A stretch of 64,000 nt of DNA, taken from positions 2,880,001 through 2,944,000 of the forward strand of contig CP084166.1 in the NCBI GenBank assembly GCA_021513695.1. The letters run 5' to 3'. Origin of the DNA: Candidatus Heimdallarchaeum aukensis. GTDB taxonomy: Archaea; Asgardarchaeota; Heimdallarchaeia; Heimdallarchaeales; Heimdallarchaeaceae. The notes under the pieces are model-generated. The model worked only from the letters and a program-made list of their open reading frames with translations, had not been told where the DNA came from and ran no database searches. The position numbers and the translations under genes are program-made. Position 1 is the first letter of the stretch. The number at the start of each line of letters is the position of its first letter. This document shows positions 1-64,000 of the stretch, one piece after another.

Positions 1-2169
1 TAAATCTTCTAAAGAAAAGTCTGCTTCTCCAGTATGAACAAATTTGAGAATTGCTTCAGCTAATTCTTTGCCAAAACGAGGAAGTTTAACTAAATTTTCA
101 ACTTTTGCTTTTCTTAAATCTTCTAAAGACTTGTATCCATTATCATATAATGCTCGAGCACGTACTCTTCCTATGCCTGGAATCTGTGTAAGATCAAGTA
201 ATTCTTCTTTTATTCCTACTTTTATCCTTGAATGAAGTCTCTTTATTTTTGTAGCTATTTCAGAATAACCTAGTAGTTCAGCTAATTCTCCTCCAGAATA
301 GAGTATCCATTCTGCGTTTGAAATTATATTGTAAATATCACCACTTCCAATTCCATATCTGCTGAGTATTGTGTCTTCTGGAACTTCATTAATCCAATCT
401 CTAATAACCAAAGCTGTCTTTAATTGGCTCAAAAAAATATCTATTTCAGCGTAACTTGAAGGGAGTTCTGTCAAAATCTCATCTTCATGTTCAGTAACAA
501 AATTCATCAGAGGAGTTTGATCAGGTTTTCTATAAGTGATAAATCTCACATCAGGGGTAGAACAAATAAGATGAAGAATAGATATTTCTGTCACTAACTC
601 TTTGGGCATTCTATTTGCTCTTTCTAGTCCAGAACGAATAATTACTGCACTTCTGGGGTCAATATATAATTCACTTACTCTTTTTCCGAATCTAGTGGGC
701 AGTAAGACTTCAGGATTATTCTTAACTAATCCTTCTTCCTTAAAAAAGTCTATTACAGATTTAATTAGAGATGATAGATTTACAGGATTTTCTTTATAGC
801 CATAGAAAGTTTCACTAATGAAATCAAACAATTCTTCCATAGTTCTTGTGTTTTCAGTTGCTATTTGACCTAAAGTTATACGACGTAAAGCAGGTTCAGA
901 AGCTAATCGCGATTCTATGTCTTCAGTATCTGCAATAATATATCGAGAATAGAGGTCCTGGGCTTCATCTTCATTTCTGGCTACGACGATAGCATCTCCT
1001 TCTTTGTCATATTGAGGACGTCCTGCTCTTCCTGATTGCTGTTTAAACTCAAGAACAGGAATAGGATGACTCCCTAAACTGGTGCTATATCTGTAAATAC
1101 TTTTGATTATCACAAATCGTGCTGGTAAATTTATTCCTGCAGCGAGTGTAGGAGTTGAAGTAAGTATCTTTATATTTCCTTTTTTAAACTCTATTTCTAT
1201 TATCCTTCTTTGAATAGGACTTAAACCTGCATGATGAAAAGCAACACCAGATTGAACAAGTTTGGCGATTTGTTCTGCTTGTTTTGTCCCAGAACTCTGT
1301 TTAACTATTCTTGCTGCAGCTAAAGATAAACTTTCTTTCTCTTTTTGTGTTAGAATTTTGCTTACTTTAGAAGAAACTTTTTTTGCTGTAGTCTCTGCTG
1401 TTTTTCTTGTAGTAAGAAATACAAGTGTTTGATATTTTTTCTTTAGAACATAATCAAGTAAATTAAGAAAAGAGTCTTTGTAAGTTAATGGGATGGAGAC
1501 ATTTTTCAACCCCTTGTAAATAATAGTATTTCCATAGATAACTCCCTCGTGCAACTCTACAGGTCTCCAAGTACTAGATACAAGATTTGCTTCTAACCAT
1601 CTGGATAGCTCATCAGCATTACGAATCGTGGCGCTAAGAGCAATTACTTGTACTTCAGGGTTCTTTTTTAACTGTGCTAAAACAACTTCTAATGTAGGCC
1701 CTCTGTTCATACTGTTGATTAAATGAACTTCATCAGAAATGACTAAACCAACTTTTGATAGCCATTTGCTTTTATGTCTCAGGGCTGAATCTATTTTTTC
1801 GTTAGTTGCAACTATTATGTCTGCATACATGGCTCGATTATCTTCAATGTCATAGTCACCAGTGAGTAAAATAGTTCTTTTTTTTAATTTAGAAAAGAAC
1901 TTTTTGAATTCGAGATATTTTTCATAAGCTAGGGCTCGTAAAGGAGCAAGGTAAAGGACTTTGTAAGAAGTTTCCTCTACTTTTTTTACTGCAGCTAGGA
2001 GAGCTAAAAGAGTTTTTCCAGAAGCAGTAGGTATTGCTATAACAAGATTATCCCCATCTAACAATCCTTTTTTTACTGCTTCAGTCTGAGGAGGATAAAG
2101 TGAACTTATTCCTTGTTTTTCTAGTTCTTCAATAATTTCTTTAGGAATAGGCAATTCAGCAATCTTCAT
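1..2169 (-). CDS. hel308: Hel308/Hjm (Ski2-like) DNA helicase. The N-terminus is at 2169 and the C-terminus runs past the window start.
   Basis: Not in the ORF track because no stop lies in the window. My own reverse-complement translation from ATG at 2167-2169 gives MKIAELPIPKEIIEELEKQGISSLYPPQTEA followed by Walker A AIPTASGKTLLA, a DEVH box, SAT, HHAGL, QQSGRAGRP (motif VI) and a C-terminal helix-hairpin-helix-like region. This is the canonical Hel308 motif order. About 723 codons are inside the window. Confidence 0.8.
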   Translation of the reverse strand, partial: MKIAELPIPKEIIEELEKQGISSLYPPQTEAVKKGLLDGDNLVIAIPTASGKTLLALLAAVKKVEETSYKVLYLAPLRALAYEKYLEFKKFFSKLKKRTILLTGDYDIEDNRAMYADIIVATNEKIDSALRHKSKWLSKVGLVISDEVHLINSMNRGPTLEVVLAQLKKNPEVQVIALSATIRNADELSRWLEANLVSSTWRPVELHEGVIYGNTIIYKGLKNVSIPLTYKDSFLNLLDYVLKKKYQTLVFLTTRKTAETTAKKVSSKVSKILTQKEKESLSLAAARIVKQSSGTKQAEQIAKLVQSGVAFHHAGLSPIQRRIIEIEFKKGNIKILTSTPTLAAGINLPARFVIIKSIYRYSTSLGSHPIPVLEFKQQSGRAGRPQYDKEGDAIVVARNEDEAQDLYSRYIIADTEDIESRLASEPALRRITLGQIATENTRTMEELFDFISETFYGYKENPVNLSSLIKSVIDFFKEEGLVKNNPEVLLPTRFGKRVSELYIDPRSAVIIRSGLERANRMPKELVTEISILHLICSTPDVRFITYRKPDQTPLMNFVTEHEDEILTELPSSYAEIDIFLSQLKTALVIRDWINEVPEDTILSRYGIGSGDIYNIISNAEWILYSGGELAELLGYSEIATKIKRLHSRIKVGIKEELLDLTQIPGIGRVRARALYDNGYKSLEDLRKAKVENLVKLPRFGKELAEAILKFVHTGEADFSLEDL

Positions 2170-2236
2170 TTGGAACCCAAGCTATCTTTAACGACTCTAA
2201 TTATCATTCTAAATAATTCTTTCTAATAGTCCTCTT

Positions 2237-5200
2237 TCACGCCATGCGTATTATCCCCTCACGAGGAGAATAGAGTTCACCATTTTCTCTTAATTGTCTA
2301 ATTACTTTGTCTACAAAATCTCCGTCTATTGAGTACTCTTTTTCAGCAATTTGTTTAACTTTGTTAATAGAAACCTCATTGGAAAAACCTTTCTTCGTTT
2401 CTTCTTTTATAATATCGATAACTTTTTGGAGATTACTTCGTTCACTTCTTGATGTTCCTTGTAAAAAGTAATCTACATCTACTTTTCCAGTTACTGGGTC
2501 TCGTCCTACTTGTTGTAGGGATTCTGTAAGAAGACGAATAGCTGCTTCAGCATGATCAATTGTTACATCTTCTTTTAGAGCCATTCTTGCTTGTGCTTCT
2601 GAAAGACGAATAATGGCTTCTAAATACCTGGGTGTAATAGCAATAGATTTTTTGTCTGATTGTTTTCTGAGATCAAGATAGAATTTTTCTATTCTACGCA
2701 TAGCTTCATCAGTTAATGAAGGTTCAATGTTTTGTTTAGCATAACTAATATATTTTCTTAAAAGATCCATAGAAATAGGAGGTTCTGCAGTAGCTGATAT
2801 TTGTCCTCTTCTTAATTCTAAAATATGTCTAGCCATATTAAGGTCGCTGTCTGGTTCTGGAACATCACGCATAATGTAGATAAGATCAAAACGAGAAATA
2901 ATTGTAGCGGGTAGATTAATATTGTCAACTGGGTGAGAGTTTTCCTCATATCTACCAAATTTAGGGTTAGCAGCAGCAATAATAGCTGTTCTTGCATTAA
3001 GCTGAGCAACGATACCCGCCTTGGCTATGCTAACGGTATTGTGAAGTATTAGTCCCCCTGCAATGAAGGTTTTTGTTGGAATTACAGTAACATCATAAAC
3101 CCATTTTGCTTTAAATTTTCCTTTGTTCTCTATTATTTCAACGTTTTTAACTTTAAGCCATTTGAAATTTAGCATACTTTCAATATAGCTTATTTGATTG
3201 TTGACATAATTAATTTCTTCTTTTAGAAATTGCTTGATCTGAGAAAGAAGCGAAGTCCTAACTTGTACGGTGTAGCCCCCATTCTCACAGTAATCTATTG
3301 TTGAACGGGTACTTTTAATTAATCTTGCAATTCCTGCTTGTGAATAACCAACGAATTCTCTCAGTTCACGAACATTATTTATTTCATAGATTTTTTGGTT
3401 AATGATGTTAATTCTTCTTTTTAATTTCTCTAATTCTCGTTCTACAACAAATTTTGCAATACTATTGTTAAATTTAATATTACCATAGAATCTTCCATTA
3501 TATACCATTCCTAGTCTTTTCATGCAATCAATTAAGCTGATTGCTGTTTCGACTGGTAAAACATCTCTTTTTTTGTGGTTTGCTTTAGTTCTGCTAATGA
3601 ATTTTTTTATTTTTGGATTGTCAGAATGGTGTGGAATAATTTTCCTTACAAAATTATCTAGACTTTCTGCTAAAATATAAACTTTATATCTATATTTTGT
3701 TTTTTTACTTTTGGGCGTTGTATACTTACTTTTATGTATTATAGTAAAGATATCTAGACTTAAGAGTAAATCTTGGTAGTCAACTGCAAGCAATTTTGAA
3801 GAAGTTGAAAAACTAACCGCTTCACTTTCTATTGATCCGTCACCATCAAAAGCAGCAGATAAGAAGGCAATCCGACAATCGTTATCTGCTTCAAATATTT
3901 TTTTAGGTATGCGCTTATAAATACTCTTTTTCATTAACTCTGGGAAATTTTTTGCCATAAAATTATACAATGATTTAGATATGATGCGTAAGACACGTCT
4001 TTTTTCAACGTTATCAATTGGTTCAATACCAAAAGTTGACTTAATAATTTCCTTCATTTCTGATACTATTTTTGGATCATAATTACTTAATCCCACTTCC
4101 ATTGATGAACCACTATAAGAATAACCTTCTGAAACGAAAAAGCCTAAAAACTTGGCTAAAGAGGTATTCATTTTTGTTGGTAGTCGAATTTTTTTATTTC
4201 CTAGTGAGATATCAGTATCTAAAGTGCTATTTGTATTAAAAACTAGATTTTTTACAGCTGGTATAAAGGATCCTTTTTTAACATTTTCAGCAGCTATTTC
4301 TCTTATGATCCCTTTGTGAAAAACGAAGATTGGGTGTTCTGGTGTTACAACAATATCTCTACCATTAGAATATGTGATTTTAATAAAATAGTCTGGTGCT
4401 GTATGACGACTGACACGGTCAATAATTATCGGAAAAGTGTCTTTGAAATCAGTTGTTTGAATGTTGATATTTAAATCTGAAATAGGTAAAATCTCACAAT
4501 TAATACCGTTAACTTTGCGTTCCGGATACTTATCAAATAAAGAATCTACTAGTGAACCAATTTGTGTTACAGTTCCATCAGATAATCTAATTTCAAACAT
4601 AGGATGAAAAGAATGCTGTTCCATAGCTTCATGTATAGCTGAACGATCATGTGCAGTCATTTTGTCGAATTCATCAATTGTGGCTAAACCACGATCTGCC
4701 AGTACTAAAGCTCCCGCTTCCAAAGAAAACTCTCCTGTGTCAGGGTCTCTAACTACTGCTGCAGTGTTGTGAGTAATAAACCCATTAACTATAAAATTGT
4801 GCGTTTGTGGGACAGTTAAGTCATAAACATATTCATCTTCTTTTTCGATAAATTCAACTTTAGTTACTTCATCCCAAAATATTTCGCTTGAAAGGAGCGA
4901 TTCTATAAGTTTAATATCTTGCTTCAACTCAGTGTTTGTTTTACAACTTGATTTAATTTCGCTGATGATACTCTCAATTTCTTTTTTATTGCTATTCTTA
5001 AAATCCAAAATTATGTTGTTATTAAAACTAAGGGTTGTGTTATTACAAAGATTGATTTTTTCTATTAATTCACCTAATAGTTGTTCTATGCAAGAAGCTA
5101 CTTTTCCATCTACTAAACTATCCTTTAAGTCTTTAGAATTTCTTTCTTTAGGGTTAATTGTTCCAACTAAATCTCCTTTAATCAAATCTTTAGCTTTTAT

Positions 5201-6637
5201 CCATACTATTCCTCTCTCTGAAAGAGTGAGAAGAGGAGTCTGTTGAGTTAATTTAATTGTCCTACCACTTTTAGATGAAATCTTTACTAATAAACGAGGA
5301 CTTTTGATTTTCCAGAATTTTTCAATTTTAGCAGAATTGATTTTTAAGTTAGAAGAATTTAAAATAGAATTATAATTTGAATCTGTTTCTAGATTATTTT
5401 CAACAAACCAGAAACCTTCTTGGTATTCTTGTGGTTTGTTGTTTTTAAACTCTCTTTCTACAATGTTTACTATTTTTTCAACCTTATTTTCAAAATATAT
5501 TTCACTATCTGCTGCAACACATAGTCCTGCTGCTGAACTTGCTCGCCCTGAAGTAAAAATACCTCGGGGAGCTAATCTGTTTGCAAAATGAAGAAGTTGG
5601 CTTTTTCCTACACCAGGATCACCAACTAATAATAGATTTGATTCTCCTCTCTGTTTCATTCCATCCGGTGTAACTCTGGAAACTCCTCCAAAGAGTACAG
5701 TAGCAATTGCCTCTTTGATGATTTCATGACCGTAGATAGAGGGAGCGATTGAACGAATGATTTTGTTATGAATGTTAATGTCTCTGGAAAGTTCTAGAAT
5801 CTCTTTTTCGGTGTCAGGATCAATTTCTAATTCTTCGAATTCCTTCTGTCTAGATGCAGCAAAATTGACCTCTAACCAAGGATCAAAAGTAGCCAACTGT
5901 TTCTTTTTTTGTTGTAAAGACGGTTTCATTCTAAGAATACCGTTAACAATTGCTCTATCTCCTGCTCTAACAACATCTACTAAATCTCCAACTAAGTATG
6001 CAGGAAGAGAGCGAGGAATTTGACCAGGAGGAAGGTTTTCTGGCTTTTCTTGAATAGTAATTGTCTGGATATCAGTGTAAGATGATTCTTCTGGAAGGAG
6101 CTTGAAAGGACCTTTTTTTCCACAATCGGGGTTACTACACTGGACAGGTTCAGAATAATAACCTAAATCTTGATCCCAGCTCATTATCTCCCCACAACGG
6201 GTACACTGGAAAACTCCTTGAATAAGAAGAGGTTTGACAACAGATTGACGAAGAACAATACCTTCAACCGAAATAAATTTCCCTAAATGAGTAGCTCGAA
6301 CATGACGTAGATCAACTATGTCCGGGATGTTTGCAAATCTTACTTTGAACCATTGTCTATTTTCTTGTGCATAACTCAAATCTTCTATAGAAATGACTTC
6401 AAAAAGTGCTTCATCTGCATCTTGAAACATAGTTTCAGGTTCGTCTCTAATCATCTGTGCAAGTCCAGGGTCATAACGCAAAATGTCATCATAATTGACA
6501 TAGAGAGAAGTTAAGCCCTCTAAAACCATCTTCTGAATTTGTTCAGTGTAAACATATCTACCATTTTCGTCCATGTAACCTTGAAAAAACTCTTTGAATC
6601 GTTCTGAATACCCTTTTGCAGTTGTATCAATATGCAT
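2237..6637 (-). CDS. mcm: Replicative helicase MCM, 1466 aa, interrupted by two inteins. The extein is about 689 aa.
   Basis: N-terminal Zn-finger region CTRCGEIMSWDQ...CSNPDCG. Walker A is GDPGVGKSQLL. The motifs SSAAGL / TAAVVRDPDTGE...EAGALVLADRG...IDEFDKM (Walker B) ... SIAKAGI...NARTAIIAAANP are split by two insertions. A C-terminal winged-helix tail is present. Confidence 0.9.
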   Translation of the reverse strand: MHIDTTAKGYSERFKEFFQGYMDENGRYVYTEQIQKMVLEGLTSLYVNYDDILRYDPGLAQMIRDEPETMFQDADEALFEVISIEDLSYAQENRQWFKVRFANIPDIVDLRHVRATHLGKFISVEGIVLRQSVVKPLLIQGVFQCTRCGEIMSWDQDLGYYSEPVQCSNPDCGKKGPFKLLPEESSYTDIQTITIQEKPENLPPGQIPRSLPAYLVGDLVDVVRAGDRAIVNGILRMKPSLQQKKKQLATFDPWLEVNFAASRQKEFEELEIDPDTEKEILELSRDINIHNKIIRSIAPSIYGHEIIKEAIATVLFGGVSRVTPDGMKQRGESNLLLVGDPGVGKSQLLHFANRLAPRGIFTSGRASSAAGLCVAADSEIYFENKVEKIVNIVEREFKNNKPQEYQEGFWFVENNLETDSNYNSILNSSNLKINSAKIEKFWKIKSPRLLVKISSKSGRTIKLTQQTPLLTLSERGIVWIKAKDLIKGDLVGTINPKERNSKDLKDSLVDGKVASCIEQLLGELIEKINLCNNTTLSFNNNIILDFKNSNKKEIESIISEIKSSCKTNTELKQDIKLIESLLSSEIFWDEVTKVEFIEKEDEYVYDLTVPQTHNFIVNGFITHNTAAVVRDPDTGEFSLEAGALVLADRGLATIDEFDKMTAHDRSAIHEAMEQHSFHPMFEIRLSDGTVTQIGSLVDSLFDKYPERKVNGINCEILPISDLNINIQTTDFKDTFPIIIDRVSRHTAPDYFIKITYSNGRDIVVTPEHPIFVFHKGIIREIAAENVKKGSFIPAVKNLVFNTNSTLDTDISLGNKKIRLPTKMNTSLAKFLGFFVSEGYSYSGSSMEVGLSNYDPKIVSEMKEIIKSTFGIEPIDNVEKRRVLRIISKSLYNFMAKNFPELMKKSIYKRIPKKIFEADNDCRIAFLSAAFDGDGSIESEAVSFSTSSKLLAVDYQDLLLSLDIFTIIHKSKYTTPKSKKTKYRYKVYILAESLDNFVRKIIPHHSDNPKIKKFISRTKANHKKRDVLPVETAISLIDCMKRLGMVYNGRFYGNIKFNNSIAKFVVERELEKLKRRINIINQKIYEINNVRELREFVGYSQAGIARLIKSTRSTIDYCENGGYTVQVRTSLLSQIKQFLKEEINYVNNQISYIESMLNFKWLKVKNVEIIENKGKFKAKWVYDVTVIPTKTFIAGGLILHNTVSIAKAGIVAQLNARTAIIAAANPKFGRYEENSHPVDNINLPATIISRFDLIYIMRDVPEPDSDLNMARHILELRRGQISATAEPPISMDLLRKYISYAKQNIEPSLTDEAMRRIEKFYLDLRKQSDKKSIAITPRYLEAIIRLSEAQARMALKEDVTIDHAEAAIRLLTESLQQVGRDPVTGKVDVDYFLQGTSRSERSNLQKVIDIIKEETKKGFSNEVSINKVKQIAEKEYSIDGDFVDKVIRQLRENGELYSPREGIIRMA
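3038..4612 (-). mobile_element. Intein 2 in MCM (aa 676-1200, 525 aa) with a LAGLIDADG homing endonuclease domain, inserted in the EAMEQ/TVSIAKAG motif.
   Basis: Begins SFHPMFEIRLSDGT after extein EAMEQH and ends GGLILHN followed by TVSIAKAGI. Two LAGLIDADG-type motifs are present, LAKFLGFFVSEGY and IAFLSAAFDGDGSI. Confidence 0.75.
4766..5521 (-). mobile_element. Intein 1 in MCM (aa 373-624, 252 aa), inserted between SSAAGL and TAAVV in the P-loop region.
   Basis: Begins with Cys immediately after the extein sequence GRASSAAGL and ends ...NGFITHN followed by Thr (+1). No convincing LAGLIDADG motifs are seen, so this is a mini-intein or carries a degenerate endonuclease. Confidence 0.75.
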
Positions 6638-6861
6638 TAAGATCCTTCCTTCTATAGAATAGCAATTATTAGATTGATAATAAGTCTTACTTATTAGACT
6701 ATGTCAAAAAATATAACGAGAAATTAATATATAAACTCAAAAATTAAGTAATAAAGAAAATGGTAGGTAAAATAGAAAAATAATGATGAAAATAAAAAAA
6801 ATTAAACCTATTATTGTTCAAGGAAAAAATATAACATAAGGTTTTGAATAATTAAGTAATA

Positions 6862-8193
6862 ATGACATATACTAGCTCTCACATAACTCTGCAAGGTATA
6901 GCATTATGGACTTTTATGCCAGAAAAAATGAAAGATTATTATAAAACTCATAAATGGGATTTATTAGCAATAAACATCGTTGCAGGTTTCCCAGATATAG
7001 ATATTTTCTTTGGAATACATAGAGAATATACTCATGGAATAATAATCCCTACATTGATTCTACTTCTATCTGTTGTGTATTCTCAAATAATGAAGAAAAA
7101 GAACAAATATCAAAGTAAGAATAAAAGAATCACTCGATTTGTTAGTTTATCAATGCTGATGTGGATTGCACATATTCTAATTGATTTAACTTGGGACGCA
7201 ATAATGCTTTTTTGGCCTTTAGATAATCATTTCTATGATCTTAACTTAATATTCAGATTAAATGCCAGTAACTTAATGCTAGTAGGAATAATCCCCCAGT
7301 GGCAAATTTACTCCAAAACTGAAGGACAAAATATGTTTTTCATCAATCTTACACAAGAACAAAGAGCTAGTATATTCGGAAAGTTTCTTGATTTAACATT
7401 TCCACAATTAACAGTTGAAATAGTGTTAGCAATTGTTTGGTTTTATGTTATTATTTTACCAATGATAAAGAAAAAAAGAAAAAGAAGTGCAGATACGGGA
7501 AGGAAGAGTGAAAAAATTGCAATAAGTAACATCTTAAAAAAACAATCAAGGAGACAAATATCAGCTGTAGGGCTCTTGCTTATACTAATTGGATTAATGT
7601 ATGGTCCTTCAGTAGGAAAAATGAATACCTATGAAGGTAGCTTTGCAGTTTACTTGGCAAATACAGATGCAGTATTTGATCCAACACTAGGTTTTTCTTT
7701 AGAAAATGAAAAAGCAAGGAATATTTCTCTCTTAATAAAAACAGAAATAACAAAAGTGAATTATACTGCGGTACTGTTAATTGTAGATAATAATACTTTT
7801 TCTGCATTCTTCAATAATTTTTGGAATATCACAGATTATTATTATAATAATACTCTAGACTATCTATCTTTAGAAAAGCAGTATTATGATTTAGTAGATG
7901 AAACAATAAATAAAAGTGAAATAGTGAAAGAAGGAAAAATAACTGAAAGTATGAATGAGGTTTCTATAACCCTCTATAGCAATATCCAAGATAGCAGTAG
8001 ATTCTATATTTTATACCTTCTAAAAGAATGGACAATAAATAGTTCTTTTATGTACAAGACGACTGTTTCTGTAAATTATGTAACAGAGAGAATAAATCAA
8101 TTCATTGGAGGAATAGTAATTATCTCTTTTGGAGTATTAGTAGTAGTAGTTGACCAGACTGTGAGCTATCTAGATTATAAAAAGAAGAAGTGA
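6862..8193 (+). CDS. Membrane protein with an N-terminal YdjM-like metal-dependent hydrolase domain fused to a large N/Y-rich extracytoplasmic domain.
   Basis: FPDIDIFFGIHREYTHG matches the PDxD...HRxxTH hallmark of the membrane-bound YdjM/DUF457 hydrolase family. There are several TM segments, a KKKRKRS loop, a long Asn/Tyr-rich region and a C-terminal TM. Confidence 0.6.
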   Translation: MTYTSSHITLQGIALWTFMPEKMKDYYKTHKWDLLAINIVAGFPDIDIFFGIHREYTHGIIIPTLILLLSVVYSQIMKKKNKYQSKNKRITRFVSLSMLMWIAHILIDLTWDAIMLFWPLDNHFYDLNLIFRLNASNLMLVGIIPQWQIYSKTEGQNMFFINLTQEQRASIFGKFLDLTFPQLTVEIVLAIVWFYVIILPMIKKKRKRSADTGRKSEKIAISNILKKQSRRQISAVGLLLILIGLMYGPSVGKMNTYEGSFAVYLANTDAVFDPTLGFSLENEKARNISLLIKTEITKVNYTAVLLIVDNNTFSAFFNNFWNITDYYYNNTLDYLSLEKQYYDLVDETINKSEIVKEGKITESMNEVSITLYSNIQDSSRFYILYLLKEWTINSSFMYKTTVSVNYVTERINQFIGGIVIISFGVLVVVVDQTVSYLDYKKKK

Positions 8194-8327
8194 GTAAATT
8201 TAAAAAAAAGAAGCAAAATAGGCTTTATTAGCTCGAAGAAATTAAATCGGTCCAAAAAATTCCAAATTAATTTTTTCTTCTTAATAAGCACAATTTATGG
8301 TAAAAGTTCTATCAATTAAACTTGTAA

Positions 8328-9377
8328 TTATAGATCCCAAAAAGAAGATAAATGTTTTTTAAATATAGCAAGTTGATATCTTGTTGTTTTGAATATTTTC
8401 CAGTTATCTTGATAAGTCAAAATTTTTGGTTTAGTTCCCATTATACCACTCAAAAAACTATTTGTACAAAAACTTAAGCTATTAAGGTCATATCCTCCTT
8501 CTGTAACAGCAATAATTCTCCCTTTTGAATATTTGTCAGCAATTTGAGAAAGTATAAATCCTGCTGCTTGAAAGGCTTCAATTTTTAAGTTAAGCATCCC
8601 TACTGGATCTGTTTCCAAACCATCGAAACCTACAGAAACTAAAACTACTTCTGGTTTAAACTGTTCTAGTATCTTTATTGATTGTTGAAATGTATAAATC
8701 CAATTTTGGGTGTTAATTTTAGGTAAGACTGGACAGTTTACTGTATATCCTGTTCCATCATAAATTCCACTCTCAAAAGGGTATCCCCTTCCTGGATATG
8801 CATAAGCTGGATGAGCATGGATTGAATAATATAAAACATCATTTCGTGAATAAAAGATGTCTGCAGTACCATTACCAAAATGTTGATCAATATCAACAAT
8901 AGCGATTTTACTAAAACCTTTGGATATCAGCGTTTCTGCGGCAATTGCAATGTTATTAAAAAAACAAAATCCTGCAACTGTTGAAGAATTAGTATGATGT
9001 CCTGGAGGTCTTACTATAGCAAAAGCTTTCTCTGTTTCATTATTAGAAACGAGCTCAGCAGCTTGTTTAGATGCCCCTGCAGCATAACATGCAGAAGAAA
9101 AAGTGTGTTTATTCAAAACATTATCCCATGTGATTACTCCTCCACCTTGAAGAGATATGGATTTTATTATATTAATTAGATTTAGATTATGAACCAGCAG
9201 AAGGTCTTCTTCCAAGATTTTCTCTGATTTTACATATTTGCATTTGTAGTTGTTCTTGTCTTTAAACAAATTAAAACCTTGGATGAATTTATCTAACCTT
9301 AGTGGTTTTTCTGGGTGCTGGGGATCCATTACATGCTTTTTCATCTCTTCATTGGAGAGTGTAATTAAATTATACAT
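8328..9377 (-). CDS. Histone deacetylase / acetoin-utilisation AcuC / acetylpolyamine amidohydrolase family enzyme.
   Basis: RPPGHHTNS (catalytic His-His), VDIDQHFGNGT (Zn ligands Asp/His in a variant of DIDxHHGDG), GFDGLETDPVG and TEGGYDLN (catalytic Tyr). Confidence 0.8.
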   Translation of the reverse strand: MYNLITLSNEEMKKHVMDPQHPEKPLRLDKFIQGFNLFKDKNNYKCKYVKSEKILEEDLLLVHNLNLINIIKSISLQGGGVITWDNVLNKHTFSSACYAAGASKQAAELVSNNETEKAFAIVRPPGHHTNSSTVAGFCFFNNIAIAAETLISKGFSKIAIVDIDQHFGNGTADIFYSRNDVLYYSIHAHPAYAYPGRGYPFESGIYDGTGYTVNCPVLPKINTQNWIYTFQQSIKILEQFKPEVVLVSVGFDGLETDPVGMLNLKIEAFQAAGFILSQIADKYSKGRIIAVTEGGYDLNSLSFCTNSFLSGIMGTKPKILTYQDNWKIFKTTRYQLAIFKKHLSSFWDL

Positions 9378-9493
9378 TCAAATAAAAAATGTAGTTTTTA
9401 AGTTAAATATTTTATCTAAAAAATATTCAATTTTTAGCATTTGTAAATCCATAAATTTAAATAAAGAAGAGTTAGAAAAGTCATAAAAGCGCA

Positions 9494-10042
9494 TTGAGTG
9501 ATAAAATGGGTTTCATGTTGGATGTTGGATTGGCTTTTATGTTTGCAAGTCCTATTTTTATTTCTAATGCAATCCCCACAATTTTTGGAGGCGGTTATCC
9601 AGTCGATTTCTATAAAAACTTCATAGATGGAAAGAGAATATTAGGCAATCACAAAACCATTAGAGGGTTGCTCGCGGGGATATTATTCGGTTTTGTAGCT
9701 AGTATAGTTGTTTGGTATACAGTGGGTGACTTATTTCAACAATTATATGGTTCAATGGGTTTGAAATATCCAATCTGGATTGGTTTGGTGATGGGTTGGG
9801 GTTGTAATTTTGGAGACATGTTTGGTTCTTTTATTAAACGTCGCCTAAATATCGCTTCTGGGGGTAAGTTTCCTGTTTTTGACCAAACTGGTTATATGAT
9901 CTTTGGGCTGTTATGGTCTTGGCCAGTGTTTAAGTTTATTCCTTGGCAATTTCTAGTAACATTACTTATTATTTCTCCACTGTTACATATTCTTGCAAAC
10001 CTGCTTGCCTATGCTGTTAAAGCAAAAGACGTATGGTGGTAA
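9494..10042 (+). CDS. carS: CDP-archaeol synthase (CarS, DUF46 family), probable.
   Basis: 182-aa polytopic membrane protein. The GNHKTIRG motif and overall size and hydropathy match archaeal CDP-2,3-di-O-geranylgeranylglycerol synthase. Confidence 0.55.
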   Translation: MSDKMGFMLDVGLAFMFASPIFISNAIPTIFGGGYPVDFYKNFIDGKRILGNHKTIRGLLAGILFGFVASIVVWYTVGDLFQQLYGSMGLKYPIWIGLVMGWGCNFGDMFGSFIKRRLNIASGGKFPVFDQTGYMIFGLLWSWPVFKFIPWQFLVTLLIISPLLHILANLLAYAVKAKDVWW

Positions 10043-10171
10043 AATAATCCTTTTTTCCTAATTAATATATTCTTTTTTACATTTGTTTGAATAATGGTCT
10101 TTCAACCTATTGAGAAAAGATTATAAATATATTCTTTTTTCATAAATTTAGAAAAATATAAGTTGTAAAAG

Positions 10172-10474
10172 ATGAAAGAATGCACGCTTTATTGCCGATC
10201 TTTTCGCTGCACTAACAGAGCATTAAAAGTTGAACGCCAAGGAAATGGTTCAAAAAAATTCATCTGCAAGATGGAAGGAGACGAATGCATTGGCTATTTT
10301 TGTAAATATGCTTCTTGTGCAGAAAAAATGTTAGCTGATGATGGTCGTTGTTTACGACCAGATAAGAAAGTTGCTTCCAAACCTAAAAGACCTATTAAAA
10401 TTGACAAATACGATGTCTTTGATACTAGTTCTTTAGATGATAGACTGTACAAAAAATTGAGGAGAAAAATGTAA
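10172..10474 (+). CDS. Small Cys-rich (putative Zn-binding) protein with a basic C-terminal tail. Function unknown.
   Basis: 100 aa with Cys clusters CTLYCRSFRC, CKMEGDEC and CKYASC, then a KPKRPIK...KKLRRKM tail. It sits directly upstream of the KaiC-like/GTPase pair on the same strand. Confidence 0.45.
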   Translation: MKECTLYCRSFRCTNRALKVERQGNGSKKFICKMEGDECIGYFCKYASCAEKMLADDGRCLRPDKKVASKPKRPIKIDKYDVFDTSSLDDRLYKKLRRKM

Positions 10475-10529
10475 TTATCTTCTACCTAACTTTTAAATAC
10501 CAAGTCGAATAAGTATTTTATCGAATGAG

Positions 10530-11315
10530 TTGAGTTATATGTTTCCCAATGCAGTTCAACCACAAAAAAATCTTCTACCTTTTGGTATTCCAAGTTTAGA
10601 TGAAATTCTAGGAGGAGGTATTCCAACAGGTTCTATAGTCTTAATAGAAGATGAAATAGGTGCAGAGGCTAATCCATTTATTTTACAGTTTTTAGCTGAA
10701 GGATTAAAAGCAGGTCAATATGGATATATTATGGCAACAGAACACCCATATGAATACTTTTCTGAAATGTTATCAGGAATAGGCGTTAATACAGACATGC
10801 TTAAAGCTACAGGAAGATTGAAATATATTGATGCTTTCTCCAATCCCTTTGGATATACTGACCTTCGTTCTGAACATGATCTTGCAGTAAGAAATATTAG
10901 TCAACCACGTGAATTAAATGAAATTATAAGAAGAGCTTTTCTTCATGTGAGAGATCAAAATGTAATCAAAAGAGGAATTGTAAGCTCGCTATCATCTATT
11001 ATTTATGCTACTGATGAATCAAAGAAGACGATTTTTTCTTTCTTACAAAATAGACTCGCAAGCAATAAACTTGATGGCTCAGTAACTCTATTCTCTTTGC
11101 ATTATGATGCACATCCAAGGTTACTAGTTAAAGCTATAGAACACTTGAGTGACGTAACAATCAGAGTGAAAAAAGGTTTCACAAAAGAAGAACGACCTCT
11201 AAACGAAGTACAAGTAATCAATATTAAAGGTAAACCCGAACTTGCCGGGGAAAGTGTACAATTTGAGTTCATTTCTGGAAAAATTATCCCATATTATGAA
11301 GAAAACCTATTCTAG
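10530..11315 (+). CDS. KaiC/RadB-like RecA-superfamily protein with degenerate Walker A and B, a predicted pseudo-ATPase.
   Basis: The N-terminus GIPSLDEILGGGIPTGSIVLIEDEIGAEANPFIL matches the KaiC/RadB signature xSLDxxLGGGxxxGxxxLIxGxxGxGKT, but GxGKT is replaced by IGAEAN. Walker B hhhhD is replaced by IVSSLSS. Confidence 0.6.
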   Translation: MSYMFPNAVQPQKNLLPFGIPSLDEILGGGIPTGSIVLIEDEIGAEANPFILQFLAEGLKAGQYGYIMATEHPYEYFSEMLSGIGVNTDMLKATGRLKYIDAFSNPFGYTDLRSEHDLAVRNISQPRELNEIIRRAFLHVRDQNVIKRGIVSSLSSIIYATDESKKTIFSFLQNRLASNKLDGSVTLFSLHYDAHPRLLVKAIEHLSDVTIRVKKGFTKEERPLNEVQVINIKGKPELAGESVQFEFISGKIIPYYEENLF

Positions 11316-11937
11316 TTTTGATCAAAGTATTTTTTTTTCATTTATTAACACCATTAGATTTATTAATTTAGATTGTTTGTTTTATTTGATAAGTTTGTCA
11401 TTCGATTATTTGTTCAAGACAATAATTGTTGGAGACCCAAATGTTGGAAAAACTTCAATTACACTCCGATTTTCAACTGGAACTTTTAGAGAAAGATATC
11501 TTTTTACTATAGGCGTAGAATTTAGTGTTAAAGATATTGAAGTCGATGGAAACAAGGTAAAAATTCAAGCTTGGGACACTGGAGGACACGATAAATATTC
11601 CTATATTCGTCCGTTGTATTATAAGGGGTCATATGGAACATTAATTGTTTATGACATTACCAACAAAGCATCATTTGAAAATTTGAATAAATGGTTTAAA
11701 GAAGTATATGATAACTGTGAAACAACAATTCCTGCTATTCTAGTTGGAAATAAAAACGATTTGGAAGAACAGAGAGAAGTAACAAGAGAAGAAGCTTTAA
11801 AATACGCAGAAGAAATGAGTAAAGAATATAATTTGGAAAATATTCCTTATTTTGAAACTTCAGCAAAAACAGGTGAAAACGTCGACGATATCTATTTTGA
11901 ACTAACAAGATTAATGATTAAAAAATCAAACATGTGA
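11296..11937 (+). CDS. Ras-superfamily small GTPase (Rab/Ran-like).
   Basis: G1 GDPNVGKT, switch I threonine (FTIGVEF), G3 WDTGGH, G4 NKND, G5 ETSAK. The ATG at 11296 overlaps the upstream gene by 20 nt and gives a 38-aa hydrophobic leader. In-frame TTG codons at 11395 or 11410 would give a canonical roughly 10-aa N-terminus and leave a TATA-like tttattaa about 25 nt upstream. The true start is uncertain. Confidence 0.8.
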   Translation: MKKTYSSFDQSIFFSFINTIRFINLDCLFYLISLSFDYLFKTIIVGDPNVGKTSITLRFSTGTFRERYLFTIGVEFSVKDIEVDGNKVKIQAWDTGGHDKYSYIRPLYYKGSYGTLIVYDITNKASFENLNKWFKEVYDNCETTIPAILVGNKNDLEEQREVTREEALKYAEEMSKEYNLENIPYFETSAKTGENVDDIYFELTRLMIKKSNM

Positions 11938-12069
11938 TTTTTTTAAAGATATTTTGTCTTTTACTAGATTTCATTTTTATTCTTTAAATTTGTTATCTTT
12001 TTGATAATAAAAATAGTGTCTCATAACAAACTTTAATTTCTTTTCATTTTTATTGTTCATAAACCGAAA

Positions 12070-12091
12070 TAAACGTATTAACAAACGTTTA
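12070..12091. promoter_or_regulatory. Perfect 7-bp inverted repeat (taaacgt-N8-acgttta) in the promoter region of the POR operon. Candidate operator.
   Basis: Read directly from the sequence. It is centred about 25 nt upstream of the probable ATG at 12106, where a BRE/TATA element is expected for a leaderless transcript. Confidence 0.3.
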
Positions 12092-12105
12092 CATGGGTGA
12101 AAATT

Positions 12106-12657
12106 ATGAAGATAACTGACATCAGACTAAATGGTAGGGGTGGTCAGGGAGCAGTAACTGCTTCACGTTTACTAGGTGAAGCAGCTATAAAAGAAGGACA
12201 GTATACCCATGCTTTTCCTAATTTTGGTCCAGAACGGGCTGGAGCACCTGTCACTTCTTTTACTCGTATTTGCCCTGAACCCTTTACAGAAAAAACTGAA
12301 GTTTTTGAACCTGACGTAGTTGTTGTAATTGATCCTACCCTTTTAGGAGAAGTCCCTGTTGCTCAAGGACTTAAGAAAGGAGGAACTATTGTTTGCAACT
12401 ATAGTGGAGAACTCGAAGAATTGAAAAAGTATTTTGAAGGAATTGATGCAAGTATACACAAAGTAGATGCATCCAAGATAGCTATTGAAGAATTAGGCGT
12501 AGATAAGCCAAATATGATAATGCTTGGAGCTTTACTGAAAGTACGTCCATTAGTCAAACTTGAGAGCTTGATCGAAGTAACAAAAGAACGTTTCAAAGGT
12601 TCAGTAGGAGAGAAAAACGCAAAAGCTATGCGTCGTGCATATGAAGAGGTGGAATAA
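12106..12657 (+). CDS. porG: 2-oxoacid (pyruvate/2-ketoisovalerate):ferredoxin oxidoreductase, gamma subunit.
   Basis: MKITDIRLNGRGGQGAVTAS...FGPERAGAPV is the typical gamma-subunit signature. The ORF track starts at GTG 12097 and ATG 12106 gives the canonical N-terminus. Confidence 0.85.
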   Translation: MKITDIRLNGRGGQGAVTASRLLGEAAIKEGQYTHAFPNFGPERAGAPVTSFTRICPEPFTEKTEVFEPDVVVVIDPTLLGEVPVAQGLKKGGTIVCNYSGELEELKKYFEGIDASIHKVDASKIAIEELGVDKPNMIMLGALLKVRPLVKLESLIEVTKERFKGSVGEKNAKAMRRAYEEVE

Positions 12658-12975
12658 ATGGAGAAAAAAACCCCCCCAAAGGAATTTGAAGAGTGGATAA
12701 GTGAAAAATGGGGAACAGAAAGACTACCCGTTGGTGGTGTAGTTCCTTATCAAAGCTCTTATGGATATAAAACTGGTGATTGGTCAGCTTATAAGGCTCA
12801 TATTGATAAAGAAAAATGTATAGGCTGTCTAAATTGCTTCTTTTATTGTCCTGATTCAGCAATTGCCATGGATGAAAATAATAAAGCGGAAGCAGACTTT
12901 GATTTTTGCAAAGGATGTGGAGTTTGTGCTCAACATTGCCCTGTTGATGCAATCGAAATGAAATCATTGAGGTGA
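12658..12975 (+). CDS. porD: 2-oxoacid:ferredoxin oxidoreductase, delta subunit (2x[4Fe-4S] ferredoxin).
   Basis: Two CxxCxxCxxxCP motifs ([12 protein letters not shown] and [12 protein letters not shown]). The ATG directly abuts the porG stop. Confidence 0.85.
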
Positions 12976-12983
12976 AAAAAAAG

Positions 12984-14171
12984 ATGATGGAACCAATAGT
13001 TAAAGGAATGACAGGAGATGAAGCTGTCGCTTGGGCAGCAAAACAAATTAATCCTGATGTTGTAGCAGCTTACCCAATTACCCCTCAAACAATAATCGTT
13101 GAAAGATTCTCCGATTATGTAAATGATGGGCTTGTTGATACCTCTTTTGTCCCAGTAGAGTCAGAACACTCTGCTATGTCTGCTTGTGTAGGAGCTTCAG
13201 CAACTGGAGCAAGAGTATTCACAGCAACAGCTTCAGCAGGTTTAGCCTTGATGTATGAAATTCTTTATGTTGCATCAGGAATGAGATTACCTATTGTTCT
13301 TGCAGTAGCAAATAGAGCATTTTCAGCTCCTATAAACATTCACGCAGAATGTACAGATCAATTAGTAACAAGAGATGCATCTTGGGTTTCTCTATTTGGA
13401 GAATCAGCACAAGAAGCCTATGATGAAACAATAATGTCTTTCAAGATTGCAGAAAATCCAAAGGTTCTACTTCCAACAATGTTTGGTGTAGAAGGATTTA
13501 TTGTTACACACGCTTTGGAAAGAGTTGACACTCTCCCAGATAAAGCGATAAAAGACTTTTTACCAGAAAAAAGAGAAGTTGAATATGCCTTTACTCCAGA
13601 TGAAATCAGAACATTTGGGTCTTTAGTTTTACAAGACTATTATATGGAAATAAAAAGGCAACAAGAAGATGCAATGCAAGAAGCTTATAAAGTAACTAAA
13701 GAAGTAATGAGCGAATATTCTGAATTAACAGGAAGAAATTATGAAATTATTGAGAAGTACAAACTTGAAGACGCAGATTATGCTTTTGTCTCATATGGAG
13801 CAACAGCAGGTAATGCCAAAGCTGTAGTAGATAATCTGAGAGAAAAAGGAGAAAAAGTCGGTAGTCTTAAAATAAGAATGTATAGACCATTTCCAGCACC
13901 AGACATATATGATGCATTGAAAGGAATAAAAGCAGTATCAATTTTAGATAGATCAGCTACTTTTGGCTCTCCAGGAACAATTGTTCAATCAGATCTTGCA
14001 ACTGCTCTATTCGGAAAGAAAGATGTACCAACACTACATGGATACATAAACGGTCTTGGAGGAAGAGTACTAACCATTCCAGAAATTGAGCAAATTTACA
14101 TGAAAACAAAGGCATACCACGACGAAGGAAAAGCACTAACTACAGAATGGTTTGGATATAGGAAAAGGTGA
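12984..14171 (+). CDS. porA: 2-oxoacid:ferredoxin oxidoreductase, alpha subunit.
   Basis: MMEPIVKGMTGDEAVAWAAKQINPDVVAAYPITPQT is a canonical PorA/VorA N-terminus. The ORF track begins at GTG 12972, which overlaps the porD stop. ATG 12984 sits 9 nt after that stop behind an aggtga RBS-like element. Confidence 0.85.
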   Translation: MMEPIVKGMTGDEAVAWAAKQINPDVVAAYPITPQTIIVERFSDYVNDGLVDTSFVPVESEHSAMSACVGASATGARVFTATASAGLALMYEILYVASGMRLPIVLAVANRAFSAPINIHAECTDQLVTRDASWVSLFGESAQEAYDETIMSFKIAENPKVLLPTMFGVEGFIVTHALERVDTLPDKAIKDFLPEKREVEYAFTPDEIRTFGSLVLQDYYMEIKRQQEDAMQEAYKVTKEVMSEYSELTGRNYEIIEKYKLEDADYAFVSYGATAGNAKAVVDNLREKGEKVGSLKIRMYRPFPAPDIYDALKGIKAVSILDRSATFGSPGTIVQSDLATALFGKKDVPTLHGYINGLGGRVLTIPEIEQIYMKTKAYHDEGKALTTEWFGYRKR

Positions 14172-14173
14172 TT

Positions 14174-15142
14174 ATGATGATAGAATTACCAAGAATTAAA
14201 TTAAAAGAAATAGCAAAGCAAGACGATGTTCTTGTCTCTGGACATAGATTATGTGCAGGATGCGGAGCTGGAACAATGGCCAGACAAGTAACTCTAGCAG
14301 CTAAAGCTCTAGGAGAACCTTTCATGATTGTAAATGCTACAGGTTGTTTAGAAGTAGCAACTACTATCTATCCATTCAGCGCATGGAACGCTCCTTGGTT
14401 ACATAACGCTTTTGAAAACGCATCTGCAACAGCTTCAGGAGCTCTCGCTGCCATGGAAGCTATGCAGAGAAAAGGACTGATGAAAGAAGAAAAAGTGAAC
14501 ATGATTATTTTCGGCGGAGATGGTGGAACTTATGATATTGGACTTCAATCTCTTTCTGGAGCAATTGAGAGAGGACATGATTTCTTGTATGTATGTTATA
14601 ACAATGGAGCATACATGAATACTGGAATACAAAGAAGTGGTGGAACTCCTCAATGTGCAATAACCACAACAAGCCCAGCTGGAACGGTTATCCCAGGAAA
14701 AATAAAATGGCAAAAACCTCTCGCTGAAATTATGGCTGCACATGATATACCAACCTTTACTGCTAGTCCATTCTATCATAGAGATTTAATGCAAAAAGTT
14801 CAAGCAGGACTAAAACATGATGGGCCAGCATTCTTGCTAGTTGATTCTCCATGCAATTTAGGACAAAGATACGCACCTAACATCTCTCTTAAAACAACAG
14901 AATTAGCAGTAAAAAGTTGCTTCTTCCCATTATATTCAACTTACAAAGATGAATGGGTATTAACTAGCGAATCATTAAAGATTGCAAAGAACCCTGAAAA
15001 GAAAGTTCCAGTTGAAGAATATCTCAAACTACAAGGAAGATTTAAACATCTTTTCAAACCTGAATGGAAAGGAAAGATAAAAGAGATTCAAGAACAAGTA
15101 GACGAGAGATGGGAAAGACTGCTAAAGAAAGCAGGATTCTAA
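14174..15142 (+). CDS. porB: 2-oxoacid:ferredoxin oxidoreductase, beta subunit (TPP-binding).
   Basis: CAGCG Fe-S/TPP region, then GGDGGTYDIGLQSLSGAIERGHDFLYVCYNNGAYMNTG (TPP-binding GDG...NN motif). ATG 14174 follows the aggtga element and the GTG at 14168 overlaps the porA stop. Confidence 0.85.
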   Translation: MMIELPRIKLKEIAKQDDVLVSGHRLCAGCGAGTMARQVTLAAKALGEPFMIVNATGCLEVATTIYPFSAWNAPWLHNAFENASATASGALAAMEAMQRKGLMKEEKVNMIIFGGDGGTYDIGLQSLSGAIERGHDFLYVCYNNGAYMNTGIQRSGGTPQCAITTTSPAGTVIPGKIKWQKPLAEIMAAHDIPTFTASPFYHRDLMQKVQAGLKHDGPAFLLVDSPCNLGQRYAPNISLKTTELAVKSCFFPLYSTYKDEWVLTSESLKIAKNPEKKVPVEEYLKLQGRFKHLFKPEWKGKIKEIQEQVDERWERLLKKAGF

Positions 15143-15203
15143 AATTATTTTTTTTTCTTTTCTTTTTCCAATATATTTAAATTGTCTATTATAAAGTGTT
15201 ATT

Positions 15204-17018
15204 GTGGATTCTAAAAAGGAAATAGATATTAAAAAGCAATTAGGTGCCTTCTATACTCCTCAAGCAATAGTTGACTTTATGGTTTCCAGAGTTTTTGATT
15301 TTTTAGAAAAAAAGAAGAAAATTAACCTAAAATCGAAAAAGCAATTCACAGATTCTTTATTTTCTTTAAAAATCTTAGATCCTGCTGTCGGAACTGGAAG
15401 ATTCATTGAAGGAATAATAAGACACATAAACTATAATCTAAAGAAACTCGGATTTGAAACTAAAGATAAAGAAGAACTAATAACTGAATTTGTTTCTAAT
15501 AATTTATTTGGAATAGAGATTGATTTACTAGCTTTGAAAAAATGTAAAAGTAATTTGACTATAAAATATCCTTTTCTCAAAGAATCTCACTTAAAACAAC
15601 TAAAAGTAGGTAATTCTTTAGTAGAGCCAGATATATACAAAATGTTTGAAGATGAAAACTCTTCTCTCCTTTCTCCTTTTTCCTGGAAAGAAGAATTTCA
15701 CAACACCAAGTTTGATTTAATAATTGGTAACCCTCCTTATTTCAGTTTTAGAAAGTTAGGACTAGAAAAAATAGAAAATCAATTATTATACGACTATTTA
15801 AAAAAATCAAACTATTGGAAATGTTACTTTCGTTCTTCTGCAGATATCTACTTTTACTTTATTGTAAAATCTCTAAATCATCTAGAAAGAAAAGGAGTGT
15901 TATCTTTTATTATCCCAAGTTACTGGATAACTAACCATTTTGCTGATAAACTACGAGAAAAAATACTAAATTATAAGATTCTAGAAATCATAGATTTTCA
16001 AAACCAACAGGTATTTTATGATGGTGGAAAGAGGATAAATATTTCTTCCACCATCTTGAGTGTTATTAATGAAGTCCCCTCAAATTCTCTTTTTTCAGTA
16101 TATAAGTTGAAGAAAATCAGATCTTTAAATTTGAATGATTTTTTCAAAAAAGAAAACTTTGATGAGTTTAAAGTTTCTCAATCCTCTCTAACGAGAGAAA
16201 AATGGGTTTTGTCTCCAAATCAGCTTAAACTTAGCAAAATTGTAGAAAATAGCATAGACGGGAAAAAGTTATCTGAAATAGCGACAATTGCACAAGGTGT
16301 ATCTCCTGGAGTAAAAAACATATTTGTAATGACAGTAAATGAAGCTAAAAAAATGAAATTGGAAAAGGAGATCCTTTATCCTTTCATTACTAACAAATAT
16401 ATTTCAAAATGGACTTTTGCTTCTTCAAATCTTGTAACCATATTTCCGAAGAAAATAACTAATTTAGAAGAATATCCTTTTACTAAAGCTTATTTAGAAA
16501 AAAATAGAGAAATATTGATTAATGGCCCAGATAGGAAAAAACTTATTGCGAAAAATAAAATTAGGTGGTTTGATTTCAGTGTTTATAGGAATATTAATCT
16601 TTTTTTGAAGGAAAGAGAAAAAATACTTACTCCCTACAGAAGTAAAAGAGTAAGTTTCGCTTATGACAATGAAGGTCTTCTTGGTTCAACAGATATTTAT
16701 GCTATTTTTCCAAAGAGAAAAGAGCTGCTCTTTTATCTTTTAGGTATCCTAAATAGTAAAGTTTCGGAATTCTGGTTTAAAGAAGCAGGAAAGAAAAAAG
16801 GAACTGCAATTGAGTTTTTTTCAAAAGATCTTGCGAAATTCCCTATTCCCCCAATGAAAAATGAAAAAAAAATAACAGAAATTGTTAAACGAATAATACA
16901 TTGTAATATTAAAAATGAGTATAGTGATGTTGAAGAATTAGAGAAAAAATTAAATTATTTAGTTTTAGATGAGTACAATCTAGATGAGAGTTTCTTGCCT
17001 GATTTTTCTTTTTCTTAA
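15204..17018 (+). CDS. N6-adenine-specific DNA methyltransferase (gamma class, TaqI/Eco57I-like) with a long C-terminal target-recognition region. Solitary.
   Basis: FYTPQAIVDFMV motif, AdoMet motif I ILDPAVGTGRF, catalytic motif IV IIGNPPY. It is 604 aa with a GTG start. No nuclease domain or neighbouring restriction enzyme is recognisable. Confidence 0.75.
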   Translation: MDSKKEIDIKKQLGAFYTPQAIVDFMVSRVFDFLEKKKKINLKSKKQFTDSLFSLKILDPAVGTGRFIEGIIRHINYNLKKLGFETKDKEELITEFVSNNLFGIEIDLLALKKCKSNLTIKYPFLKESHLKQLKVGNSLVEPDIYKMFEDENSSLLSPFSWKEEFHNTKFDLIIGNPPYFSFRKLGLEKIENQLLYDYLKKSNYWKCYFRSSADIYFYFIVKSLNHLERKGVLSFIIPSYWITNHFADKLREKILNYKILEIIDFQNQQVFYDGGKRINISSTILSVINEVPSNSLFSVYKLKKIRSLNLNDFFKKENFDEFKVSQSSLTREKWVLSPNQLKLSKIVENSIDGKKLSEIATIAQGVSPGVKNIFVMTVNEAKKMKLEKEILYPFITNKYISKWTFASSNLVTIFPKKITNLEEYPFTKAYLEKNREILINGPDRKKLIAKNKIRWFDFSVYRNINLFLKEREKILTPYRSKRVSFAYDNEGLLGSTDIYAIFPKRKELLFYLLGILNSKVSEFWFKEAGKKKGTAIEFFSKDLAKFPIPPMKNEKKITEIVKRIIHCNIKNEYSDVEELEKKLNYLVLDEYNLDESFLPDFSFS

Positions 17019-18458
17019 TTTTTTATTAGTAATATAGAGGAAAATTAGAGGAATTAAGATATTTAAAAGATAAAATGGAGATGAAGTTGTTTCTTTTTTA
17101 CCCTCAGGAAAAGGATCGTAAGAATGAGCTGGACCATCTATTGAGTAAACACCTTCCTTTTCGTAATCTGACCAATAATTCCCCTTTTTGGTTTCTTTAT
17201 CATACCAAATATTATTTTGTCCCTCGTCATACGCTTGACTGTTTCCCAGAAAGTTATTATTAATGAATAAATTGTGGTGAACTAAAACCAGACTACTGTT
17301 CGATTTGAGAAGAATTGCGTAGTTAATATTTTGTTCAAAAGTGTTGTAAACTATGGAACAATTAAATGAGTCATCAATTTCTATTCCATAATAATTCCTA
17401 AAAAATAAATTATCACATAAGTAAATGTTTGAAGAAAAATAGATATTAATAGCTGTTTGTGATGAATAAGAAATAATATTCTTATCAAGTATAACATTTT
17501 CAGATTTAGAAACAATAATGGATTCTTGATGTGTATCCTTCAAAGTAGAATTGGTTATAATTATATCCTCAGAATTGTAGATATAGATTCCTGTGTCTGA
17601 ATCTGTTATATTCAAATTTGTAATAGTTAGGTTAAAACAATTAATAATCATCAAAAAACCTAAGTCTCCTGAGATGATTTTTCCTTCTGTATCAATATGA
17701 ATAGATATTGGTAATCCATTTATCAAATTATTAGAAAAGAAACAAGAATTGTACATTTCAGTCTCTTGCTCATAAAAGAAAATAATGTCATGTATCAAAT
17801 AGTTTGAACTAAAATTTGAAAAATAAGAGAATACAGAATAGATTCCATACCCTAAATTGTCCTCTATTACATTTTTATATACTGTTGAATTATTTGCTAC
17901 ATCCAAGAGAATTCCATGTCCTCCATTTTTTCTAATATGGTTTGAGGAGATAGTAGTAAAGTGTGAAGAAGAGATCTTAATGCCTGAATTCTTATGGTTT
18001 TCAATCGTATTATTTTCAATTACAGATGAATCAGTATAAAGTATCTCTATTCCATAATTTGATTGAACAATGGTGTTATTCTTGATAACAGCTGTTCCAT
18101 TTGCAACAAAAGCAATGTAAATTGCACTTCTTGTTTGACCAGCATTAATAAAACAATTCTGAATAACAAAATGGACACTCGTTCCTTTGATATAAATGCC
18201 AGATAAATAGGGAGTGCTAATTGAATAGTTTTCTATTCGATAAGGATTTTCTCTTGTTCCATTACCAGGAAAAAGAGAAAATTGCTCATCGGAAGAAATA
18301 ATGATAGGGTCATGTTTTCTAAGCTCAGAAAAACTTTGTTTTTTATTTTCTTTGGAAAAACCTTCAACAGTAACTATTGAACTTAAAAAAATTATATCCA
18401 GTAAAAAAACCAGTAAAAAAAATTTGTGCTTCAAACAAATCCTCCACAAAGCCTCCAT
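16980..18458 (-). CDS. Secreted right-handed parallel beta-helix (PbH1/NosD-like) repeat protein with a C-terminal TM anchor.
   Basis: N-terminal signal/TM (FFLLVFLLDIIFLSSIVTV). Repeated units NNTIxxNxxGIxI... (NNTIVQSNYGIEI, NNTIENHKNSGIKI, HIRKNGGHGILL, KNVIEDNLGYGIYS). C-terminus SSPFYLLNILIPLIFLYITNKKLRKRK. Confidence 0.7.
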   Translation of the reverse strand: MEALWRICLKHKFFLLVFLLDIIFLSSIVTVEGFSKENKKQSFSELRKHDPIIISSDEQFSLFPGNGTRENPYRIENYSISTPYLSGIYIKGTSVHFVIQNCFINAGQTRSAIYIAFVANGTAVIKNNTIVQSNYGIEILYTDSSVIENNTIENHKNSGIKISSSHFTTISSNHIRKNGGHGILLDVANNSTVYKNVIEDNLGYGIYSVFSYFSNFSSNYLIHDIIFFYEQETEMYNSCFFSNNLINGLPISIHIDTEGKIISGDLGFLMIINCFNLTITNLNITDSDTGIYIYNSEDIIITNSTLKDTHQESIIVSKSENVILDKNIISYSSQTAINIYFSSNIYLCDNLFFRNYYGIEIDDSFNCSIVYNTFEQNINYAILLKSNSSLVLVHHNLFINNNFLGNSQAYDEGQNNIWYDKETKKGNYWSDYEKEGVYSIDGPAHSYDPFPEGKKETTSSPFYLLNILIPLIFLYITNKKLRKRKIRQETLI

Positions 18459-19237
18459 TCATTATACCCGGCTAAGTAGACTCGTACATGCTTATAACCT
18501 ATGCTCTTTAACACTAAATAAACTAAAGCCGATTGAGCAGCGTTTTCACAATAAAGAACAACTGTCTTATCTTTTGTTATATCTAGCTGTTCTAAATCAT
18601 CTAATATTTTCTTTTCTTTTTTAAGTACAAAGAAATCAGGATGTTCTTCAAATAAATCCATCCACCAGTAAAATTTAGATCCAGGAATAGATCCTCCTTG
18701 CGAGTCCATTGTTCTGGAGAATTCAGAACGATTGTCAACAAAAACATAGTTCTCATTATAAATGTTAAGCATTATCTCATCTCTAGAAATAAAGATCTCT
18801 TCATTAGAATTTTTGATTTTTATGTTTCCAGGTTCGATATTAGGTATCTTTTTAGTTAATTTTTTTCCTTCATAAATCCATTTTTGTAAAGCTCCGTCAA
18901 TTAGTGAAATATTTGAGATTCCATAGTAGTGTAATGTCCAAGCAGCTAAAGAGCAGTTTAAATTAAAAACATCGTCAATAAGATAAATATAATCATCTTC
19001 GTTGATTCCAGCCTGTTGAAGAGTTTGTTCAACTATCTCTTTAGGTGGGATTTCGTTATACCCCTCGATATTTTTCCAAGAAAAAATAGAACTATCAATA
19101 AATACAGAGTTAGCTATATGCCCTTCTTCATATTTTGAATACTCTCTTAAATCAAGTATCTTATGGTTGTTCTGTTTAGTTTCTTCTTCGAACTTCTTTG
19201 TAGAAATGAAAATAGCTTTGGGATTAAGGTTCATCAT
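18431..19237 (-). CDS. Tandem rhodanese-domain sulfurtransferase-like protein.
   Basis: Two rhodanese-like halves. The second carries the active-site loop LYCENAAQSA (Cys). The first (DDVFNLNCSLAAW) looks inactive. Confidence 0.65.
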   Translation of the reverse strand: MMNLNPKAIFISTKKFEEETKQNNHKILDLREYSKYEEGHIANSVFIDSSIFSWKNIEGYNEIPPKEIVEQTLQQAGINEDDYIYLIDDVFNLNCSLAAWTLHYYGISNISLIDGALQKWIYEGKKLTKKIPNIEPGNIKIKNSNEEIFISRDEIMLNIYNENYVFVDNRSEFSRTMDSQGGSIPGSKFYWWMDLFEEHPDFFVLKKEKKILDDLEQLDITKDKTVVLYCENAAQSALVYLVLKSIGYKHVRVYLAGYNEWRLCGGFV

Positions 19238-19285
19238 GTTTATTTCACATAGCTAAATAATAATTTTTCTTTAGTCTCATGAGTT

Positions 19286-20251
19286 TTAACCCACTTTAGC
19301 TAAAGTTCCGACAAAAATTAGAGGGAGTGCAATAGTGACATCAGCGACAACAGTAACCATTTTGCTTTTAGAAGATGTTTTTCCCCAAGAAATAGCTTCA
19401 TCAAGTGAAGCTCCAGAAAGTCCACCAGTTTCTACTCTATCCATTGTTATCTGTATAGCATAATCGTAGGTCTTAGGAGACATTAATCTAGATTGGAAAA
19501 TGTAATTCTTAGGAACTCCACCACCTAAGAAGAAAGTCCCTGCCTTTTCTGCATCACGAGCTATCTGTTGAATCTTAGAAAGATCTTCCATATCATCAAT
19601 TAATATCTTATTCATTTGAGAAAAAAGCCAAGTCTGTAAACCCAGCACACTGTCTCCATAAGCAGGAATAAAAATAGGCACATTATTCTCATAGGCTGCT
19701 CGAACAAAAGAGTGTTGGTCAGAAATCCTTTCCCCAATGTAATTCATTAACTGATATGTTGGAATAATTAATTGATTATTCTCATTTTTGTATTTAGAAT
19801 AAATATCTTGTAGAATTGGCTGTATGTGATCTTCAAAATTCATAAACGATTCATCAGAAACAAAAGCGTCATAAATACGGTCAATTGATTTTTGACGTAA
19901 TTCTTCATCTGAGGAATAATTTATTCCTTTTACATGTTCTCCTCCAAAGGATTCAACTAAATCATGGGTTACGTTTGCTCCTGTAGTTACAATAACATGA
20001 ACCATTTTCTTCTTAATCATATCAGTAATGATGTGTCTCATTCCACCAGGGACTAAAGCTCCAGCCAAACCAAGAAAAATTGTAGCATTATCATTAATCA
20101 TTTCAGTGTAAATCTTTATAGCTTCAGCTATTCGTCCTGGCCCAAAAACTCCAGAATTGGCAAACTCATCCATAAGTTCAGAAACAGTTTGTTCTGCAAA
20201 GCAATTAATATGGTTAACTTTTGAAAATTTATTCTTTTTTTGATGGTTCAT
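19286..20251 (-). CDS. dys: Deoxyhypusine synthase (probable).
   Basis: GRIAEAIKIYTEMI...IFLGLAGALVPGGMRH...VHVIVTTGANVTHDLVE...GGGVPKNY is a DHS-like motif order. The ORF track extends to 20308 through a Lys-rich 19-aa extension that overlaps the upstream gene. ATG at 20251 (MNHQKK...) avoids that overlap. Confidence 0.65.
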   Translation of the reverse strand: MNHQKKNKFSKVNHINCFAEQTVSELMDEFANSGVFGPGRIAEAIKIYTEMINDNATIFLGLAGALVPGGMRHIITDMIKKKMVHVIVTTGANVTHDLVESFGGEHVKGINYSSDEELRQKSIDRIYDAFVSDESFMNFEDHIQPILQDIYSKYKNENNQLIIPTYQLMNYIGERISDQHSFVRAAYENNVPIFIPAYGDSVLGLQTWLFSQMNKILIDDMEDLSKIQQIARDAEKAGTFFLGGGVPKNYIFQSRLMSPKTYDYAIQITMDRVETGGLSGASLDEAISWGKTSSKSKMVTVVADVTIALPLIFVGTLAKVG

Positions 20252-20267
20252 ATGTCTCAAAAAGTAA

Positions 20268-20546
20268 TTAACCTTTAGCTTCTTTAGCTTTTTTGATAAG
20301 GTATTCAATTTCCTTAGCTCGGAAAGGAGATTCTTCTAACTCTGAATGGTCAATAGGACAAAGATAACGTTCTTCATCATTTACTTGTATCTTACCTAGA
20401 GGAACCTTACAAATGTATACCCTTCCGCAAGTTCGACAATAAAAAGTGCTGCGAGTATATTCTTCAAATAAATCAATATCAGTATCAACTAAGCAAAAAG
20501 GACAAGGAAACATGCATATTGTTGGTCTATAACTCTCTTTAGGCAT
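20268..20546 (-). CDS. Small zinc-ribbon protein (CPFC ... CRTC). Function unknown.
   Basis: 92 aa with two CxxC pairs and an acidic/lysine-rich C-terminus. Confidence 0.45.
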   Translation of the reverse strand: MPKESYRPTICMFPCPFCLVDTDIDLFEEYTRSTFYCRTCGRVYICKVPLGKIQVNDEERYLCPIDHSELEESPFRAKEIEYLIKKAKEAKG

Positions 20547-20897
20547 TATTATTCACTAAGTTGATACAGTATAATGTTATTATTATAATATATCAATTTT
20601 TTCCTATAAAAAAAAGAGCTCTTAACTCCACAGAGATGGGTTACACTTTAGGGATAAATGATTTATTGGTGGATGTTAGTTTGAAAAGAATATCAAATCT
20701 GTGTTGAATTAAATATAATTTTTATTAAGTAATTGCTAGCTGTCTAATAACTTTGAAGCTAAAAAATAAGGGATTATCTTTAATGTTGCAGATATTTATC
20801 AATCCTTTTAGTACCCTGTTTTTCATTCGTTTCAGTATACTACTAGATGAGCGAAGAGAGAAAGAAAAGTTACTGAAAAATAGGCCGCATAAAAGAA

Positions 20898-22775
20898 TCA
20901 ATTATTTTTTATCCTTTTTCTTGAACTCAAAAGTATAATAGCAAAAATGAACACGATTTCACAATACATTGTCTTTGATGTAGTTATATTGTTGGGGACA
21001 TAGAAGTTGATGTTGTGCGTCTCTGAAACATATACATTACCATAGACATCATAAGTTTTTATTGTGTAAGGAACAAGTGAATCTGTATAATTGATTACAT
21101 AATAATATAAAGTATAGGAATAAAGAGTATTATCTACCTTAACCATTGGAACAGAAACAATACCGAAAAGTGTAGTAGTAACTGATAATAATACTAGTTC
21201 TAAGTCTGCACCTGTAACATTTGCAGTAATAGTTATTTTCGTATAATCGAAACCAGCTGGCTTTCTTGGATTAGCAGGACAATGTTCTATATTAGAAACT
21301 GATAGGTTGACATTATCGATTAAGTTAACGTTTTTAATCATCTTAAAAGGAGAAACAGATGCTAAACTCGCATAGTTTTTAGAAGTGAATAGAAAATCGT
21401 AATAACCATCTCCATCTGTGTCGACTGGATTATGTAAAAGAGATGGACTAAAGTAATTGAACCAACTATCATCATTTTGTTGAAAATTGGTTTGTTCATT
21501 AGTTTGTTTATAGAGTAATTTTCCTCTATCTTTTGTCTTAAGAAAAGAAGAAATAACATTAGGGGGTAAGCTAAAATCTTCATCAATATCAATAAAATTG
21601 TTTTTCTGGAGAGTAAATTTTTTGTATTTTGGTGATTGATCGAATTCAATAAACGTTTCATATTGAGATGTAGTTAATGCGAAAAGATTTCCTTGCCATA
21701 AACCTGAAAGTTCTTGAGTATTCCAAACTAAAAAGGGGATATGAAGAAATATGTTATTCAATAATTTCAAATAGTGAACGCCAGTTATATTTACGAAGGT
21801 ATATGCATAATATCTTCCAGTGTTGAAAATATTTTCTTCAAAAGTAATATTGTCAATCTGGTTTAAGTCCAGAATAAAAATGCTTCTCGTCATTATATTA
21901 CAGTTGTGCAAATTGAAACTATTAAATAAATTATGAAAAAAGTAGTAACTTCCGTTTCCTTGAATTTCTATTAACTTTGCGACTAAATTAAATTCAAAAT
22001 AAAACGATGCTGTTGCAAAAGCTTTTTCTGATTTTACAATATTATTTTCTACTCTAGCAGACGAATTTGAAAGATATAGGAAAGCATAATAATTGTAAAT
22101 GGTGTTGTTGATAAGTTTTATATCTGCTCCATGAGCTTGAATTGAAGCTCTTTTATAAAAAGACATTATGTTGATAATAGCATAAGTATCTAATTCATCT
22201 TCCGATACCAGAAAATCAAGAGTCGAATTATTTATTTCTAAAGAAGAGTTTTCATAGGTATTAAATTCAAAAATGTGAGCTATCTTTGAAAAATTTGAAT
22301 AATCAATTTTTTTTAATTTTAAGACCGTATTAATTATTGTTAAATTACCGTAAATGGAGATAAAGTGTGTAGAGAGGTTCCATGTTTTTACTGTGTTTAT
22401 ATCCTCTGATGAGAGATTAAAAAATACTTGACACATGTTAAAAGTCAGGCTCCCTTGAGGTTGAATTGTTATGTTTCCTTCAATAATAATGCTACAATTA
22501 ACAAAACTCATTTTTTTATCTACTATCAAGTTATTGAATGTGCATGAGTTAGAAAAACTCCTTACTTTCCCGAGTTTTTTATTTGTTTGAGACTCCTGTG
22601 ATACTTCACGATCTTGTTCATTTTTATTTTCAACTTCGTTCGTTTCTATTATCCCTTTATCCCTAATTACGCTATTATTAACATTGCTAAACTCATTAAA
22701 GGCACTTAACGTGTTAAATAATAATATGATAAAAATAAATATACATATGCCTTTTAATATTATTTTCTTTCTCAT
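20898..22775 (-). CDS. Secreted Asn-rich surface protein with a signal peptide and C-terminal TM + basic tail.
   Basis: The probable start MRKKIILKGICIFIFIILLFNTLSAF is a signal peptide. The ORF extends to 22853 if the upstream Met is used. N-rich repetitive beta-strand-like segments follow, and the C-terminus is MYCEIVFIFAIILLSSRKRIKNN. Confidence 0.6.
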   Translation of the reverse strand: MRKKIILKGICIFIFIILLFNTLSAFNEFSNVNNSVIRDKGIIETNEVENKNEQDREVSQESQTNKKLGKVRSFSNSCTFNNLIVDKKMSFVNCSIIIEGNITIQPQGSLTFNMCQVFFNLSSEDINTVKTWNLSTHFISIYGNLTIINTVLKLKKIDYSNFSKIAHIFEFNTYENSSLEINNSTLDFLVSEDELDTYAIINIMSFYKRASIQAHGADIKLINNTIYNYYAFLYLSNSSARVENNIVKSEKAFATASFYFEFNLVAKLIEIQGNGSYYFFHNLFNSFNLHNCNIMTRSIFILDLNQIDNITFEENIFNTGRYYAYTFVNITGVHYLKLLNNIFLHIPFLVWNTQELSGLWQGNLFALTTSQYETFIEFDQSPKYKKFTLQKNNFIDIDEDFSLPPNVISSFLKTKDRGKLLYKQTNEQTNFQQNDDSWFNYFSPSLLHNPVDTDGDGYYDFLFTSKNYASLASVSPFKMIKNVNLIDNVNLSVSNIEHCPANPRKPAGFDYTKITITANVTGADLELVLLSVTTTLFGIVSVPMVKVDNTLYSYTLYYYVINYTDSLVPYTIKTYDVYGNVYVSETHNINFYVPNNITTSKTMYCEIVFIFAIILLSSRKRIKNN

Positions 22776-23032
22776 TATAATTGTCTTTTCTTTTTTGTAT
22801 AAATGTTTTACTATTTTTAAAAAAAGGAAAGGACTTATGTTGGGCCTATCCAATATACGAAATTTTGAATATTTATATCCTCTGGCCCGTCTATAAATGT
22901 GAATATGAATATAAGTAACAATCTATCAAATTATCTATATCTTCGAGATGAATTAGCCCATAAGTTGTTGATGAAGAAATTTAGTCATTTGAAAAGGTTA
23001 AATTTATTTGTTCATATCTTAACTATTTAAAA

Positions 23033-23833
23033 TTAATACCATTTCTTAAATGGAGGAAAGTGAAGAACATCATTAGCACTTTCTAATAGAACAAAAGATT
23101 CAAATTCTAAGAGTTCGACATTATTTCTTAAAATAGGAGAAAGCAATGAAGACTGATCCTTGGGCATGATGGGATTTCCACCTGAATAAGAAGAAAAGGC
23201 AGGAAGAACAATTAATTTTCTATGATTTGCGTTTTTTACCTTTTCTCCATCAAGAGGGCCAATAAGTAAAGATTTCTGTTTTACCACTTGCAATTCATCT
23301 ATTTTAATATGAAATAATGGGTGTTCATGGCCTATTAGAACAAATTCAACACTTTCAGGTAAATCCTCTGGAAGATTTTTATGTCCGTGTGTAAAGAAAT
23401 AACGTTCAATTACTAGATCTTCAACAAGTTTACAATTTTCTATATCTCTAGTAACCCAAGAAAGGAAAACATCGTGATTGCCTTTCACAATGATTATTTC
23501 TTTTATAAAAAGTGAAACTATATTTAAAAATTCTTTAACTTCTTTATTTTCAACTTTTGTTGGTTCGTTAAAACTATGTTTTAGATCACCGTTGATAATT
23601 AATTTTTTAGGTTTTATATTTCTAATGTAAAACAAAATTTTCTTAGTAAGTTTCTCACTCTGCGTTTCAAGAACAGTTACACCATCTTCTGCCATAATAG
23701 TTTCTAATCCTAAATGAACATCTGCAATTACTAAAGAATGAATATCCTTAAGATAAACAACTGGTGAAGCATCTAGAATATTGATATCTTCAGCTATTGG
23801 AAAAAAAATTATTCCTTCTTGCGAATCATGCAT
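23033..23833 (-). CDS. Calcineurin-like metallophosphoesterase (SbcD/Mre11-related small phosphoesterase).
   Basis: VIADVHLG (DxH), IINGDLKH (GD), KGNHDVF (GNH[DE]), IGHEHPLF (GHxH) in canonical order. Confidence 0.75.
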   Translation of the reverse strand: MHDSQEGIIFFPIAEDINILDASPVVYLKDIHSLVIADVHLGLETIMAEDGVTVLETQSEKLTKKILFYIRNIKPKKLIINGDLKHSFNEPTKVENKEVKEFLNIVSLFIKEIIIVKGNHDVFLSWVTRDIENCKLVEDLVIERYFFTHGHKNLPEDLPESVEFVLIGHEHPLFHIKIDELQVVKQKSLLIGPLDGEKVKNANHRKLIVLPAFSSYSGGNPIMPKDQSSLLSPILRNNVELLEFESFVLLESANDVLHFPPFKKWY

Positions 23834-24108
23834 TTAATTAACATTTTCACTTCTGGTCTTAAATCCTCCTTTTTTTTCAGTTTGTATAGAAAAAAGAAAA
23901 AATGCTATACATTACGAGTTCAATAGATTTAGTTTTATTATTTTATTCTAGTGAAGAAAGGTTATTAGAAAATTTGTGGATTATTAACTGATTCAAAACA
24001 AAAAATACTTCCATTTTCAATAAGTTTTTACTCTTTTGTCTTGAATCTCTTTTTCACGGATGTGCAAAAAAAAGAAAAAAATATATAAATGATGAAAGAA
24101 TTATTGCA

Positions 24109-24591
24109 TTGATGAACTATCGTAAAAAAATTGTAGTGTTTATACTTTTAGTTGTAGGTCTTTCTTTAGTTGGATCAAGAGTTTCAGCTTGTACCGAGGT
24201 TTACTCTTCCGAAACTAACATTCTCTCAACTCACATATTAACTGCCTATTATTCTGATTTAGAGGACAAAGGAGTAGAAAATGATATTTTTACATCCATT
24301 TACATTTCTTTTGACTCTCCGTATTATTATAACCATTTGTATTGTTATGTTGAACTTACACTTCCTTCAGGATACTACTATTCTTATCTGATATCTATTG
24401 AGTTCTATGGAGTATATGAAATTACTCTTCCAATTTACATGTATAATCATGCAACTGAAAGTGGGGATTATATTTTATATGTAGCTTCATTTTTCGCATG
24501 TAGTAATCATTATTTAGCTGAATCACTTGTTATCTTTGATCCTCCTGGTGGAACTGATGGAGCAGATCCTCCCAGAATAGAAGTTGGATAA
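24109..24591 (+). CDS. Small secreted Tyr-rich protein. Function unknown.
   Basis: Signal peptide KKIVVFILLVVGLSLVGSRVSAC, Tyr-rich core and a C-terminal DPPGGTDGADPP. Confidence 0.45.
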   Translation: MMNYRKKIVVFILLVVGLSLVGSRVSACTEVYSSETNILSTHILTAYYSDLEDKGVENDIFTSIYISFDSPYYYNHLYCYVELTLPSGYYYSYLISIEFYGVYEITLPIYMYNHATESGDYILYVASFFACSNHYLAESLVIFDPPGGTDGADPPRIEVG

Positions 24592-24638
24592 TGAAAAAAG
24601 TAATACTGCTCCAGAATATAGTTAAGATGCTATAAAAA

Positions 24639-25781
24639 TTGGTGAAACATTTGTACTTAGATAAAAATGAGTATGAAGTACTGCTAGCCTTACAAAAAGA
24701 TCCCCTTGCTAGTATTAGCGATATTAGAGAAGATATAAGTAAACGTGATTCCAAAGAAAGATCTTTTTATAGTGTAAAAAAGGCCTTTACTTCACTTTTA
24801 GAAAAAGGAATAATTAAGAACTTTGCTGCCTCTATTGATCCCAGTAAAATAGGCCTAGAAAAGAGAAGTTACTTTTTTAATACATCTTCATTCAAGAAAA
24901 CTCAAGAGTTAGAAAAAATATTGGATAGCCATAACTACAGTAGATACAGATGTCGAGCTATCACAGGACCAAAGACTGGTCTGTATGTGGAATTTGAGAT
25001 TCCTCCAGGTACAGAAGGATACATTGAAGAGTTAATAGACATTTTAACAAAAAAACAATATATTTTCAACGTTTTGGAGCTTGGGAAAGAAGAAAATGTA
25101 ATTCAAACAAATATAAATCTTAAATTTATTGACCCTTCTTCTTTGCAGTGGACTTTCAATTTTGAAGAATGGATAAATGGGAACGAAAAAAATGATGGGA
25201 ATACTATTAAGATAGCATCTAAAATCGAAAAAAAGAAAATAAATGAAACTGATCTATGGCTTATGCGAATATTAACTATTAATCCTCGACAAAAAAATAA
25301 AGATCTATTACAGAATTTACAAGAAGAAAAGAAAAAACTAACTGGAACAGAGTTACAGAAAGATCTTACAACCATTTCAAGAAGAAAAAACTATATCTTG
25401 GAAAACTATATCGGTGATACTCAAGTTTTGATAAATTCAGAAATTTTTTCATTGGATGTTAGGATGATTTTTAATGTTATAATGAAGAAAAAGTATGTTG
25501 AGGAGATAAAAAAGAAATTAATTAACAACCCTCTACCATTCAGAACAAATTTCGTTGAAACGAAAAAAGGTTTTAGATGGTACATCTATCGTTCTCCAAC
25601 TAGTTATGTTAACCAATTAACAAATTGGATATGGTCAATGGACCCAGAGTGTATGAGAACAATACATTGGTTGCCTTTTGGGCGGTTATACTGGTTTTAC
25701 CCATTAAACTATGATTTAGAAACAACTGATTGGAAGAAGAGTAGAGAACATTTCTTTGATCCAATACAAAAATTTCTATAA
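24639..25781 (+). CDS. Putative Lrp/AsnC-like transcriptional regulator, duplicated HTH+RAM-like architecture.
   Basis: N-terminal EYEVLLALQKDPLASISDIREDIS..ERSFYSVKKAFTSLLEKGIIKNF resembles the Lrp/AsnC wHTH. The second half (LWLMRILTINPRQKNKDLLQNL...) repeats the pattern. Confidence 0.4.
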   Translation: MVKHLYLDKNEYEVLLALQKDPLASISDIREDISKRDSKERSFYSVKKAFTSLLEKGIIKNFAASIDPSKIGLEKRSYFFNTSSFKKTQELEKILDSHNYSRYRCRAITGPKTGLYVEFEIPPGTEGYIEELIDILTKKQYIFNVLELGKEENVIQTNINLKFIDPSSLQWTFNFEEWINGNEKNDGNTIKIASKIEKKKINETDLWLMRILTINPRQKNKDLLQNLQEEKKKLTGTELQKDLTTISRRKNYILENYIGDTQVLINSEIFSLDVRMIFNVIMKKKYVEEIKKKLINNPLPFRTNFVETKKGFRWYIYRSPTSYVNQLTNWIWSMDPECMRTIHWLPFGRLYWFYPLNYDLETTDWKKSREHFFDPIQKFL

Positions 25782-25860
25782 TTTGCTACGATAAACTAAT
25801 TTTTTTTGTTGGATTTACTTTCCCAAAATCTTTTATTCTTTTGAATCTCCTTGTATTCAA

Positions 25861-27123
25861 ATGATAAATGAAGAAATGAGAAAATTTATATTAAATGATT
25901 CAGTAGAACGCTTTATTAAATATGTTCAAGTTGAAACTACTTCTGACGAAAATTCTTCGTCTAATCCTTCAACCAAGGAACAATTAGAGTTAGGAAAAAT
26001 ACTTGTTCAAGAACTAGAATCGTTAGGACTTAAAGAAGTGGAACTTGATGAATTTGGTTATGTATATGCTACTCTTCCTGCAAGTGAAGGTTATGAAAAC
26101 GTCGAACCTATTGGTCTCATAGCACATATAGATACTTCTCCTGCAGTATCAGGGAAAAACGTTAAGCCTATTGTTCATAAAAAATATGATGGTGGTACGA
26201 TTACTTTTCCTAAAGATCCAGAGTTAACTTTGTCAAAAGAAGACTCAAAGGAGTTAGAAGAATATGTCGGTTTAGATATAATTACGGCTTCTGGAGATAC
26301 ACTTTTAGGTGCAGATGACAAAGCTGGAGTAGCTGAAATAATGACTGCAATATCTACTTGGCAAAAATACCCGTCTTTGAATCATGGAGAAATAAAAATA
26401 TGTTTTACCCCAGATGAGGAAGTGGGTAGAGGAACAGAAAAAATTAACAAAGAAAGATTACCTAAATACTGCTATACCTTTGATGGTGGAGAGATGGGTG
26501 AATTAGAAACAGAATGTTTTGACGCTTGGTCTGTAAAGCTAACATTTGTTGGACTAAGTGTTCACCCTGGATATGCAAAAAACAAAATGATTAATGCAAT
26601 AGATGTTGCTTGTAGGTTCTTCTCTCAGATTCCAGAATATGAAACTCCAGAAAGAACTGAAAAAAGAGAAGGATTTTACCATTTGCACAATCTCTCAGGT
26701 AATGCAGAAATTGCAGAAGGAAAAATGATAATTAGAGATTTTAACGTAGAAAAAAATGAAAAAAGAATAGATTATATCAAATCACTGATTTCAGCTTACG
26801 AAAGAAGATACCCTGGCCTAAAAATTGAGTTAGAGTACAAACATAGCTACGAAAATATGAAAGTTTATCTTGAACCACATAAACATATAGTTGATCACGC
26901 TGAAAAAGCAATTGAAAGAGCAGGACTAGAAGTGAAGTACACGGCAATAAGAGGGGGTACAGATGGAGCACGATTGTCTGCTCAAGGAATACCTACTCCA
27001 AACATTTTCGCTGGAGGTTTATTGTTCCATTCAAGAAAAGAATATATTCCTACTCTCGCTATTCAAAAAGCAGTAGAAGTAATCATTTACTTGGCAGATG
27101 AATGGACTAAAAAAACTAACTAA
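25861..27123 (+). CDS. pepT: Peptidase T (tripeptide aminopeptidase, M20B).
   Basis: IAHIDTSP, GADDKAGVAEIMTAI and FTPDEEVGRG are M20 metal-ligand motifs in PepT order. Length is 420 aa. Confidence 0.85.
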   Translation: MINEEMRKFILNDSVERFIKYVQVETTSDENSSSNPSTKEQLELGKILVQELESLGLKEVELDEFGYVYATLPASEGYENVEPIGLIAHIDTSPAVSGKNVKPIVHKKYDGGTITFPKDPELTLSKEDSKELEEYVGLDIITASGDTLLGADDKAGVAEIMTAISTWQKYPSLNHGEIKICFTPDEEVGRGTEKINKERLPKYCYTFDGGEMGELETECFDAWSVKLTFVGLSVHPGYAKNKMINAIDVACRFFSQIPEYETPERTEKREGFYHLHNLSGNAEIAEGKMIIRDFNVEKNEKRIDYIKSLISAYERRYPGLKIELEYKHSYENMKVYLEPHKHIVDHAEKAIERAGLEVKYTAIRGGTDGARLSAQGIPTPNIFAGGLLFHSRKEYIPTLAIQKAVEVIIYLADEWTKKTN

Positions 27124-27130
27124 TCTTTTC

Positions 27131-27763
27131 TTATTCTTTCAGAAATGGTAATATCCTCAAAGCTTTTGAAATTATGTTCGCAATACCCCCCATTATTTTT
27201 GCTATAGCTACAACAAGTTCTGCTTGTTGCCACGAGTAATTATTCGATAGAACATTGTATTGAATTAAGCGTATGTGTTCATTTACTGCGAATTCTAGTT
27301 CTCCCAGATGCCAGCTTTTATCGTTTTTTTCTTTTTTTGAACTAAAATTAGCTACCTCTTTTACAAAGAAGTTGACAGAATAACTTACAGTTTTATTTAG
27401 AGAAATAAGTTCATCCATTGCTATGTTTGAAAGTTCATACTGTTTAATAGAAAAAAAAGAGTGTAGAAGATAAAATTTAGAAGAAACTTCTTTCAAATAA
27501 GTAAAAAATGTTTCATACATAAACAAAGTCTTGTTATCTTTAATGACGCTATTTGCTAAAACAAACGATATTTCATCGATGAAACGATGAACATTTTCGT
27601 AATACTGTTTCATTATTATACTTCTTTCCTCAAAATTTGGAAGAAAATATAAAGTTTGAGAAATTAATTCTTCCATTCTTTCAAAAGTTGTAGCAGCGAT
27701 ACTAGAACATTGAAGTAAAGAGTTAATAAAATTAAGTTTATTCTTGACTTCTTTTTTCCCCAT
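27131..27763 (-). CDS. Hypothetical all-alpha cytoplasmic protein.
   Basis: 210-aa ORF that fills the gap between flanking genes. No recognisable motif. Confidence 0.4.
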   Translation of the reverse strand: MGKKEVKNKLNFINSLLQCSSIAATTFERMEELISQTLYFLPNFEERSIIMKQYYENVHRFIDEISFVLANSVIKDNKTLFMYETFFTYLKEVSSKFYLLHSFFSIKQYELSNIAMDELISLNKTVSYSVNFFVKEVANFSSKKEKNDKSWHLGELEFAVNEHIRLIQYNVLSNNYSWQQAELVVAIAKIMGGIANIISKALRILPFLKE

Positions 27764-27870
27764 TTTTTTCCCCGTAATATAAACTTTAATTATTTAAAAA
27801 TATTAAATTTTCGGAAAACAAAATTAGATGTTTAAAGAAAAAAATGAAATAGGTACTTAAATCTATTAAA

Positions 27871-29328
27871 TTATATTTTTTTATATAGTGCTTTTGATAC
27901 TTTTTTGTATGGAAAAAACATACAAAATAAAGAAAAGGACAAGTCTTTAGAGTGATGGTTCACATAATATAATTTATTTTCTTCGAAATTAACTAAATTC
28001 AGTTTGTTAGAACTCGAAATTTGTTCAGTAAAGTTCATACTAATGAAAGCATCAACTGTATAATGATCTGAACCTGTATTAGCATGAGGTGTATCTCCTG
28101 TTGTCGAATTAATCAAGCTTTGTGCAAAAAACTGGTTAACTACAATGTAATCTATTCTCCCAATAGTCGAAGGATTTTCAGGGCCAAATGTGTAACCTGG
28201 GTCAGTGGGGTTTAAAGTTCGAAAAACATCTGTGAAGTTGTGAATCTTTGAAGAATATTGCCCATAATTTGTGTCATTTGGATAAAGTAACATTCTCATA
28301 GGTCCATCTCCTAAATCAACTTCAGGAGCTAGTTCTCCCACATCCTCTGGGCTGTGGCTGTTGAAATCGCCTAAATAGATAATTGGTACTAATCCTAATT
28401 CATCCATATAGTTAATTATTCCTTCTTGTTCGAGTTCTCTTCTTTGTTCATTTGTTTCTCCTGTACTTGCTTTAAGATGAGCACCAATAATGTGAACTTC
28501 TACACCACTAATGTTAACCACCCCTTCAATAAAATCATGTGTAGGGTGATATGTTTCTCCATTATCTAAAGTAAGAGTGTCAATCTGATTAAAATCAATA
28601 ATAGGGTAACGACTAACAATTGCTTCTCCACTAGTAGAGTAAGAAATCCCTTGAGCTGTATATCCTCTATAAGGAGCTTCTTCCAAGAAATAATCATTAA
28701 AAACATTAAGATATTGATAGAAACTACGGTTACCTGCATTATCCCAATCTCCAGTCTCAACAAAAAGACAAATATCAGGATTTTCTTCTTCAACAACTTT
28801 TATCCAATCTGGTTGCTTCCCACTTTCTAGAATGTTGTACGTCATTATTTTGAAAGCATCATCTGGTGGAGAATACTTGATATTGTCTACAATGACGGTT
28901 ACATTTTTTATATTACTGTTTTTATGCTTATCAGTTGCTTTAACAGAAATGGTATGGGCACCTTCTTCATAGTCAGAAGTATCCCAGATATATGTGGTGG
29001 TAGTAGAAACTAAAACATTGTCAATATAAAGCTCAATTTGTAATTTATTCTGTTGTGTCGTGTCGTCAACAACTTCAAAAGAGATATTAACAAGATTATC
29101 AACTATTTGAGCAGGGGTGGGATTATAATATGTTATTCTTGGAGCAGTTACATCTTTATTAATTGTTATAGATAGTATTACTCCAAGAACTATACATGTG
29201 ATAACAAATAAAACACTAGAAATGATTAATAACTTTTTTTTCATTTTATTCAAGTTTGAAAGCTCATTAGTGCTTATAGGTTTTTTCAATGATACTTGAA
29301 TTATGCTTTTCCTTTTTGTTTTCTTCAT
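27871..29328 (-). CDS. Membrane-anchored extracellular endonuclease/exonuclease/phosphatase (EEP) family protein with an Ig-like N-terminal domain.
   Basis: N-terminal TM (LLIISSVLFVITCIVLGVILSI). EEP motifs FKIMTYNILESG, ICLFVETGDW and GSDHYTVDAFI. The ATGA start overlaps the MFS gene stop. Confidence 0.7.
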   Translation of the reverse strand: MKKTKRKSIIQVSLKKPISTNELSNLNKMKKKLLIISSVLFVITCIVLGVILSITINKDVTAPRITYYNPTPAQIVDNLVNISFEVVDDTTQQNKLQIELYIDNVLVSTTTTYIWDTSDYEEGAHTISVKATDKHKNSNIKNVTVIVDNIKYSPPDDAFKIMTYNILESGKQPDWIKVVEEENPDICLFVETGDWDNAGNRSFYQYLNVFNDYFLEEAPYRGYTAQGISYSTSGEAIVSRYPIIDFNQIDTLTLDNGETYHPTHDFIEGVVNISGVEVHIIGAHLKASTGETNEQRRELEQEGIINYMDELGLVPIIYLGDFNSHSPEDVGELAPEVDLGDGPMRMLLYPNDTNYGQYSSKIHNFTDVFRTLNPTDPGYTFGPENPSTIGRIDYIVVNQFFAQSLINSTTGDTPHANTGSDHYTVDAFISMNFTEQISSSNKLNLVNFEENKLYYVNHHSKDLSFSLFCMFFPYKKVSKALYKKI

Positions 29329-30635
29329 TTAAAAGAAAGTATTAGACTATTTTCTGATAGGAATAAAAGATTGATTGCAGCAAGTGCAATGGCTATTATG
29401 ATAAACAAGAGGGAAATAGAATAATCAGCAATATATCCAAATAAAGGGGCAATTGCTAAAACAATTATGGATTTCAATTGTGATTCTGCACTCAAGATTG
29501 TAGCTCGTTGTTCTTTTTTCATAATTGATCCTAAGTAATCAATAACAATTGGCCTTCTAGCGTTTGCAAAAACGTAAATGATTAAATAAAGAAAGACTAC
29601 TACTATTGGCAATTGTAACCAAATAAATGCTGCAGATAATACTAACACTATTGAAAAAGAGTAATAGATGATGTCCATTGTTTTTCTTGAACTTTTGAAC
29701 AAATTTTTTATTTTGAACGCATTTCTGGAAGATATTGAAGAAAGAAGATAAAAAGAAGAATAAAGAACACCTAAGATAATTCTTACCAGGTTCTCTTCTG
29801 AAATATCAATTGAAGATAGACCAAGATTAATGATCATTACAGCAATAAATACCTTAACTATTGGCTGGATATAGTCTTTAATTGATTTATAGACAGCATC
29901 GTAAGAGGAAGAAGAAATTATACCTCTTCGTAAATCCCTGTTCTTGAGAGAAATAAAGAGATCTCTGAAACCAGAAACAAACTCTGAAAAAATGCTCTTT
30001 CCTTCTTGAAGATTCTTTTTATTCATATAGGATGGATAAGTAGAGATCAGAATTAAATCTGCAAGGTAAGGAACTATTGCAAAAGGAAAGACATATCTAG
30101 GTTCTGGAGCAAAAACAACTAGAAAAATTGACAAAATTCCATTTAATGTTGAACCTATAAGAGACCATGAACGAGTAGTCCCATAAACAAAAGATTTGAA
30201 TTTAGAATAGTTATTTTCATCCATCCAGTACAAAATCATAGCTTTATGTGTTCCAGAGCGAAAAGCCTCTCCCATTCCAAATAATAATGGACCTATAGCA
30301 AGAAAAGCAAAAGAGTGAATAAGGTTACCTAAAGCAAAAAAGTAAACAATAAATGATGCAATATAAAACAAAAAGCATAACATTAACTCATTTTTTTTAC
30401 CAAACTTATCTGCAATAATTCCACTTGGAATCTCAAAAACATAAGTAATGATTTCTTGAATAAGAAGTAATAATCCTATCTGAAAAAGATTTAACCCCCA
30501 GGCAAGAAGAAGGAGTAAAATATAGGGTTCATAAAATTTTAAATTTTTGAAAAAACCGTAAAGGCGAAATTTAATCATAATTGGTTCTTTTAGTATTTGT
30601 TTCTGAATTATCCTTTCCTCATCTTTTTTGTTCAT
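29325..30635 (-). CDS. MFS-type transporter.
   Basis: About 12 TM segments. MFS motif A-like PSGIIADKFGKK is in the first cytoplasmic loop. Confidence 0.7.
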   Translation of the reverse strand: MNKKDEERIIQKQILKEPIMIKFRLYGFFKNLKFYEPYILLLLLAWGLNLFQIGLLLLIQEIITYVFEIPSGIIADKFGKKNELMLCFLFYIASFIVYFFALGNLIHSFAFLAIGPLLFGMGEAFRSGTHKAMILYWMDENNYSKFKSFVYGTTRSWSLIGSTLNGILSIFLVVFAPEPRYVFPFAIVPYLADLILISTYPSYMNKKNLQEGKSIFSEFVSGFRDLFISLKNRDLRRGIISSSSYDAVYKSIKDYIQPIVKVFIAVMIINLGLSSIDISEENLVRIILGVLYSSFYLLSSISSRNAFKIKNLFKSSRKTMDIIYYSFSIVLVLSAAFIWLQLPIVVVFLYLIIYVFANARRPIVIDYLGSIMKKEQRATILSAESQLKSIIVLAIAPLFGYIADYSISLLFIIIAIALAAINLLFLSENSLILSFK

Positions 30636-31147
30636 TATGTCCCCTTCGAATGATTAGCGCAAATTAGTTTTTTAAAGATTCTTAGTTTTACAGATTAACT
30701 CTTGTTCCGTTTTTTCTTTATTGGATTAGTTTTTTTCACAAAATCTGCTTAAAAAAATGTTTTCTAATATTCACTATTTTTTTCTCTCTTTTTTAGTTCA
30801 AGCGTAATACCCATATAGATTTCAATTAACACGTGAATATTTTCTCAGTTTTTAAATTGAAATCTTTATAATGTTTCATGATGGAAAAGAAACAACGTTC
30901 TGAACAAGTAGTAAGACTAGTAAAATGCAGTGTAGATGGAGATGAATGGTTTGATATCTCTGAACTGCTAGCTCTCTGTGCGATAAATGAACACTATGCT
31001 TCAAAAGATTTAGATGCTGTTTTAGATAGATATAACAAAGGACACATTATACCAGTTGAATATGTATTATATAAAAAAGAATGAATCGGTTAGCTTTTCT
31101 TTTTGCATTTCCTAAAAAAATATAAACTATTTCACGCTTTTTATTTT

Positions 31148-32356
31148 ATGGAAATTCCAGAGATTTATGCTTTTATTGTAACAAATAATAGCGGAATACC
31201 TAAACTTTCAATAATTTTTGATGAAGAATTCAAAGTTGATGATGTACTTTTTTCAGGTTTTATTTCAGCTATAACTCAATTTCTCTCTGAAATCCTTTCT
31301 TCAAGAGAAATGCATACTCAATTTGCTCAAGCTGATTATGAAGGATTAATAACAGAAATTGGTGAAAATTATTATTGTCTTGTAGGAAATAATATTTTCT
31401 CTTTTCATTTCGACTTCTATTACCAATTATTTTCATTTATTGAAAAAGAAATATCAAGTGAAATTGTAGATGAAAACAAAATAAATCAAGTAAGATCATT
31501 ATTGATGAGCGCAGTTTATACCTATTCAAATCCTGAACTGGTTATTCCATTTAAGGTGGAAGAAAGTACTAAAGAAGAACTTTGGGTAAAAGAAGCTGAA
31601 ATTTTTTACAATAGCATTGATGGAAATTCAAATTTGAAAGAACTTTCCTCTAAAACAGGAATAAGTATTGACAATATTTTCGCATTTTTCATAATTCTTC
31701 AATGGTTAGATATTATTTCCTTTAAGATAGAGGTGCGAGACTATCTTATTTTAGAAAAATCTGTAGGTTTTCTGATTGATAATATAATTAAATCACAGAA
31801 CAGAATTACAAACGAGATCAGTGCTGAAAGTTATGAAATCTACAAAACTATAAATGGAAAGAAAACTGTTTCAGAGATTAAGAAACAATTTTCCACTTTA
31901 GATGTTAAATTAATCATAGAAGATATGTTAAGAATGAATATAGTAAAAACTGTTACAGAAACTAAAGCTTTAGGTCTGATAATTTCTGACTACTTTAACT
32001 TTCTTATTTCAGAAATGATGAATTACTTCAATGAAAAAGAAGTGAGAGCGATATGTAATAAAGCAACAGAAGAAAGTAAAGCCATTTTTCTCTTTCCTCT
32101 GGAAGAAATAGTTTCTCCTTCTGATTTTAATCACATTTTAGAATCATTGAAATCTGAGGGATATTCTTCAAATGAAATAGTGAAAATTTTTGTTGAACCA
32201 GTAAAGATAATTAATTCTACACTTCGACAGAGAAACAAAAATAAAAGTGTAAAAATTTTTGCTGCTGTATTCAACAAACTAATAGAAAAACATGGTTTCA
32301 CATTGGAAAGAATGGGTTTTCTTCATATTTTCTGCCCTGAAGAATATCTTTCTTAA
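31148..32356 (+). CDS. Protein with an N-terminal roadblock/LC7 (longin-like) domain, a central wHTH-like segment and a C-terminal alpha region.
   Basis: IYAFIVTNNSGIPKLSIIFDEE...LFSGFISAITQFLSEIL...GLITEIGENYYCLVG follows the roadblock beta-alpha-beta-beta pattern. It is paralogous to the C-terminal domain of the 34981 protein (shared LFSG[FA]I..IT..L.E). The ORF track starts 15 codons upstream at 31103. Confidence 0.5.
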   Translation: MEIPEIYAFIVTNNSGIPKLSIIFDEEFKVDDVLFSGFISAITQFLSEILSSREMHTQFAQADYEGLITEIGENYYCLVGNNIFSFHFDFYYQLFSFIEKEISSEIVDENKINQVRSLLMSAVYTYSNPELVIPFKVEESTKEELWVKEAEIFYNSIDGNSNLKELSSKTGISIDNIFAFFIILQWLDIISFKIEVRDYLILEKSVGFLIDNIIKSQNRITNEISAESYEIYKTINGKKTVSEIKKQFSTLDVKLIIEDMLRMNIVKTVTETKALGLIISDYFNFLISEMMNYFNEKEVRAICNKATEESKAIFLFPLEEIVSPSDFNHILESLKSEGYSSNEIVKIFVEPVKIINSTLRQRNKNKSVKIFAAVFNKLIEKHGFTLERMGFLHIFCPEEYLS

Positions 32357-32407
32357 AAGTTCATTTGAGAAACAATAATCTTTATTACTTCTTTTTCTTA
32401 TATCCAA

Positions 32408-33148
32408 TTGATATTAATGTCTGAACATGATGAGAATAAGAGCCATGAAATTGCCCCTGGAATTTATTGGGTAGGCTTTGCAGATAGAAATGCAGGATTT
32501 TCTAATAATCCTTACTTAATAATAGATAGTGACGGGACAGGAATTCTTATTGATCCTGGTTCAAGAGCCGATGAACATTTTAGCATTGTAAAAAGAAAAG
32601 TTGAGGAGTTAATACCTTTTGAAAAAATTAAATATATTATAGTCCATCATCAAGATCCTGACCTTTGTGCTTCTATCCCTCTCTTTGAAGAATTAATTGG
32701 TGTAGATAATGTTAAGATAATCACATCTCTAAGAACAAGTTTGTTTATTCCTTATTATGGAAGCAAAGCTGAGATCATCATTATTGAAGACGGAGATGAA
32801 TTTGAACTTCCTTCTGGACGAATTTTGAAATTCGTCACTACTCCTTACGTTCACTTTGCAGGTTCATTTGTAACCTTTGATACAAAAGAACAAGTTCTTT
32901 TCAGTAGTGATATATTTGCAGCCTTCAGTTTTGAATGGAAACTTTATGCTGATGATAATTATGTTCAAGCAGTAAAAGCTTTTACAGAACCATATATAGG
33001 TTGTAAAGAACCGGTAATTTCTGCTGCAAAAAAACTGGCTACTCTTCCAATTAAGATTATTGCTCCTCAACACGGATCTGTAATCAAGCAAGATATAGAG
33101 AAATACGTTAATGCATTATTTGAAATGCAATATGGAGCGTGGTTATAA
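32408..33148 (+). CDS. Metallo-beta-lactamase-fold protein of the ODP (flavodiiron N-terminal-like) type.
   Basis: IIVHHQDPDL (HxHxDH-type motif), later His/Asp ligands and APQHGSVI. It resembles the FprA N-terminal MBL domain. Confidence 0.6.
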   Translation: MILMSEHDENKSHEIAPGIYWVGFADRNAGFSNNPYLIIDSDGTGILIDPGSRADEHFSIVKRKVEELIPFEKIKYIIVHHQDPDLCASIPLFEELIGVDNVKIITSLRTSLFIPYYGSKAEIIIIEDGDEFELPSGRILKFVTTPYVHFAGSFVTFDTKEQVLFSSDIFAAFSFEWKLYADDNYVQAVKAFTEPYIGCKEPVISAAKKLATLPIKIIAPQHGSVIKQDIEKYVNALFEMQYGAWL

Positions 33149-33453
33149 TGGTTTCAAAGCAAGAAGCTATTCTCTTAATAATTGAAAGAGGTACAGGTGT
33201 AATAGGACCAGTGAAGATGATGTCTCTAGTTTCTGAAGCAGGAATAACTCTAGAAGACGGCAAAGTTGTCTCTCAAGATATAGATGAAAGTTTTAAAAAA
33301 CTTACAGAGAGATTTGCTTCGATTGCTCCAACTACTAGAATTACGTTGTTATCTTTAGCTAAAATGCATGGATTCAGCATTGAAGAAGATAAGGATAAAA
33401 AAGAAAGAAAAACATTTTTACGATTTAGAAACTGGAAACTTTTTAGACGTTAA
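33139..33453 (+). CDS. Small hypothetical protein.
   Basis: 104-aa ORF overlapping the upstream stop by 10 nt. No motif recognised. Confidence 0.35.
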   Translation: MVIMVSKQEAILLIIERGTGVIGPVKMMSLVSEAGITLEDGKVVSQDIDESFKKLTERFASIAPTTRITLLSLAKMHGFSIEEDKDKKERKTFLRFRNWKLFRR

Positions 33454-33574
33454 ATTATAATTTTATATTTTAAACAAATTTTTATCTACTTTAAAGTAAA
33501 ATTCAGTTTTTTCTTGCTTTATCTATTTTTGAGAAAAAACTTATAAGAAACAAAAATATTCTTCCTTACAACTT

Positions 33575-34894
33575 TTGAAAAAGGTTGAAACAATGCAACA
33601 AAAGTTCCAAAGAATCCAAGAACTCGATTTCTTAAGAGGAATTGCAATTTTAGTTATGCTAGTCTTTCACAGTTCTTACTACTGGGATTCAACGATGACT
33701 AGTACAGAGATGAATAATTGGTTGAACAACCCTTTGGCAATTTTTGCTTTATTTATAGGTAAATTTGCGGGTATCTTCGCTGTTATCTCTGGAGCAGCTA
33801 ATGCAATTAGTATCAGTGCAAGAGTAGAAAATAAAAAAAATAAGATAGGAGGAATAATCTATAGTTCTTTTGTTTCAGGTTTGTGGATAATATTTCTAGG
33901 AAGAATACACACATCCATGTTCAATCATACAATTAAAGGTGATCTAGTAACACCCTATCCTGATGGACCAGAACAGTATAGTTTAATTGTTGGGAGTATA
34001 CAAACGGGAGAGCTACAACTTCCATCAGAATTTATTTTAATTTTTAAGAATACAGCTCTATTTGTTATCGGAATGAGTGTAATGTGCTCTGGAGTTTTTC
34101 TTGCATTATTGTCAAGAAAGAATAATCACCAAAAATTAAAAAGAAATTTAATAATAATAGGATCAGTAGCAACAATAGTCATTTTGGTAACAGAACCTTT
34201 AAAAATATGGTTAAGGCCAATTTGGGTTAGTTATGCACTTAATCATCAATATGTCAAAGGTTTTTTGTTAGGTTTTTTAATAGGAGATACTTATCCTTTT
34301 TTCCCTTACGCAGGTTTTGCTTTCTATGGGATGATTTTTGGAATAGCTTATTATCACCAAATAGATAGAAGAAAAGTAGCTAAAATAGGAGGAACTGTAG
34401 GCGGAATTTATTTAATTTCAGGAATAATTCTGTTAATTATTTTAGGCCATCCTGATATTACAGAAGTTTTTCAGACCTTGTCAATACAATGGAATCTCTC
34501 ACAGATCGGGTCAATGATATTAATAATGACACTTGTGTATTGGATACACTTTAACACAAAAATGACAAAAGTTCAAAGAATTTTCCGTTCTAGATTTGTT
34601 CGTAGATTTGGGCTCCAAACATTAACTGTGTTTTTCTTAGAACCAATAGTAGGAACTTCAATTAAAGTATATATCTTGGATAAGATCTTTCCCGGGTGGT
34701 CAATTCATTTATCACTAGCATTCGTTTATGGAATATCACTAATATTTTTATGGTTCTTAATTTTAAGAGGATGGGAAGAAATTGATTTTATTGGCTCTTT
34801 AGAATGGATAACAGCGAAGGTAATAAGCTGGTTAACCTTTAGAGAACCTACAAGATTAAAGATTAAAGAAAATCTATATCTTGAAGCAAAATAA
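33575..34894 (+). CDS. Polytopic membrane protein of the DUF1624 / HGSNAT-like acyltransferase family.
   Basis: N-terminal ELDFLRGIAILVMLVFHS signature (D..RG.A...M...H) and more than 10 TM helices. Confidence 0.55.
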   Translation: MKKVETMQQKFQRIQELDFLRGIAILVMLVFHSSYYWDSTMTSTEMNNWLNNPLAIFALFIGKFAGIFAVISGAANAISISARVENKKNKIGGIIYSSFVSGLWIIFLGRIHTSMFNHTIKGDLVTPYPDGPEQYSLIVGSIQTGELQLPSEFILIFKNTALFVIGMSVMCSGVFLALLSRKNNHQKLKRNLIIIGSVATIVILVTEPLKIWLRPIWVSYALNHQYVKGFLLGFLIGDTYPFFPYAGFAFYGMIFGIAYYHQIDRRKVAKIGGTVGGIYLISGIILLIILGHPDITEVFQTLSIQWNLSQIGSMILIMTLVYWIHFNTKMTKVQRIFRSRFVRRFGLQTLTVFFLEPIVGTSIKVYILDKIFPGWSIHLSLAFVYGISLIFLWFLILRGWEEIDFIGSLEWITAKVISWLTFREPTRLKIKENLYLEAK

Positions 34895-34980
34895 ACCTAG
34901 TCTTACTTTCTAAGTTTCTTTAATTACTTTAAATTATTATTTACTTAAAATTTAATAATAACTGTTTTCTATAAGGAATC

Positions 34981-36060
34981 GTGATCAATTTAACATTTAG
35001 TACTTTAATAATGTTTATTTCTACAATACCAGAGTTTATTGCTTTGGTAATGTGTGCAATAAATTTTAGGAAAAAAAGGTATTTGCATTATCTATATATG
35101 TTTGCAACTTGGTTCTTCCTTTGGCTAGGGAACCTTCTATTAGCAATTGGATATTTAACTCTGAATCTGGTTGTTTACAAAGTAGGTTTACTTGTTACTA
35201 TACCTTTAACATTTTTTATAATGTTGCTAGTTGATTCTATCTCTAGAGAATCAATTGAACCCTTTAAATTATCCATTGTTATGATAGTTTCAACTTTAGC
35301 TTTTGCTTTTGGTCTTGAGAAAAATGTAGTAGCATTAAATGTTTCAAAGTTGGGTGAAGTTGGGCCTATCGTGGTTGGAAGGTTCAATTATGCGCTAGCT
35401 GCATCATTTTTAGTCTCTTCTGTGCTTTGGTTTTACTATTTCTTGGTTTTATATTTGAAATCTCCAAAAAATTTGAGAAAAATAGCTTCTATTAATCTAT
35501 TGGGAGCTATTATTGGTGGACCTCTTGCTGGATTAGTTTATGCATCTGGAATTGTATGGTATTTACCAGGGACTGACTATTTCTTAATAGCAATTGGTGC
35601 TTTATTAACTACTTATAGTTTTTCAAAAGAGCCAAAATTAGGTTATATCTTGCCTTTTAAAGTCTCAAGGCTTTTATTAATAGATATAGAATCTGGTTTA
35701 CCTTTATTTTCTCACACTTGGGATAATTCAGGATTAGTTGATAGTTACTTATTTTCTGGAGCAATTCATGGAATTACAAACATATTGAATGAGAGTCTTC
35801 ACAAAGGCCTAGTTAAAGAGATTAGGTTAGAAGAAGCTTCGTTAATTATCAAAGCTTCAGAAGAAAAGGACTATCCAGTTGCTTTTGTTCTGATTACAAA
35901 TAAAACAAGTGCGATATTATCTCAGTCGTTAGATCTTTTGGAAAAAAATATTACAAGAACTATTCCTAAGGAAAAAATAGAGGAAATAACGATTAATCAA
36001 TCATCAAATCTTGAAAGCTATATAGAGTCTGCCTTCCCTTACGTTGTATCCTATACTTGA
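34981..36060 (+). CDS. Multi-TM membrane protein with a C-terminal cytoplasmic roadblock/LC7 domain.
   Basis: Six or more TM helices, then RLLLIDIESGLPLFSHTW...LFSGAIHGITNILNESL...IRLEEASLIIKASEEKDYPVAFVLI (roadblock fold pattern). GTG start. Confidence 0.55.
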   Translation: MINLTFSTLIMFISTIPEFIALVMCAINFRKKRYLHYLYMFATWFFLWLGNLLLAIGYLTLNLVVYKVGLLVTIPLTFFIMLLVDSISRESIEPFKLSIVMIVSTLAFAFGLEKNVVALNVSKLGEVGPIVVGRFNYALAASFLVSSVLWFYYFLVLYLKSPKNLRKIASINLLGAIIGGPLAGLVYASGIVWYLPGTDYFLIAIGALLTTYSFSKEPKLGYILPFKVSRLLLIDIESGLPLFSHTWDNSGLVDSYLFSGAIHGITNILNESLHKGLVKEIRLEEASLIIKASEEKDYPVAFVLITNKTSAILSQSLDLLEKNITRTIPKEKIEEITINQSSNLESYIESAFPYVVSYT

Positions 36061-36131
36061 ATATCTACAAAGCAAAAAACTGCTTTTAAGATAAAAAAAG
36101 ATAGTAGAAATTCTTACAACATTTCTATTTT

Positions 36132-37268
36132 TTAAATTTCTGTAAAGGATTCAACAACTTGTTTATTTAATCTTTTCAATGCTTCTACTATAAGTTCTAC
36201 TGTATTTTCCATATCATCAACAGAAATAATACCATTGTGACTATGAATGTGTCTAGTTGGGACACAAATAGCAAGAGAAGGACAACCAATTCCCGCTAAA
36301 TGAATGACTCCAGCATCTGTTCCACCAGGTACAGTAGATAATTGATAGGGAATATTTAGTTCTTCAGCTAAATCAATCATGAAATTTCTAAATCTTGGGT
36401 TGGGGATCATTGATCTATCATAAATAAACAAACTTGGGCCTTTACCCATTTTTGCAGGAGCTTTATCTCCAATTCCAGGGACATCTCCAGAGATATCTAC
36501 ATCAATTGCTATAGCCAAGTCAGGTAAAATTTTTTCTGCAGCAGTTCGTGCTCCTCTTAACCCTACCTCTTCTTGTGTAGTTGAGCAACCGTAAACAGTG
36601 TTTGGATGTTTAATATTCTCTTCTTTAAGCCTTCTGATAATTTCAGCAGTTAAAACTGCTCCTACACGATCATCAAAAGCTTTTCCTACTACAAATTTCT
36701 TCATTTCAAATTTCTTTTCCTTACCTTCCCCGTCTTCTGATTCTATTAATCTAGGTCTTTCCCAAATTTCAAACTTAGCATCAGGCATAACAGGATCTCC
36801 TTCACGAATACCAAGTTCTTTTACTTCTTCCTTTGATGTGCATCCAACATCGATATACATTTTATCTTTTACAACTACTTTGTTTCTATCTTCTGGTGAA
36901 AGAACGTGAGGAGGTTTGGCAGTAATAATTCCTGGGATAAACTCTCCTTTATGAGTTCTAATAATTACTCTTTGACTGAGAAGAGTTTGATCCCACCATC
37001 CACCAAGTTGATGAAATTTAAGAAAGCCATCTTTGGTGATAGATTTGATCTGAAAACCTATTTCATCAATATGCCCAGCAATCATTATTTTAGGGCTATC
37101 CTCTGTTCCCTTTTTAGTGAAAATTAGAGAACCAGTTCTATCTTTATCGATGTGATCAGCAAATTTCTCGACATAATTACGCATCTTTTTTTGGACTTCC
37201 CATTCAAAACCTGAAGGACCAAAATCATTAGTTAACTCTTCTAATAGGTTGAGATTTATTTTAGACAT
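36132..37268 (-). CDS. M42 family aminopeptidase (TET/FrvX-like).
   Basis: FGPSGFEWEV...IMIAGHIDEIGF...GKAFDDRVG... is the typical M42 order with His/Asp metal ligands. Length is 378 aa. Confidence 0.8.
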   Translation of the reverse strand: MSKINLNLLEELTNDFGPSGFEWEVQKKMRNYVEKFADHIDKDRTGSLIFTKKGTEDSPKIMIAGHIDEIGFQIKSITKDGFLKFHQLGGWWDQTLLSQRVIIRTHKGEFIPGIITAKPPHVLSPEDRNKVVVKDKMYIDVGCTSKEEVKELGIREGDPVMPDAKFEIWERPRLIESEDGEGKEKKFEMKKFVVGKAFDDRVGAVLTAEIIRRLKEENIKHPNTVYGCSTTQEEVGLRGARTAAEKILPDLAIAIDVDISGDVPGIGDKAPAKMGKGPSLFIYDRSMIPNPRFRNFMIDLAEELNIPYQLSTVPGGTDAGVIHLAGIGCPSLAICVPTRHIHSHNGIISVDDMENTVELIVEALKRLNKQVVESFTEI

Positions 37269-37344
37269 AAATAAGAAAAAAAGTAAGCACTTTAATATTT
37301 TGTGCTTGTAAGCTCATTCTATTTTAAAACTTGAAGAGTGTAGT

Positions 37345-38544
37345 TTAATCCATTATGTTAAGTTTAAAGTTGTTTAGTATAAAGAAAAAAGGAAGTAATA
37401 AAGTAGCTCCTAACGTTGCAGAAAAGACAGTAGTATCAATGGTTACATTGTAAAAGTTTAGGAATAAACTGTAGATGAAGAAAGCTAAGTTTGTTAATGC
37501 AGAGATAAATGAAGTAAATGTAGCTCGAAGATCCGAACTCAGTTTTCTTTGTATCATTTGACTTATAATTGGTACACGTCCTCCTCTTGTAATCTGCAAG
37601 GCATAGATAGCTGTAAGAATTAATAGTGAATGTAGTTTCCAGATAACAAGGTAACTTATTGTTTCAATAACAAGAAAAGCATAAACTGCCAACAGTTCGA
37701 ACTCTTGTTTTACTTTTCCCATTATTGTAGAGCTCAGAGCAGCAATAAGATTCATTGTGGCGAAAATTAATCCAATTTCAAATGTACTAATGTTTAAGGC
37801 AAATAATTTTGGTTGATATGACCAGAATACTGCTCGTCCAAAGACAGATAGCGAGAATGTAGCAATGAAAATGGATATTAGGAACTTAGAATGGATGAAT
37901 AGTTTAATAGATTTAACAGTAGCTCCGTTAATACTTTCTGCTTTTTTCCTCTCTGGTTCATAAACGAAGAGAAACATAACAGCTTTAAATCCAAAGGAAA
38001 TGCTAATTATTAGCAAAGGAGTATATAGATTATGAAGGGCTATTAATCCTGAGATGGGTAAAGAAATCATTGCAGTTAAGAAACTAAGAGTGGTTGCTTT
38101 GCTGAGGATTTGCTTATATCGTTCAGTTTCATTTATCTCAATCAGACCATCATAGACCAAGCTAACATCCGAGCCTGAAATTACTGCACCTCCAACTCCA
38201 AATAGAGCTTCAGCAAGAGCATAAGCAGTAAAGGATCTTCCTATGAAATATAAGAAACAGGCAACAGTTAGGATAGAATAACCAGTTACTAATACCAGTT
38301 TTCTTTTGAACATATCAGAGAAAGCACCAGAAGGAATCTCAAATATCATTATACTTAATGCAAATATTCCTTGCAATAGTAGCATTTGAGCAAAAGATAG
38401 GTTTGCTAACTCCCAAACTTTTACTATTACAGGAATAACCATTGCAGTAATATCTAACTTAGAAAGGATAAAGAAAAGATTATTTCTTTTAATTAATTTT
38501 TCTTTTTCTTTACCTTTCAATTCATTTGTTGAGGAGCACATCAT
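37345..38544 (-). CDS. MFS-type transporter.
   Basis: 12 predicted TM segments. PSGAFSDMFKRK matches MFS motif A. Confidence 0.7.
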   Translation of the reverse strand: MMCSSTNELKGKEKEKLIKRNNLFFILSKLDITAMVIPVIVKVWELANLSFAQMLLLQGIFALSIMIFEIPSGAFSDMFKRKLVLVTGYSILTVACFLYFIGRSFTAYALAEALFGVGGAVISGSDVSLVYDGLIEINETERYKQILSKATTLSFLTAMISLPISGLIALHNLYTPLLIISISFGFKAVMFLFVYEPERKKAESINGATVKSIKLFIHSKFLISIFIATFSLSVFGRAVFWSYQPKLFALNISTFEIGLIFATMNLIAALSSTIMGKVKQEFELLAVYAFLVIETISYLVIWKLHSLLILTAIYALQITRGGRVPIISQMIQRKLSSDLRATFTSFISALTNLAFFIYSLFLNFYNVTIDTTVFSATLGATLLLPFFFILNNFKLNIMD

Positions 38545-39194
38545 TTTTTCACTTCCTTTAATATTTTTGCAACAAGTAGCGAAAGGTTGAAGATAGCGTA
38601 GGCTAACAATTTGGCTAAAAACAAGTCGAGAAATTTCTTATTCACCAGAAAGAATGGACGAAAAGCCAGAACAGAGTTAAGACCCTGGTGAAGAAGTAAA
38701 CTTCTACTTTTAATATGGTGTGAGGACGATAGCATACGCTACAAAAAACCAATTATCAAGCGTATGAGTTCGTCCATTCTTAAACATCTTAACTCTAAAG
38801 TTTAATTCTTCTGTATTGTATTTAAACGTTTTCAAAATAGTTTTTCAACTTACAGAAAAAAGTAGAAATCTATTTAGGAAAAAACTGTTTGATTATATTT
38901 ATATATTGTATGTCTAATAAATACTCGATAAAATGACTAGCTTCTTTAGAACAATCATTGATTATATAATAGGAAAAATAACACGGGTAGATAAAAATAA
39001 ACTTAAAGTAAAAATGGACATAAAGGAAAAAGAATCAAAGGTATTTCGAGGAATAAAAGGGACAAAAAGTAAAGCAGAAACAGTTGTCCAAATAATGAAC
39101 TCATTTAGAATATAGTGTATCTACATGAAACTTCGCCAAATCTTTTTACATAAAAAAATTAAAAAAGTAGATTTCTAGCTATTTTTGTGCAAAA

Positions 39195-40238
39195 ATGATA
39201 ATAAAAGAAAAAAGGACTTCTTTGATAAAAAATCTTTTTCCTTCACATGTTCCTCAAATATGGTGTCCTCCTCTTACCCATTACAATGAGAATGGAGAGA
39301 TTGATTTTAACAGAATGAAAAAACATATTGAATTCTTGATACCATATATTCACTCTTTTTTAATCCCTGGTTCAACAGGAGATGGTTGGGAATTAAAACT
39401 AAGTGAGTACAAGTCTATTCTTGAATTCATTCACAAAGAATTTGGAACTAAAAACAAGATTAACTTAATCATTGGTTTGTTAAGAGAGGATCCTAAAGAT
39501 AGAATGGAATTTTTAGACCATGCTATAAGTTTCCTTAAAGAGAAAAATATTGAAATCAAAGCAAATGGTTCTAATTTTGGATACTTCAAGGGTTTTGTCA
39601 TATGTCCAAAAAAAGGAAAAGAATTGACTCAAGATGAAATTAAAGAAGATATTATAGAGTTACTCGAAAAAGACTATCCTTTTGTTCTTTATCAACTTCC
39701 TCAAGTTACAGAAAATGAATTAACTCCTGAATTAGTAGAATATCTTGTAAAAAGTTACTATAATGTATATATGCTAAAAGATTCAAGTGGAGCTGATAGA
39801 ATCGCTAACTCCGATAGAGATTATCGCAGTCTAGTGATTTTAAGAGGAGCAGAAGGGAATTATTTTGAACAACTTAAAGTAGTTGGAGGAAGGTATGATG
39901 GTTTTTTACTAAGCACTGGAAATAGTTTTCCTAAAGAACTTTACTCGCTAGTTGATTTAATAAATAAAGGAAAAAACGAACAAGCACAAAAACTTTCAGA
40001 AAGATTAACTAATGCAGTGAATGAAGTGTTTAAACTTGCTCAAACAATCCCGGAAGGAAATGCTTTTACAAATTCTAATAAGCTAATAGATCATTTTAAT
40101 GCCTATGGAGAAAAATGGAGAGACTTTCCAGCTCCTAGACTTCATAGTGGAAAAAGAATTGATGATACTCTATTAGAACAAACTGTAAAAATTCTAATTA
40201 AGTATGAATTTTTGAAAAAAGAAGGATACATGTTCTAA
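39195..40238 (+). CDS. DapA/NAL-family class I aldolase-like protein (dihydrodipicolinate synthase family).
   Basis: LIPGSTGDGWELKLSEY resembles the GTTGE motif. YMLKDSSGA resembles the KxxSG Schiff-base lysine motif in the correct relative position. Confidence 0.5.
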   Translation: MIIKEKRTSLIKNLFPSHVPQIWCPPLTHYNENGEIDFNRMKKHIEFLIPYIHSFLIPGSTGDGWELKLSEYKSILEFIHKEFGTKNKINLIIGLLREDPKDRMEFLDHAISFLKEKNIEIKANGSNFGYFKGFVICPKKGKELTQDEIKEDIIELLEKDYPFVLYQLPQVTENELTPELVEYLVKSYYNVYMLKDSSGADRIANSDRDYRSLVILRGAEGNYFEQLKVVGGRYDGFLLSTGNSFPKELYSLVDLINKGKNEQAQKLSERLTNAVNEVFKLAQTIPEGNAFTNSNKLIDHFNAYGEKWRDFPAPRLHSGKRIDDTLLEQTVKILIKYEFLKKEGYMF

Positions 40239-40270
40239 AAATTAAAGAAAAAAGGAAAAAAGGAAAAAAG

Positions 40271-43162
40271 CTATGCTTTGAACTTTTTGAACTTTTTAGC
40301 TACAATGGCAACTATAGGCAAAGCAATAAATATACTCCACATATTAAAAGGTAAGTCTAATGTTTGTTTATCTTGTGTCGTAGTTGGTTCTGATGGGTCA
40401 GATGGGTCAGATGGGTCAGTTGGGTCAGTTGGGTCAGTTGGGTCAGTTGGTTGGGAATCGGATGAAGCTTGAACTGTTAATGTTATGTTATTTGAATTTC
40501 CATAAGTGTCTGTAGCTGTAATGAAAATAGTGTGTTTTCCTGAAGTAGTTATGTAGTCTTTTAGATTGGCTGAATATGTATCTCCATTACTGTAGGATCC
40601 TGACAAAATTAGTTTTCCATCTATGTAAAATTCGAACCAGTCTGGGTTATCATCGTAGAGGGTGAAAGTAAATTCTTTATCTGTACCTATTATATAGTCA
40701 AAAGGATCTTCTAGGTTTGTGTAAATTTGAGGTGGATTGTAGTCATATTCATAGCTGCTATTGTAACTGTTTACATAAAATGTTATATTGTTATTATTTC
40801 CCCATTGATCAAATGCTTCGATATAAATCTCATAGGTTCCTTCTTCAAAGATATAGTCACTCAATAAGAAATGTTGCTCATTCTCTGGATACCATCCATA
40901 GCCAACATAAGGAACATCAGAAAGAACAAGTGTGCCATTGATGTAAAGGTTGTATATATCAGGATATTCATCCATTATGTAGAAGGTATAGTTGTAATAA
41001 TCACCTATTGTATAATAGCTTACATTGTATATGTTCTCAAATCTAGGTGGGTCAGTTTCTGGTTGGCTAGAAACAACATTAATTTTCCATTCATAATATC
41101 TTTCATTTCCTGAGGTATCATTAGCAAAGAATGATAAAATATGTCCTCCTGTTTCACTAAATAATTCTTTTCCAGTAAAGTAAAGCTCAAAATAGTTCGG
41201 GTCATAGTTTCCTGAAGAAAGAATTACACCATCTAATGTTATTTGGTAATAATCTGGATTTTGCTCATTAATTGTAAAGCTATACCTCTTTGCACTTCCT
41301 AGTTCATAGTAGGTATCTACACTCCATCCTAAACTTGGTTTTTTAATATCTGTTCCTTCGGGATAAGCTTTTACCCAGAATGATTCTTTTTTGTAATTAT
41401 CAAACATATCGTAAGCTATTACAGTAAGATTATGTAAGCCTGTTCCACTGATTAAATCATTAAAATTATAGTAATAAGTATAAAATTCTGAATAATTTCC
41501 TGTGTCATATATAATTCCATCAACGTAAAACTCAAAGTAATTTGGATTTCCATCCTGTACATCAAACCAGAAGTTTTCATTACTTCCTAGAGCCCATTTA
41601 TAAGGTTCTCCCAAATTTTTCCCTTCATACCAAAGCGTATATAGATATGGAGGATCTACATCTGTTCCACTAGGGTAGATAGTTAAAGGAACAATTTTAG
41701 AATAAGTAGTGTTGACTGCGTCAGTAAAAGTTATGTTAACTGTATAGTCTCCAACTGCCCATGTATTACCAATCCATAAATCTAAAGTTTTGTTTCCATA
41801 ACCTCTATAATAGTTTGAATAATATTGTGTTAAATCTGATTGGTTATAATAGAATTTAACTTCTAATTCCCAAATAGTGTCAGAATAGATATAGATGTAT
41901 TTTAGAGATAGATCTATATCTTCTACCCCTTTATATAATTTATTTGTCTCGATTTGGCTCTTCCATTCAGGAATTGGGTATCTATCATCTTCTATCGATT
42001 GGAACCTTACATATGAATTTCCTTTAGCGTCATAAACTATAATTTTGAAATCTTTCCAAGTAGAATCAAGATTATACTCAAAATAATCTGTTGGAACGGT
42101 GTAATATAGATCTGTACTAGAAATGGGCAGACTGTCAACTAAAACCCAACGCCAATAATTATACTTGTAATTCATTACATAGAATTCTAATTTTACAACA
42201 TCTTCTGAGAATTGTAGTGGAAAAGTTATTTCTATTGTGCTATTGGTTATAGGTTTATTCCAGCTGTAATCCTTGAAAGTGAAATAGGGAACAAAGGAAT
42301 TATCACTTGTAGAATAAAAGTTGCTTGCTTTAGTTAAAGTATAAGAGTACTCTGACTTAGTATTTTCTACACGAGTAAAATTAACATAGGTGCCATAGTC
42401 ATCTAAATATTCATAGAAACTGTAAATATAATCATAATGATAGATTTTTTTGAATTCTAGTAAAGTTCCTGTATTATTGTCAACATAGTAATAATACTCT
42501 TCATAATTATAGTTAAGTGTATCAGCATCAACGCCATACCATGAAGAGGTCCAAGAACTTTGCCAAACTTCTGTTTTATAATAATAAACATCTATTTGCA
42601 AAGTAAAAATAACATTATTTACTGTATATTCTCTAGTTTCTTGGCCTATAAATGATGTTTGATAAAAATAATCTAGAGGATCGAAAACTAGATTAGTGTA
42701 ATTGTTTAAAGTTCTATAATATGCATCACCTGAATCCCATGATTCATAGATTTTTTCGTATTCGTAAGTACTACTTTCGTACCAATCATTATTTTGCCAT
42801 CTATAATATGTATTGGCATAGTAATAAGAATAGTTATTGGTACCTGTAGTAACGTCAAAAACCTCAATATAACTTGAACCTAAGTTTGTATTTGTAATAT
42901 TAAAAGCTCGAAAAGAATTTCTTACATCTCTATTGTAGTAAATATTTTGATAAGCATAACTATCTTTATTCTCATCAGGAAGGAATACCTCACTGGTATT
43001 AGTTTCATAAACTCTCTTATAATTATAAATGAATGTATCTCCATTATTTAACTGATAAATCTCTGCATTCACACATGTCGTTTGAAAACTTATGAAAGAA
43101 GTAAATGTAGCAATCAAGATCAAAGCAATAATTAAATTACTTTTCTTTATCAACATAAACAC
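40271..43162 (-). CDS. Large (963 aa) secreted Tyr/Asn/Trp-rich surface protein with a PT/PS repeat linker and C-terminal TM + KKFKKFKA tail. Tandem paralogue A.
   Basis: Signal peptide LIIALILIATFTSFISFQTTCVNA. Repeated modules of about 110 aa begin YPSGTDVDPP, YPEGTDIKKP, SQPETDPP and NPPQIY. C-terminus PTDPTDPTDPTDPSDPSDPSEPTTTQDKQTLDLPFNMWSIFIALPIVAIVAKKFKKFKA. Confidence 0.75.
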   Translation of the reverse strand: MFMLIKKSNLIIALILIATFTSFISFQTTCVNAEIYQLNNGDTFIYNYKRVYETNTSEVFLPDENKDSYAYQNIYYNRDVRNSFRAFNITNTNLGSSYIEVFDVTTGTNNYSYYYANTYYRWQNNDWYESSTYEYEKIYESWDSGDAYYRTLNNYTNLVFDPLDYFYQTSFIGQETREYTVNNVIFTLQIDVYYYKTEVWQSSWTSSWYGVDADTLNYNYEEYYYYVDNNTGTLLEFKKIYHYDYIYSFYEYLDDYGTYVNFTRVENTKSEYSYTLTKASNFYSTSDNSFVPYFTFKDYSWNKPITNSTIEITFPLQFSEDVVKLEFYVMNYKYNYWRWVLVDSLPISSTDLYYTVPTDYFEYNLDSTWKDFKIIVYDAKGNSYVRFQSIEDDRYPIPEWKSQIETNKLYKGVEDIDLSLKYIYIYSDTIWELEVKFYYNQSDLTQYYSNYYRGYGNKTLDLWIGNTWAVGDYTVNITFTDAVNTTYSKIVPLTIYPSGTDVDPPYLYTLWYEGKNLGEPYKWALGSNENFWFDVQDGNPNYFEFYVDGIIYDTGNYSEFYTYYYNFNDLISGTGLHNLTVIAYDMFDNYKKESFWVKAYPEGTDIKKPSLGWSVDTYYELGSAKRYSFTINEQNPDYYQITLDGVILSSGNYDPNYFELYFTGKELFSETGGHILSFFANDTSGNERYYEWKINVVSSQPETDPPRFENIYNVSYYTIGDYYNYTFYIMDEYPDIYNLYINGTLVLSDVPYVGYGWYPENEQHFLLSDYIFEEGTYEIYIEAFDQWGNNNNITFYVNSYNSSYEYDYNPPQIYTNLEDPFDYIIGTDKEFTFTLYDDNPDWFEFYIDGKLILSGSYSNGDTYSANLKDYITTSGKHTIFITATDTYGNSNNITLTVQASSDSQPTDPTDPTDPTDPSDPSDPSEPTTTQDKQTLDLPFNMWSIFIALPIVAIVAKKFKKFKA
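40386..40449. repeat. Tandem 9-bp repeat (gatgggtca x3, gttgggtca x3-4) encoding the (TDP/SDP)n linker of paralogue A.
   Basis: Read directly from the sequence. It is coding and in-frame. Confidence 0.8.
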
Positions 43163-43494
43163 CCCAAAATAAATTTTCTCAGAAATATTATATAAAAATT
43201 ATTTAATATGCAATCGAGTAGAATGCTTGTCTTTATTATCTTCTATAACTTCTTAACTTTGTTTTTTTCTATATTTTTGAAAATTGCTAAAATTGATCAA
43301 TGCGTATTAATTTTAAATTGAATATTGAATAAGTTAAGAATCGAACTTAATATTATCTTTAAACTAACTTAATTTTAATTAATAGAGTTTTTTCAATCTT
43401 ATAATGCCAAACTAAAAAATAGAAGAAATGAATTCTGTTTTAGTTATAGATTCAAAATTAATTCTCGATAAAAAAGAAGAAAAAGTAAGTAAAT

Positions 43495-46338
43495 TTATGT
43501 TTTATACTTTTTGAACTTTTTAGCTATAATAGTTATTACAGGTAAAGCGATAAAAATACTCCATACACTAAATGGTAAATCTATTGTTTGTTTATCTTGT
43601 GTAGTAGTTTCATTAGTATTATCAGAACTTGATTCATAAATTGCTTTTATTGATAATTTTAATTCATTGCTATTTCCAAAAACATCATAAGCAACCATTT
43701 TTATTGTATGTATTCCTTCTTCTGTAATGTAGGTATTAAGGTTAAATGAGATAGTAGTCCCATCAGTGTAACTATCGGTTTTAATCAATTCGTCGTCAAT
43801 GTAGAGTTCATAATAATCAGGATTTGCATCATATAATGTAAATTTCACTGTTTTACTAGTACCTATTACGTATTCAATTGCATGCCAATAGTCCATGTTA
43901 GTATCTATCTGGGGTGCATCATAATCATCTTGATAGGCTTCAGTATAGGCATTAACGTAAATTGTAATATTATTATTGTTTCCCCATTGATCGAAGGCTT
44001 CTATGTAGATTTCATTGGTTCCTTCTTCAAAGATATAATCTCGCAATTGCAAATGTTGCTCATTCTCTGGATACCATCCATAACCTTCATAAGGTACATT
44101 GGAAAGCGTTAGATTTCCATTAATATAAAGATTGTAAGTATCAGGATATTTATCGTTAATGTAGAAGGAAATGTCGTAATAATCCCCAATTCTGTAATAG
44201 TCAACATCATATATATTCTCGAATGTGGGAGGATCAGTCTCCGGTTGACTAGGAACGACATTAATTTCCTTTTCATAATACATTTCATTTCCTGAGGTAT
44301 CATTAGCAAAGAGGGATAAAATATGTCCGCCTGTTTCACTAAATAATTCTTTACCAGTAAAGTATATCTCAAAGTAGTTCTGATCATAGCTGCCTGATGA
44401 AATAATTTCATCGTTTAGTCTAATTTCGTAATAATCAGGGTTTTTCTCATTAAACCAAAAACTATATCGTTCTGCGCTTCCTAATTCATAGTAAGAGTTA
44501 ACATTCCACCATAAATCTGGTCTTTTTAAATCTGTTCCTTCAGGATAAGCTTTTACCCATACTGATTCTTTCCTATAATTTCCAAATTGATCATAGGTTA
44601 TAACAGTAAGGTTGTGCAATCCAACTTCATTAATAAGATCATTAAAGTTGTAGTAATAGTTAATTTGTTCAGAGTAATTTCCTGTATCATATAGAACTCC
44701 ATCAACATAAAATTCATAGTAATTTGGGTTATCATCCCAAGTATTGAACCAGAATTCTTCATAATCTCCGATAGCCCATTTATGTGGTTCTCCAAAATTT
44801 TTTTCTTCATACCAAGGCACATTTAAATCTGGAGGGTCTACATCCGTTCCACTGGGATAGATAGTTACAGGAACAATAGTAGAATAAGTAGTATTGACCG
44901 CGTCAGTAAACGTTATGTTAACTGTATAGTCTCCAACAGCCCATGTACCACCAATCCAAACATATAGTGTCCTATTTCCATAACCCTCATAATAGTTTGA
45001 CCAAAATTGTGTCAAATCTGACTGGTTATAATAGAATCTTGTTTCTACTTTCCAAGTAGTATCAGAATAAATATAAAGACATTTTAAGATCAGTTCCTTG
45101 TCTTCTACTCCTTTATATTCTTTATTTGTTTCTATTTGACTCTGCCAATCGGGAATAGGGTACCTGTCATCTTTTAATGAATAGGATTTTACGAATAAGT
45201 TGCCTTTTGCATCGTAAACTATTATTTTAAAATCTTTATGTATATCATACTGTATATATCCAAAGTAGTCAATTGGAGCGGTATAATTCAACTCTGTGCT
45301 AGTAATTGTTTGACTATCTACTAAATCCCATCTCCAAAAGCCATATTGATAGTTATGCACATAAAATTCCATTTTAACAACATCTTTAGAGAATAGGAAT
45401 GGAAAAGTTATTCCTGTTGTACTATTAGTTATAGGTTGAGTCCAGCTATTGTCCTTAAAAATAAAATATGGGACAAAAGAATTATCACTTGTAGAATAGA
45501 ACTTGCTTGCTTTAGTTAGAGTATATGTTTCAGAATTTTGGTTATTTTCCACACGGGTAAAATTAACATATGTATTGTAATCAGGTAAATATTCATAGAA
45601 ACTATAAAAAATATCATTATGATAATTTTTCTTATATTCTAGCAAAATTCCGGTGTTGTTGTCAACATAGTAATAACATTCATCGTAATTATAGCTGTGT
45701 GCTGTAGTCTCAACATCGTACCATGTCGAATTCCATGTGTCTTCCCACTCATTCATTTTACAATAATATATGTCTACTTGTAAAGTAAATACTTCACCAT
45801 TAACAACATATGTTCTAGTTTCTTGAGAAATGAATGTTGATGCTCCAAAATAACCTATTGGATCAAAAACTAGATCAGTGTAATTATTAAGGGTCCTATA
45901 ATCAGTATATCCCGAATCCCAAGAATAATTGATTATATCTTCATATTCATTTGAATTGTCTTTATACCAACCATCTGAATTCCATCTGTAATATGTGCTG
46001 TTCCAATAATAGATATAATCGGTGGCTCCCGTTGCAACATCAAAAACTTCAATATAGCTTGAACTTAGGTTTGTGTTTGTAACATTAAAAGCCCTAAGAA
46101 AATTATATTCTTCTTTCCTAAAGTGTACAGATTTGTAAGCATAATTTTCCTTATTATCATCTGGAAAGAATATTTCATTTGTATTAGATTCATAAACTTT
46201 CTTATAATTATAAACGAATTTATCTCCATTATTTAACTGATAAATCTCGGCATTTACTCCTACAGTTTGCAAACTTATGAAAGAAGTAAATGTAGCAATT
46301 AAGATCAAAGCAATAATTAAATTACTTCTTCTTATCAA
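43495..46338 (-). CDS. Large (947 aa) secreted Tyr/Asn/Trp-rich surface protein. Tandem paralogue B.
   Basis: N-terminal 60 aa are nearly identical to paralogue A (LIIALILIATFTSFIS...NAEIYQLNNGD). Shared blocks include VTIYPSGTDVDPP, KAYPEGTD, ELFSETGGHILS and YIEAFDQWGNNNNIT. C-terminus TTQDKQTIDLPFSVWSIFIALPVITIIAKKFKKYKT. Confidence 0.75.
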   Translation of the reverse strand: MIRRSNLIIALILIATFTSFISLQTVGVNAEIYQLNNGDKFVYNYKKVYESNTNEIFFPDDNKENYAYKSVHFRKEEYNFLRAFNVTNTNLSSSYIEVFDVATGATDYIYYWNSTYYRWNSDGWYKDNSNEYEDIINYSWDSGYTDYRTLNNYTDLVFDPIGYFGASTFISQETRTYVVNGEVFTLQVDIYYCKMNEWEDTWNSTWYDVETTAHSYNYDECYYYVDNNTGILLEYKKNYHNDIFYSFYEYLPDYNTYVNFTRVENNQNSETYTLTKASKFYSTSDNSFVPYFIFKDNSWTQPITNSTTGITFPFLFSKDVVKMEFYVHNYQYGFWRWDLVDSQTITSTELNYTAPIDYFGYIQYDIHKDFKIIVYDAKGNLFVKSYSLKDDRYPIPDWQSQIETNKEYKGVEDKELILKCLYIYSDTTWKVETRFYYNQSDLTQFWSNYYEGYGNRTLYVWIGGTWAVGDYTVNITFTDAVNTTYSTIVPVTIYPSGTDVDPPDLNVPWYEEKNFGEPHKWAIGDYEEFWFNTWDDNPNYYEFYVDGVLYDTGNYSEQINYYYNFNDLINEVGLHNLTVITYDQFGNYRKESVWVKAYPEGTDLKRPDLWWNVNSYYELGSAERYSFWFNEKNPDYYEIRLNDEIISSGSYDQNYFEIYFTGKELFSETGGHILSLFANDTSGNEMYYEKEINVVPSQPETDPPTFENIYDVDYYRIGDYYDISFYINDKYPDTYNLYINGNLTLSNVPYEGYGWYPENEQHLQLRDYIFEEGTNEIYIEAFDQWGNNNNITIYVNAYTEAYQDDYDAPQIDTNMDYWHAIEYVIGTSKTVKFTLYDANPDYYELYIDDELIKTDSYTDGTTISFNLNTYITEEGIHTIKMVAYDVFGNSNELKLSIKAIYESSSDNTNETTTQDKQTIDLPFSVWSIFIALPVITIIAKKFKKYKT

Positions 46339-46746
46339 CTTAACACCCCAAAATAAAGTTTCTCAGAAATAATATTTAAAAATTACTAATTAAGTAATCG
46401 AGCTGAAATTTTTTTCTATTCTCTTTTTAGAACTTACTAATGATTCTTTTTTCCTTTTTCAGAAAAATTGTTATAATTGGCTGATGATTATAAATCTTAA
46501 AATCGAATATAGATACATTCAGAACTAAAGTTGTAATTATCTTTTAATTGATTTTATTTCATCTCATTCCACTTCATTTAATTTCATTTAATTTCAGTCT
46601 CAATGTTAAGCTAAAAAAGAGAGAATAGGATTCAATTAAAACAATTTTTCTTTCTTTTTTTAAAGCAGAATTTCTTCATTTTCTTATTAGTTTTAAAAAG
46701 TCTAAGATTCAATATTAGTTCTTTTCACTTTTGTTGAAAGTAAGTG

Positions 46747-47712
46747 TCATTTTTTCTTTTCAGCATTTTTTATGGCTACTATTTCTGCAGCTATACTTAT
46801 TGCTATTTCTTCTGGAGTTATACTGTTAATACTTATTCCTATTGGAGAGTGAACTTTTTCTAGCAATTCATCAGATATTCCTTTTTGCTTTAGATTCTCA
46901 AAAAGTTTCTTTTTCTTTGACTTACTAGCCATTAAGCCTATGTATTTGAATTTTTTATGGATAAGTTTTTCTAAAACCAATTCGTCGTACTTATGTCCAA
47001 ACGACATAATAGTTACATACACATTATTTCCTTCTGGTACATATTTTTCTATTTCTTCATAATCTATTACTTTTTTCACATTTGCGTAGTTATTGTTTTT
47101 CATTGTATCGAGATTTTCTCTATTGTCATAAACCGTAATATGGAAATCCAACGTTTTCATTATTCTAGAAAAGGCTAAAGATACATGTCCTCCTCCTACG
47201 ATTATTAATCTATTTCTCAAGCCTATATTTTCTTTAAATGTCCATTTTTCTCCTTCTTCTATGAATTCGTACTGCTTTTCTGACATTTTATCCAGTTCTA
47301 TTTTTAGTCCTTTTTCATTTATTGTAATTATTGCTTGTTCCGCCTTGTTATAAGCGTTTATTATTTTTTGTACTTCACTTTTATCTTTTTCAACTATAGG
47401 AACTATTGCAAACGTTTGTGTTCCTGAGCATACCATCCCTGATTTATGTTCTCCTCCTTTTTCATTATGTATCATAAACTCTTTTTCTGTAGTAAAGTCA
47501 TTTTTTCTTAGTTTTTCTTTCGCTCTTTCTATTAGTTGATATTCCGATAAGCCTCCACCCACTGTTCCTTCTGCTTTTTCTAGTGTTACAAACATTTTTG
47601 CTCCTTCTGCATTGGGAGCTGAACCTTTTCTTTCTATTATTTCTACTAGAACAACGTTTGAGCCTTTTTGAAGCTCAGATAATACACTTTTCCAAAACTT
47701 TTCATCATTCAC
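46747..47712 (-). CDS. xdhC: XdhC/CoxI-family molybdoenzyme maturation (accessory) protein.
   Basis: N-terminal XdhC_CoxI motif VLVEIIERKGSAPNAEGAKMFV...GGGL. C-terminal Rossmann LIIVGGGHVSLAFSRIMKTLDFHITVYD. Confidence 0.75.
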   Translation of the reverse strand: MNDEKFWKSVLSELQKGSNVVLVEIIERKGSAPNAEGAKMFVTLEKAEGTVGGGLSEYQLIERAKEKLRKNDFTTEKEFMIHNEKGGEHKSGMVCSGTQTFAIVPIVEKDKSEVQKIINAYNKAEQAIITINEKGLKIELDKMSEKQYEFIEEGEKWTFKENIGLRNRLIIVGGGHVSLAFSRIMKTLDFHITVYDNRENLDTMKNNNYANVKKVIDYEEIEKYVPEGNNVYVTIMSFGHKYDELVLEKLIHKKFKYIGLMASKSKKKKLFENLKQKGISDELLEKVHSPIGISINSITPEEIAISIAAEIVAIKNAEKKK

Positions 47713-47730
47713 GTTTCATCACTTTAGATT

Positions 47731-49989
47731 TTAAGAATTATTTTCATATAGGTAAAGTAAAAGTTTTTCTGGCGTTAATGGAGCCGAGTAAACCCATTCT
47801 TTATCTTTCCTAAATGCTCTTGTAGCGTTTTTTATAGCAAAATATGCTCCGATTCCGTACATGAATGGTGGCTCTCCTATAGCTTTAGATTTTAAAACTG
47901 CTTCTGGATTTTCTGCATTTTCTAGAAACTTCACCTTTATTTCGGGGGTGAATGGAAGATTTGGTACTTTATACGTTGCAAAGGAATTTGTCAAGATATG
48001 TCCTTCTTTGTACATTAGTTGCTCTATTGTCATCCACCCTATTCCTTGAAGTAACCCTCCTTCTGTTTGTCCTAAATCAACCAGATAATTTATACTCTTT
48101 CCTGCATCATGAACAATTGTTACTTTATCTATTGTATATGTTCCTCTTAAGCAATCTATTGTTACTTCTGTTAATGCTGCTCCAAAAACGTGGTAAGCAA
48201 AGGGTTTTCCTTTCTTTTCTTCTTTGTTAAAGAATATTTTAGGTGTAGCATACAAAGCTTGACTTGAAAGATTTACTCTACTCATGTATGCTGAATTTAC
48301 AAGTTCATTCCAACCTAGTTCTGTTTTCTTTCCTTTAACATATACATAATCTTCTTTTATTTCTATTTCCTCTGGTTGAACTTGAAGTTTCTCAGAAGCT
48401 ACTTTTTTCAGTCTTTCTACCAATCTATTACAAGCTATCTCTGCTGCCTTCCCATTCAAATCAGCCCCTGTACTCGCTGCTGTGGGTGAGGTGTTGATCA
48501 CTCTTGTTGTATTCGTACTTTCTATTCTTATTCTTTCAGGGTCTATTCCGAGAGCTAATGAAACTATGTGTCTAATTTTAACATTTACTCCTTGTCCCAT
48601 CTCTATGGCTCCAGTGCTTACACTTACGCTCCCATCTTTGTAAATATTCACTAGCGCTCCTGCTTGATTTAGAAAAGTACTTGTAAACGAAATGCCAAAG
48701 CAAATTGGCATGATTGAGAGACCTTTTTTCATGTACTTGTTCGATTGATTAAATTCTTCTATTTCTTTTTTCTTTTGTTCAAAATTCGTTTCTTTTAGTA
48801 GTTCTTCGAAGCTTCTTCTTGCATTTGATCTTTCTACTTTTTGCCCATAATGAAACTCGTCTCCTTCATTTAACAGATTTTTCTCTTGTAGAACATGTTT
48901 TGGAACACCCATTACTTCTGCAGCTTTGTCAATGGCTGCTTCTATCAAGAACATTCCTTGTGGTCCTCCGAACCCTCTAAAGGCTGTGAAAGGAGGTAAG
49001 TTTGTTTTACATGGATAACCTGTTACTTTTACATTTGGGATATAATATGAATTAGTAGAATGGAAAAGAGTTCTACTTAAGATAGCTGTTGATAGATCAG
49101 CACTTGCTCCAGAGTTCTGGTAAATAGATGCTTCAAAAGCTATAATTTTTCCCTCTTTTGTTAGACCTATTTTGTAATCACTTGAGTAGGGGTGTCTTTT
49201 TCCTGTCATCTGTATATCTTCTTTTCTGTTTAGAACAAGTTTTACTGGCCTTTTTGTATGGTATGCACCTAAAGCGCAAATAGCTGCCCACTGTGTAGCT
49301 TGATCTTCTTTTCCACCAAACCCTCCTCCTATTCTCTTAACATCTACTTCTATCTTATTCATATCTAAACCGAGTATTTTTGCTGTTGTACCTTGAACAG
49401 TAGTGGGAGCTTGAGTGCTGGAATAGATAAGAATCTTATCATTTTCATCAGGAATAGCTAATGCTGCTTGAGTTTCAAGATAAACGTGTTCTTGTCCTCC
49501 ATTTTCTACTGTTCCTTCAATAATAACATCACATTTTTCCCAAGCTGCATCGACATCTCCATTTGAAAGAGTATTAGATGGAGCAATAAAAAGACCTTTT
49601 TCTGCTGCTTCTCTCGGATCAAAAACTGCAGGAAGTTCTTCATACTCTATTTCTACCAACTTACTTGCATTTTTAGCTTGTTCTTTTGTTTCAGCTAAAA
49701 TTATCGCTATCGGTTGTCCTACGAATTCTACTTCGTCTTCTACTAATAGCACTTCATCTTGAATAATTCGCCCTAATTGATTTTCTCCAGGAATATCTTT
49801 AGAAGTAAGAATCTTGCATACTCCGGGGCTCTTTTCAGCTTTTTCTAAATTTAATTTAACTATTTTTCCGTGAGGAATTGTTGAAGTAAAAACAAATGCA
49901 TGTAACAAATTAGATGGTTCTGGTAAATCATCTACATACAAAGATTCTCCTTTTGTATGAGGAGCTAAAAATTCTTTAATTATTTTCAT
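47731..49989 (-). CDS. Xanthine dehydrogenase / aldehyde oxidoreductase family molybdopterin-binding large subunit.
   Basis: 752 aa. N-terminal a/b-hammerhead (GESLYVDDLPEPSNLLHAFVFTSTIPHGKIV), then Mo-binding domains (GGGFGGKE, ...RGFGGPQG...). Confidence 0.85.
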   Translation of the reverse strand: MKIIKEFLAPHTKGESLYVDDLPEPSNLLHAFVFTSTIPHGKIVKLNLEKAEKSPGVCKILTSKDIPGENQLGRIIQDEVLLVEDEVEFVGQPIAIILAETKEQAKNASKLVEIEYEELPAVFDPREAAEKGLFIAPSNTLSNGDVDAAWEKCDVIIEGTVENGGQEHVYLETQAALAIPDENDKILIYSSTQAPTTVQGTTAKILGLDMNKIEVDVKRIGGGFGGKEDQATQWAAICALGAYHTKRPVKLVLNRKEDIQMTGKRHPYSSDYKIGLTKEGKIIAFEASIYQNSGASADLSTAILSRTLFHSTNSYYIPNVKVTGYPCKTNLPPFTAFRGFGGPQGMFLIEAAIDKAAEVMGVPKHVLQEKNLLNEGDEFHYGQKVERSNARRSFEELLKETNFEQKKKEIEEFNQSNKYMKKGLSIMPICFGISFTSTFLNQAGALVNIYKDGSVSVSTGAIEMGQGVNVKIRHIVSLALGIDPERIRIESTNTTRVINTSPTAASTGADLNGKAAEIACNRLVERLKKVASEKLQVQPEEIEIKEDYVYVKGKKTELGWNELVNSAYMSRVNLSSQALYATPKIFFNKEEKKGKPFAYHVFGAALTEVTIDCLRGTYTIDKVTIVHDAGKSINYLVDLGQTEGGLLQGIGWMTIEQLMYKEGHILTNSFATYKVPNLPFTPEIKVKFLENAENPEAVLKSKAIGEPPFMYGIGAYFAIKNATRAFRKDKEWVYSAPLTPEKLLLYLYENNS

Positions 49990-51362
49990 AATTTAACCTC
50001 CATTTCAGGAAATAATGTCATAAAATGCGCAATAATTAATTGACGAACTAGTAGTCTTTTGTATTTTGCACTTCCTCTTACATCACTTATAGGACTTATT
50101 TCTGAGTCAGCTATTTCTAACGCTTCTCTAACTACTTCAGAATTAACCTCTTTATCATTTAGAAAGTTTGAAGTTTTTTCTAAATATTTAGGAACGGGAG
50201 CTACTCCTCCTACAGATAAATGGACATTCTTGATCTTATTTTCTTCTTTTTCAAACGATATTGCGCTGTTTACACTTGCTATATCTACATATTTTCGCAT
50301 AGCTACTTTTTCAAAATTGAAAAATCTCTTTTTTGATTTAATTCTTAACGATTCTACCACTTCTCCTTCTTCTAAATCCATTTGTTTGTATCCTTTGTAA
50401 AAATCTTTAAGAGGTAGAATTCTACTTTTTTCTCCTTTTCTCAATGATATTTCTGCTCCTAATCCTAAAAAATAGATTGTTAAATCTCCTATTGGAGACG
50501 CATTAACTAGGTTCCCTCCTAAAGTCGCTCTTATTCTTATTGGTAACGCAGAAACAACTCTTAAATCATTCTTTATATCAAAAAGCTCATTCAACTCTTC
50601 TGATAAGCGAATATCTTCCATACTCGCTAAAGCACCAATGTAAATATACCCATCTTCTTCCCAAATATCGTTTCTAATTTGCAGTTGAGACAGAAAAACA
50701 GGTTTTTCTATTTTCTCTCTTTGAACAAGTAAATCTGTTGCTCCTGCGACATTTGTTCCTTTACCATTTGATTCTAATTTTTCATTTAATTTCTCTAATT
50801 TTTCATGTATATTTTTAAAATATTCAGGAATAACGCCTAATTCAATTAGATAATTAACTCTCGCCGAATAATTAAGATCTTCTACTTTTATTTTTTCAGC
50901 TATTTTTTCTGCAGCACGCTTTATTGCTGCATAAGTTCCACATCTACACAAATTACCTTCAATTGCTGTTAAGATATCTTCTTTTACAAAAATTTCATTT
51001 AAGAAAAATCCAGTCAAACTCATAACAAAACCAGGAGTGCAAAATCCACACTGTGAAGCTCCTTCCTCCACTATTGCTTCTTGAATTGGAGTTAACTTTT
51101 CTTGATTTATTCCTTCAATAGTTACAACATGTTTTCCTATTATTTCTCCTAGAGGTAATATACAAGAAGTAACAGCTTTATATTTTACTGTAGATTCTTC
51201 CATTTCTCCAAGTAAAATCATACAAGCGCCACATTCTCCTTCATGACAAGCTTCTTTTACTCCAGTGAATCCTTTTTTTCTTAAAAAATCTAAAGTTGAA
51301 CTTCCTAAAGGAGCATCTATTTCTTCAATTTTGTTATTTAGTACGAACTTCATTTTTTTCAC
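49986..51362 (-). CDS. Fused [2Fe-2S] ferredoxin + FAD-binding (CoxS+CoxM-like) subunit of the molybdenum hydroxylase.
   Basis: CHEGECGACMILLG, QCGFCTPGFVMS and CRCGTY (two 2Fe-2S clusters), followed by a FAD-binding PCMH-type domain (GTNVAGATDLLVQ...). The stop overlaps the large-subunit start. Confidence 0.8.
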   Translation of the reverse strand: MKKMKFVLNNKIEEIDAPLGSSTLDFLRKKGFTGVKEACHEGECGACMILLGEMEESTVKYKAVTSCILPLGEIIGKHVVTIEGINQEKLTPIQEAIVEEGASQCGFCTPGFVMSLTGFFLNEIFVKEDILTAIEGNLCRCGTYAAIKRAAEKIAEKIKVEDLNYSARVNYLIELGVIPEYFKNIHEKLEKLNEKLESNGKGTNVAGATDLLVQREKIEKPVFLSQLQIRNDIWEEDGYIYIGALASMEDIRLSEELNELFDIKNDLRVVSALPIRIRATLGGNLVNASPIGDLTIYFLGLGAEISLRKGEKSRILPLKDFYKGYKQMDLEEGEVVESLRIKSKKRFFNFEKVAMRKYVDIASVNSAISFEKEENKIKNVHLSVGGVAPVPKYLEKTSNFLNDKEVNSEVVREALEIADSEISPISDVRGSAKYKRLLVRQLIIAHFMTLFPEMEVKL

Positions 51363-51519
51363 TGTTTTCTATTCTACCAAACATATCATAGCTCAAAGTT
51401 TACCTTTTAATGAGCTATAATATACTCTATTTATTACAAAGTTTCTAATTTTACGATATAAGTCTTATTAATCAAACAATTTATTTTCTTATTTTTTATG
51501 CAAGTGATTTGTTTTTCAA

Positions 51520-52758
51520 TTATTGAGTTTCGAACATCTTAACTATTTCTTCTTTTGAATATGACTTACTTGAGATAACTCCTTCTACAGCTTTAATATC
51601 TTTTAATCCATTTCCAGTTACAGCGACACAGACAGAATCTTCTTTTCTTATTTTTCCTTCTTTTATTAATTTTTTCAATCCTGCATATGGTGCTACAGCA
51701 GCTGGTTCTGCAAATAAGCCTGTTTCTTTTCCTAATTCTGAAATTGCTTCCAATATTTCTTCATCACTTACAGTCACATAGTATCCTCCACTTTCAGCGA
51801 CATATTTACAAGCTTTAATTACATCCCTTGGTGTTCCCACACTTATACTATCGGCAACTGTTGAGCCTTTAATTGGATGAGGAGTATAAGGTTCTCCTTT
51901 GTCAAAAACATGTTTAATTGCAGCTATTCCTTCTGCTTGTACTCCTATTATTTTAGGTATTGATTCTATTAATCCTATTTCCTTAAACTCTTTAAAACCC
52001 TTATACAGAGAACTTACTACTGTTCCATCTCCCACTCCTACAAGAACATAATCTGGAACTTTGAAATCATTTTGTACTGCAATCTCAAAGGCTCCCGTTT
52101 TTTTTCCCTCCAACAAATAAGGATTTATTGCTGCATGTCTGCAATACCACCCTTTCTTCAACCCAAGTTCCAAAGATAGATCATAAACTTCATCATATGT
52201 TCCTTCTACAGCGAAAACTTTTGCTCCTGATATTTCTAGTTGAGCTCTCTTTCCTCCGGGTATAGTTGAGGGGACGAAAATATAAGTTTCCATGGGCGTA
52301 TGAGCATTTAGCATAGCTAAAGAAGAGGCAGCATTACCTGTTGAAGCACAGAAAACAGTATCATTTTTTTCATCCAGAGCCATATTTATTGCTATTGAAC
52401 TTGCTCTATCTTTGTAAGAACTTGAAGGATTAGACCCATCATATTTTAACATTAAATCTTTTAAACCCAGTAAATCGAATTTATATAAGGGAGTTCCTCC
52501 TACATAGGGATCAAATTTTCCTTTTGCCTTTGTTGGTAAAAGAAAATCAAATTGATACATTGAAGCTTTTTTATAGAAATTCTTCTGAACTACGACGGGG
52601 TTCTCTTTTATCTTTTCATAGTCATAGATCACTTCAAGTGTACCCATAATTGGTCCACATTTTTCACAGAAGTATAGTCCTGGTCTAGGTTCATATTCTT
52701 TTTTGCAAGAAATGCAACGAAGGAAGTAGCTGCTCATTTGAATTCCTCTTTTTTTCAT
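51520..52758 (-). CDS. Threonine-synthase-family PLP enzyme (fold type II) with an N-terminal zinc ribbon.
   Basis: CISCKKEY...CEKCG Zn ribbon, VGGTPLYKF, then GSNPSSSYKDRASS (the TS-type xNPTGSFKDRG PLP-lysine motif) and GNAASS. Confidence 0.65.
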   Translation of the reverse strand: MKKRGIQMSSYFLRCISCKKEYEPRPGLYFCEKCGPIMGTLEVIYDYEKIKENPVVVQKNFYKKASMYQFDFLLPTKAKGKFDPYVGGTPLYKFDLLGLKDLMLKYDGSNPSSSYKDRASSIAINMALDEKNDTVFCASTGNAASSLAMLNAHTPMETYIFVPSTIPGGKRAQLEISGAKVFAVEGTYDEVYDLSLELGLKKGWYCRHAAINPYLLEGKKTGAFEIAVQNDFKVPDYVLVGVGDGTVVSSLYKGFKEFKEIGLIESIPKIIGVQAEGIAAIKHVFDKGEPYTPHPIKGSTVADSISVGTPRDVIKACKYVAESGGYYVTVSDEEILEAISELGKETGLFAEPAAVAPYAGLKKLIKEGKIRKEDSVCVAVTGNGLKDIKAVEGVISSKSYSKEEIVKMFETQ

Positions 52759-53837
52759 GTTAATACTCCACTAATTGCATCATAAGGACAACGAGATTCG
52801 CATAAACCGCACTGGATGCATTTGTTTTTGTCAACAATAATTTTTCCATCCTCTGATAATGCTCCAGCAGGACATATTTTCACGCAAAGACCACATAATG
52901 TGCACTTTTCATTAAATTCTGGAAAATTATTCTCTTTTTCTTCTTCAACTCTGAAAATAGTCTCCTTCCTTACTTTTCTTATTTCCTCAATTGATGAGAA
53001 ACCATACTTTTCCAATGCCTTAGGTAGATCTTTCACTATTTTATCGTAAAGATATCTCCCTTTAATTAAAGCGGAAGAAAGCATTTGAACCAAATCAGCT
53101 CCTGCAAAAATGAACTCTAACACATCTTCAGCTTTTGCTATTCCTCCTACTCCAATAATTGGTAAATCAGGAAAAGCTTTTCTTATATGATATACTCTAT
53201 GCAAAGCTATAGGTTTGATAGCTGGTCCACTGATCCACACTTCATCTCCAAGTAAGAGAGAACGGTTCTTTAGATCTACTGCAGTAGCTGGTCCTAAAGA
53301 GTTTATTGCTACTATTCCTGTAGCTCCAGCGTCAATTACTGTTTTTACGAAACCCAGATAGTCTGTTACATGAGGGCTGAGTTTCATAAAAATAGGTTTA
53401 TCTGTATTTTCCCTTATACTTCTCACGATTCCATCTAGATTTTCTTTGACATAATGTGTTGAAATTTCAAAGAAATCAGCAAAAGGGTCTAGCTTTGGAA
53501 TTAAATATCTAAAGTCTTCTTCTACATATCCTGCACTTATAATCAGTGGTTTATTTTTTTCCGAGTGAACTTTCGGTAGAATAGTTTCTATCCATTCATC
53601 AGAATGAAGTTCTGACCATAATTCTCTGTTATAAATTGTGTTTGATGTACCAGCTATACAAGGTTTCTTTACTACTGCTCCTTTTATTGAAATGGTTTTT
53701 GAGACCATGTAACCACAAGAATTGTTATTAAAAAACAGCATATTCTCTAATCCTTCACATAACGGTCCAGCAGCAGGACCTAAAGGGTTTGAAAATTTTT
53801 TTCCTAATAGTTCTATTGACAGATCCATTTTTTTCAC
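52755..53837 (-). CDS. Dihydroorotate/dihydropyrimidine dehydrogenase family TIM-barrel protein with a C-terminal 2x[4Fe-4S] ferredoxin domain (PreA-like).
   Basis: DHOD/DPD-like barrel (GPAAGPL..., ...IGVGGI...). C-terminal CTLCGLCVKICP and CIQCGLCESRCP. Confidence 0.7.
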   Translation of the reverse strand: MKKMDLSIELLGKKFSNPLGPAAGPLCEGLENMLFFNNNSCGYMVSKTISIKGAVVKKPCIAGTSNTIYNRELWSELHSDEWIETILPKVHSEKNKPLIISAGYVEEDFRYLIPKLDPFADFFEISTHYVKENLDGIVRSIRENTDKPIFMKLSPHVTDYLGFVKTVIDAGATGIVAINSLGPATAVDLKNRSLLLGDEVWISGPAIKPIALHRVYHIRKAFPDLPIIGVGGIAKAEDVLEFIFAGADLVQMLSSALIKGRYLYDKIVKDLPKALEKYGFSSIEEIRKVRKETIFRVEEEKENNFPEFNEKCTLCGLCVKICPAGALSEDGKIIVDKNKCIQCGLCESRCPYDAISGVLT

Positions 53838-53844
53838 TTTCCAA

Positions 53845-55155
53845 TTAATTCATTTTTTCTATTCTTTCCCATAATTTTTTAGAAGCATCAGTTGCTTCTT
53901 TGTAAATCGTTTCTTCTTCAAAAATACTATTGTACTCTTTTATTAGAGGTTTGCCTTTTACAAATACCCAAGAAGGTTTAAGGTTATCAAATATTCCAAA
54001 GAATAAATGGCCAAAAACGTTATTCTCATTCATTGTTGTGGGTTGAATATAGTCAACTAATATAAAGTCAGCAACATAATCTTCTTTTATTTTTCCGATT
54101 TTTATATTCATCATCTTTCCAAAATATTCGTAAGAATGAACAATATGTTCTTTTATCTCATCTAAGCCTATTCCTACAGGATTTTTCATTCCTGCTTTTC
54201 CTAAGTAAAACAGGTTAGTCCATTCTTTGGCTATATTTGTACCTAGACCATCAGTTCCTATCAAAATAGGGATATTGAATTGTTTATAAAGAGAGTAGTT
54301 GAAAAATCCTACAGCGTTGTTTAGATTAGAAGTTGGATTAAGAGCTATATAGGCTCCTTTTTTACTCATTATTTCTGCTTCTTTTTCATTAATATGAACA
54401 CAATGTGCAAAAATCGAGTTTTCATTAATTAAATTGTAATCATCATATCTTTCTACCACTCTTTTACCGTATTTAGATAAAGAATCGTCTTCATCTTCTT
54501 TACTTTCTGCTACATGAACATGTATAGGATTTTTTTCGATTATTTTACTTATTTTCTCCAAAGTTTCATTCGATAAGCTCATCGAAGCATGTAAACCGAA
54601 CATACCTTTAGCATCAGAGGAGTTAAAAGCTAGTCCTGAGAGATTTTCTTCAATACACTCTTCAACATCAAACCTGTCACTTGTTTCAAAGCAAAAAATC
54701 CCTCTCATTCCTAAGGTTTCAACTATTGCTCTTTTTAATTCAGTTAAACTGCCTTTAATATCTATTCCACTTGCATGATGGTCTATAAGAGATGTAACTC
54801 CATTTTTCAGTGATTCTATTCCATAAACTAACCCACTGTAATAGATTGTTGGGTTATCTAATTGACTGTCAAACTTCCACCAAAGTTGTTCTAACAATTC
54901 TTTGAAGCTTGTAGGGTTGAAAGGTATGGAAGCTCCTCTTACTAATGTAGAATAAATATGTGTATGAAAATTGATTAAACCAGGAAGGAGAAGCTTGTTT
55001 TTACCGTCTATTACTTGATCAATCTCATCATTTTTTCTGAAATTATCCATTGAACCTACTTCAACGATTTTTTCATTGAACAAGCAATAACCATCATCAA
55101 TAAATGTATCATAGTCATAGATTTTCACGTTAACAATAGCTTTCATATACATCAC
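53845..55155 (-). CDS. SsnA/chlorohydrolase-like amidohydrolase (metal-dependent hydrolase superfamily).
   Basis: LLPGLINFHTHIYS (HxH metal motif), GTDG and downstream His/Asp ligands. Length is 436 aa. Confidence 0.65.
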   Translation of the reverse strand: MMYMKAIVNVKIYDYDTFIDDGYCLFNEKIVEVGSMDNFRKNDEIDQVIDGKNKLLLPGLINFHTHIYSTLVRGASIPFNPTSFKELLEQLWWKFDSQLDNPTIYYSGLVYGIESLKNGVTSLIDHHASGIDIKGSLTELKRAIVETLGMRGIFCFETSDRFDVEECIEENLSGLAFNSSDAKGMFGLHASMSLSNETLEKISKIIEKNPIHVHVAESKEDEDDSLSKYGKRVVERYDDYNLINENSIFAHCVHINEKEAEIMSKKGAYIALNPTSNLNNAVGFFNYSLYKQFNIPILIGTDGLGTNIAKEWTNLFYLGKAGMKNPVGIGLDEIKEHIVHSYEYFGKMMNIKIGKIKEDYVADFILVDYIQPTTMNENNVFGHLFFGIFDNLKPSWVFVKGKPLIKEYNSIFEEETIYKEATDASKKLWERIEKMN

Positions 55156-55162
55156 AATAGTC

Positions 55163-56494
55163 TTAGAAATTATAATGTTTTCTTTTCAGATAGTTTCCTT
55201 TAACATCTTTTCCTACAAATTTTCTTTCTTTAACTAAAAATTGTCCTCTTTGAATCGTACTTTCTACAATTCCTTTAACTTTTATTCCTTCATATGGACT
55301 ATAATCTGACTTAGAGTGTCCTGCATCTATAGTTAATTCTCTGTTTGGGTCAAATATAACCAAATCAGCATCAGAATCTTCTTGTACAACTCCCTTTTGA
55401 GGATAGAGACCGTGTATTTTTGCAGGATTTATAGTAAACTTATCTATAATGCTTGTACCAAAAAGGTTGTACATCAGTGAGAAGCTATATTCAATTCCTC
55501 CTATTCCTTTTGGGACTTTACTAACTTCAGAATATCTGTACTTTTCTTCCTTTGTGAAAGGGCAATGATCAGTGCCTATAGTATGTATAAGATCAATGTT
55601 TTTCCTTAATCTTCCTTGTTCTTCTTTTGAACGCAGAGGAGGAGCAAGTAAGAACAACCTCCCATCATCTCTTTTGTACACTTCTCGAGTTAACCAAAAA
55701 TACTGAGGGCAACTCTCTAAAAAGAGGTTTTTTCCTAATAAATCATTACAATCTTCTTTCATAAATTCTAAAGCTGTGCCTGTAGTTAAATGAACAATAT
55801 ATGCTCTTCCCTCTGTTTCTTTAACTATAGTTGAAAGTTTCTCAACTTCTTTTAACTCTGCTTCTACAGGCCTAGAGCTCTCATATTGACTTAATATTTC
55901 ATATTTTTTTGAATTTAAAATTATATTGTCGTTCTCTGCATGAATTAAGATTAATAAATTTTCAACCTTGGAAAGTTGTAACAATTCTTTTAGTTTTTCA
56001 TCTGAAATCTTTCTATCACTTTCAGAGTAAGTAGTAAAGAGTTTAATTGAGGGGATACCATGTTTTAGAGAAATTTTTACTAATTCATCCACTTTGTCTT
56101 TATAATTTCCTACTGTTGTATGAAAACTAAAGTCAATATGGGAAAGTTTTGACTCTTCAAGTTTTTGATCAAACTTTTCTTTAAATTCACTAACAAAACT
56201 TATTGGTTCTAAAAAGTCTATAAATGTTGTAACTCCTCCAAAAGCTGCTGCAATAGAACCACTTTCGTAATCGTCTGCAGAGATAAACTCTCCAAGATTT
56301 AAATTTAGATGTACATGAGGATCAATAAAACCTGGAAGAATTATCTTTCCTTCACAATTTATTTCTTCACTACAATCATGCTTTTCCTTGTTAGATGTAA
56401 TTTTTTTGATTTTTTCTCCATCTATGTAAATATTTTCATGAGTTAATGAACCATTTCTATAAACTAAGCCATTTATCAATCCTAAACTATACAT
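55163..56494 (-). CDS. Cyclic amidohydrolase (dihydropyrimidinase / D-hydantoinase / allantoinase family).
   Basis: ILPGFIDPHVHL (DxHxH), later Lys/His/Asp ligands (IVHLT, GTDHCP). Length is 443 aa. Confidence 0.75.
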   Translation of the reverse strand: MYSLGLINGLVYRNGSLTHENIYIDGEKIKKITSNKEKHDCSEEINCEGKIILPGFIDPHVHLNLNLGEFISADDYESGSIAAAFGGVTTFIDFLEPISFVSEFKEKFDQKLEESKLSHIDFSFHTTVGNYKDKVDELVKISLKHGIPSIKLFTTYSESDRKISDEKLKELLQLSKVENLLILIHAENDNIILNSKKYEILSQYESSRPVEAELKEVEKLSTIVKETEGRAYIVHLTTGTALEFMKEDCNDLLGKNLFLESCPQYFWLTREVYKRDDGRLFLLAPPLRSKEEQGRLRKNIDLIHTIGTDHCPFTKEEKYRYSEVSKVPKGIGGIEYSFSLMYNLFGTSIIDKFTINPAKIHGLYPQKGVVQEDSDADLVIFDPNRELTIDAGHSKSDYSPYEGIKVKGIVESTIQRGQFLVKERKFVGKDVKGNYLKRKHYNF

Positions 56495-56588
56495 TAATTT
56501 GATTTTAAATTTTTCACAAATATAGTTTTGGTTGAGTTTCTGTTTTCAATACAAACAATTTAATATATATTTTATTTTTTACTAATTA

Positions 56589-58052
56589 ATGACATTAATT
56601 CCTTTAGATATTAACTCTGAAACCAGAAAAGAGAACATTGAAAGAATAAAAGAGAGAGATATTATTATTCCTACTTTTGCTCAAATGAGGAATCCAGAAC
56701 TTATACCTTCCTCTATTAAAGAAGAATTAAAAGAGATTGGTCTATGGGATATTCATCCACGAAATCTCTTTAGAATAACTTGGAAAAATGAACCTGTTAA
56801 ATTCGGAGGAGGTTTTGGAGAACCTAACTACATTGAGCTTCCTCCTGAATTAACTGGAGTTGAAGCTAGAATCATTGCTTTGGTTGGAAAGTATTTTCCC
56901 ACTGGTGCTCACAAAGTAGGTGCAACTTTTGGTTGTTTAGCACCGCATTTAGTTTCTGGATCTTTTGATGTTAAAAGAATGAAAGCTGTGTGGCCAAGTA
57001 CAGGAAATTACTGTAGAGGAGGAGCTTACGTAGCTTCTTTATTAGCTTGTGAATCTATAGCTATCCTTCCAGAAGAAATGTCTCAAGAAAGGTTTAACTG
57101 GCTCAAAACTGTTGCTGGAGAGATTATTGCAACTCCAGGTTCAGAAAGTAATGTTAAGGAAATTTACGACAAAGTCTGGGAATTAAGAGCAGAGAGAGAA
57201 AATATTTTTGTTTTTAACCAATTTGAAGAATTCGGAAACTCTCTATTCCACTATGATGTCACTGGAAATGCTTTCAAAGAAGTTTTAAACAAAGAACTTG
57301 GTGGAGGAAGGTATCGTGGTGTTACTTTAACAACTGGTTCAGCGGGAACAATTGCCGTTGGAGATTTCCTCAAGGAATTATATCCCTCATCAAAAATTGC
57401 TGCAGGAGAAGCTTTACAATGTCCAACAATGTTACTAAATGGCTTTGGAGCGCATACAATTGAGGGAATAGGTGATAAACACATTCCGTGGATTCATAAC
57501 GTCAAAAACACAGACATGGTTATTGCAATCGATGACAGAGATGTAATGTCAATTATGCGTCTTTTCAATGAAGAAGAAGGAAAGAAATATCTGGTTGAAC
57601 AAGGAGTTTCAGAAGAAATCGTGAATAAACTTGATTTGTTGGGTCTATCCAGTATTGCTAACATGCTTATGGCTATAAAATTCTCAAAGTATTATGAACT
57701 TACAAGAGAAGATGTTGTACTCACAGTATTCACTGATAGCATGGAACTTTACCAATCTAGGATTTTAGAAATGAGACAAAAATATGGAGATTATAATGTT
57801 AGAGATGCAATTAAAGACTTTCATCTCAGTTTACATGGTCAAAAGTTAGATAACTTACTTGAACTTACTTATCCACAAAAAAGAAGGATACACAACCTCA
57901 AATATTTCACTTGGATTGAGCAACAAGGAAGGCAGTTAGAAGAACTTAATGAACAGTGGTACAACGACTCTTACTGGAAAGAATTACGAACTTACCCTGA
58001 TAAAATTGATGAATTAATTAATCAATTCAACGAAGAAGTGGGATTAATATAA
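56589..58052 (+). CDS. TrpB-like fold-type-II PLP-dependent enzyme with a C-terminal extension.
   Basis: FPTGAHKVGA resembles the TrpB HTGAHKIN PLP-lysine motif. TGSAGT is a Gly-rich phosphate loop. Length is 487 aa. Confidence 0.6.
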   Translation: MTLIPLDINSETRKENIERIKERDIIIPTFAQMRNPELIPSSIKEELKEIGLWDIHPRNLFRITWKNEPVKFGGGFGEPNYIELPPELTGVEARIIALVGKYFPTGAHKVGATFGCLAPHLVSGSFDVKRMKAVWPSTGNYCRGGAYVASLLACESIAILPEEMSQERFNWLKTVAGEIIATPGSESNVKEIYDKVWELRAERENIFVFNQFEEFGNSLFHYDVTGNAFKEVLNKELGGGRYRGVTLTTGSAGTIAVGDFLKELYPSSKIAAGEALQCPTMLLNGFGAHTIEGIGDKHIPWIHNVKNTDMVIAIDDRDVMSIMRLFNEEEGKKYLVEQGVSEEIVNKLDLLGLSSIANMLMAIKFSKYYELTREDVVLTVFTDSMELYQSRILEMRQKYGDYNVRDAIKDFHLSLHGQKLDNLLELTYPQKRRIHNLKYFTWIEQQGRQLEELNEQWYNDSYWKELRTYPDKIDELINQFNEEVGLI

Positions 58053-58067
58053 ACAAAAAAAGAAAAA

Positions 58068-59924
58068 TTATTTTTTTCTTTTTAATTTTTTAACTCTGGC
58101 CAGTTTGCGAATAAAATAAAGAAATGTCACGAGAAAAACTATCCCAAAAGTTGGTGCATAGAAAATAAAGTCATTAGTATAAATAAAAAGATCAATGTTA
58201 TCATTAAAGCCATCAAAATCTGTATCTTTAGAAAAGGGATTTGTTCTTTTATTATATTCTTTGGCATTCGAAACCCCATCGTCATCAAAATCTTCATTCC
58301 CATCATTAACACCGTTATTATCACTGTCAATACAAGTAGGAGAAGTGTTGAGACATGAAATTTCATAACCATCAGGAAGAGAATCATTATCTGTATCCTT
58401 TTCAGCAACATTAGTTCCGTACAAATGCTCGCTATAATCAGATAAGCAATCATTATCTTGGTCTACTGCTAAAGAGCTCCCTCGTTGTAACGAATTACCT
58501 CTTGCTGTTCCCCAATAGATCCTTTTTCCTGTTAATCCTTGAGAGAAATCGTAGGCATAAATACCTAATCCTGACCAAAGAAGAATGACTTCATTTTCTC
58601 CATCATTATCTAAATCAACAATGGCGCCTGTATCTACAATATCTACAGAATCAAGTCTTTCTTCACTAGATGGATTGCTTATCTTCCATAAAGTTTCACC
58701 TGTTTTACCATTTAAAGCATAGTAAGATTCACATCCACCAATTAGCACATCAAGTCTATTATCATTATTGAGGTCGCCTATTAGAGGAGTTGAAAAAGTA
58801 ATGTAGAAGCAATCACAATCTGGAATATTAAGAGATTTTCCAAATTTAAAAGACCAAATAAGTCTTCCTTTTAAACCATCAAGCACATATAATTTTCCAT
58901 CTTCGCTTGTGAATATTATATCTAGAACGCCATCACAGTTCAAATCTCCTAAAGATGAACGACTACCTATATTACCTCCAGTCATATACTCCCAAATCTT
59001 TCTTCCTGACTCAGCATCTATAGCATAGAAGAAATCATTATTTGATCCAACAAAAATTTCTAGTTTTCCATTCTCATCTACATCTGCAATTAATGGAGTT
59101 TTGAGAGTGTTATCTTTAGAATCTTTTTTCACAAAACTATGTTCCCAAAGTAGAGTATGGGTTTTTCCATCAACCGCTAACAGACTATCTAAATAGGTTC
59201 TAACAATAATATCATCGCATCCATCATCATTCAAATCCGTAACAGCAATAGTTCCAGATATGATTCGATAATCTTCATACTTCCATAATTCTGTTCCATT
59301 TTCAGGAGAAAGGCTAACAATTCCTCCTGGGTTGATTTGTTTATCCTTTTTCGAAGAAGAATAAGAAACTAAAACCTCTTGCTTTAAGTCATTATTTGTA
59401 TCTCCAAGTAGAGCATTACCAATATTATCTCCTGGAGGACTATAAGACCATATATTTGTAGAATCTTTCTCAAAAGCATATACAGTTCCATTTAAACCCA
59501 CGCTTAAAATAATTTCAAGTTCATTGTCCTTGTCTAAATCAAAAAGGTTAGCGCCGTAACACCATACAGTGGGAAACCAACAGCTTTCACATGTAAAGTT
59601 TTTACTCCAAAAAATGGAACCATTTAATCCATTAAGAGCGAATAAACCTAGATCACTAATACCTACTAGAACATCTAAGTTGTTATCATTGTTTATATCA
59701 ACAAATGAAATATCACCATAATTAGGAGATGGATTAATTAATCTCCATAAAACCTTATAATTACTATCGTTGAAAGAGGAGCTTCTAATACCAATGTTAT
59801 GTGTATTATTTGATTTACAAAAAGGAAAATCAAGTGCAACTGTAATATTTTTAATTGAAATAAAAGATAGTAACACAAAAAGTATTGTTGTTAAAAGAAG
59901 AATTTTTCTTTTATATATCGTCAT
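58068..59924 (-). CDS. Secreted beta-propeller (PQQ/FG-GAP-like) protein with thrombospondin-type-3-like Ca-binding repeats and a C-terminal TM + basic tail.
   Basis: Signal peptide ILLLTTILFVLLSFISIK. Repeated D.N.DG..D/ LDG..G motifs. DTDNDSLPDGYE, DSDNNGVNDGNEDFDDDGVSNAKE and DTDFDGFNDNID resemble TSP3-type DxDxDG repeats. C-terminus FGIVFLVTFLYFIRKLARVKKLKRKK. Confidence 0.65.
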   Translation of the reverse strand: MTIYKRKILLLTTILFVLLSFISIKNITVALDFPFCKSNNTHNIGIRSSSFNDSNYKVLWRLINPSPNYGDISFVDINNDNNLDVLVGISDLGLFALNGLNGSIFWSKNFTCESCWFPTVWCYGANLFDLDKDNELEIILSVGLNGTVYAFEKDSTNIWSYSPPGDNIGNALLGDTNNDLKQEVLVSYSSSKKDKQINPGGIVSLSPENGTELWKYEDYRIISGTIAVTDLNDDGCDDIIVRTYLDSLLAVDGKTHTLLWEHSFVKKDSKDNTLKTPLIADVDENGKLEIFVGSNNDFFYAIDAESGRKIWEYMTGGNIGSRSSLGDLNCDGVLDIIFTSEDGKLYVLDGLKGRLIWSFKFGKSLNIPDCDCFYITFSTPLIGDLNNDNRLDVLIGGCESYYALNGKTGETLWKISNPSSEERLDSVDIVDTGAIVDLDNDGENEVILLWSGLGIYAYDFSQGLTGKRIYWGTARGNSLQRGSSLAVDQDNDCLSDYSEHLYGTNVAEKDTDNDSLPDGYEISCLNTSPTCIDSDNNGVNDGNEDFDDDGVSNAKEYNKRTNPFSKDTDFDGFNDNIDLFIYTNDFIFYAPTFGIVFLVTFLYFIRKLARVKKLKRKK

Positions 59925-60046
59925 TAATCTATTATTAAAAAAAGCGTATATTAATATTAACTATCCAAGCTTACAAATTTAAACTCTTTAAAAAATGAAA
60001 AGAGAATATAAAAAATTTTAATTTACTAGGAAGAAAATTTCTTTTT

Positions 60047-61021
60047 TTATCCCATTGTTAGCCACATAACTGCTTTTGCTGTATGTAACCTATTTTCTGC
60101 TTCATCATAGATAACAGAATTTGGTCCATCTATTACTGAATCTTCTACCTCATTTCCCCTATCAGCTGGTAGAGCGTGCATGTAGATTACATCTTTTTTG
60201 GCTAGTTTCATCATCTCTTCTGTACATTTCCAGTCTTTGAATTGAGAGATATCTACATCTCCTTTTTTACCACTCCAGCTTCCCCAGTTTTTAGGTATGA
60301 CAACGTCTGCGTCTCTATAAGCTTCTTCCATATCATGTGTTATTCTAAATGATCCTCCATTTTCTTCAGCATTCTTTCTTGCTTCTTCTATAACCCAATC
60401 TGGCATCTCAAATCCTTCAGGGTAAGCTAAAGTCACATCCATTCCATATCTTGGGAAAAGTAAACTTTGTGTAAGTGGTACTGAAATGGGTTTCTTATGT
60501 GATGTAGCATAAGCCCAGATTATTGAAACTTTGAGGTTTTTTGTTTCTTTTTTCTTTTCAATAATTGTCATAAGGTCAGCTATTCCTTGCATTGGATGAT
60601 AAAGGTCATCTTGTAGACTCATAATAGGCACTCTTGAGTGTTTAGCCATGTCGTTCAAATATTTATTTCCAATTCCCCAGAAGCAGTTTCTGCAAGCTAT
60701 TGCATGGCCATATCTTGAAAGTACTGAAGCAGTATCTTTTGCTACTTCTCCATGAGATATTTGCATTGTAGAAGTATCAAGATAATTAGCATGTCCTCCC
60801 AACTGAGCTATTCCTGCTTCCATAGAGTTTCTGGTTCTTGTAGATTGTTCAAAAAACATCAAAAAAATCGTTTTATATGGCAGATAAGGTGTAGGTTCTC
60901 CTTTCAAGAATTTCTCTTTTAACTCAAAAGACACTTCTAGTAAAGTATCTATTTCTTCTTTTGTCCAATCACGTAATGTGATGAAATCTTTTCCTCTTAA
61001 TTTAGATCTCATATTTCTCAC
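60047..61021 (-). CDS. Carbamoyltransferase of the ATCase/OTCase superfamily (YgeW-like given the context).
   Basis: FEQSTRTRNSMEAG (carbamoyl-phosphate-binding STRTR) and MHALPADRG (HxLP motif). Length is 324 aa. Confidence 0.75.
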   Translation of the reverse strand: MRNMRSKLRGKDFITLRDWTKEEIDTLLEVSFELKEKFLKGEPTPYLPYKTIFLMFFEQSTRTRNSMEAGIAQLGGHANYLDTSTMQISHGEVAKDTASVLSRYGHAIACRNCFWGIGNKYLNDMAKHSRVPIMSLQDDLYHPMQGIADLMTIIEKKKETKNLKVSIIWAYATSHKKPISVPLTQSLLFPRYGMDVTLAYPEGFEMPDWVIEEARKNAEENGGSFRITHDMEEAYRDADVVIPKNWGSWSGKKGDVDISQFKDWKCTEEMMKLAKKDVIYMHALPADRGNEVEDSVIDGPNSVIYDEAENRLHTAKAVMWLTMG

Positions 61022-61042
61022 CTATTTTTTTTCTTTTTATTT

Positions 61043-62248
61043 CTATTCTTTCTTCATCATTTCAGAATATTTCATTGGAATTAATGCATAAACCGCTGTA
61101 GCAATATCTAACTCTTTCTTAAACGTTTTTTCGTTAGGTGCATGAGCTTCTTCCTCATGTCCAGGACCAAAGCCTATGCAAGGAACATTGTGCATTCCCA
61201 TAATATATACTCCATTTGTGGAGAATGTCCATTTATCTAAAAGTGGCTTCTTTCCCATTATTTCTTCTGCGGTTTCTACCATCATCCCACAAAGAGGATG
61301 ATCTTCTTCTAAAACCCAAGTGGGGAAATAGCTATCCACTAGAGTGCGATAGCCAGTGTAAGAAGGTTCATTGTATGTGTACATTTCTACTTTTGCATTG
61401 TATTTTTTCACAGAAGGAAGATTTTTGATTTCATTTAGAGCTGTTTCTTTTGTTTCTCCAAAAGTTAACCTTCTATCTACTGATATGCTACATCCATCTG
61501 CTACAGCGCATCTTGATGGTGAACTTGAAAATATTTCTGTTACAGTTAAAGAGCCTTTTCCTAGAAACTCATCATTTTTTAGATCTCCATGTAGTTTTTC
61601 CAACTCTTGAATGATTTTAGCCATTTTATAGATAGCATTTTCTCCTCTTTCTGGAGCAGAACCATGAGCACTTATTCCTGTGGTTGTTACTTTTATTTCC
61701 ATTCTCCCTCTCTGTCCTCTGTTTACTTTCAAGGATGTTGGTTCAGTTAAAACTACAAATTCAGGTTCAATAACTTTTTCAGTCAAAATATGGTGCCAAC
61801 ATAGTCCATCACAGTCTTCTTCCTGAACAGAGCCTACTATCCAAACAGTGGTGTCCCCGACTATATCTAAATCTTTGATTATTTTTCCAGCATAGACCAT
61901 ACAAGCAAAGCCACCCTCTTGATCACTTGCTCCTCTTCCATAGATTATTTCGTCGTCTTCATATCCTTCATAAGGATCGTGTGTCCAGTTTTCTCTATTT
62001 CCCACGTCTACAGTGTCGATATGTGCGTCAAAAGCTATAACATGTTTTCCGTTTCCTATCCTTCCTAGAATGTTACCCATTTTATCTATCTTTATCTCAT
62101 CATAACCTAATTTTTCCATTTCTTGCTTTATACGTTCAATTAGTTCTTTTTCTTTCCCACTTGTACTGGGAATGCGAATCATATCCCTTAGGAATTTATA
62201 CATATCTTTTTTGTATTCTTCAATTTTTTCCATTACTTTATCTTTCAT
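61043..62248 (-). CDS. M20-family metallohydrolase (YgeY / DapE / ArgE-like).
   Basis: [30 protein letters not shown] and later His/Glu ligands. Length is 401 aa. Confidence 0.75.
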
Positions 62249-62257
62249 TTTTAACCC

Positions 62258-64000
62258 TCATCTTTTTTTTCTAGCTATAGGGAGCTCTGTTCTCCACTTT
62301 CCATCATATTGATAGAACGCGCCTGTTACTGCTCCTGCAGTTGGTACTAAACCTATTTCTCCCACACCCTTTGCTCCAAAACCACCAATTTCTTCAGGTT
62401 CTTCAATTATTATTACTTCTATTTCTGGAGTATCTTTAGCCTTTAATATTTGCAGATCTCTAATTTTTAATGAAACTGGAACACTCTTTGTTGTTGGAAA
62501 GTCCTCTGATAAAGTGTGACCTAAACCCATATGTATTCCTCCTTCTATCTGACCTGCAACAGCCAAAGGATTTACTGCTCTACCCACATCGTGAGCAGCC
62601 AGTATTTTCTTCAGTTTCCCGTTTTCATCAAGAAAAGCTACTTGAACTGCATAACTGAAAGCTAAATGTGTAATTGGGTTATCTACTGGGGTACCTGGCT
62701 TAACTGTTATGTTGGTAACATACTCACCATGATACTCTTTTCCTACTAATTCCTTAGGAGAGTGGTTTTTTAGGTCTTCTGCAAGTTTTTCTGCAGCATA
62801 CTTTGCCGCCATAGTATCAAGTGCTGTTGCTCTTGAAGCAGTTGTCATTCCACACTTTGTTTTATCGTAACTTATCGATTTTACATCCATCTTTGAAGGG
62901 TGGATATTTGTTAATTCGCTAACTGCTTGCGTTAAAACAGTAAATAATCCTTGTCCCATTTCAGTAAAACCAGTCAATATTTCCAACCTTTCGTCTTCAA
63001 GAACACGGATTAATACTCTACCTGTATCTTCGAGAGCGTTACCTATTCCTGTGTTTTTGATTCCACAAGCGATACCTTTTGGTCCTTTATAATTCTTATA
63101 CTGCTCTTTAACTGCATCTAAACATTTCTGTAAACCAACAACTGTTTTTGTCATTATTTGTCCAGTAGCAAAACGTTTTCCTTCTCTCAAGATGTTTCGT
63201 TCTCTTATATCAAAATCATCTATTTCCTTTCCATCATCCCTCATCATCGCAGCAATCATGTTTAAACATGTTTCTATTGCAAAAGAGGTTTGATTTACTC
63301 CAAATCCTCTCATAGCTCCACAAGGAGGATTATTAGTGTAAACAGCTGTTGCATCTACATCTATTGCAGGCAAATAATATGGACCGCATGAGTGCCCTGC
63401 AGCACGTTCAACTACAGCTCCTCCAACAGAAGCATAAGCACCAGTATCGCCTATTATCCTTATTCTTGCTCCAGTTAGCTTACCATTTTCATCAGCTCCA
63501 ACTTCATATCGCATAATCATTGGATGGCGTTTAGGATGCATTCTCAAAGATTGCTCCCTAGTTAGAACTGTTTTCACTGGTTTCTTCAAGAGATAAGCTG
63601 CAAGAGCTGTTTGGGCTTGAACAGACAGATCTTCTTTACCTCCAAAAGCTCCCCCATTTGTTACCAGTTCAACTATTACATTCTCTTTTTCTAATCCTAG
63701 CACTTCTGCTATTTGTCTCTGATCTTCATGTACTCCTTGCCCTTGACTATAAACATGTACACCTTTGTCTGTGGGTAAAGCAAGCGAAGCTTCTACTTCT
63801 AGAAAAGCATGTTCTATTCTTTGAGTTCTAAATTCTTGTTTAACAAAATATTTTGAATTCCTAAAAGCTTCTTCCACATCTCCCCTGCTGAAAACAGTTC
63901 GGCTGAGTATATTACCGCTTTCATGTATTTTTTCAGCTGTAGTGTCCATAGCTTTTATAGGGTCATCTAAAGGTTCGAGTACCTCATATTCCACCTTAAT
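62258..64000 (-). CDS. Second xanthine-dehydrogenase-family molybdopterin-binding subunit (partial, N-terminus beyond the window end).
   Basis: GGAFGGKED, GDTGAYASVGGAVVERAAGH...CGAMRGFG and the C-terminal MoCo dimerisation region. The reading frame is open upstream of the GTG chosen by the ORF track (..IKVEYEVLEP), so the gene continues past 64000. Confidence 0.8.
   Translation of the reverse strand: MKVEYEVLEPLDDPIKAMDTTAEKIHESGNILSRTVFSRGDVEEAFRNSKYFVKQEFRTQRIEHAFLEVEASLALPTDKGVHVYSQGQGVHEDQRQIAEVLGLEKENVIVELVTNGGAFGGKEDLSVQAQTALAAYLLKKPVKTVLTREQSLRMHPKRHPMIMRYEVGADENGKLTGARIRIIGDTGAYASVGGAVVERAAGHSCGPYYLPAIDVDATAVYTNNPPCGAMRGFGVNQTSFAIETCLNMIAAMMRDDGKEIDDFDIRERNILREGKRFATGQIMTKTVVGLQKCLDAVKEQYKNYKGPKGIACGIKNTGIGNALEDTGRVLIRVLEDERLEILTGFTEMGQGLFTVLTQAVSELTNIHPSKMDVKSISYDKTKCGMTTASRATALDTMAAKYAAEKLAEDLKNHSPKELVGKEYHGEYVTNITVKPGTPVDNPITHLAFSYAVQVAFLDENGKLKKILAAHDVGRAVNPLAVAGQIEGGIHMGLGHTLSEDFPTTKSVPVSLKIRDLQILKAKDTPEIEVIIIEEPEEIGGFGAKGVGEIGLVPTAGAVTGAFYQYDGKWRTELPIARKKR

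Follow-up and report, generated by a model that had tools for sequence, protein, structure and literature searches.

An inactivated KaiC-like protein of Candidatus Heimdallarchaeum aukensis is paired by gene order with a small cysteine-rich protein beside a Rab-like GTPase gene

Archaea commonly encode inactivated KaiC-like proteins, almost none of which, to our knowledge, has a known partner or role. KaiC/RecA-fold domains without catalytic residues (iKaiC) form a recognised category in archaeal signalling and are proposed as sensor or adaptor components of signalling networks (PMC5847659). The archaeal KaiC-like proteins of the PH0284/UPF0273, SSO2452, and ArlH/FlaH type (PF06745, "RAD55 family") are ATP-binding proteins in which the GxxGxGK[ST] motif and the Walker B Asp are retained. 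A degenerate version of the same architecture is found in the Elongator subunits Elp4/5/6, in which RecA/KaiC-like folds with degenerate P-loops make up a non-classical ring scaffold. Asgard Rab-like GTPases have the G1 to G5 layout of Ras and Rab proteins, and one of them, Thor-Rab, is reported to lack a C-terminal prenylation Cys. Regulators of the Asgard small GTPases are actively sought and are hard to match through genome layout, as reported for the cultured Asgard archaeon MK-D1, where small GTPase genes are said in general not to share operons with candidate regulator genes (RB, longin, and TRAPPC3) (PMC10933270).

Here we describe a locus of Candidatus Heimdallarchaeum aukensis that encodes an inactivated KaiC-like protein, termed pKaiC, and a small Cys-rich protein, termed CYS. 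Coordinates follow the numbering of the window, the whole 64,000-nt stretch of contig CP084166.1 that was analysed. The locus contains three open reading frames (ORFs) on the plus strand (10172 to 10474, 10530 to 11315, and 11242 to 11937 in the ORF listing), all of which are real. The initial annotation had read them as a single module of a Cys-rich basic protein, a catalytically dead KaiC-like protein, and a translationally overlapped Rab-like GTPase. The CYS gene (10172 to 10474, plus strand) encodes a basic protein of 100 amino acids (pI 9.5) with eight conserved Cys, and 64 nt separate its stop from the start of pKaiC downstream. The mechanical ORF of pKaiC begins at TTG 10530, while the true start is likely ATG 10539 because the orthologues begin with MF; this places the gene at 10539 to 11315 (plus strand) and gives a protein of 258 amino acids. 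The pKaiC of the window is ∼98% identical to its counterpart in Candidatus Heimdallarchaeum endolithica.

The Pfam KaiC family (PF06745) matches pKaiC at 63 bits (cut-off, 26.6) across residues 17 to 222, and all 22 members of the pKaiC family were matched by it in the Pfam search. The protein has the RecA-like alpha/beta core fold, and its best matches in both sequence and structure are single-domain archaeal KaiC-like proteins. Fold, length, and the N-terminal G-I-P-x-L-D-x-x-L-G-G-G motif are common to pKaiC and the PH0284, SSO2452, and ArlH type, and the SLDEILGGG stretch is retained in the alignment to PH0284, in agreement with the KaiC/RecA-like assignment made at first sight. What separates pKaiC from these ATP-binding proteins is the nucleotide site. 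The Walker A remnant (10656 to 10673, plus strand), which follows directly upon an acidic LIEDE, reads IGAEAN instead of PGTGKT (Lys to Ala47 and Thr to Asn48), and the Walker B remnant (10977 to 10997, plus strand) reads IVSSLSS instead of VVDSVTT (Asp to Ser152); both losses had been noted in the initial annotation, and the alignment to PH0284 bears them out. The catalytic Glu pair is not kept, its position being occupied by T70-E71. The loss of the Walker A Lys and Thr is family-wide: LIEDEIGAE(A/S)(D/N)P is conserved across the pKaiC family, and GK[ST] is missing in 16/16 close orthologues and in ∼20 more distant clusters. The Walker B Asp was lost in the Heimdallarchaeaceae branch, within which the position is variable (S/N/V/L/I), and is retained in more distant pKaiC lineages. 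Because the motif losses are fixed in the family (family-wide for Walker A), pKaiC is, judged by its motifs, an inactivated KaiC-like pseudo-ATPase, an already known kind of protein. The earlier proposal of a scaffold rather than an ATPase therefore holds as regards the pseudo-ATPase, and the family-wide loss makes a non-catalytic scaffold role a reasonable suggestion.

Within the pKaiC family there are weak matches to MEDS, DUF7090, and DUF7504. Like the iKaiC/MEDS domains, pKaiC is a KaiC/RecA-fold module without catalytic residues. It differs from them in that it stands alone, unfused to REC or HTH domains, in that its named members are Asgard, and in that it is paired with orphan Cys-rich proteins. 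The source-named clusters come from Heimdall, Hod, Thor, Baldr, and "Promethearchaeota" lineages. Searches of the literature on Asgard KaiC-like proteins, GTPases, and Elp4/Elongator found no description of the pKaiC family, and none of its pairing with small Cys-rich proteins.

In its N-terminal motif and in the acidic remnant of its P-loop, pKaiC resembles Elp4/5/6, and it could accordingly be read as the archaeal counterpart or precursor of that tRNA-binding RecA-like ring with its degenerate P-loops. The Pfam family PAXNEB (Elp4) is matched by 22/22 family members (best E value, 3.4e-14), ELP6 by 9/22, and Iki1/Elp5 by 3/22, the last two weakly but enriched relative to controls. The LIEDE...FLAEGL segment of pKaiC is similar to LIEED...FLAEGI in ELP4, with which hhalign aligns it at a probability of 95.8 (57 columns, 33% identity), and the restriction of every source-named cluster to Asgard archaea would also fit such an origin. 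However, PAXNEB is also matched by 46 of 51 control archaeal KaiC-like proteins, many with an intact GKT, and a control KaiC-like profile scores as well as pKaiC against ELP4 (hhalign probability, 95.4; 69 columns), the ELP4 sequence in these runs having been checked only by alignment to yeast Elp4. The ELP4 match is confined to the N-terminal ∼55 to 60 residues, a search with the family profile retrieved none of the Elp4/5/6 sequences in the PDB at an E value of ≤10, and pKaiC is structurally nearer to archaeal KaiCs than to Elp4/5/6. Each locus carries one paralogue rather than three, and no Elp3 appears among the genes of the pKaiC neighbourhoods examined. At the sequence level, the likeness of pKaiC to Elp4 is generic to KaiC-like proteins, and we consider a counterpart of the Elongator ring very improbable.

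The Cys-rich basic protein that had been noted upstream on the same strand emerged as the strictly conserved upstream partner of pKaiC. Gene-order counts refer to GTDB species genomes of Heimdallarchaeaceae with the respective flank (22 upstream and 23 downstream). CYS lies directly upstream of pKaiC and co-oriented with it in 22/22 of these genomes, and the pair is kept in the rearranged contigs L004 and L005, in which CarS has moved and the GTPase and por genes are gone. The Cys residues of CYS follow the pattern C-x3-C-x4-C-x18-C-x6-C-x4-C-x4-C-x10-C, succeeded by a K/P/Q-rich linker that varies and, at the C terminus, by a basic helix that is conserved (LDDrLyKKLrRK). All eight are invariant in an alignment of 31 sequences, and all eight also occur in P0284 and P0285, which are ∼33% identical, and in the L047 lineage; the eighth is Tyr in 1 of 23 locus translations. 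The family comprises 66 clusters, whose named members belong to Heimdallarchaeota or Heimdallarchaeaceae with two exceptions, labelled Thorarchaeota and "Asgard group." None of the 66 clusters has a Pfam domain, CYS has no match in Pfam or NCBIfam, and a PDB search gave no solved relative. The AF2 model built from 31 sequences is poor (pLDDT, 52) and contains a helix at residues 90 to 99; because of this, the prediction that CYS is a metal-binding protein derives solely from its eight conserved Cys. As a candidate anti-phage defence system the locus was rejected, since PADLOC returned no match for pKaiC or CYS and a noise-level match for the GTPase.

In other Asgard lineages, the CYS-pKaiC pair recurs in L047 to L050, where pKaiC is only ∼40% identical and CYS is recognised at E values of ∼1e-15 to 1e-16. 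The small gene product encoded next to pKaiC at 18 loci from other lineages is a distinct Cys/His protein, basic and 72 amino acids long. Homology between this protein and CYS was considered and rejected, and the two are taken as unrelated because hhalign assigns them a probability of 0.15%; the 72-amino-acid protein likewise has no solved relative in the PDB and no Pfam family. In the distant pKaiC lineages L011, L039, L040, and L045, neither small partner was found within 4 to 5 kb. In a more far-reaching reading, pKaiC and its interchangeable Cys-rich partners would be the archaeal forerunner of the eukaryotic Elp4/5/6 ring, a nucleotide-independent RecA-like platform that presents RNA, tRNA, or another client. 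In that event the acidic LIEDE/FLAEGL P-loop remnant common to pKaiC and ELP4 would be inherited rather than convergent, and we rate this scenario as highly doubtful.

The small partners bear on two further readings of the pair. Eukaryotes have ATPase-dead Rad51 paralogues (the yeast Shu complex) with a Zn-finger partner, Shu2/SWS1. By analogy, pKaiC would be an ATPase-dead recombination mediator of the RadA-paralogue type and CYS its DNA-binding partner. The database sources label pKaiC family proteins "RAD55 family ATPase," and SSO2452, which we take to be a Sulfolobus RadA paralogue, is among the closest described relatives. This assignment is nonetheless unlikely: repair or recombination genes were seen in none of the examined neighbourhoods, the Cys pattern of CYS is not a SWIM motif, neither small protein matches a Pfam or PDB family, and the best sequence matches of pKaiC are KaiC-like proteins rather than RadA or Rad51. 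Alternatively, the cassette could be a redox or metal sensor, in which CYS forms an Fe-S or thiol switch and pKaiC relays its state to ferredoxin-linked metabolism. The eight Cys of CYS contain no CxxC knuckles, the por operon, for pyruvate:ferredoxin oxidoreductase, is located downstream across Heimdallarchaeaceae, and in some other lineages the pair of pKaiC and its small protein sits beside a Fer4_5 polyferredoxin with 12 Cys and an FAD oxidoreductase. These neighbourhood themes are weak and vary by lineage, however, and the cassette is parted from por in L004, and we give little credence to a sensor of this kind.

The third gene encodes a small Ras-superfamily GTPase, as the initial annotation had recognised. 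It matches Pfam Ras (PF00071) at 1.5e-53, and the solved proteins that match it best are Rab35, Rab8A, and Ypt1 (∼1e-45). The motifs G1 (GDPNVGKT), G3 (WDTGGHD), G4 (NKND), and G5 (SAK) are in place, and the C terminus (...MIKKSNM) has no prenylation Cys, as reported for Thor-Rab. It differs from Asgard Rab-like proteins such as Thor-Rab in the G3 motif DTGGHD, where His replaces the catalytic Gln. The presumed overlap with pKaiC arose from an ATG at 11296 to 11298 (plus strand), which would overlap the 3′ end of pKaiC by 20 nt and is in the GTPase frame in the window alone. In the two closest relatives (L012 and L008), a 1-nt indel in the spacer shifts this ATG into a frame other than that of the GTPase, and neither frame is open there. 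GTPase orthologues are 180 to 184 amino acids long, start with M-x-FDYLFK at positions 80 to 730 nt 3′ of the pKaiC stop, and all lack the 50-amino-acid extension that the overlapping start would imply. Because the orthologue starts differ and the indel breaks the frame in the closest relatives, the apparent translational overlap is, by comparison of orthologues, an ORF-extension artefact. Translation of the GTPase most likely begins at TTG 11395, 79 nt past the pKaiC stop, which gives a gene of 11395 to 11937 (plus strand) and a protein of 180 amino acids. The intervening 79 nt (11316 to 11394, plus strand) are non-coding and contain a run of nine T (11330 to 11338) and two ATTTATTAA TATA-like boxes, which are conserved in L012 and L008 and, with the T run, may represent an archaeal terminator and promoter. 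The local sequence is AT-rich (31% GC), a composition in which promoter- and terminator-like motifs arise easily.

Membership of the GTPase in the module had been proposed, with pKaiC as a possible effector, GAP, or GEF platform and the three genes as one regulatory switch. In 23/23 species genomes of Heimdallarchaeaceae, the GTPase gene follows pKaiC at a distance of ≤1.1 kb, on the same strand in 21 of them, and the Gln-to-His change in G3 could make the enzyme dependent on a partner for hydrolysis. A Roadblock/LC7 gene, of a class of known GTPase regulators, adjoins the distant pKaiC of L011. The arrangement nevertheless argues against a switch on several counts, beyond the refuted translational coupling. 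A convergent kinase-like gene on the opposite strand overlaps the pKaiC stop and parts the GTPase from it in 14/23 species genomes (one further contig is cut off within this gene), the GTPase is inverted at two loci (L031 and L033), and it is absent from L004 and L005. No GTPase was found in the flanks of pKaiC orthologues at 30/30 loci from other Asgard lineages, so among the lineages compared the adjacency is limited to Heimdallarchaeaceae. Within that family, a collinear block of ∼10 genes extends from HDAC to porB (HDAC-CarS-CYS-pKaiC-[kinase-like]-Rab-porGDAB), and because the whole block is collinear, the adjacency of the GTPase is no evidence of a functional link. The layout reported for MK-D1, where small GTPase genes in general are not operonic with candidate regulators (PMC10933270), points the same way. 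The co-occurrence survey thus retains one half of the proposed module, the CYS-pKaiC pair, and restricts the other to a single family; conservation of the GTPase pairing in related genomes, on which the original proposal depended, is largely lacking. A switch built on the GTPase is improbable in our assessment, and the best explanation is that the Rab-like GTPase is a syntenic neighbour with a separate start rather than a coupled partner. Given its presence near pKaiC in all 23 genomes, a lineage-specific functional tie may exist within Heimdallarchaeaceae.

On balance, we lean towards a functional unit of two genes, the CYS-pKaiC cassette, with pKaiC as an inactivated adaptor and the GTPase merely adjacent. 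From the sequence data, our best guess is an adaptor that works independently of nucleotide and has a small partner that binds metal. Because its P-loop is replaced by the acidic LIEDEIGAEAN and its Walker B Asp is gone, pKaiC most likely has no NTP-binding or NTP-hydrolysing activity, and it may serve as a passive, probably oligomeric, adaptor, in line with the mode of action proposed for inactivated KaiC domains in archaeal signalling. The first ∼60 residues of CYS most likely form two metal-binding sites, of the Zn(Cys)4 or the Fe-S type, and its basic C-terminal helix would contact pKaiC, nucleic acid, or both. We infer that the two proteins form a complex from gene order, the sole link between them. 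The GTPase would be transcribed separately, behind the T run and the TATA-like boxes.

The apparent coupling of a pseudo-KaiC to a Rab-like protein, a product of ORF extension and block synteny, is removed as a false lead in the search for Asgard GTPase regulators. In its place stands a pKaiC family, with named members that are all Asgard, tied by gene order to small basic proteins rich in Cys, which belong to one or the other of two families unrelated to each other. The CYS-pKaiC cassette offers a concrete and biochemically testable protein pair in the lineage closest to eukaryotes.

The middle gene of the locus encodes pKaiC, an inactivated KaiC-like (RecA-fold) protein. Its mechanical open reading frame runs from 10530 to 11315 on the plus strand (261 aa), and because orthologues open with "MF," the ATG at 10539 is the likely start, giving 258 aa. 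The orthologue of Ca. Heimdallarchaeum endolithica PR6, from a complete genome (L012, CP084167.1), is 98% identical to pKaiC, so the Asgard-like genome guessed in the initial annotation was correct. Pfam KaiC (PF06745) matches pKaiC with 63 bits (cut-off, 26.6), the NCBIfam archaeal KaiC-domain and ArlH models match at scores well under their cut-offs, and among solved structures the sequence comes closest to KaiC and Pyrococcus PH0284. Alignment to PH0284 places "IGAEAN" at Walker A "PGTGKT" (Lys to Ala47, Thr to Asn48), "IVSSLSS" at Walker B "VVDSVTT" (Asp to Ser152), and "TE" at the catalytic "EE." An AlphaFold2 model from an alignment of 16 orthologues was good (pLDDT 77, pTM 0.77), and the proposed RecA/KaiC fold stands. 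The pseudo-ATPase reading of the middle protein holds as well: the protein has a KaiC fold but no Walker A Lys/Thr, and its branch has also lost the Walker B Asp.

Comparison of the sequences shows that these losses are family-wide rather than a private defect. "LIEDEIGAE(A/S)(D/N)PF" and "SLSS" are kept in all 16 close orthologues, which freely take S, N, V, L, or I where the Walker B Asp once stood; with a mean column identity of 77% among these orthologues, the remainder of the protein is under strong purifying selection. A full HMMER scan over 1.84 billion representatives found about 20 remoter clusters in a graded series (E values of 1e-87 to ~1e-18), named, where at all, as Heimdall-, Hod-, Thor-, or Baldrarchaeia or "Promethearchaeota"; GK[ST] is missing from every one, and the Walker B Asp survives in many. 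Archaeal signaling already has a recognized category of inactivated KaiC-like domains, "iKaiC" (PMC5847659).

Two other roles for a RecA-fold protein were weighed. The "RAD55 family" naming and structural matches to SSO2452 and RAD51 paralogues would suit a RadA-paralogue-like recombination mediator, a role we consider improbable. An Elp4/5/6 relationship was suggested by a PAXNEB (Elp4) Pfam match above cut-off (6e-12) and by ELP6 and Iki1 matches in part of the family, and controls were therefore run. PAXNEB was also matched by 46 of 51 ordinary archaeal single-domain KaiC-like proteins, many with intact GKT. In hhalign against human ELP4 (a query sequence checked only by aligning it with yeast Elp4 chains), the pKaiC profile reached a probability of 95.8 over 57 columns and a control KaiC-like profile 95.4 over 69. 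Since controls match equally, the ELP4 match is limited to the N-terminal ~55 residues, and no PDB Elp chain was found at E ≤ 10 with the family profile, membership in Elp4/5/6 is unsupported; that pKaiC is a forerunner of these subunits seems very improbable. Their RecA-like ring, degenerate P-loops, and platform role nevertheless offer a useful analogy.

The conserved partner of pKaiC is CYS, encoded at 10172-10474 on the plus strand. This basic protein (100 aa, pI 9.5) carries eight cysteines spaced C-x3-C-x4-C-x18-C-x6-C-x4-C-x4-C-x10-C, followed by a K/P/Q-rich linker that varies and then by a basic helix conserved at the C terminus (LDDkLrKKLxRK). Its family comprises 66 sequence clusters with no Pfam domain or solved relative; the named clusters are almost all Heimdallarchaeota/Heimdallarchaeaceae, with one labeled Thorarchaeota and one "Asgard group." The Cys-rich basic protein proposed upstream of pKaiC stands: CYS lies directly upstream and co-oriented in 22 of 22 species genomes with upstream flank, and remains there in two rearranged loci (L004 and L005). 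In another lineage (L047-L050), a homologue with all eight cysteines (E ~1e-15 to 1e-16) also precedes pKaiC. Because pKaiC of these four loci is only ~40% identical, the pairing predates Heimdallarchaeaceae. The gene-order linkage of pKaiC with a small protein of eight invariant cysteines is obligate.

Eighteen loci of further lineages (L038:5779-5997, L041:4774-4992, L061:1704-1922, and L042-44, L051, L052, L055-59, and L062-66) carry another small protein instead of CYS. Its gene sits right after pKaiC, except in three of the 18 loci, where it is convergent at a distance of a few hundred bases. It is basic, usually 71 to 82 aa (95 in L056), with C-x4-C...C-x2-H and a tail of HY[RK]KIKKxLKK. 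The two small proteins are mutually exclusive and show no relationship by hhalign (probability, 0.15%); the Cys/His protein has no Pfam or PDB relatives. Neither small protein lies near pKaiC in four lineages (L011, L039, L040, and L045). A 12-Cys Fer4_5 membrane polyferredoxin and a 47- to 50-aa TM peptide often follow the Cys/His protein. With the por (pyruvate:ferredoxin oxidoreductase) genes of Heimdallarchaeaceae, the Fer4_5 neighbors would fit a role for CYS-pKaiC in sensing redox state or metal, linked to ferredoxin metabolism, a reading to which we attach little likelihood.

The third frame (mechanically 11242-11937, plus strand, 231 aa) strongly matches Ras/Rab GTPases (Pfam Ras, 1.5e-53; Rab35, Rab8A, and Ypt1, ~1e-45), as initially annotated; the proposed overlap with the 3′ end of pKaiC is not upheld. 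Orthologues of 180 to 184 aa start M-(S/L)-FDYLFK, corresponding to TTG 11395, and a start at ATG 11296 would prepend ~33 nonconserved residues. In the two closest relatives (L012 and L008), a 1-nt spacer indel puts ATG 11296 out of the GTPase frame, a TGA closes that frame at the exact spot of this ATG, and the frame of the overlapping ATG closes within 8 to 9 codons; a start at ATG 11296 was rejected on these grounds. The 79-nt spacer (11316-11394) is judged noncoding because frame-shifting indels are tolerated between near-identical strains. It holds a T9 run (11330-11338) and two ATTTATTAA boxes (11340-11370, ~20 nt apart, 28 to 55 nt upstream of TTG 11395), both conserved in L012 and L008 though the spacer is otherwise variable and carries the indel. 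These might be an archaeal terminator and promoter, a weak assignment in a window this AT-rich (~31% GC). The GTPase G3 motif is WDTGGHD (11569-11589), with His at the catalytic Gln of Ras/Rab (DTAGQE); the change is kept in orthologues as WDTGSHD and resembles DxPGH of translational GTPases.

The gene-order comparison placed 11 proteins of the window, one additional protein from L001, and an N-terminal MCM fragment on 40 loci, and further loci were screened with HMMs of the families and a motif pattern for the GTPase; the Heimdallarchaeaceae sample comprised 26 GTDB species-level genomes. In all 23 species genomes with enough flank, no more than 1.1 kb separates pKaiC from the downstream GTPase. 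This adjacency is not specifically informative, since all of HDAC-CarS-CYS-pKaiC-(x)-Rab-porG-porD-porA-porB forms one collinear block. Where the block changes, it does so between pKaiC and the GTPase. A cytidylate-kinase-like P-loop gene (~187 aa, opposite strand, all Pfam matches subthreshold) splits the two in 14/23 genomes, its 3′ end overlapping the pKaiC stop (by 4 nt in L001, at 5777-6340, minus strand). Absent from the window, it occurs in 14 Heimdallarchaeaceae loci besides L001, including L019, where the contig ends inside the gene. The GTPase is inverted in L031 and L033. In L004 and L005 (pKaiC 83% identical), CarS comes after pKaiC; the GTPase and por genes are missing from 5 kb downstream in L004, and L005 ends at the pKaiC gene. 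Among 30 pKaiC loci of other lineages (L011 and L038-L066), none showed a Ras-like frame by GTPase HMM or G1-G3-G4 pattern in flanks of 4 to 5 kb in the longer loci and of a few hundred bases in several metagenome contigs. Because block changes separate the two genes and no GTPase accompanies pKaiC in these lineages, the claimed pairing is largely not kept in related genomes, and a platform role of pKaiC for the GTPase is unlikely. For the cultured Asgard archaeon MK-D1, Tran et al. (PMC10933270) report that small GTPase genes generally lie outside operons of the candidate regulators RB, longin, and TRAPPC3. The sole GTPase-regulator-type neighbor at any locus is a convergent Roadblock/LC7 gene (L011:4829-5125, minus strand), 28 nt past a pKaiC gene of a distant lineage (P0040, 643-kb contig).

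Several other genes of the region were noted. The TPP-binding porB is intein-free (324 aa) in the window (14168-15142) and in H. endolithica; an intein containing a LAGLIDADG domain brings it to 688 aa in L008 (10005-12071), L009 (4737-6803), and several other Heimdallarchaeaceae, and CYS and pKaiC of L008 and L009 are 95 to 97% identical to those of the window. A 1,466-aa frame (2237-6637, minus strand) matches the L008 MCM helicase, whose annotation lists two intein-splicing regions plus a LAGLIDADG domain. A 604-aa Eco57I/MmeI-type N6-adenine methylase with a TaqI-like specificity domain (15204-17018) follows the por operon, a position kept in several relatives. No defense-system signatures were found.

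Of the three-gene switch originally envisaged, the pseudo-ATPase scaffold and the Cys-rich partner remain, and the coupling to the GTPase falls away. We lean toward a two-gene CYS-pKaiC cassette with an independent GTPase. pKaiC would act as a nucleotide-independent, probably oligomeric adaptor; CYS may bind metal, either in two Zn(Cys)4 sites or as an Fe-S cluster, and would work with pKaiC, possibly docking via the basic helix at its C terminus, binding nucleic acid, or both. Together they may serve as a regulatory adaptor like those suggested for archaeal KaiC-like hubs. Inactivated KaiC-like proteins are known as a kind; new here are this family member and its orphan partner CYS, a cassette of some value for work on archaeal KaiC-like hubs or Asgard cell biology.

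Follow-up and report, generated by a model that had tools for sequence, protein, structure and literature searches.

In the Asgard archaeon Candidatus Heimdallarchaeum aukensis, two adjacent genes, here termed A and B, probably encode type-I, C-terminally anchored, N-glycosylated cell-surface glycoproteins that serve in a coat or in adhesion. Both lie in a 64-kb stretch of its closed genome, which was analysed as a whole (the window), and on its reverse (-) strand, to which all feature coordinates given below for A and B refer. Gene A (40271..43162) is an open reading frame of 963 residues read from a GTG at 43162. This GTG is overlapped by a Shine-Dalgarno (SD)-like GGGGTG and hence the next ATG, at 43156, is the probable true start, giving 961 residues. 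A is presumably UJG40721 (K9W45_12910), although neither the 963- nor the 961-residue form has an exact match in the protein collection. Gene B (43495..46338; 947 residues, TTG start) corresponds exactly to UJG40722.1 (K9W45_12915), annotated as ‘hypothetical protein’.

An earlier note had described A and B as tandem, Tyr/Asn/Trp-rich paralogues from a lineage whose cell surface is poorly characterised, and this description is borne out. BLASTP aligns them collinearly over their full length with 67% identity, 80% positives and 2% gaps. Tyr, Asn and Trp make up 13.2, 8.5 and 2.5% of A and 11.9, 9.2 and 2.9% of B, against 5.1, 5.9 and 1.1% in 39 long open reading frames of the window. The first 60 residues, which had been called nearly identical, are only about 78% identical, and the cores are not specially diverged as had been proposed, since the divergence peaks in the fourth C-terminal module (51% identity). 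Each gene is preceded by a promoter-like region. For A (43160..43198) this comprises a TATA-like TTTTTATATAA at 43188-43198 and the GGGGTG at 43160-43165, and for B (46344..46382) a TATA-like TTTTTAAATAT at 46372-46382 and GGGGTG at 46344-46349. The TATA-like box is kept in all eight family members and the SD-like element is recognisable in seven of them, so that A and B may well be separate transcription units, each with its own conserved elements.

The anatomy of the two proteins supports an exported, C-terminally anchored surface protein built from Ig-like repeats. Residues 1-33 of A (43064..43162) form a signal peptide with a KK n-region and a hydrophobic core, ending in V-N-A followed by E; it coincides with a hydropathy peak and with an N-terminal helix of low pLDDT in the predicted structure. 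The signal peptide of B (residues 1-30, 46249..46338) likewise ends in VNA before E, and cleavage by the Sec pathway would occur after V-N-A. There follows a Tyr-rich head of about 255 residues (A 34-290, 42293..43063; B 31-288, 45475..46248, collinear with A), which in A is predicted to consist of about 12 long antiparallel β-strands. The structure model of the N-terminal unit of the family is confident, and the head has no convincing match in the PDB. Two β-sandwich domains, D2 and D3, come next (A 291-392 and 393-494, 41681..42292; B 289-390 and 391-492, 44863..45474, again collinear). D3 is PKD-like, and conservation within the family is highest in the block that ends this domain, WAVGDYTVNITFTDAVNTTYS in A.

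The earlier note had counted four or more modules of about 110 residues. Four homologous C-terminal modules, m1-m4, are indeed present but are 95-108 residues long, and D2 and D3, which stand N-terminal to them, share no sequence similarity with them. In A the modules span residues 495-598, 599-697, 698-805 and 806-900 (40463..41680), and in B residues 493-596, 597-695, 696-803 and 804-900 (43639..44862). Pairwise BLAST gave E-values of 1.7e-19 (m1-m4), 9e-14 (m1-m2), 1e-14 (m3-m4) and 4e-10 (m2-m4), with scores of 38-63 bits, whereas shuffled controls did not exceed 19.6 bits. The module consensus is D.PP...YY.IG....F..YD.NPDYYE.Y.DG......Y........G.H.....A.D..GN. and the modules are predicted to be β-sandwiches with pLDDT of 80-90, which agrees with Ig-like repeats, one of the two kinds (Ig-like or cadherin-like) that the earlier note had raised as a question. 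A module profile matches 4xed, the PKD domain of an M14 peptidase from an archaeon, and the N-domain of chitinase A. The modules and D3 share with PKD and E-set Ig-like domains a β-sandwich of about 90 residues and the C-terminal strand signature ...G.Y...V.A.D..GN..., but the modules have their own D.NPDYYE motif and stay below threshold for Big_13 and OmpL47 in Pfam and NCBIfam (Pfam Big_13: 18.2 bits for A, 23.7 for the relative P0005 and no match for B; gathering cut-off 27). The module thus defined is a divergent subfamily found throughout Heimdallarchaeia, with up to 13 copies in proteins of 1-5 thousand residues. Many of these giant proteins have ..PGF.. tails, unlike A and B.

A head held away from the membrane could instead be a catalytic or a carbohydrate- or peptide-binding domain, making A and B anchored extracellular enzymes or nutrient-capture proteins. 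We regard this as quite unlikely. Searches of Pfam, NCBIfam and PDB sequences found no catalytic family in either protein, and structural matches to glycoside hydrolase (GH) entries were partial, covering 85-140 residues. The enzymatic fold that the earlier note had named as evidence against a surface role was therefore not found.

Downstream of the modules both proteins were said to end in a Thr/Pro linker, a transmembrane helix and a KKFKK tail. The helix and the tails (KKFKKFKA in A, KKFKKYKT in B) are present in both, whereas the linker is Pro-rich in A only. The A linker (residues 901-933, 40364..40462) reads SDSQ(PTD)4(PSD)2PSEPTTTQDKQ, has pLDDT of about 30 and contains 7.7 tandem copies of a 9-bp unit at the DNA level (40382-40450); that of B (residues 901-917, 43588..43638) is rich in Ser, Thr, Asn and Asp and lacks Pro. 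The C-terminal tripartite signal comprises TLDLPF, a helix at about 941-955 and the basic tail in A (residues 934-963, 40274..40363), and TIDLPF, a helix and the basic tail in B (residues 918-947, 43498..43587). Across the family the motif takes the form NT[LIV]x[LI]DAP, with QT[LI]DLPF in A, B and a third paralogue, C (see below), and it is specific to the head-bearing family. These sequence features indicate that the helix and the Lys-rich tail would keep the protein in the membrane.

We compared this signal with curated sorting signals. In NCBIfam searches PGF-CTERM matched neither the whole A and B proteins nor their isolated tails, T-[LI]-D-L-P-F standing in the place of its motif. The two Asgard models were scanned against eight tails, those of A and B and six from more distant relatives. 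The A and B tails gave no match to Heimdall-CTERM (NF045529) at E ≤ 10, and the relatives scored 12-18 bits (12.3-17.7) against a cut-off of 24, aligning only through the helix and basic part (positions of about 8-26 in a 26-position model). Loki-CTERM (NF033507; cut-off 19.9 bits) likewise failed to match A or B and matched three of the six relatives at 12.7, 14.6 and 20.4 bits, of which only P0043 passes. Heimdall-CTERM and Loki-CTERM proteins are of the same lineage as A and B and follow a common logic, in which secreted proteins of several domains finish, at their very C-terminus, in a short motif, a transmembrane helix and a cluster of Arg and Lys, but the QT[LI]DLPF-type motif of A and B is distinct. 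The T-[LI]-D-L-P-F just outside the helix might serve a putative sortase-like enzyme as a site of processing or sorting. Given that the motif fails both Asgard models and that no sortase-like enzyme for A and B was identified, such processing is speculative. No archaeosortase-like gene was noticed among the open reading frames scanned within the window.

The earlier note had put forward A and B as candidate S-layer or major envelope/adhesin proteins. True S-layer proteins would be very abundant and would form by self-assembly a regular two-dimensional lattice around the cell, like the Haloferax surface glycoprotein. Several observations speak against an S-layer, and we judge it improbable. The first Heimdallarchaeaceae strain in culture, imaged by cryo-ET, has an amorphous protein coat, which also lines internal vesicles, and no paracrystalline lattice (10.1101/2025.11.06.686947). 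A Hodarchaeales strain does show a surface lattice, and the putative S-layer proteins reported for Hodarchaeales are described as homotetramers with a central pore, conserved across many Asgard lineages (10.1101/2025.02.26.640444). In contrast, the named relatives of A and B all fall within Heimdallarchaeia, and this narrow range also argues against identity with the KTGHC1_P6247 family. The Hodarchaeales proteins (KTGHC1_P6247 and KTGSC1_P0196) are likewise N-glycosylated, Heimdallarchaeia-related Asgard surface proteins, glycosylation being predicted in the case of A and B, but they are set apart by their description as pored tetramers of broad conservation. Three co-resident paralogues with heads 63-72% identical fit poorly with a single lattice. 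Furthermore, A and B have neither the PGF-CTERM nor sequence homology to the haloarchaeal S-layer glycoprotein (Haloferax volcanii csg, 7ptp) and other ArtA substrates, from which they also differ in their large N-terminal non-Ig head and their divergent, co-existing paralogues.

A stalked surface glycoprotein, the reading that we prefer, finds parallels among bacterial stalk adhesins and biofilm scaffolds (SiiE, MpIBP region II, RbmA, SraP/GspB). These gave the best matches to D2-D3 in Foldseek, are matched by the module profile too, and carry a distal binding region on an anchored Ig-like rod, as we propose here. They belong to another domain of life and are anchored differently, and the likeness is at the level of fold only (TM 0.15-0.3). 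In our model the exported, acidic ectodomain would be glycosylated at conserved N-x-S/T sites, of which there are 11, and the six β-sandwich domains together with the flexible Ser/Thr linker (with Pro in A) would make a stalk which, from the domain count, may reach about 25 nm (about 25-30 nm for the six domains and the head together). The stalk would display the lineage-specific, Tyr-rich, all-β head at its distal end, where the head may make the functional contacts, either laterally within a protein coat or in adhesion to partners, particles or minerals, or both. As the head has no known ligand or fold relative, this role is argued from its position and its evolutionary rate.

Amino acid divergence of the family relative to the median of the flanking genes is about 2.5-fold overall and about 4-fold in the head, with faster change in the distal half. 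dN/dS is below 1 in every region with an estimable dS, which is no proof of diversifying selection, and relaxed constraint would also fit. The earlier note took the tandem duplication as a sign of surface variation. For the A/B pair this does not hold: with a dS of about 1.2, a longest identical DNA run of 32 nt and no recent exchange between the two genes, the duplication is, as judged from the DNA comparison, old and not a recent variation device. Variation is nonetheless real, but of another kind, seen in the fast distal half and in recombination between B and the third paralogue.

This paralogue, C (UJG40736.1, K9W45_12985), lies just past the window end. The open reading frame at the right edge (62258..64000, (-)) is xanthine-dehydrogenase-like, of an 881-residue type, and by accession order is UJG40734. 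It is 97% identical to residues 302-881 of its orthologue in Candidatus H. endolithica, and synteny is seen in loci L001 and L003. With this marker, synteny and accession order would put C some 1.8 kb past the last position of the window. C is probably inverted relative to B. B and C differ at 108 positions within the first 465 residues (23%; counted over residues 2-465) but at only 1 of 482 in residues 466-947 (43498..44943 in B, with the recombination or gene-conversion boundary at its 5′ end). This contrast indicates recent recombination between head and stalk. In addition, the segment of about 20 kb between B and C has the opposite orientation in Ca. H. endolithica, and as this inversion has the paralogous genes themselves at its ends it points to homologous recombination. 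Ca. H. endolithica also carries a broken family copy, and in one copy there (copy II) the head-D2-D3 cassette (residues 45-476) is inverted, with one junction in the conserved block where the B/C boundary lies. Among relatives, tandem pairs and decayed copies are found repeatedly.

These rearrangements would also be expected of a programmed surface-variation system, in which inversion (site-specific or homology-driven) and cassette exchange switch heads and stalks among the three paralogues so as to escape viruses or alter the choice of partner. The exchanged halves of B and C, the inverted segment, the cassette junction and the recurrent pairs all favour such a system, yet we consider it unlikely. 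No invertase or tyrosine recombinase was found near the paralogues in either species, where the neighbouring genes are metabolic apart from a single mobile-element gene, for a DDE transposase, in Ca. H. endolithica. The junctions of the intragenic inversion have only 6 bp in common (ATTTAT/ATAAAT), neither long inverted repeats nor defined sites of at least about 20 bp were present there, and the inverted piece contains a stop codon; hence this inversion looks like an accident. A, B and C each carry conserved promoter-like elements of their own and none is therefore a silent cassette, and the lack of recent A/B exchange and dN/dS below 1 also weigh against a programme. The stalked-glycoprotein model would account for the family history by old duplication, copy decay and homologous recombination between paralogues, which would bring the conserved stalk half together with different versions of the variable head-D2-D3 half and would have inverted the segment of about 20 kb between oppositely oriented copies.

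A bolder version of the model would combine four proposals: that the amorphous Heimdallarchaeaceae coat, which also lines vesicles, is built mainly from this family; that the head is a β-fold absent from the PDB; that an undescribed sorting enzyme processes the LD(A/L)P-type signal; and that the tandem and inverted paralogue arrangement serves, through recombination, to shuffle heads and stalks and so vary the surface. That all of these should hold together is rather unlikely. The family is narrowly distributed and, as few genomes were seen to carry it, it may be an accessory protein of minor importance. Were A and B minor accessory adhesins, they would be an ordinary example of fast-evolving surface proteins. 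Among known archaea, Heimdallarchaeia stand closest to eukaryotes. Models of eukaryogenesis give a central place to partner contacts and membrane dynamics, both of which are mediated by the surface of these cells. With its domains mapped, its conserved glycosylation sites and its distinct C-terminal signal, the family provides a concrete, lineage-specific candidate for a coat protein of these cells, and its paralogues, as recombination substrates, appear to have reshaped a chromosomal stretch of about 20 kb in an Asgard archaeon.

A (40271-43162, minus strand, a 963-aa ORF) and its neighbouring paralogue B (43495-46338, minus strand, a 947-aa ORF) align over their full length with 67% identity, 80% similarity and 2% gaps (BLASTP). 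The Ca. H. aukensis genome is closed (3.08 Mb), and eight proteins flanking the pair, together with B, exactly match accessions within UJG40717-UJG40733; B itself is UJG40722.1, annotated as hypothetical. A was found in neither its GTG- nor its ATG-start form in a 15-billion-sequence collection, whereas all tested neighbours including B were present. The Tyr/Asn/Trp richness described in the earlier note is clear for all three residues (Tyr 13.2/11.9%, Asn 8.5/9.2% and Trp 2.5/2.9% for A/B versus 5.1, 5.9 and 1.1% in the window's other long ORFs). Only an N-terminal signal and a C-terminal helix are hydrophobic, the latter being followed by KKFKKFKA (A) or KKFKKYKT (B), which agrees with the TM helix and KKFKK tail described previously. 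In contrast, the first 60 residues, said to be nearly identical, are ~78% identical, and divergence, said to lie in the cores, is distributed along the whole protein. The Thr/Pro linker ascribed to both proteins holds for A only, where a Pro-rich linker, (P-T/S-D)n, is encoded by a 9-bp tandem repeat (40382-40450, 7.7 copies, 91% matches). This repeat could give rise to length variation and the tract is possibly of O-glycosylation type. Overall, the earlier observation is confirmed, its interpretation in part only.

The four repeated C-terminal modules that had been proposed are borne out. In A the homologous modules m1-m4 occupy residues 495-598, 599-697, 698-805 and 806-900 and share the signature D.PP...YY.IG....F..YD.NPDYYE.Y.DG...G.Y.....G.H.....A.D..GN. 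Five of the six module pairs match by BLAST (E = 1.7e-19 to 2e-5), the sole non-significant pair being m1-m3 (E 0.48), and the four strongest score 38-63 bits versus at most 19.6 bits for shuffled controls. Searches of Pfam, NCBIfam and PDB sequences with A and B returned no family above threshold; sub-threshold Ig-like matches were seen to Pfam Big_13 (residues 862-897) and NCBIfam OmpL47 (864-893). The earlier note had asked whether structure prediction would reveal Ig-like repeats, and the full-length AF2 model, of mediocre overall pLDDT (67), does render the modules as beta-sandwiches with pLDDT 80-90. Their fold is PKD-like, with both proteins below the Pfam PKD and Big_13 thresholds. A model of residues 34-497 built from a 19-sequence alignment was confident (pLDDT 88.5, pTM 0.72) and shows a head of ~12 antiparallel strands (A ~43-280; mostly 9-26 residues) followed by two beta-sandwiches. 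Elsewhere in the window, a 485-aa ORF (27871-29328, minus strand; annotated as 457 aa, UJG40709.1) combines an N-terminal TM helix, one module with 33% identity to A module 4 and an endonuclease/exonuclease/phosphatase domain, and thus the module would also act as an extracellular spacer on enzymes. The window further includes, at 2237-6637 (minus strand), a 1466-aa MCM replicative helicase gene split by intein sequences, in which Pfam matches two stretches of the intein splicing domain and a LAGLIDADG homing-endonuclease domain.

The ectodomains contain 20 (A) and 19 (B) N-x-S/T sequons, where their own composition would predict 13.0 and 12.1 (P = 0.026 and 0.019), and 11 sequon positions are common to all seven full-length homologues, at identities down to 44%. 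A is strongly acidic (D+E 133 versus K+R 57). Neither of the dedicated NCBIfam models, 'Heimdall-CTERM' and 'Loki-CTERM', matches the tail of A or of B; both proteins fall below the thresholds for PGF-CTERM, Heimdall-CTERM and Loki-CTERM membership, and in relatives the TM and basic part alone match, at 12-18 bits versus the 24-bit cut-off. Hence the tripartite C-terminus, which judging from its sequence would work like a sorting signal, lies outside both curated families.

Homology between the regions upstream of A and B extends over ~210 nt. On the minus strand, all eight loci examined, including that of the 44%-identical homologue P0005, keep a TATA-like box (A 43188-43198, B 46372-46382), and an SD-like GGGGTG (A 43160-43165, B 46344-46349) can be made out in seven of them; at A, its position makes the ATG at 43156 the probable real start. 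With the oligo-T tracts found 3' of both genes, these elements make A and B look like putative independent, functional transcription units. No known RNA was found when the spacers were scanned with Rfam.

Among 5.8 billion protein clusters just five were related, all from Heimdallarchaeaceae. When 1.84 billion representatives were searched exhaustively with an HMMER profile, 310 matches in two classes were obtained. In the first, proteins of 1-5 kaa, one of them from Kariarchaeaceae, carry the C-terminal module in as many as 13 copies. In the second, a separate conserved unit consists of the N-terminal ~490 residues and is found in ~15 further clusters (620-1040 aa), whose named members are all Heimdallarchaeaceae or 'Heimdallarchaeota'. 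These share one order: signal peptide, head, two beta-sandwiches, 1-6 modules, a Thr/Pro/Asp-rich linker, a motif, the TM helix and an Arg/Lys tail. The motif is N-T-[LIV]-x-[LI]-D-A-P; A, B and their close relatives have Q-T-[LI]-D-L-P-F instead. Thirteen giant module-rich proteins of 1.3-3.4 kaa (P0009, P0011, P0014, P0017, P0027, P0038, P0053, P0063, P0065, P0087, P0096, P0125 and P0153) lack the TM helix and basic tail and end in a common motif, ...A(R/S)xILLAY(R/K)N..(L/I)..., which may be a distinct C-terminal domain. A distant subfamily (~25% identical to A) includes a same-strand tandem pair, 69% identical, at L006 7559-9517 and 10001-11893 (JGI 3300033141 contig), and in both L006 and L005 the subfamily is followed by a convergent IF-2B-family gene.

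Flanking genes of aukensis and Ca. H. endolithica are 88-98% identical (median dS ~0.36, dN ~0.05, omega ~0.10). B and its positional endolithica orthologue have the dS of these flanks (0.38), with dN 0.127 and omega 0.33; change is fast in the head (dN 0.21, omega 0.38) and in module 2 (omega 0.45), and modules 3 and 4, which lie near the membrane, are conserved (omega ~0.1, dS 0.14-0.20). Such unevenness in dS itself suggests a mosaic history. Omega did not exceed 1 in any region whose dS could be estimated, so positive selection is unsupported. A and B differ at dS ~1.2 and share no identical DNA stretch longer than 32 nt, so their tandem duplication is ancient, and dS of ~1.4 between A and the endolithica gene at the same position marks A as a deep, so far unique lineage.

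The homologue P0002 is no orthologue: it is UJG40736.1 (K9W45_12985) of the same aukensis genome, a third paralogue, C. Its accession follows those of the 401-, 881- and 246-aa genes of the window's right edge, where the endolithica 881-aa protein shares 97% identity with the edge ORF, and in two related loci a paralogue lies on the opposite strand ~885 bp past the start of the 881-aa gene. From this accession order and synteny, C is predicted at ~65.8-68.6 kb on the plus strand, inverted relative to A/B. B and C differ at 108 positions within residues 2-465 and at one within 466-947; this sharp boundary, which lies within WAVGDYTVNITFTDAVNTTYS, the best-conserved block of the family, indicates a recent event of gene conversion or crossing-over.

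A ~20-kb cluster (window 46339-64000 and beyond; L001 and L002 in endolithica) is flanked by oppositely oriented paralogues. It encodes XdhC, xanthine-dehydrogenase subunits, threonine synthase, a dihydroorotate-dehydrogenase-like protein, amidohydrolases, a PLP enzyme, an OTCase-like protein, a YgeY-type hydrolase and a second XDH-like protein. The order is A-, B-, {XdhC ... 881, 246}, C+ in aukensis and III-, II-, {246, 881 ... XdhC}, I+ in endolithica (I-III being its copies of the family); hence this catabolic cluster lies inverted in one species relative to the other, and the breakpoints fall at the paralogues. Between the PLP enzyme and OTCase-like genes, aukensis carries a 618-aa PQQ/FG-GAP beta-propeller protein (58068-59924, minus strand) that is missing at the syntenic position in endolithica (L001) and L003.

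An intragenic inversion has broken endolithica copy II (L001 8285-11107, CP084167.1, mixed strands): residues 1-46 and 475-end lie on the plus strand and 45-476 are inverted (9709->8414). The junctions have ATTTAT/ATAAAT alone in common, and the inverted piece, with one in-frame stop, is annotated separately as the 279-aa hypothetical protein K9W46_13860. A programmed switch behind such rearrangements is disfavoured by the lack of an invertase near the endolithica paralogues, where there is a DDE transposase alone (PF01609, L002 8390-9373, minus strand), between XdhC and copy I; the corresponding aukensis site has no insertion. We tentatively read the rearrangements as homologous and, occasionally, illegitimate recombination among paralogues. 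A Heimdallarchaeaceae MAG has, immediately upstream of its intact P0001 gene, a decayed C-terminal half-copy (L007 8414-9706) that is 56% identical to A residues 493-945 and broken into small ORFs.

Collectively, A and B are best explained as stalked, putatively N-glycosylated, C-terminally anchored surface glycoproteins, in which six beta-sandwich domains would carry a lineage-specific head roughly 25 nm off the membrane; evolution in the distal half is several-fold faster than in the genome background. The same logic is seen in haloarchaeal surface glycoproteins and in bacterial stalk adhesins. Anchored archaeal surface glycoproteins with Ig-like repeats are a known kind; this is a new form of it, with an unmatched head and a distinct C-terminal signal. 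The Heimdallarchaeum genome-description paper does not mention the A, B and C genes, and no S-layer protein was detected in the P. syntrophicum proteome. Cells of a cultured Heimdallarchaeaceae strain have a protein coat that is amorphous and not an S-layer lattice (10.1101/2025.11.06.686947). The lattice of a Hodarchaeales strain is ascribed to a widely conserved tetrameric protein (10.1101/2025.02.26.640444), which by its description sounds different from this family. A, B and C may serve as major components of the coat, as minor adhesins or as receptors exposed to viruses. The family is a concrete candidate for the Heimdallarchaeial cell-surface question and, with the endolithica copies, a clear case of rearrangement mediated by paralogues.

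Follow-up and report, generated by a model that had tools for sequence, protein, structure and literature searches.

A probable anaerobic purine-to-pyruvate gene cluster of clostridial type in the Asgard archaeon Candidatus Heimdallarchaeum aukensis

Toward the end of the 64-kb stretch of DNA analyzed here (hereafter the window), positions 46,747–64,000 hold a gene cluster that probably serves anaerobic purine and uric-acid breakdown. We took gene calls from the list of open reading frames and assigned families using Pfam and NCBIfam profiles with curated cut-offs. Every gene that a first-pass annotation of this DNA had listed is present where it was placed, confirming the cluster it described (Table 1). 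Its description of the host as Asgard-like was also right, since the genome is that of Candidatus Heimdallarchaeum aukensis. Heimdall archaea, members of the Asgard group, are among the closest known relatives of eukaryotes. Spacing between the genes is tight, with some 4-nt overlaps, indicating co-transcription. Beyond base 64,000, a public contig (L001) that is 100% identical over a 12,958-bp overlap runs on for 2.7 kb, providing the full 881-residue molybdenum enzyme and a MocA-like cytidylyltransferase, with a large unrelated protein after them. The N-terminus of the molybdenum enzyme and the MocA-like gene lie ~0.9–1.5 kb past the window end, and we treat the locus of the proposed pathway as 46.7–64 kb of the window plus ~1.5 kb beyond it.

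Table 1. Genes of the purine cluster, in window coordinates.
Feature	Position	Strand	Length	Remark
XdhC-family maturation factor	46747..47712	-	321 aa	serves XdhAB enzyme
XdhB-type molybdopterin subunit, canonical xanthine dehydrogenase	47731..49989	-	752 aa	
XdhA-type fused 2x[2Fe-2S] + FAD subunit	49986..51362	-	458 aa maximal ORF; called 455 aa	
ThrC-like fold-type-II PLP enzyme	51520..52758	-	412 aa	N-terminal Zn ribbon
UacX-type reductase	52755..53837	-	360 aa	DHO_dh (FMN) domain + 2x[4Fe-4S]
SsnA-family amidohydrolase	53845..55155	-	436 aa	
HyuA-like cyclic amidohydrolase	55163..56494	-	443 aa	
Divergent CysK/CBS-like PLP enzyme	56589..58052	+	487 aa	cluster-associated
Beta-propeller protein	58068..59924	-	618 aa	Pfam PQQ_2 / FG-GAP repeats
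Compact YgeW-like carbamoyltransferase	60047..61021	-	324 aa ORF; called 321 aa	
YgeY-family M20 hydrolase	61043..62248	-	401 aa	
[2Fe-2S]x2 + Moco enzyme, no FAD domain	62258..64000 (window end)	-	881 aa	C-terminal 580 residues in window

The cluster encodes two molybdenum enzymes. In the first, XdhB scores just below the TIGR02965 cut-off (833 bits against 849.5), finds its best solved match in human xanthine oxidoreductase (XOR; 586 bits), and keeps the complete xanthine-specific active-site residue set of mammalian XOR, catalytic residues included, with equivalents of bovine Glu802, Arg880, Phe914, Phe1009, Thr1010 and Glu1261. Its nearest relatives outside Heimdall are XdhB proteins of Acidobacteriota/Aminicenantes (58–62% identity). 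XdhA contains the Pfam domains Fer2, Fer2_2, FAD_binding_5 and CO_deh_flav_C and falls under TIGR02963 (324 bits, cut-off 467); its gene overlaps xdhB by 4 nt. XdhC (XdhC_CoxI and XdhC_C) likewise falls under the NCBIfam cut-offs for xdhC (139 bits, cut-off 162) and XdhC_rel_AOR. The second enzyme matches the NCBI protein of Ca. H. aukensis at 100% identity, which identifies the genome. As the full protein from L001 it passes the ‘selenium-dependent XDH’ equivalog TIGR03311 (897 bits, cut-off 830; 608 for the window fragment), and it retains both GGKE (Glu802-like) and GVGE (catalytic Glu) motifs. The XdhB residues and this equivalog match both support the purine reading of the first-pass annotation. 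With E. coli XdhD the second enzyme shares 25% identity, a level equal to that published for the C. difficile XdhD assignment, and it is most closely related to uncharacterised proteins of Acidobacteriota; given that identity and those relatives, either of the two molybdenum enzymes may be the one that acts on urate.

Among the proposed ring-cleavage and later enzymes, UacX (Pfam DHO_dh and two Fer4 domains) fails the PyrD and PreA cut-offs and matches, in domain make-up and position, the UacX defined in bacteria (PMC12507026); its gene comes immediately after SsnA in 20 archaeal loci and 49 of 59 bacterial loci. SsnA scores 367 bits on NF005540 (cut-off 444), is 50–57% identical to bacterial SsnA proteins, and retains the HxH, HxHxAE and GTDG motifs. 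HyuA scores 308 bits on TIGR02033 (cut-off 393), and its HxH, carbamylated-Lys, His, His and Asp metal-site positions are conserved, such that metal ligands are retained in both amidohydrolases. YgeY passes TIGR03526 by a wide margin (632 bits, cut-off 321.5).

The carbamoyltransferase (Pfam OTCace_N and OTCace) falls under the cut-offs for both ornithine carbamoyltransferase (OTC; 264 bits against 281) and YgeW (189 against 500). Identity as an OTCase is ruled out by the failed cut-off and by the absence of the DxxxSMG ornithine loop; HALP stands in place of HCLP. The YgeW-like label given in the first-pass annotation holds for the substrate domain, which shares WAYxxSxxKPxSVP, GMDVTLAxPEG, GGSFR, DADVxxPKxW and KDWxCTEEMM with E. 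coli YgeW (35–38% identity). It does not extend to a full-length, knotted YgeW, which we reject because this compact protein is 72 residues shorter, lacks the YgeW insertions and fails the YgeW profile. The same-position gene of clostridial clusters, some of which have a true YgeX, is 73–78% identical. In four Clostridium loci (L029, L044, L049 and L063), the order YgeX-YgeY-compact carbamoyltransferase-HyuA-SsnA-UacX is followed by an enzyme like E. coli XdhD, an arrangement that places the compact carbamoyltransferase within bona fide uricolytic clusters.

Taken together, we consider it likely (a probability of roughly 0.8) that these genes specify an anaerobic route from purines to pyruvate, namely the clostridial ‘UacX’ form of the 2,8-dioxopurine (reductive uric acid) pathway. 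Biochemical work on bacteria laid out this pathway in 2025 and established roles for XdhD, UacX/YgfK, SsnA, HyuA, YgeW, YgeY, YgeX and YqeA (PMC12507026; bioRxiv 10.1101/2025.04.24.650524). Beside directly observed gene content, family membership, active-site conservation, synteny, phylogenetic origin and host identity, we infer every substrate from homology and position relative to the E. coli, C. difficile and C. sporogenes enzymes. XdhAB, matured by XdhC, would convert hypoxanthine or xanthine to urate, and the FAD-less Fe-S/Moco enzyme, a candidate urate dehydroxylase adjoined by the MocA-like cytidylyltransferase, would remove the C6 oxygen to give 2,8-dioxopurine. UacX, the predicted 2,8-dioxopurine reductase, would then reduce the purine core using FMN and two [4Fe-4S] clusters, probably fed by ferredoxin, after which SsnA would open the first ring of the reduced product and HyuA the hydantoin ring, yielding 2,3-diureidopropionate. 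The compact carbamoyltransferase is predicted to phosphorolyse one ureido group to carbamoyl phosphate and YgeY to hydrolyse the other, leaving 2,3-diaminopropionate, which the ThrC-like enzyme, in YgeX’s place, may convert to pyruvate and ammonia. A literature search found no reports of the 2,8-dioxopurine pathway in archaea. A pathway so far described only in bacteria would thus be present in an Asgard archaeon, acquired mostly from Clostridia-like bacteria.

Could the substrate be another N-heterocycle? Pyrimidines or hydantoins might be degraded by a Pyd-like route combining a DPD-type reductase, a dihydropyrimidinase and an M20 beta-ureidopropionase, or nicotinate with the aid of molybdenum hydroxylases, and HyuA and UacX do fall under their curated cut-offs. 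We regard this as improbable. The resemblance to the reductive pyrimidine pathway is one of enzyme class, in that UacX and HyuA correspond to clostridial PydA and PydB and an M20 hydrolase can act as PydC, whereas the Pyd route requires no SsnA, carbamoyltransferase, PLP lyase or xanthine dehydrogenase. Purines are indicated by the YgeY-specific equivalog match and by the joint presence of SsnA, two molybdenum hydroxylases, the carbamoyltransferase and the PLP enzymes. SsnA, which here adjoins UacX, has been described as the marker of uricolytic clusters, and the E. coli YgeY shown to work in the urate pathway is matched at 60% identity (PMC12507026); the complete xanthine-specific residue set of XdhB also argues for purines. 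As for nicotinate, the second-best solved match of the FAD-less enzyme is nicotinate dehydrogenase of Eubacterium barkeri, but that protein has GGKL where the H. aukensis enzyme has the purine-type GGKE.

The last step of the purine route depends on the PLP enzymes, neither of which matches YgeX (BLASTP, E<1e-3). The ThrC-like enzyme, a PALP-domain protein, passes the thrC profile TIGR00260 (193 bits, cut-off 167) and has threonine synthases as its best solved matches. It might therefore be a plain threonine synthase and a chance neighbor, with the pathway ending at 2,3-diaminopropionate or using an unlinked lyase, a reading we also find improbable. The PLP lysine is retained, but every one of the 50 cluster-linked homologues differs at four residues on which a reference set of four solved threonine synthases agrees: Ala replaces both Thr88 and Ser155, Leu or Met replaces Arg160, and Asp replaces Asn188. 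In the Thermus thermophilus threonine synthase structure, these residues contact the phosphate of the substrate. The gene also overlaps uacX by 4 nt and keeps its place in the operon in 19 archaeal loci and 34 bacterial ones. Across 59 bacterial loci, ThrC-like and YgeX never occur together (YgeX only in 8, ThrC-like only in 34; Fisher p = 0.0005, a value that common descent inflates, the YgeX loci forming about three clades). Our own proposal is that the ThrC-like enzyme is a candidate 2,3-diaminopropionate ammonia-lyase replacing YgeX. The CysK-like enzyme is more divergent (Pfam PALP at only 57 bits; best NCBIfam match cysK, 90 bits, cut-off 351), with homologues in 27 of the 59 bacterial uricolytic loci, beside either YgeX or ThrC-like.

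Syntenic relatives, a comparison the first-pass annotation had called for, occur in 21 other Heimdall genomes recovered and in many bacteria. H. endolithica has the same gene order with 89–98% amino-acid identity, and the core SsnA-UacX-ThrC-like-XdhABC is kept in ~17 of the 21; this recurrence indicates that the co-location is not due to chance. At least 30 Heimdall protein clusters contain the XdhD-type enzyme. The first-pass annotation had placed a carbamate kinase possibly just beyond the window, a suggestion that fails over the 2.7 kb covered by L001: neither the 64-kb window nor this extension encodes carbamate kinase, YqeB, YqeC, SelD, a nucleobase transporter or a purine deaminase. Other Heimdall clusters do have a bona fide carbamate kinase gene next to that of the carbamoyltransferase (TIGR00746, 377 bits; cut-off 358). 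The beta-propeller gene, which the first-pass annotation did not mention, has no counterpart between the carbamoyltransferase and CysK-like genes of H. endolithica and no homologue in any other locus compared; it is probably a species-specific insertion outside the pathway.

Heimdallarchaeia Xdh has also been read, in cultured Hodarchaeales/Heimdallarchaeia and with expression in strain HC1, as a source of urate for radical scavenging (bioRxiv 10.1101/2025.02.26.640444). Applied here, the xanthine dehydrogenase would serve oxidative-stress defence and its neighbors would be functionally unrelated. In keeping with this, XdhAB differs in phylogenetic origin from the ring-cleavage genes, and a distant XdhB homologue (L088, 63% identity) has no pathway genes over the following 10 kb, its other side being a contig end. 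We consider this explanation improbable. In ~17 Heimdall species genomes, xdhA-xdhB-xdhC directly follow SsnA-UacX-ThrC-like on the same strand, and the block is conserved with XdhC as the last gene in ~15 Heimdall loci. The bacterial donor group has the pathway’s own molybdenum enzyme at that position. Moreover, with urate-consuming genes in the same cluster, urate would not accumulate. Roles for Xdh in stress defence and in catabolism are not strictly exclusive.

The purine cluster is a mosaic, with six ring-cleavage genes of clostridial-like and two molybdenum enzymes of Acidobacteriota-type descent. YgeY, the carbamoyltransferase, HyuA, SsnA, UacX and ThrC-like share their order with Peptostreptococcales/Tissierellales-like bacteria. 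In neighbor-joining trees of loci chosen by similarity to archaeal SsnA, the sister of the archaeal clade falls within that same bacterial set for all six genes (91–100 of 100 bootstraps), and the archaeal clade, comprising 22 genomes, is monophyletic (46–50 of 50 bootstraps). Six bacterial loci (L032, L039, L045, L053, L054 and L072) have the identical order YgeY-carbamoyltransferase-CysK-like-HyuA-SsnA-UacX-ThrC-like, and L074 differs only in lacking the CysK-like gene; proteins of these loci are 42–78% identical to those of the window. These six concordant trees bear out the inter-domain transfer raised in the first-pass annotation and support entry of the six genes into the Heimdall-clade ancestor from a Peptostreptococcales/Tissierellales-like bacterium. 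Their concordance and the shared gene order suggest arrival as one block, the two molybdenum enzymes having come, on similarity, from a separate, Acidobacteriota-like source. Since transfer, the cluster has fully adapted to host codon usage (RSCU r = 0.97 against the remaining window, GC3 indistinguishable). That bacterial DNA was misjoined to an archaeal contig in binning or assembly might account for most of the proteins having bacterial nearest relatives outside the Heimdall clade, but it is effectively refuted by this codon usage, by archaeal monophyly, by contiguity with genes for an intein-bearing MCM, deoxyhypusine synthase and a Ras-type GTPase, by the independent assembly behind L001, and by recurrence of the cluster on a 3.08-Mb H. 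aukensis contig and in H. endolithica, whose chromosome is complete (CP084167.1).

Several known systems offer points of comparison. With the xanthine oxidoreductase of Rhodobacter capsulatus (XdhA-XdhB-XdhC) and eukaryotes, XdhAB shares subunit architecture, the XdhC chaperone, and xanthine-binding and catalytic residues; unlike those enzymes, it lies inside an anaerobic urate-consuming operon, so that its urate is probably passed on to catabolism instead of being the end product. The arginine deiminase module, with its catabolic OTCase and carbamate kinase, offers a parallel to the proposed phosphorolysis of a ureido group, in that carbamate kinase can draw ATP from the carbamoyl phosphate formed, and the kinase adjoins the carbamoyltransferase in other Heimdall clusters; the H. 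aukensis transferase, in contrast, has no ornithine-binding loop and no linked kinase. The E. coli region ygeW-ygeX-ygeY-hyuA-yqeA … ygfK-ssnA-ygfM-xdhD, which the first-pass annotation took as its template, follows the same pathway logic, with identities of 60% (YgeY), 35% (YgeW), 29% (SsnA over its full length, and HyuA), 25% (XdhD) and 23% (MocA). The E. coli layout itself does not carry over, as the window has no YgfK, YgfM, YgeX, YqeA, YqeB/YqeC, YgeV regulator or purine transporter. The clostridial purinolytic loci that the first-pass annotation also named come nearer, with their UacX variant as the best template (C. difficile, C. sporogenes; PMC12507026, bioRxiv 10.1101/2025.04.24.650524). 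The differences are an Asgard host, a ThrC-like PLP enzyme in the operon in the absence of YgeX, a compact YgeW-like carbamoyltransferase where C. difficile has UacY, an XdhAB of the two-subunit type (fused Fe-S/FAD plus Mo) with XdhC, and the Acidobacteriota-like descent of both molybdenum enzymes. The clostridial cluster likewise combines SsnA with a PF01180-type UacX replacing YgfK, HyuA, YgeY, an FAD-less Fe-S/Moco enzyme ~25% identical to E. coli XdhD and a separate xanthine dehydrogenase, and its carbamate kinase, too, may be unlinked; in Dethiosulfatibacter/Peptostreptococcaceae/Tissierellales loci, the gene order is identical.

Between positions 46,747 and 64,000 of the window, ORF calls give 11 genes on the minus strand and one on the plus strand. 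Pfam and NCBIfam scans with curated cut-offs assigned all of them, confirming the gene inventory of the first-pass annotation. The genes fall into three apparent units, XdhD-YgeY-CTase, HyuA-SsnA-UacX-ThrC-like and XdhA-XdhB-XdhC, where CTase is a compact carbamoyltransferase, UacX an iron-sulfur reductase and XdhD the second Mo enzyme. Within each unit, neighboring genes have 7-21 nt between them or share 4 nt, and the SsnA gene lies 7 nt upstream of the UacX gene.

Genes of the cluster, with the profiles used to assign them
Feature	Position	Strand	Basis
XdhC	46747-47712	-	Pfam/NCBIfam
XdhB-type molybdopterin subunit	47731-49989	-	TIGR02965, 833 bits vs cut-off 849.5
XdhA, fused 2Fe-2S/FAD	49986-51362	-	Pfam/NCBIfam
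Threonine-synthase-like PLP enzyme (ThrC-like), N-terminal zinc ribbon	51520-52758	-	Pfam/NCBIfam
UacX, DHO_dh (PF01180) + 2x[4Fe-4S]	52755-53837	-	Pfam/NCBIfam
SsnA-like amidohydrolase	53845-55155	-	NCBIfam, 367 bits vs curated 444
HyuA, hydantoinase-like amidohydrolase	55163-56494	-	TIGR02033, 308 bits vs cut-off 393
Divergent CysK-like PLP enzyme	56589-58052	+	Pfam/NCBIfam
Beta-propeller protein, 618 aa	58068-59924	-	PQQ_2/FG-GAP
Carbamoyltransferase (CTase), 324 aa	60047-61021	-	Pfam/NCBIfam
YgeY M20 ureido hydrolase	61043-62248	-	TIGR03526, 632 bits vs cut-off 321.5
Second Mo enzyme, C-terminal 580 residues, cut by window end	62258-64000	-	Pfam/NCBIfam

The beta-propeller gene between the CTase and CysK-like genes is absent in Ca. 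H. endolithica, and other, unrelated beta-propeller (SBBP) genes lie inside the cluster at two further Heimdall loci (L016 and L084). Paralogues (60-73% identity) of a protein of ~950 aa without a Pfam domain flank the cluster on both sides, with two tandem copies downstream of xdhC (window 40271-46338) and one beyond mocA on a public contig that extends the cluster (L001:1-894); the H. endolithica locus has the same flanking arrangement (L003:2-1210 and 20417-21307).

Genes for a two-intein MCM helicase, deoxyhypusine synthase and a Ras-family GTPase elsewhere in the window show that it is archaeal. The second Mo enzyme, in its complete 881-aa form, matches an NCBI protein of Ca. Heimdallarchaeum aukensis with 100% identity. 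Over its full extent, the cluster shares 90-96% nucleotide identity with the complete Ca. H. endolithica PR6 chromosome. In codon usage it cannot be told apart from the remaining window sequence (RSCU r = 0.97; GC3 0.21 vs 0.22), which argues for an old, fully adapted acquisition and, together with the H. endolithica counterpart and the identical contig L001, rules out contamination or misassembly. The MCM gene (window 2237-6637) encodes 1466 aa in total, and one of its inteins carries a LAGLIDADG homing-endonuclease domain. At window 10530-11937, a KaiC-like ATPase gene overlaps that of a Ras/Roc-family small GTPase, an Asgard eukaryotic-signature protein. Rfam and tRNA scans of the 64-kb window found nothing, and the host assignment accordingly relies on proteins.

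Contig L001 matches window 51043-64000 with 100% identity across 12,958 bp and is therefore a true continuation of the locus. On it the second Mo enzyme is complete, with 881 aa arranged as [2Fe-2S]x2-hammerhead-Moco and no FAD domain, and it passes the TIGR03311 ‘selenium-dependent xanthine dehydrogenase’ equivalog (897 bits vs 830). Its gene overlaps by 4 nt that of a MocA/YgfJ-like cytidylyltransferase, after which follows an unrelated large protein. The first-pass annotation had suggested that a carbamate kinase (yqeA) might lie just beyond position 64000. This was not borne out: the gene, which is optional and unlinked in some bacteria, is absent from the 64-kb window, the 2.7-kb extension on L001 and 21 kb of the H. 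endolithica locus, and tblastn with a Heimdall kinase gave no match. The YgeY protein is found encoded on two public contigs. A Logan contig of the same locus (L002, SRR15988958) carries a YgeY gene 100% identical to that of the window, and its Mo enzyme, carbamoyltransferase, SsnA and beta-propeller genes are each broken into two or three ORFs, which look like assembly indel errors rather than pseudogenes.

The biochemistry of the 2,8-dioxopurine, or reductive uric acid, pathway was established as recently as 2025, by two studies. The E. coli route starts with the reduction of urate to 2,8-dioxopurine by XdhD, and YgfK reduces this product further; SsnA and HyuA open the two rings to give 2,3-diureidopropionate, whose ureido groups are taken off by YgeW, working with the carbamate kinase YqeA, and by YgeY; and YgeX turns the resulting 2,3-diaminopropionate into pyruvate (PMC12507026; bioRxiv 10.1101/2025.04.24.650524). 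Several signatures of this pathway are found in the cluster. SsnA adjoins a reductase of the YgfK/UacX kind (PF01180 with 2x[4Fe-4S]) and is 50-57% identical to bacterial SsnA. Metal-ligand motifs are retained in both amidohydrolases, with every such position kept in HyuA, and the M20 hydrolase scores far above the YgeY cut-off. We assign all substrates putatively, from homology and gene context.

The first molybdenum enzyme has the two-subunit XdhA/XdhB architecture. Aligned to human XOR, XdhB keeps the equivalents of bovine Glu802, Arg880, Phe914, Phe1009, Thr1010 and Glu1261, all six of the xanthine residues considered, and it is thus predicted to be a xanthine dehydrogenase rather than an aldehyde oxidase; the possibility, raised at the outset, that the Mo subunits are aldehyde oxidoreductases was not borne out. 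Among solved structures, human XOR gives the best alignment (586 bits vs 535 for Rhodobacter XdhB), which led us to consider a special link between eukaryotic and Heimdall enzymes. We claim no such link, since the closest sequences are bacterial: the nearest non-Heimdall relatives of XdhB belong to Acidobacteriota/Aminicenantes, at 58-62% identity. A further retrieved locus (L088) carries an XdhB 63% identical to that of the window. The 881-aa enzyme retains the GGKE and catalytic GVGE motifs, and outside the Heimdall clade its closest relatives are Acidobacteriota/Gemmatimonadota proteins (57-60%). Its identity to E. coli XdhD is 25%, as low as that of the published C. difficile assignment, in which an XdhD without an FAD subunit is just 25.6% identical to the E. 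coli enzyme (PMC12507026; bioRxiv 10.1101/2025.04.24.650524). The 881-aa enzyme is our candidate for the urate/2,8-dioxopurine Mo hydroxylase, with XdhAB as the alternative candidate.

The carbamoyltransferase had been described as YgeW-like, to be checked against ornithine carbamoyltransferase. A plain OTCase is rejected: the protein falls below the OTC cut-off (TIGR00658, 264 vs 281 bits), has neither the DxxxSMG ornithine loop nor any SMG motif, and has HALP in place of HCLP. The likeness to YgeW holds in part, as the C-domain (substrate-domain) motifs are common to YgeW. Nor does the protein fit a full-length YgeW of the knotted family: the scores are well below the YgeW cut-offs and come in two stretches (TIGR03316, 189 vs 500 bits; NF005538, 201 vs 453 bits), and the protein, at 324 aa vs ~390 aa, is without the YgeW insertions and C-terminal extension. 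Clostridium clusters that have YgeX proper, along with an XdhD like that of E. coli, carry the same compact enzyme between YgeY and HyuA, and the clostridial counterparts, some of them in YgeX-bearing clusters, are 73-78% identical to that of the window. From these relationships, the compact CTase is the predicted functional counterpart of YgeW in this type of cluster.

Neither PLP enzyme has a BLASTP match to E. coli YgeX (E<1e-3), so YgeX identity is rejected for both, and a YgeX 2,3-diaminopropionate ammonia-lyase is absent from the window, L001 and the H. endolithica locus. The ThrC-like enzyme passes the TIGR00260 thrC cut-off, and its homologues keep the PLP lysine. Despite this, the changed conserved residues and the gene context lead us to reject a genuine threonine synthase: the Thr/Ser/Arg/Asn present in 4/4 solved threonine synthases become Ala/Ala/Leu or Met/Asp in 50/50 cluster-linked homologues. 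These positions correspond to Thr88, Ser155, Arg160 and Asn188 of the T. thermophilus enzyme, which, with Asn154, we take to be the residues that bind the phosphate of O-phosphohomoserine. In the 59 bacterial loci, YgeX and the ThrC-like enzyme never occur together (YgeX only, 8; ThrC-like only, 34; neither, 17; Fisher p = 0.0005, a value inflated by relatedness among the loci). The CysK-like enzyme is found alongside either partner. We infer that the ThrC-like enzyme probably replaces YgeX as diaminopropionate lyase, in a non-orthologous manner.

Searching species-representative genomes with a profile built on Heimdall SsnA sequences yielded 80 loci. Heimdall genomes account for 21 of these (Ca. 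H. endolithica, ‘Heimdallarchaeota archaeon’, one ‘Promethearchaeati archaeon’ and three ‘uncultured archaeon’ MAGs), so that the SsnA tree, with the window included, has 22 archaeal members; the others come from Bacillota, Thermotogota, Mycoplasmatota and other groups. The proposed comparison across Asgard genomes thus found synteny, with the core order SsnA-UacX-ThrC-like-XdhA-XdhB(-XdhC) in ~17 archaeal loci. In Dethiosulfatibacter, Peptostreptococcaceae, Tissierellales and relatives we find the exact order YgeY-CTase-CysK-like-HyuA-SsnA-UacX-ThrC-like, and an Acidaminobacter locus differs only by the missing CysK-like gene. Identities between these bacterial proteins and those of the window are 73-78% for CTase, 61-69% for YgeY, 54-60% for ThrC-like, 50-56% for UacX, 48-57% for SsnA and 43-50% for HyuA. 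In distance-based neighbor-joining trees of YgeY, CTase, HyuA, SsnA, UacX and ThrC-like, built from loci chosen for their similarity to the archaeal query, the archaea form a single clade (46-50/50 bootstraps) and their sister lies within this bacterial set for all six genes (91-100/100 bootstraps), in line with the inter-domain transfer first suggested. Taken with the differing relatives of the Mo enzymes, the six-gene trees indicate that the cluster is a mosaic of a Clostridia-derived, six-gene ring-cleavage set and Mo enzymes of other descent.

Other archaea show different layouts. At three Heimdall loci (L084-L086), MocA and the 881-aa enzyme are followed on the opposite strand by a carbamate kinase and two transferases (L084:12648-15559, and likewise in L085 and L086), and then by HyuA and SsnA-UacX, with no YgeY or CysK-like gene in these clusters. 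The kinase is bona fide (TIGR00746, 377 vs 358 bits; 51% identical to YqeA). Its neighbors are a YgeW-like transferase of 326 aa from a second lineage (48% identical to that of the window) and an ATCase-like transferase of 317 aa with PVVQPDY at the position of the RxQxER aspartate motif. A further archaeal cluster (L089:1-15200 and L090), flanked by aEF-1beta, aS21 and PAC2, contains a three-subunit XDH, MocA, a UacX-like protein, SsnA (closer to that of E. coli), a ThrC-like enzyme, two YgeW-like transferases, carbamate kinase, an enzyme of the 881-aa type (69% identity) and a HyuA-like protein; the M20 hydrolase is absent from it. Together, the two layouts show the pathway of archaea linked to the ATP-yielding step, and they suggest a variant wherein both ureido groups are phosphorolysed. 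The L089/L090 purine cluster is independently assembled. In one Heimdall genome, an IS605 OrfB/TnpB-like gene with a Cas12f-like TNB domain (L041:1725-3017) lies between the ATCase-like transferase and HyuA.

Heimdallarchaeia are the archaea closest to eukaryotes, and Asgard physiology has otherwise been described mainly as peptide fermentation. The Heimdallarchaeum genome paper makes no mention of purine, xanthine, molybdenum or selenium. The word ‘archaea’ is absent from both pathway papers, which survey bacteria only (PMC12507026; bioRxiv 10.1101/2025.04.24.650524). Our search of the Asgard and Heimdall literature on ssnA, xanthine dehydrogenase or purine found just one Xdh preprint, which reads the Heimdallarchaeia enzyme as a urate-producing antioxidant and aerotolerance trait (bioRxiv 10.1101/2025.02.26.640444). 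The operon linkage of xdh to the pathway genes argues instead for a catabolic role, at least in this family.

Our joint reading, to which we give a probability of roughly one in three, is that Heimdallarchaeia ferment purines that they scavenge from nucleic acids in the sediment, using a mosaic 2,8-dioxopurine pathway assembled from bacterial parts. Xdh, which eukaryogenesis scenarios have recently treated as a marker of aerotolerance, would then be mainly catabolic; a PLP enzyme derived from threonine synthase would supplant YgeX as the diaminopropionate lyase, as it would in many bacteria; and in several archaeal lineages a second carbamoyltransferase beside carbamate kinase would supplant YgeY, directing both ureido groups to ATP. 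If the system is conserved in >20 Heimdall species, nucleobases become a concrete, testable source of energy and nitrogen for Asgard archaea, and the cluster a clear case in which an operon of several genes crossed between domains and was then rebuilt as a mosaic. It would also be a reason not to read oxygen tolerance into Heimdall Xdh when the archaeal ancestor of eukaryotes is reconstructed, and would mean that current annotation misnames two probably pathway-specific families as ‘threonine synthase’ and ‘ornithine carbamoyltransferase’. Elsewhere in the window (12097-15142) are genes for a 2-oxoacid:ferredoxin oxidoreductase (POR gamma, a 105-aa ORF, alpha and beta), which could oxidise pathway pyruvate and provide both the FAD-less Mo enzyme and UacX with reduced ferredoxin; they lie 30 kb from the cluster and we claim no linkage. 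At 27871-30635, a gene for a 485-aa nuclease/phosphatase of the Exo_endo_phos family overlaps one for an MFS transporter; the pair may serve to scavenge nucleic acids and could feed purine catabolism.

The first-pass annotation had likened the gene set to the E. coli ygeW-ygfM region and to clostridial purinolytic loci. Identity to the E. coli proteins is 60% for YgeY, 35% for CTase against YgeW, 29% for HyuA and, over its full length, SsnA, and 23% for MocA, besides the 25% of the 881-aa enzyme. The layout differs from that of E. coli, since no protein of the window matches E. coli YgfK, YgfM, YgeX, YqeA or YqeC. The sole YqeB match is a partial one, to the XdhC-family protein (31% over 163 residues), and neither YqeB nor YqeC was found in the archaeal loci recovered. 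From these matches and absences, the window therefore holds the clostridial UacX variant instead. The observation of the cluster is confirmed and its interpretation supported: it is a new mosaic form, in an archaeon, of a bacterial pathway characterised only recently.
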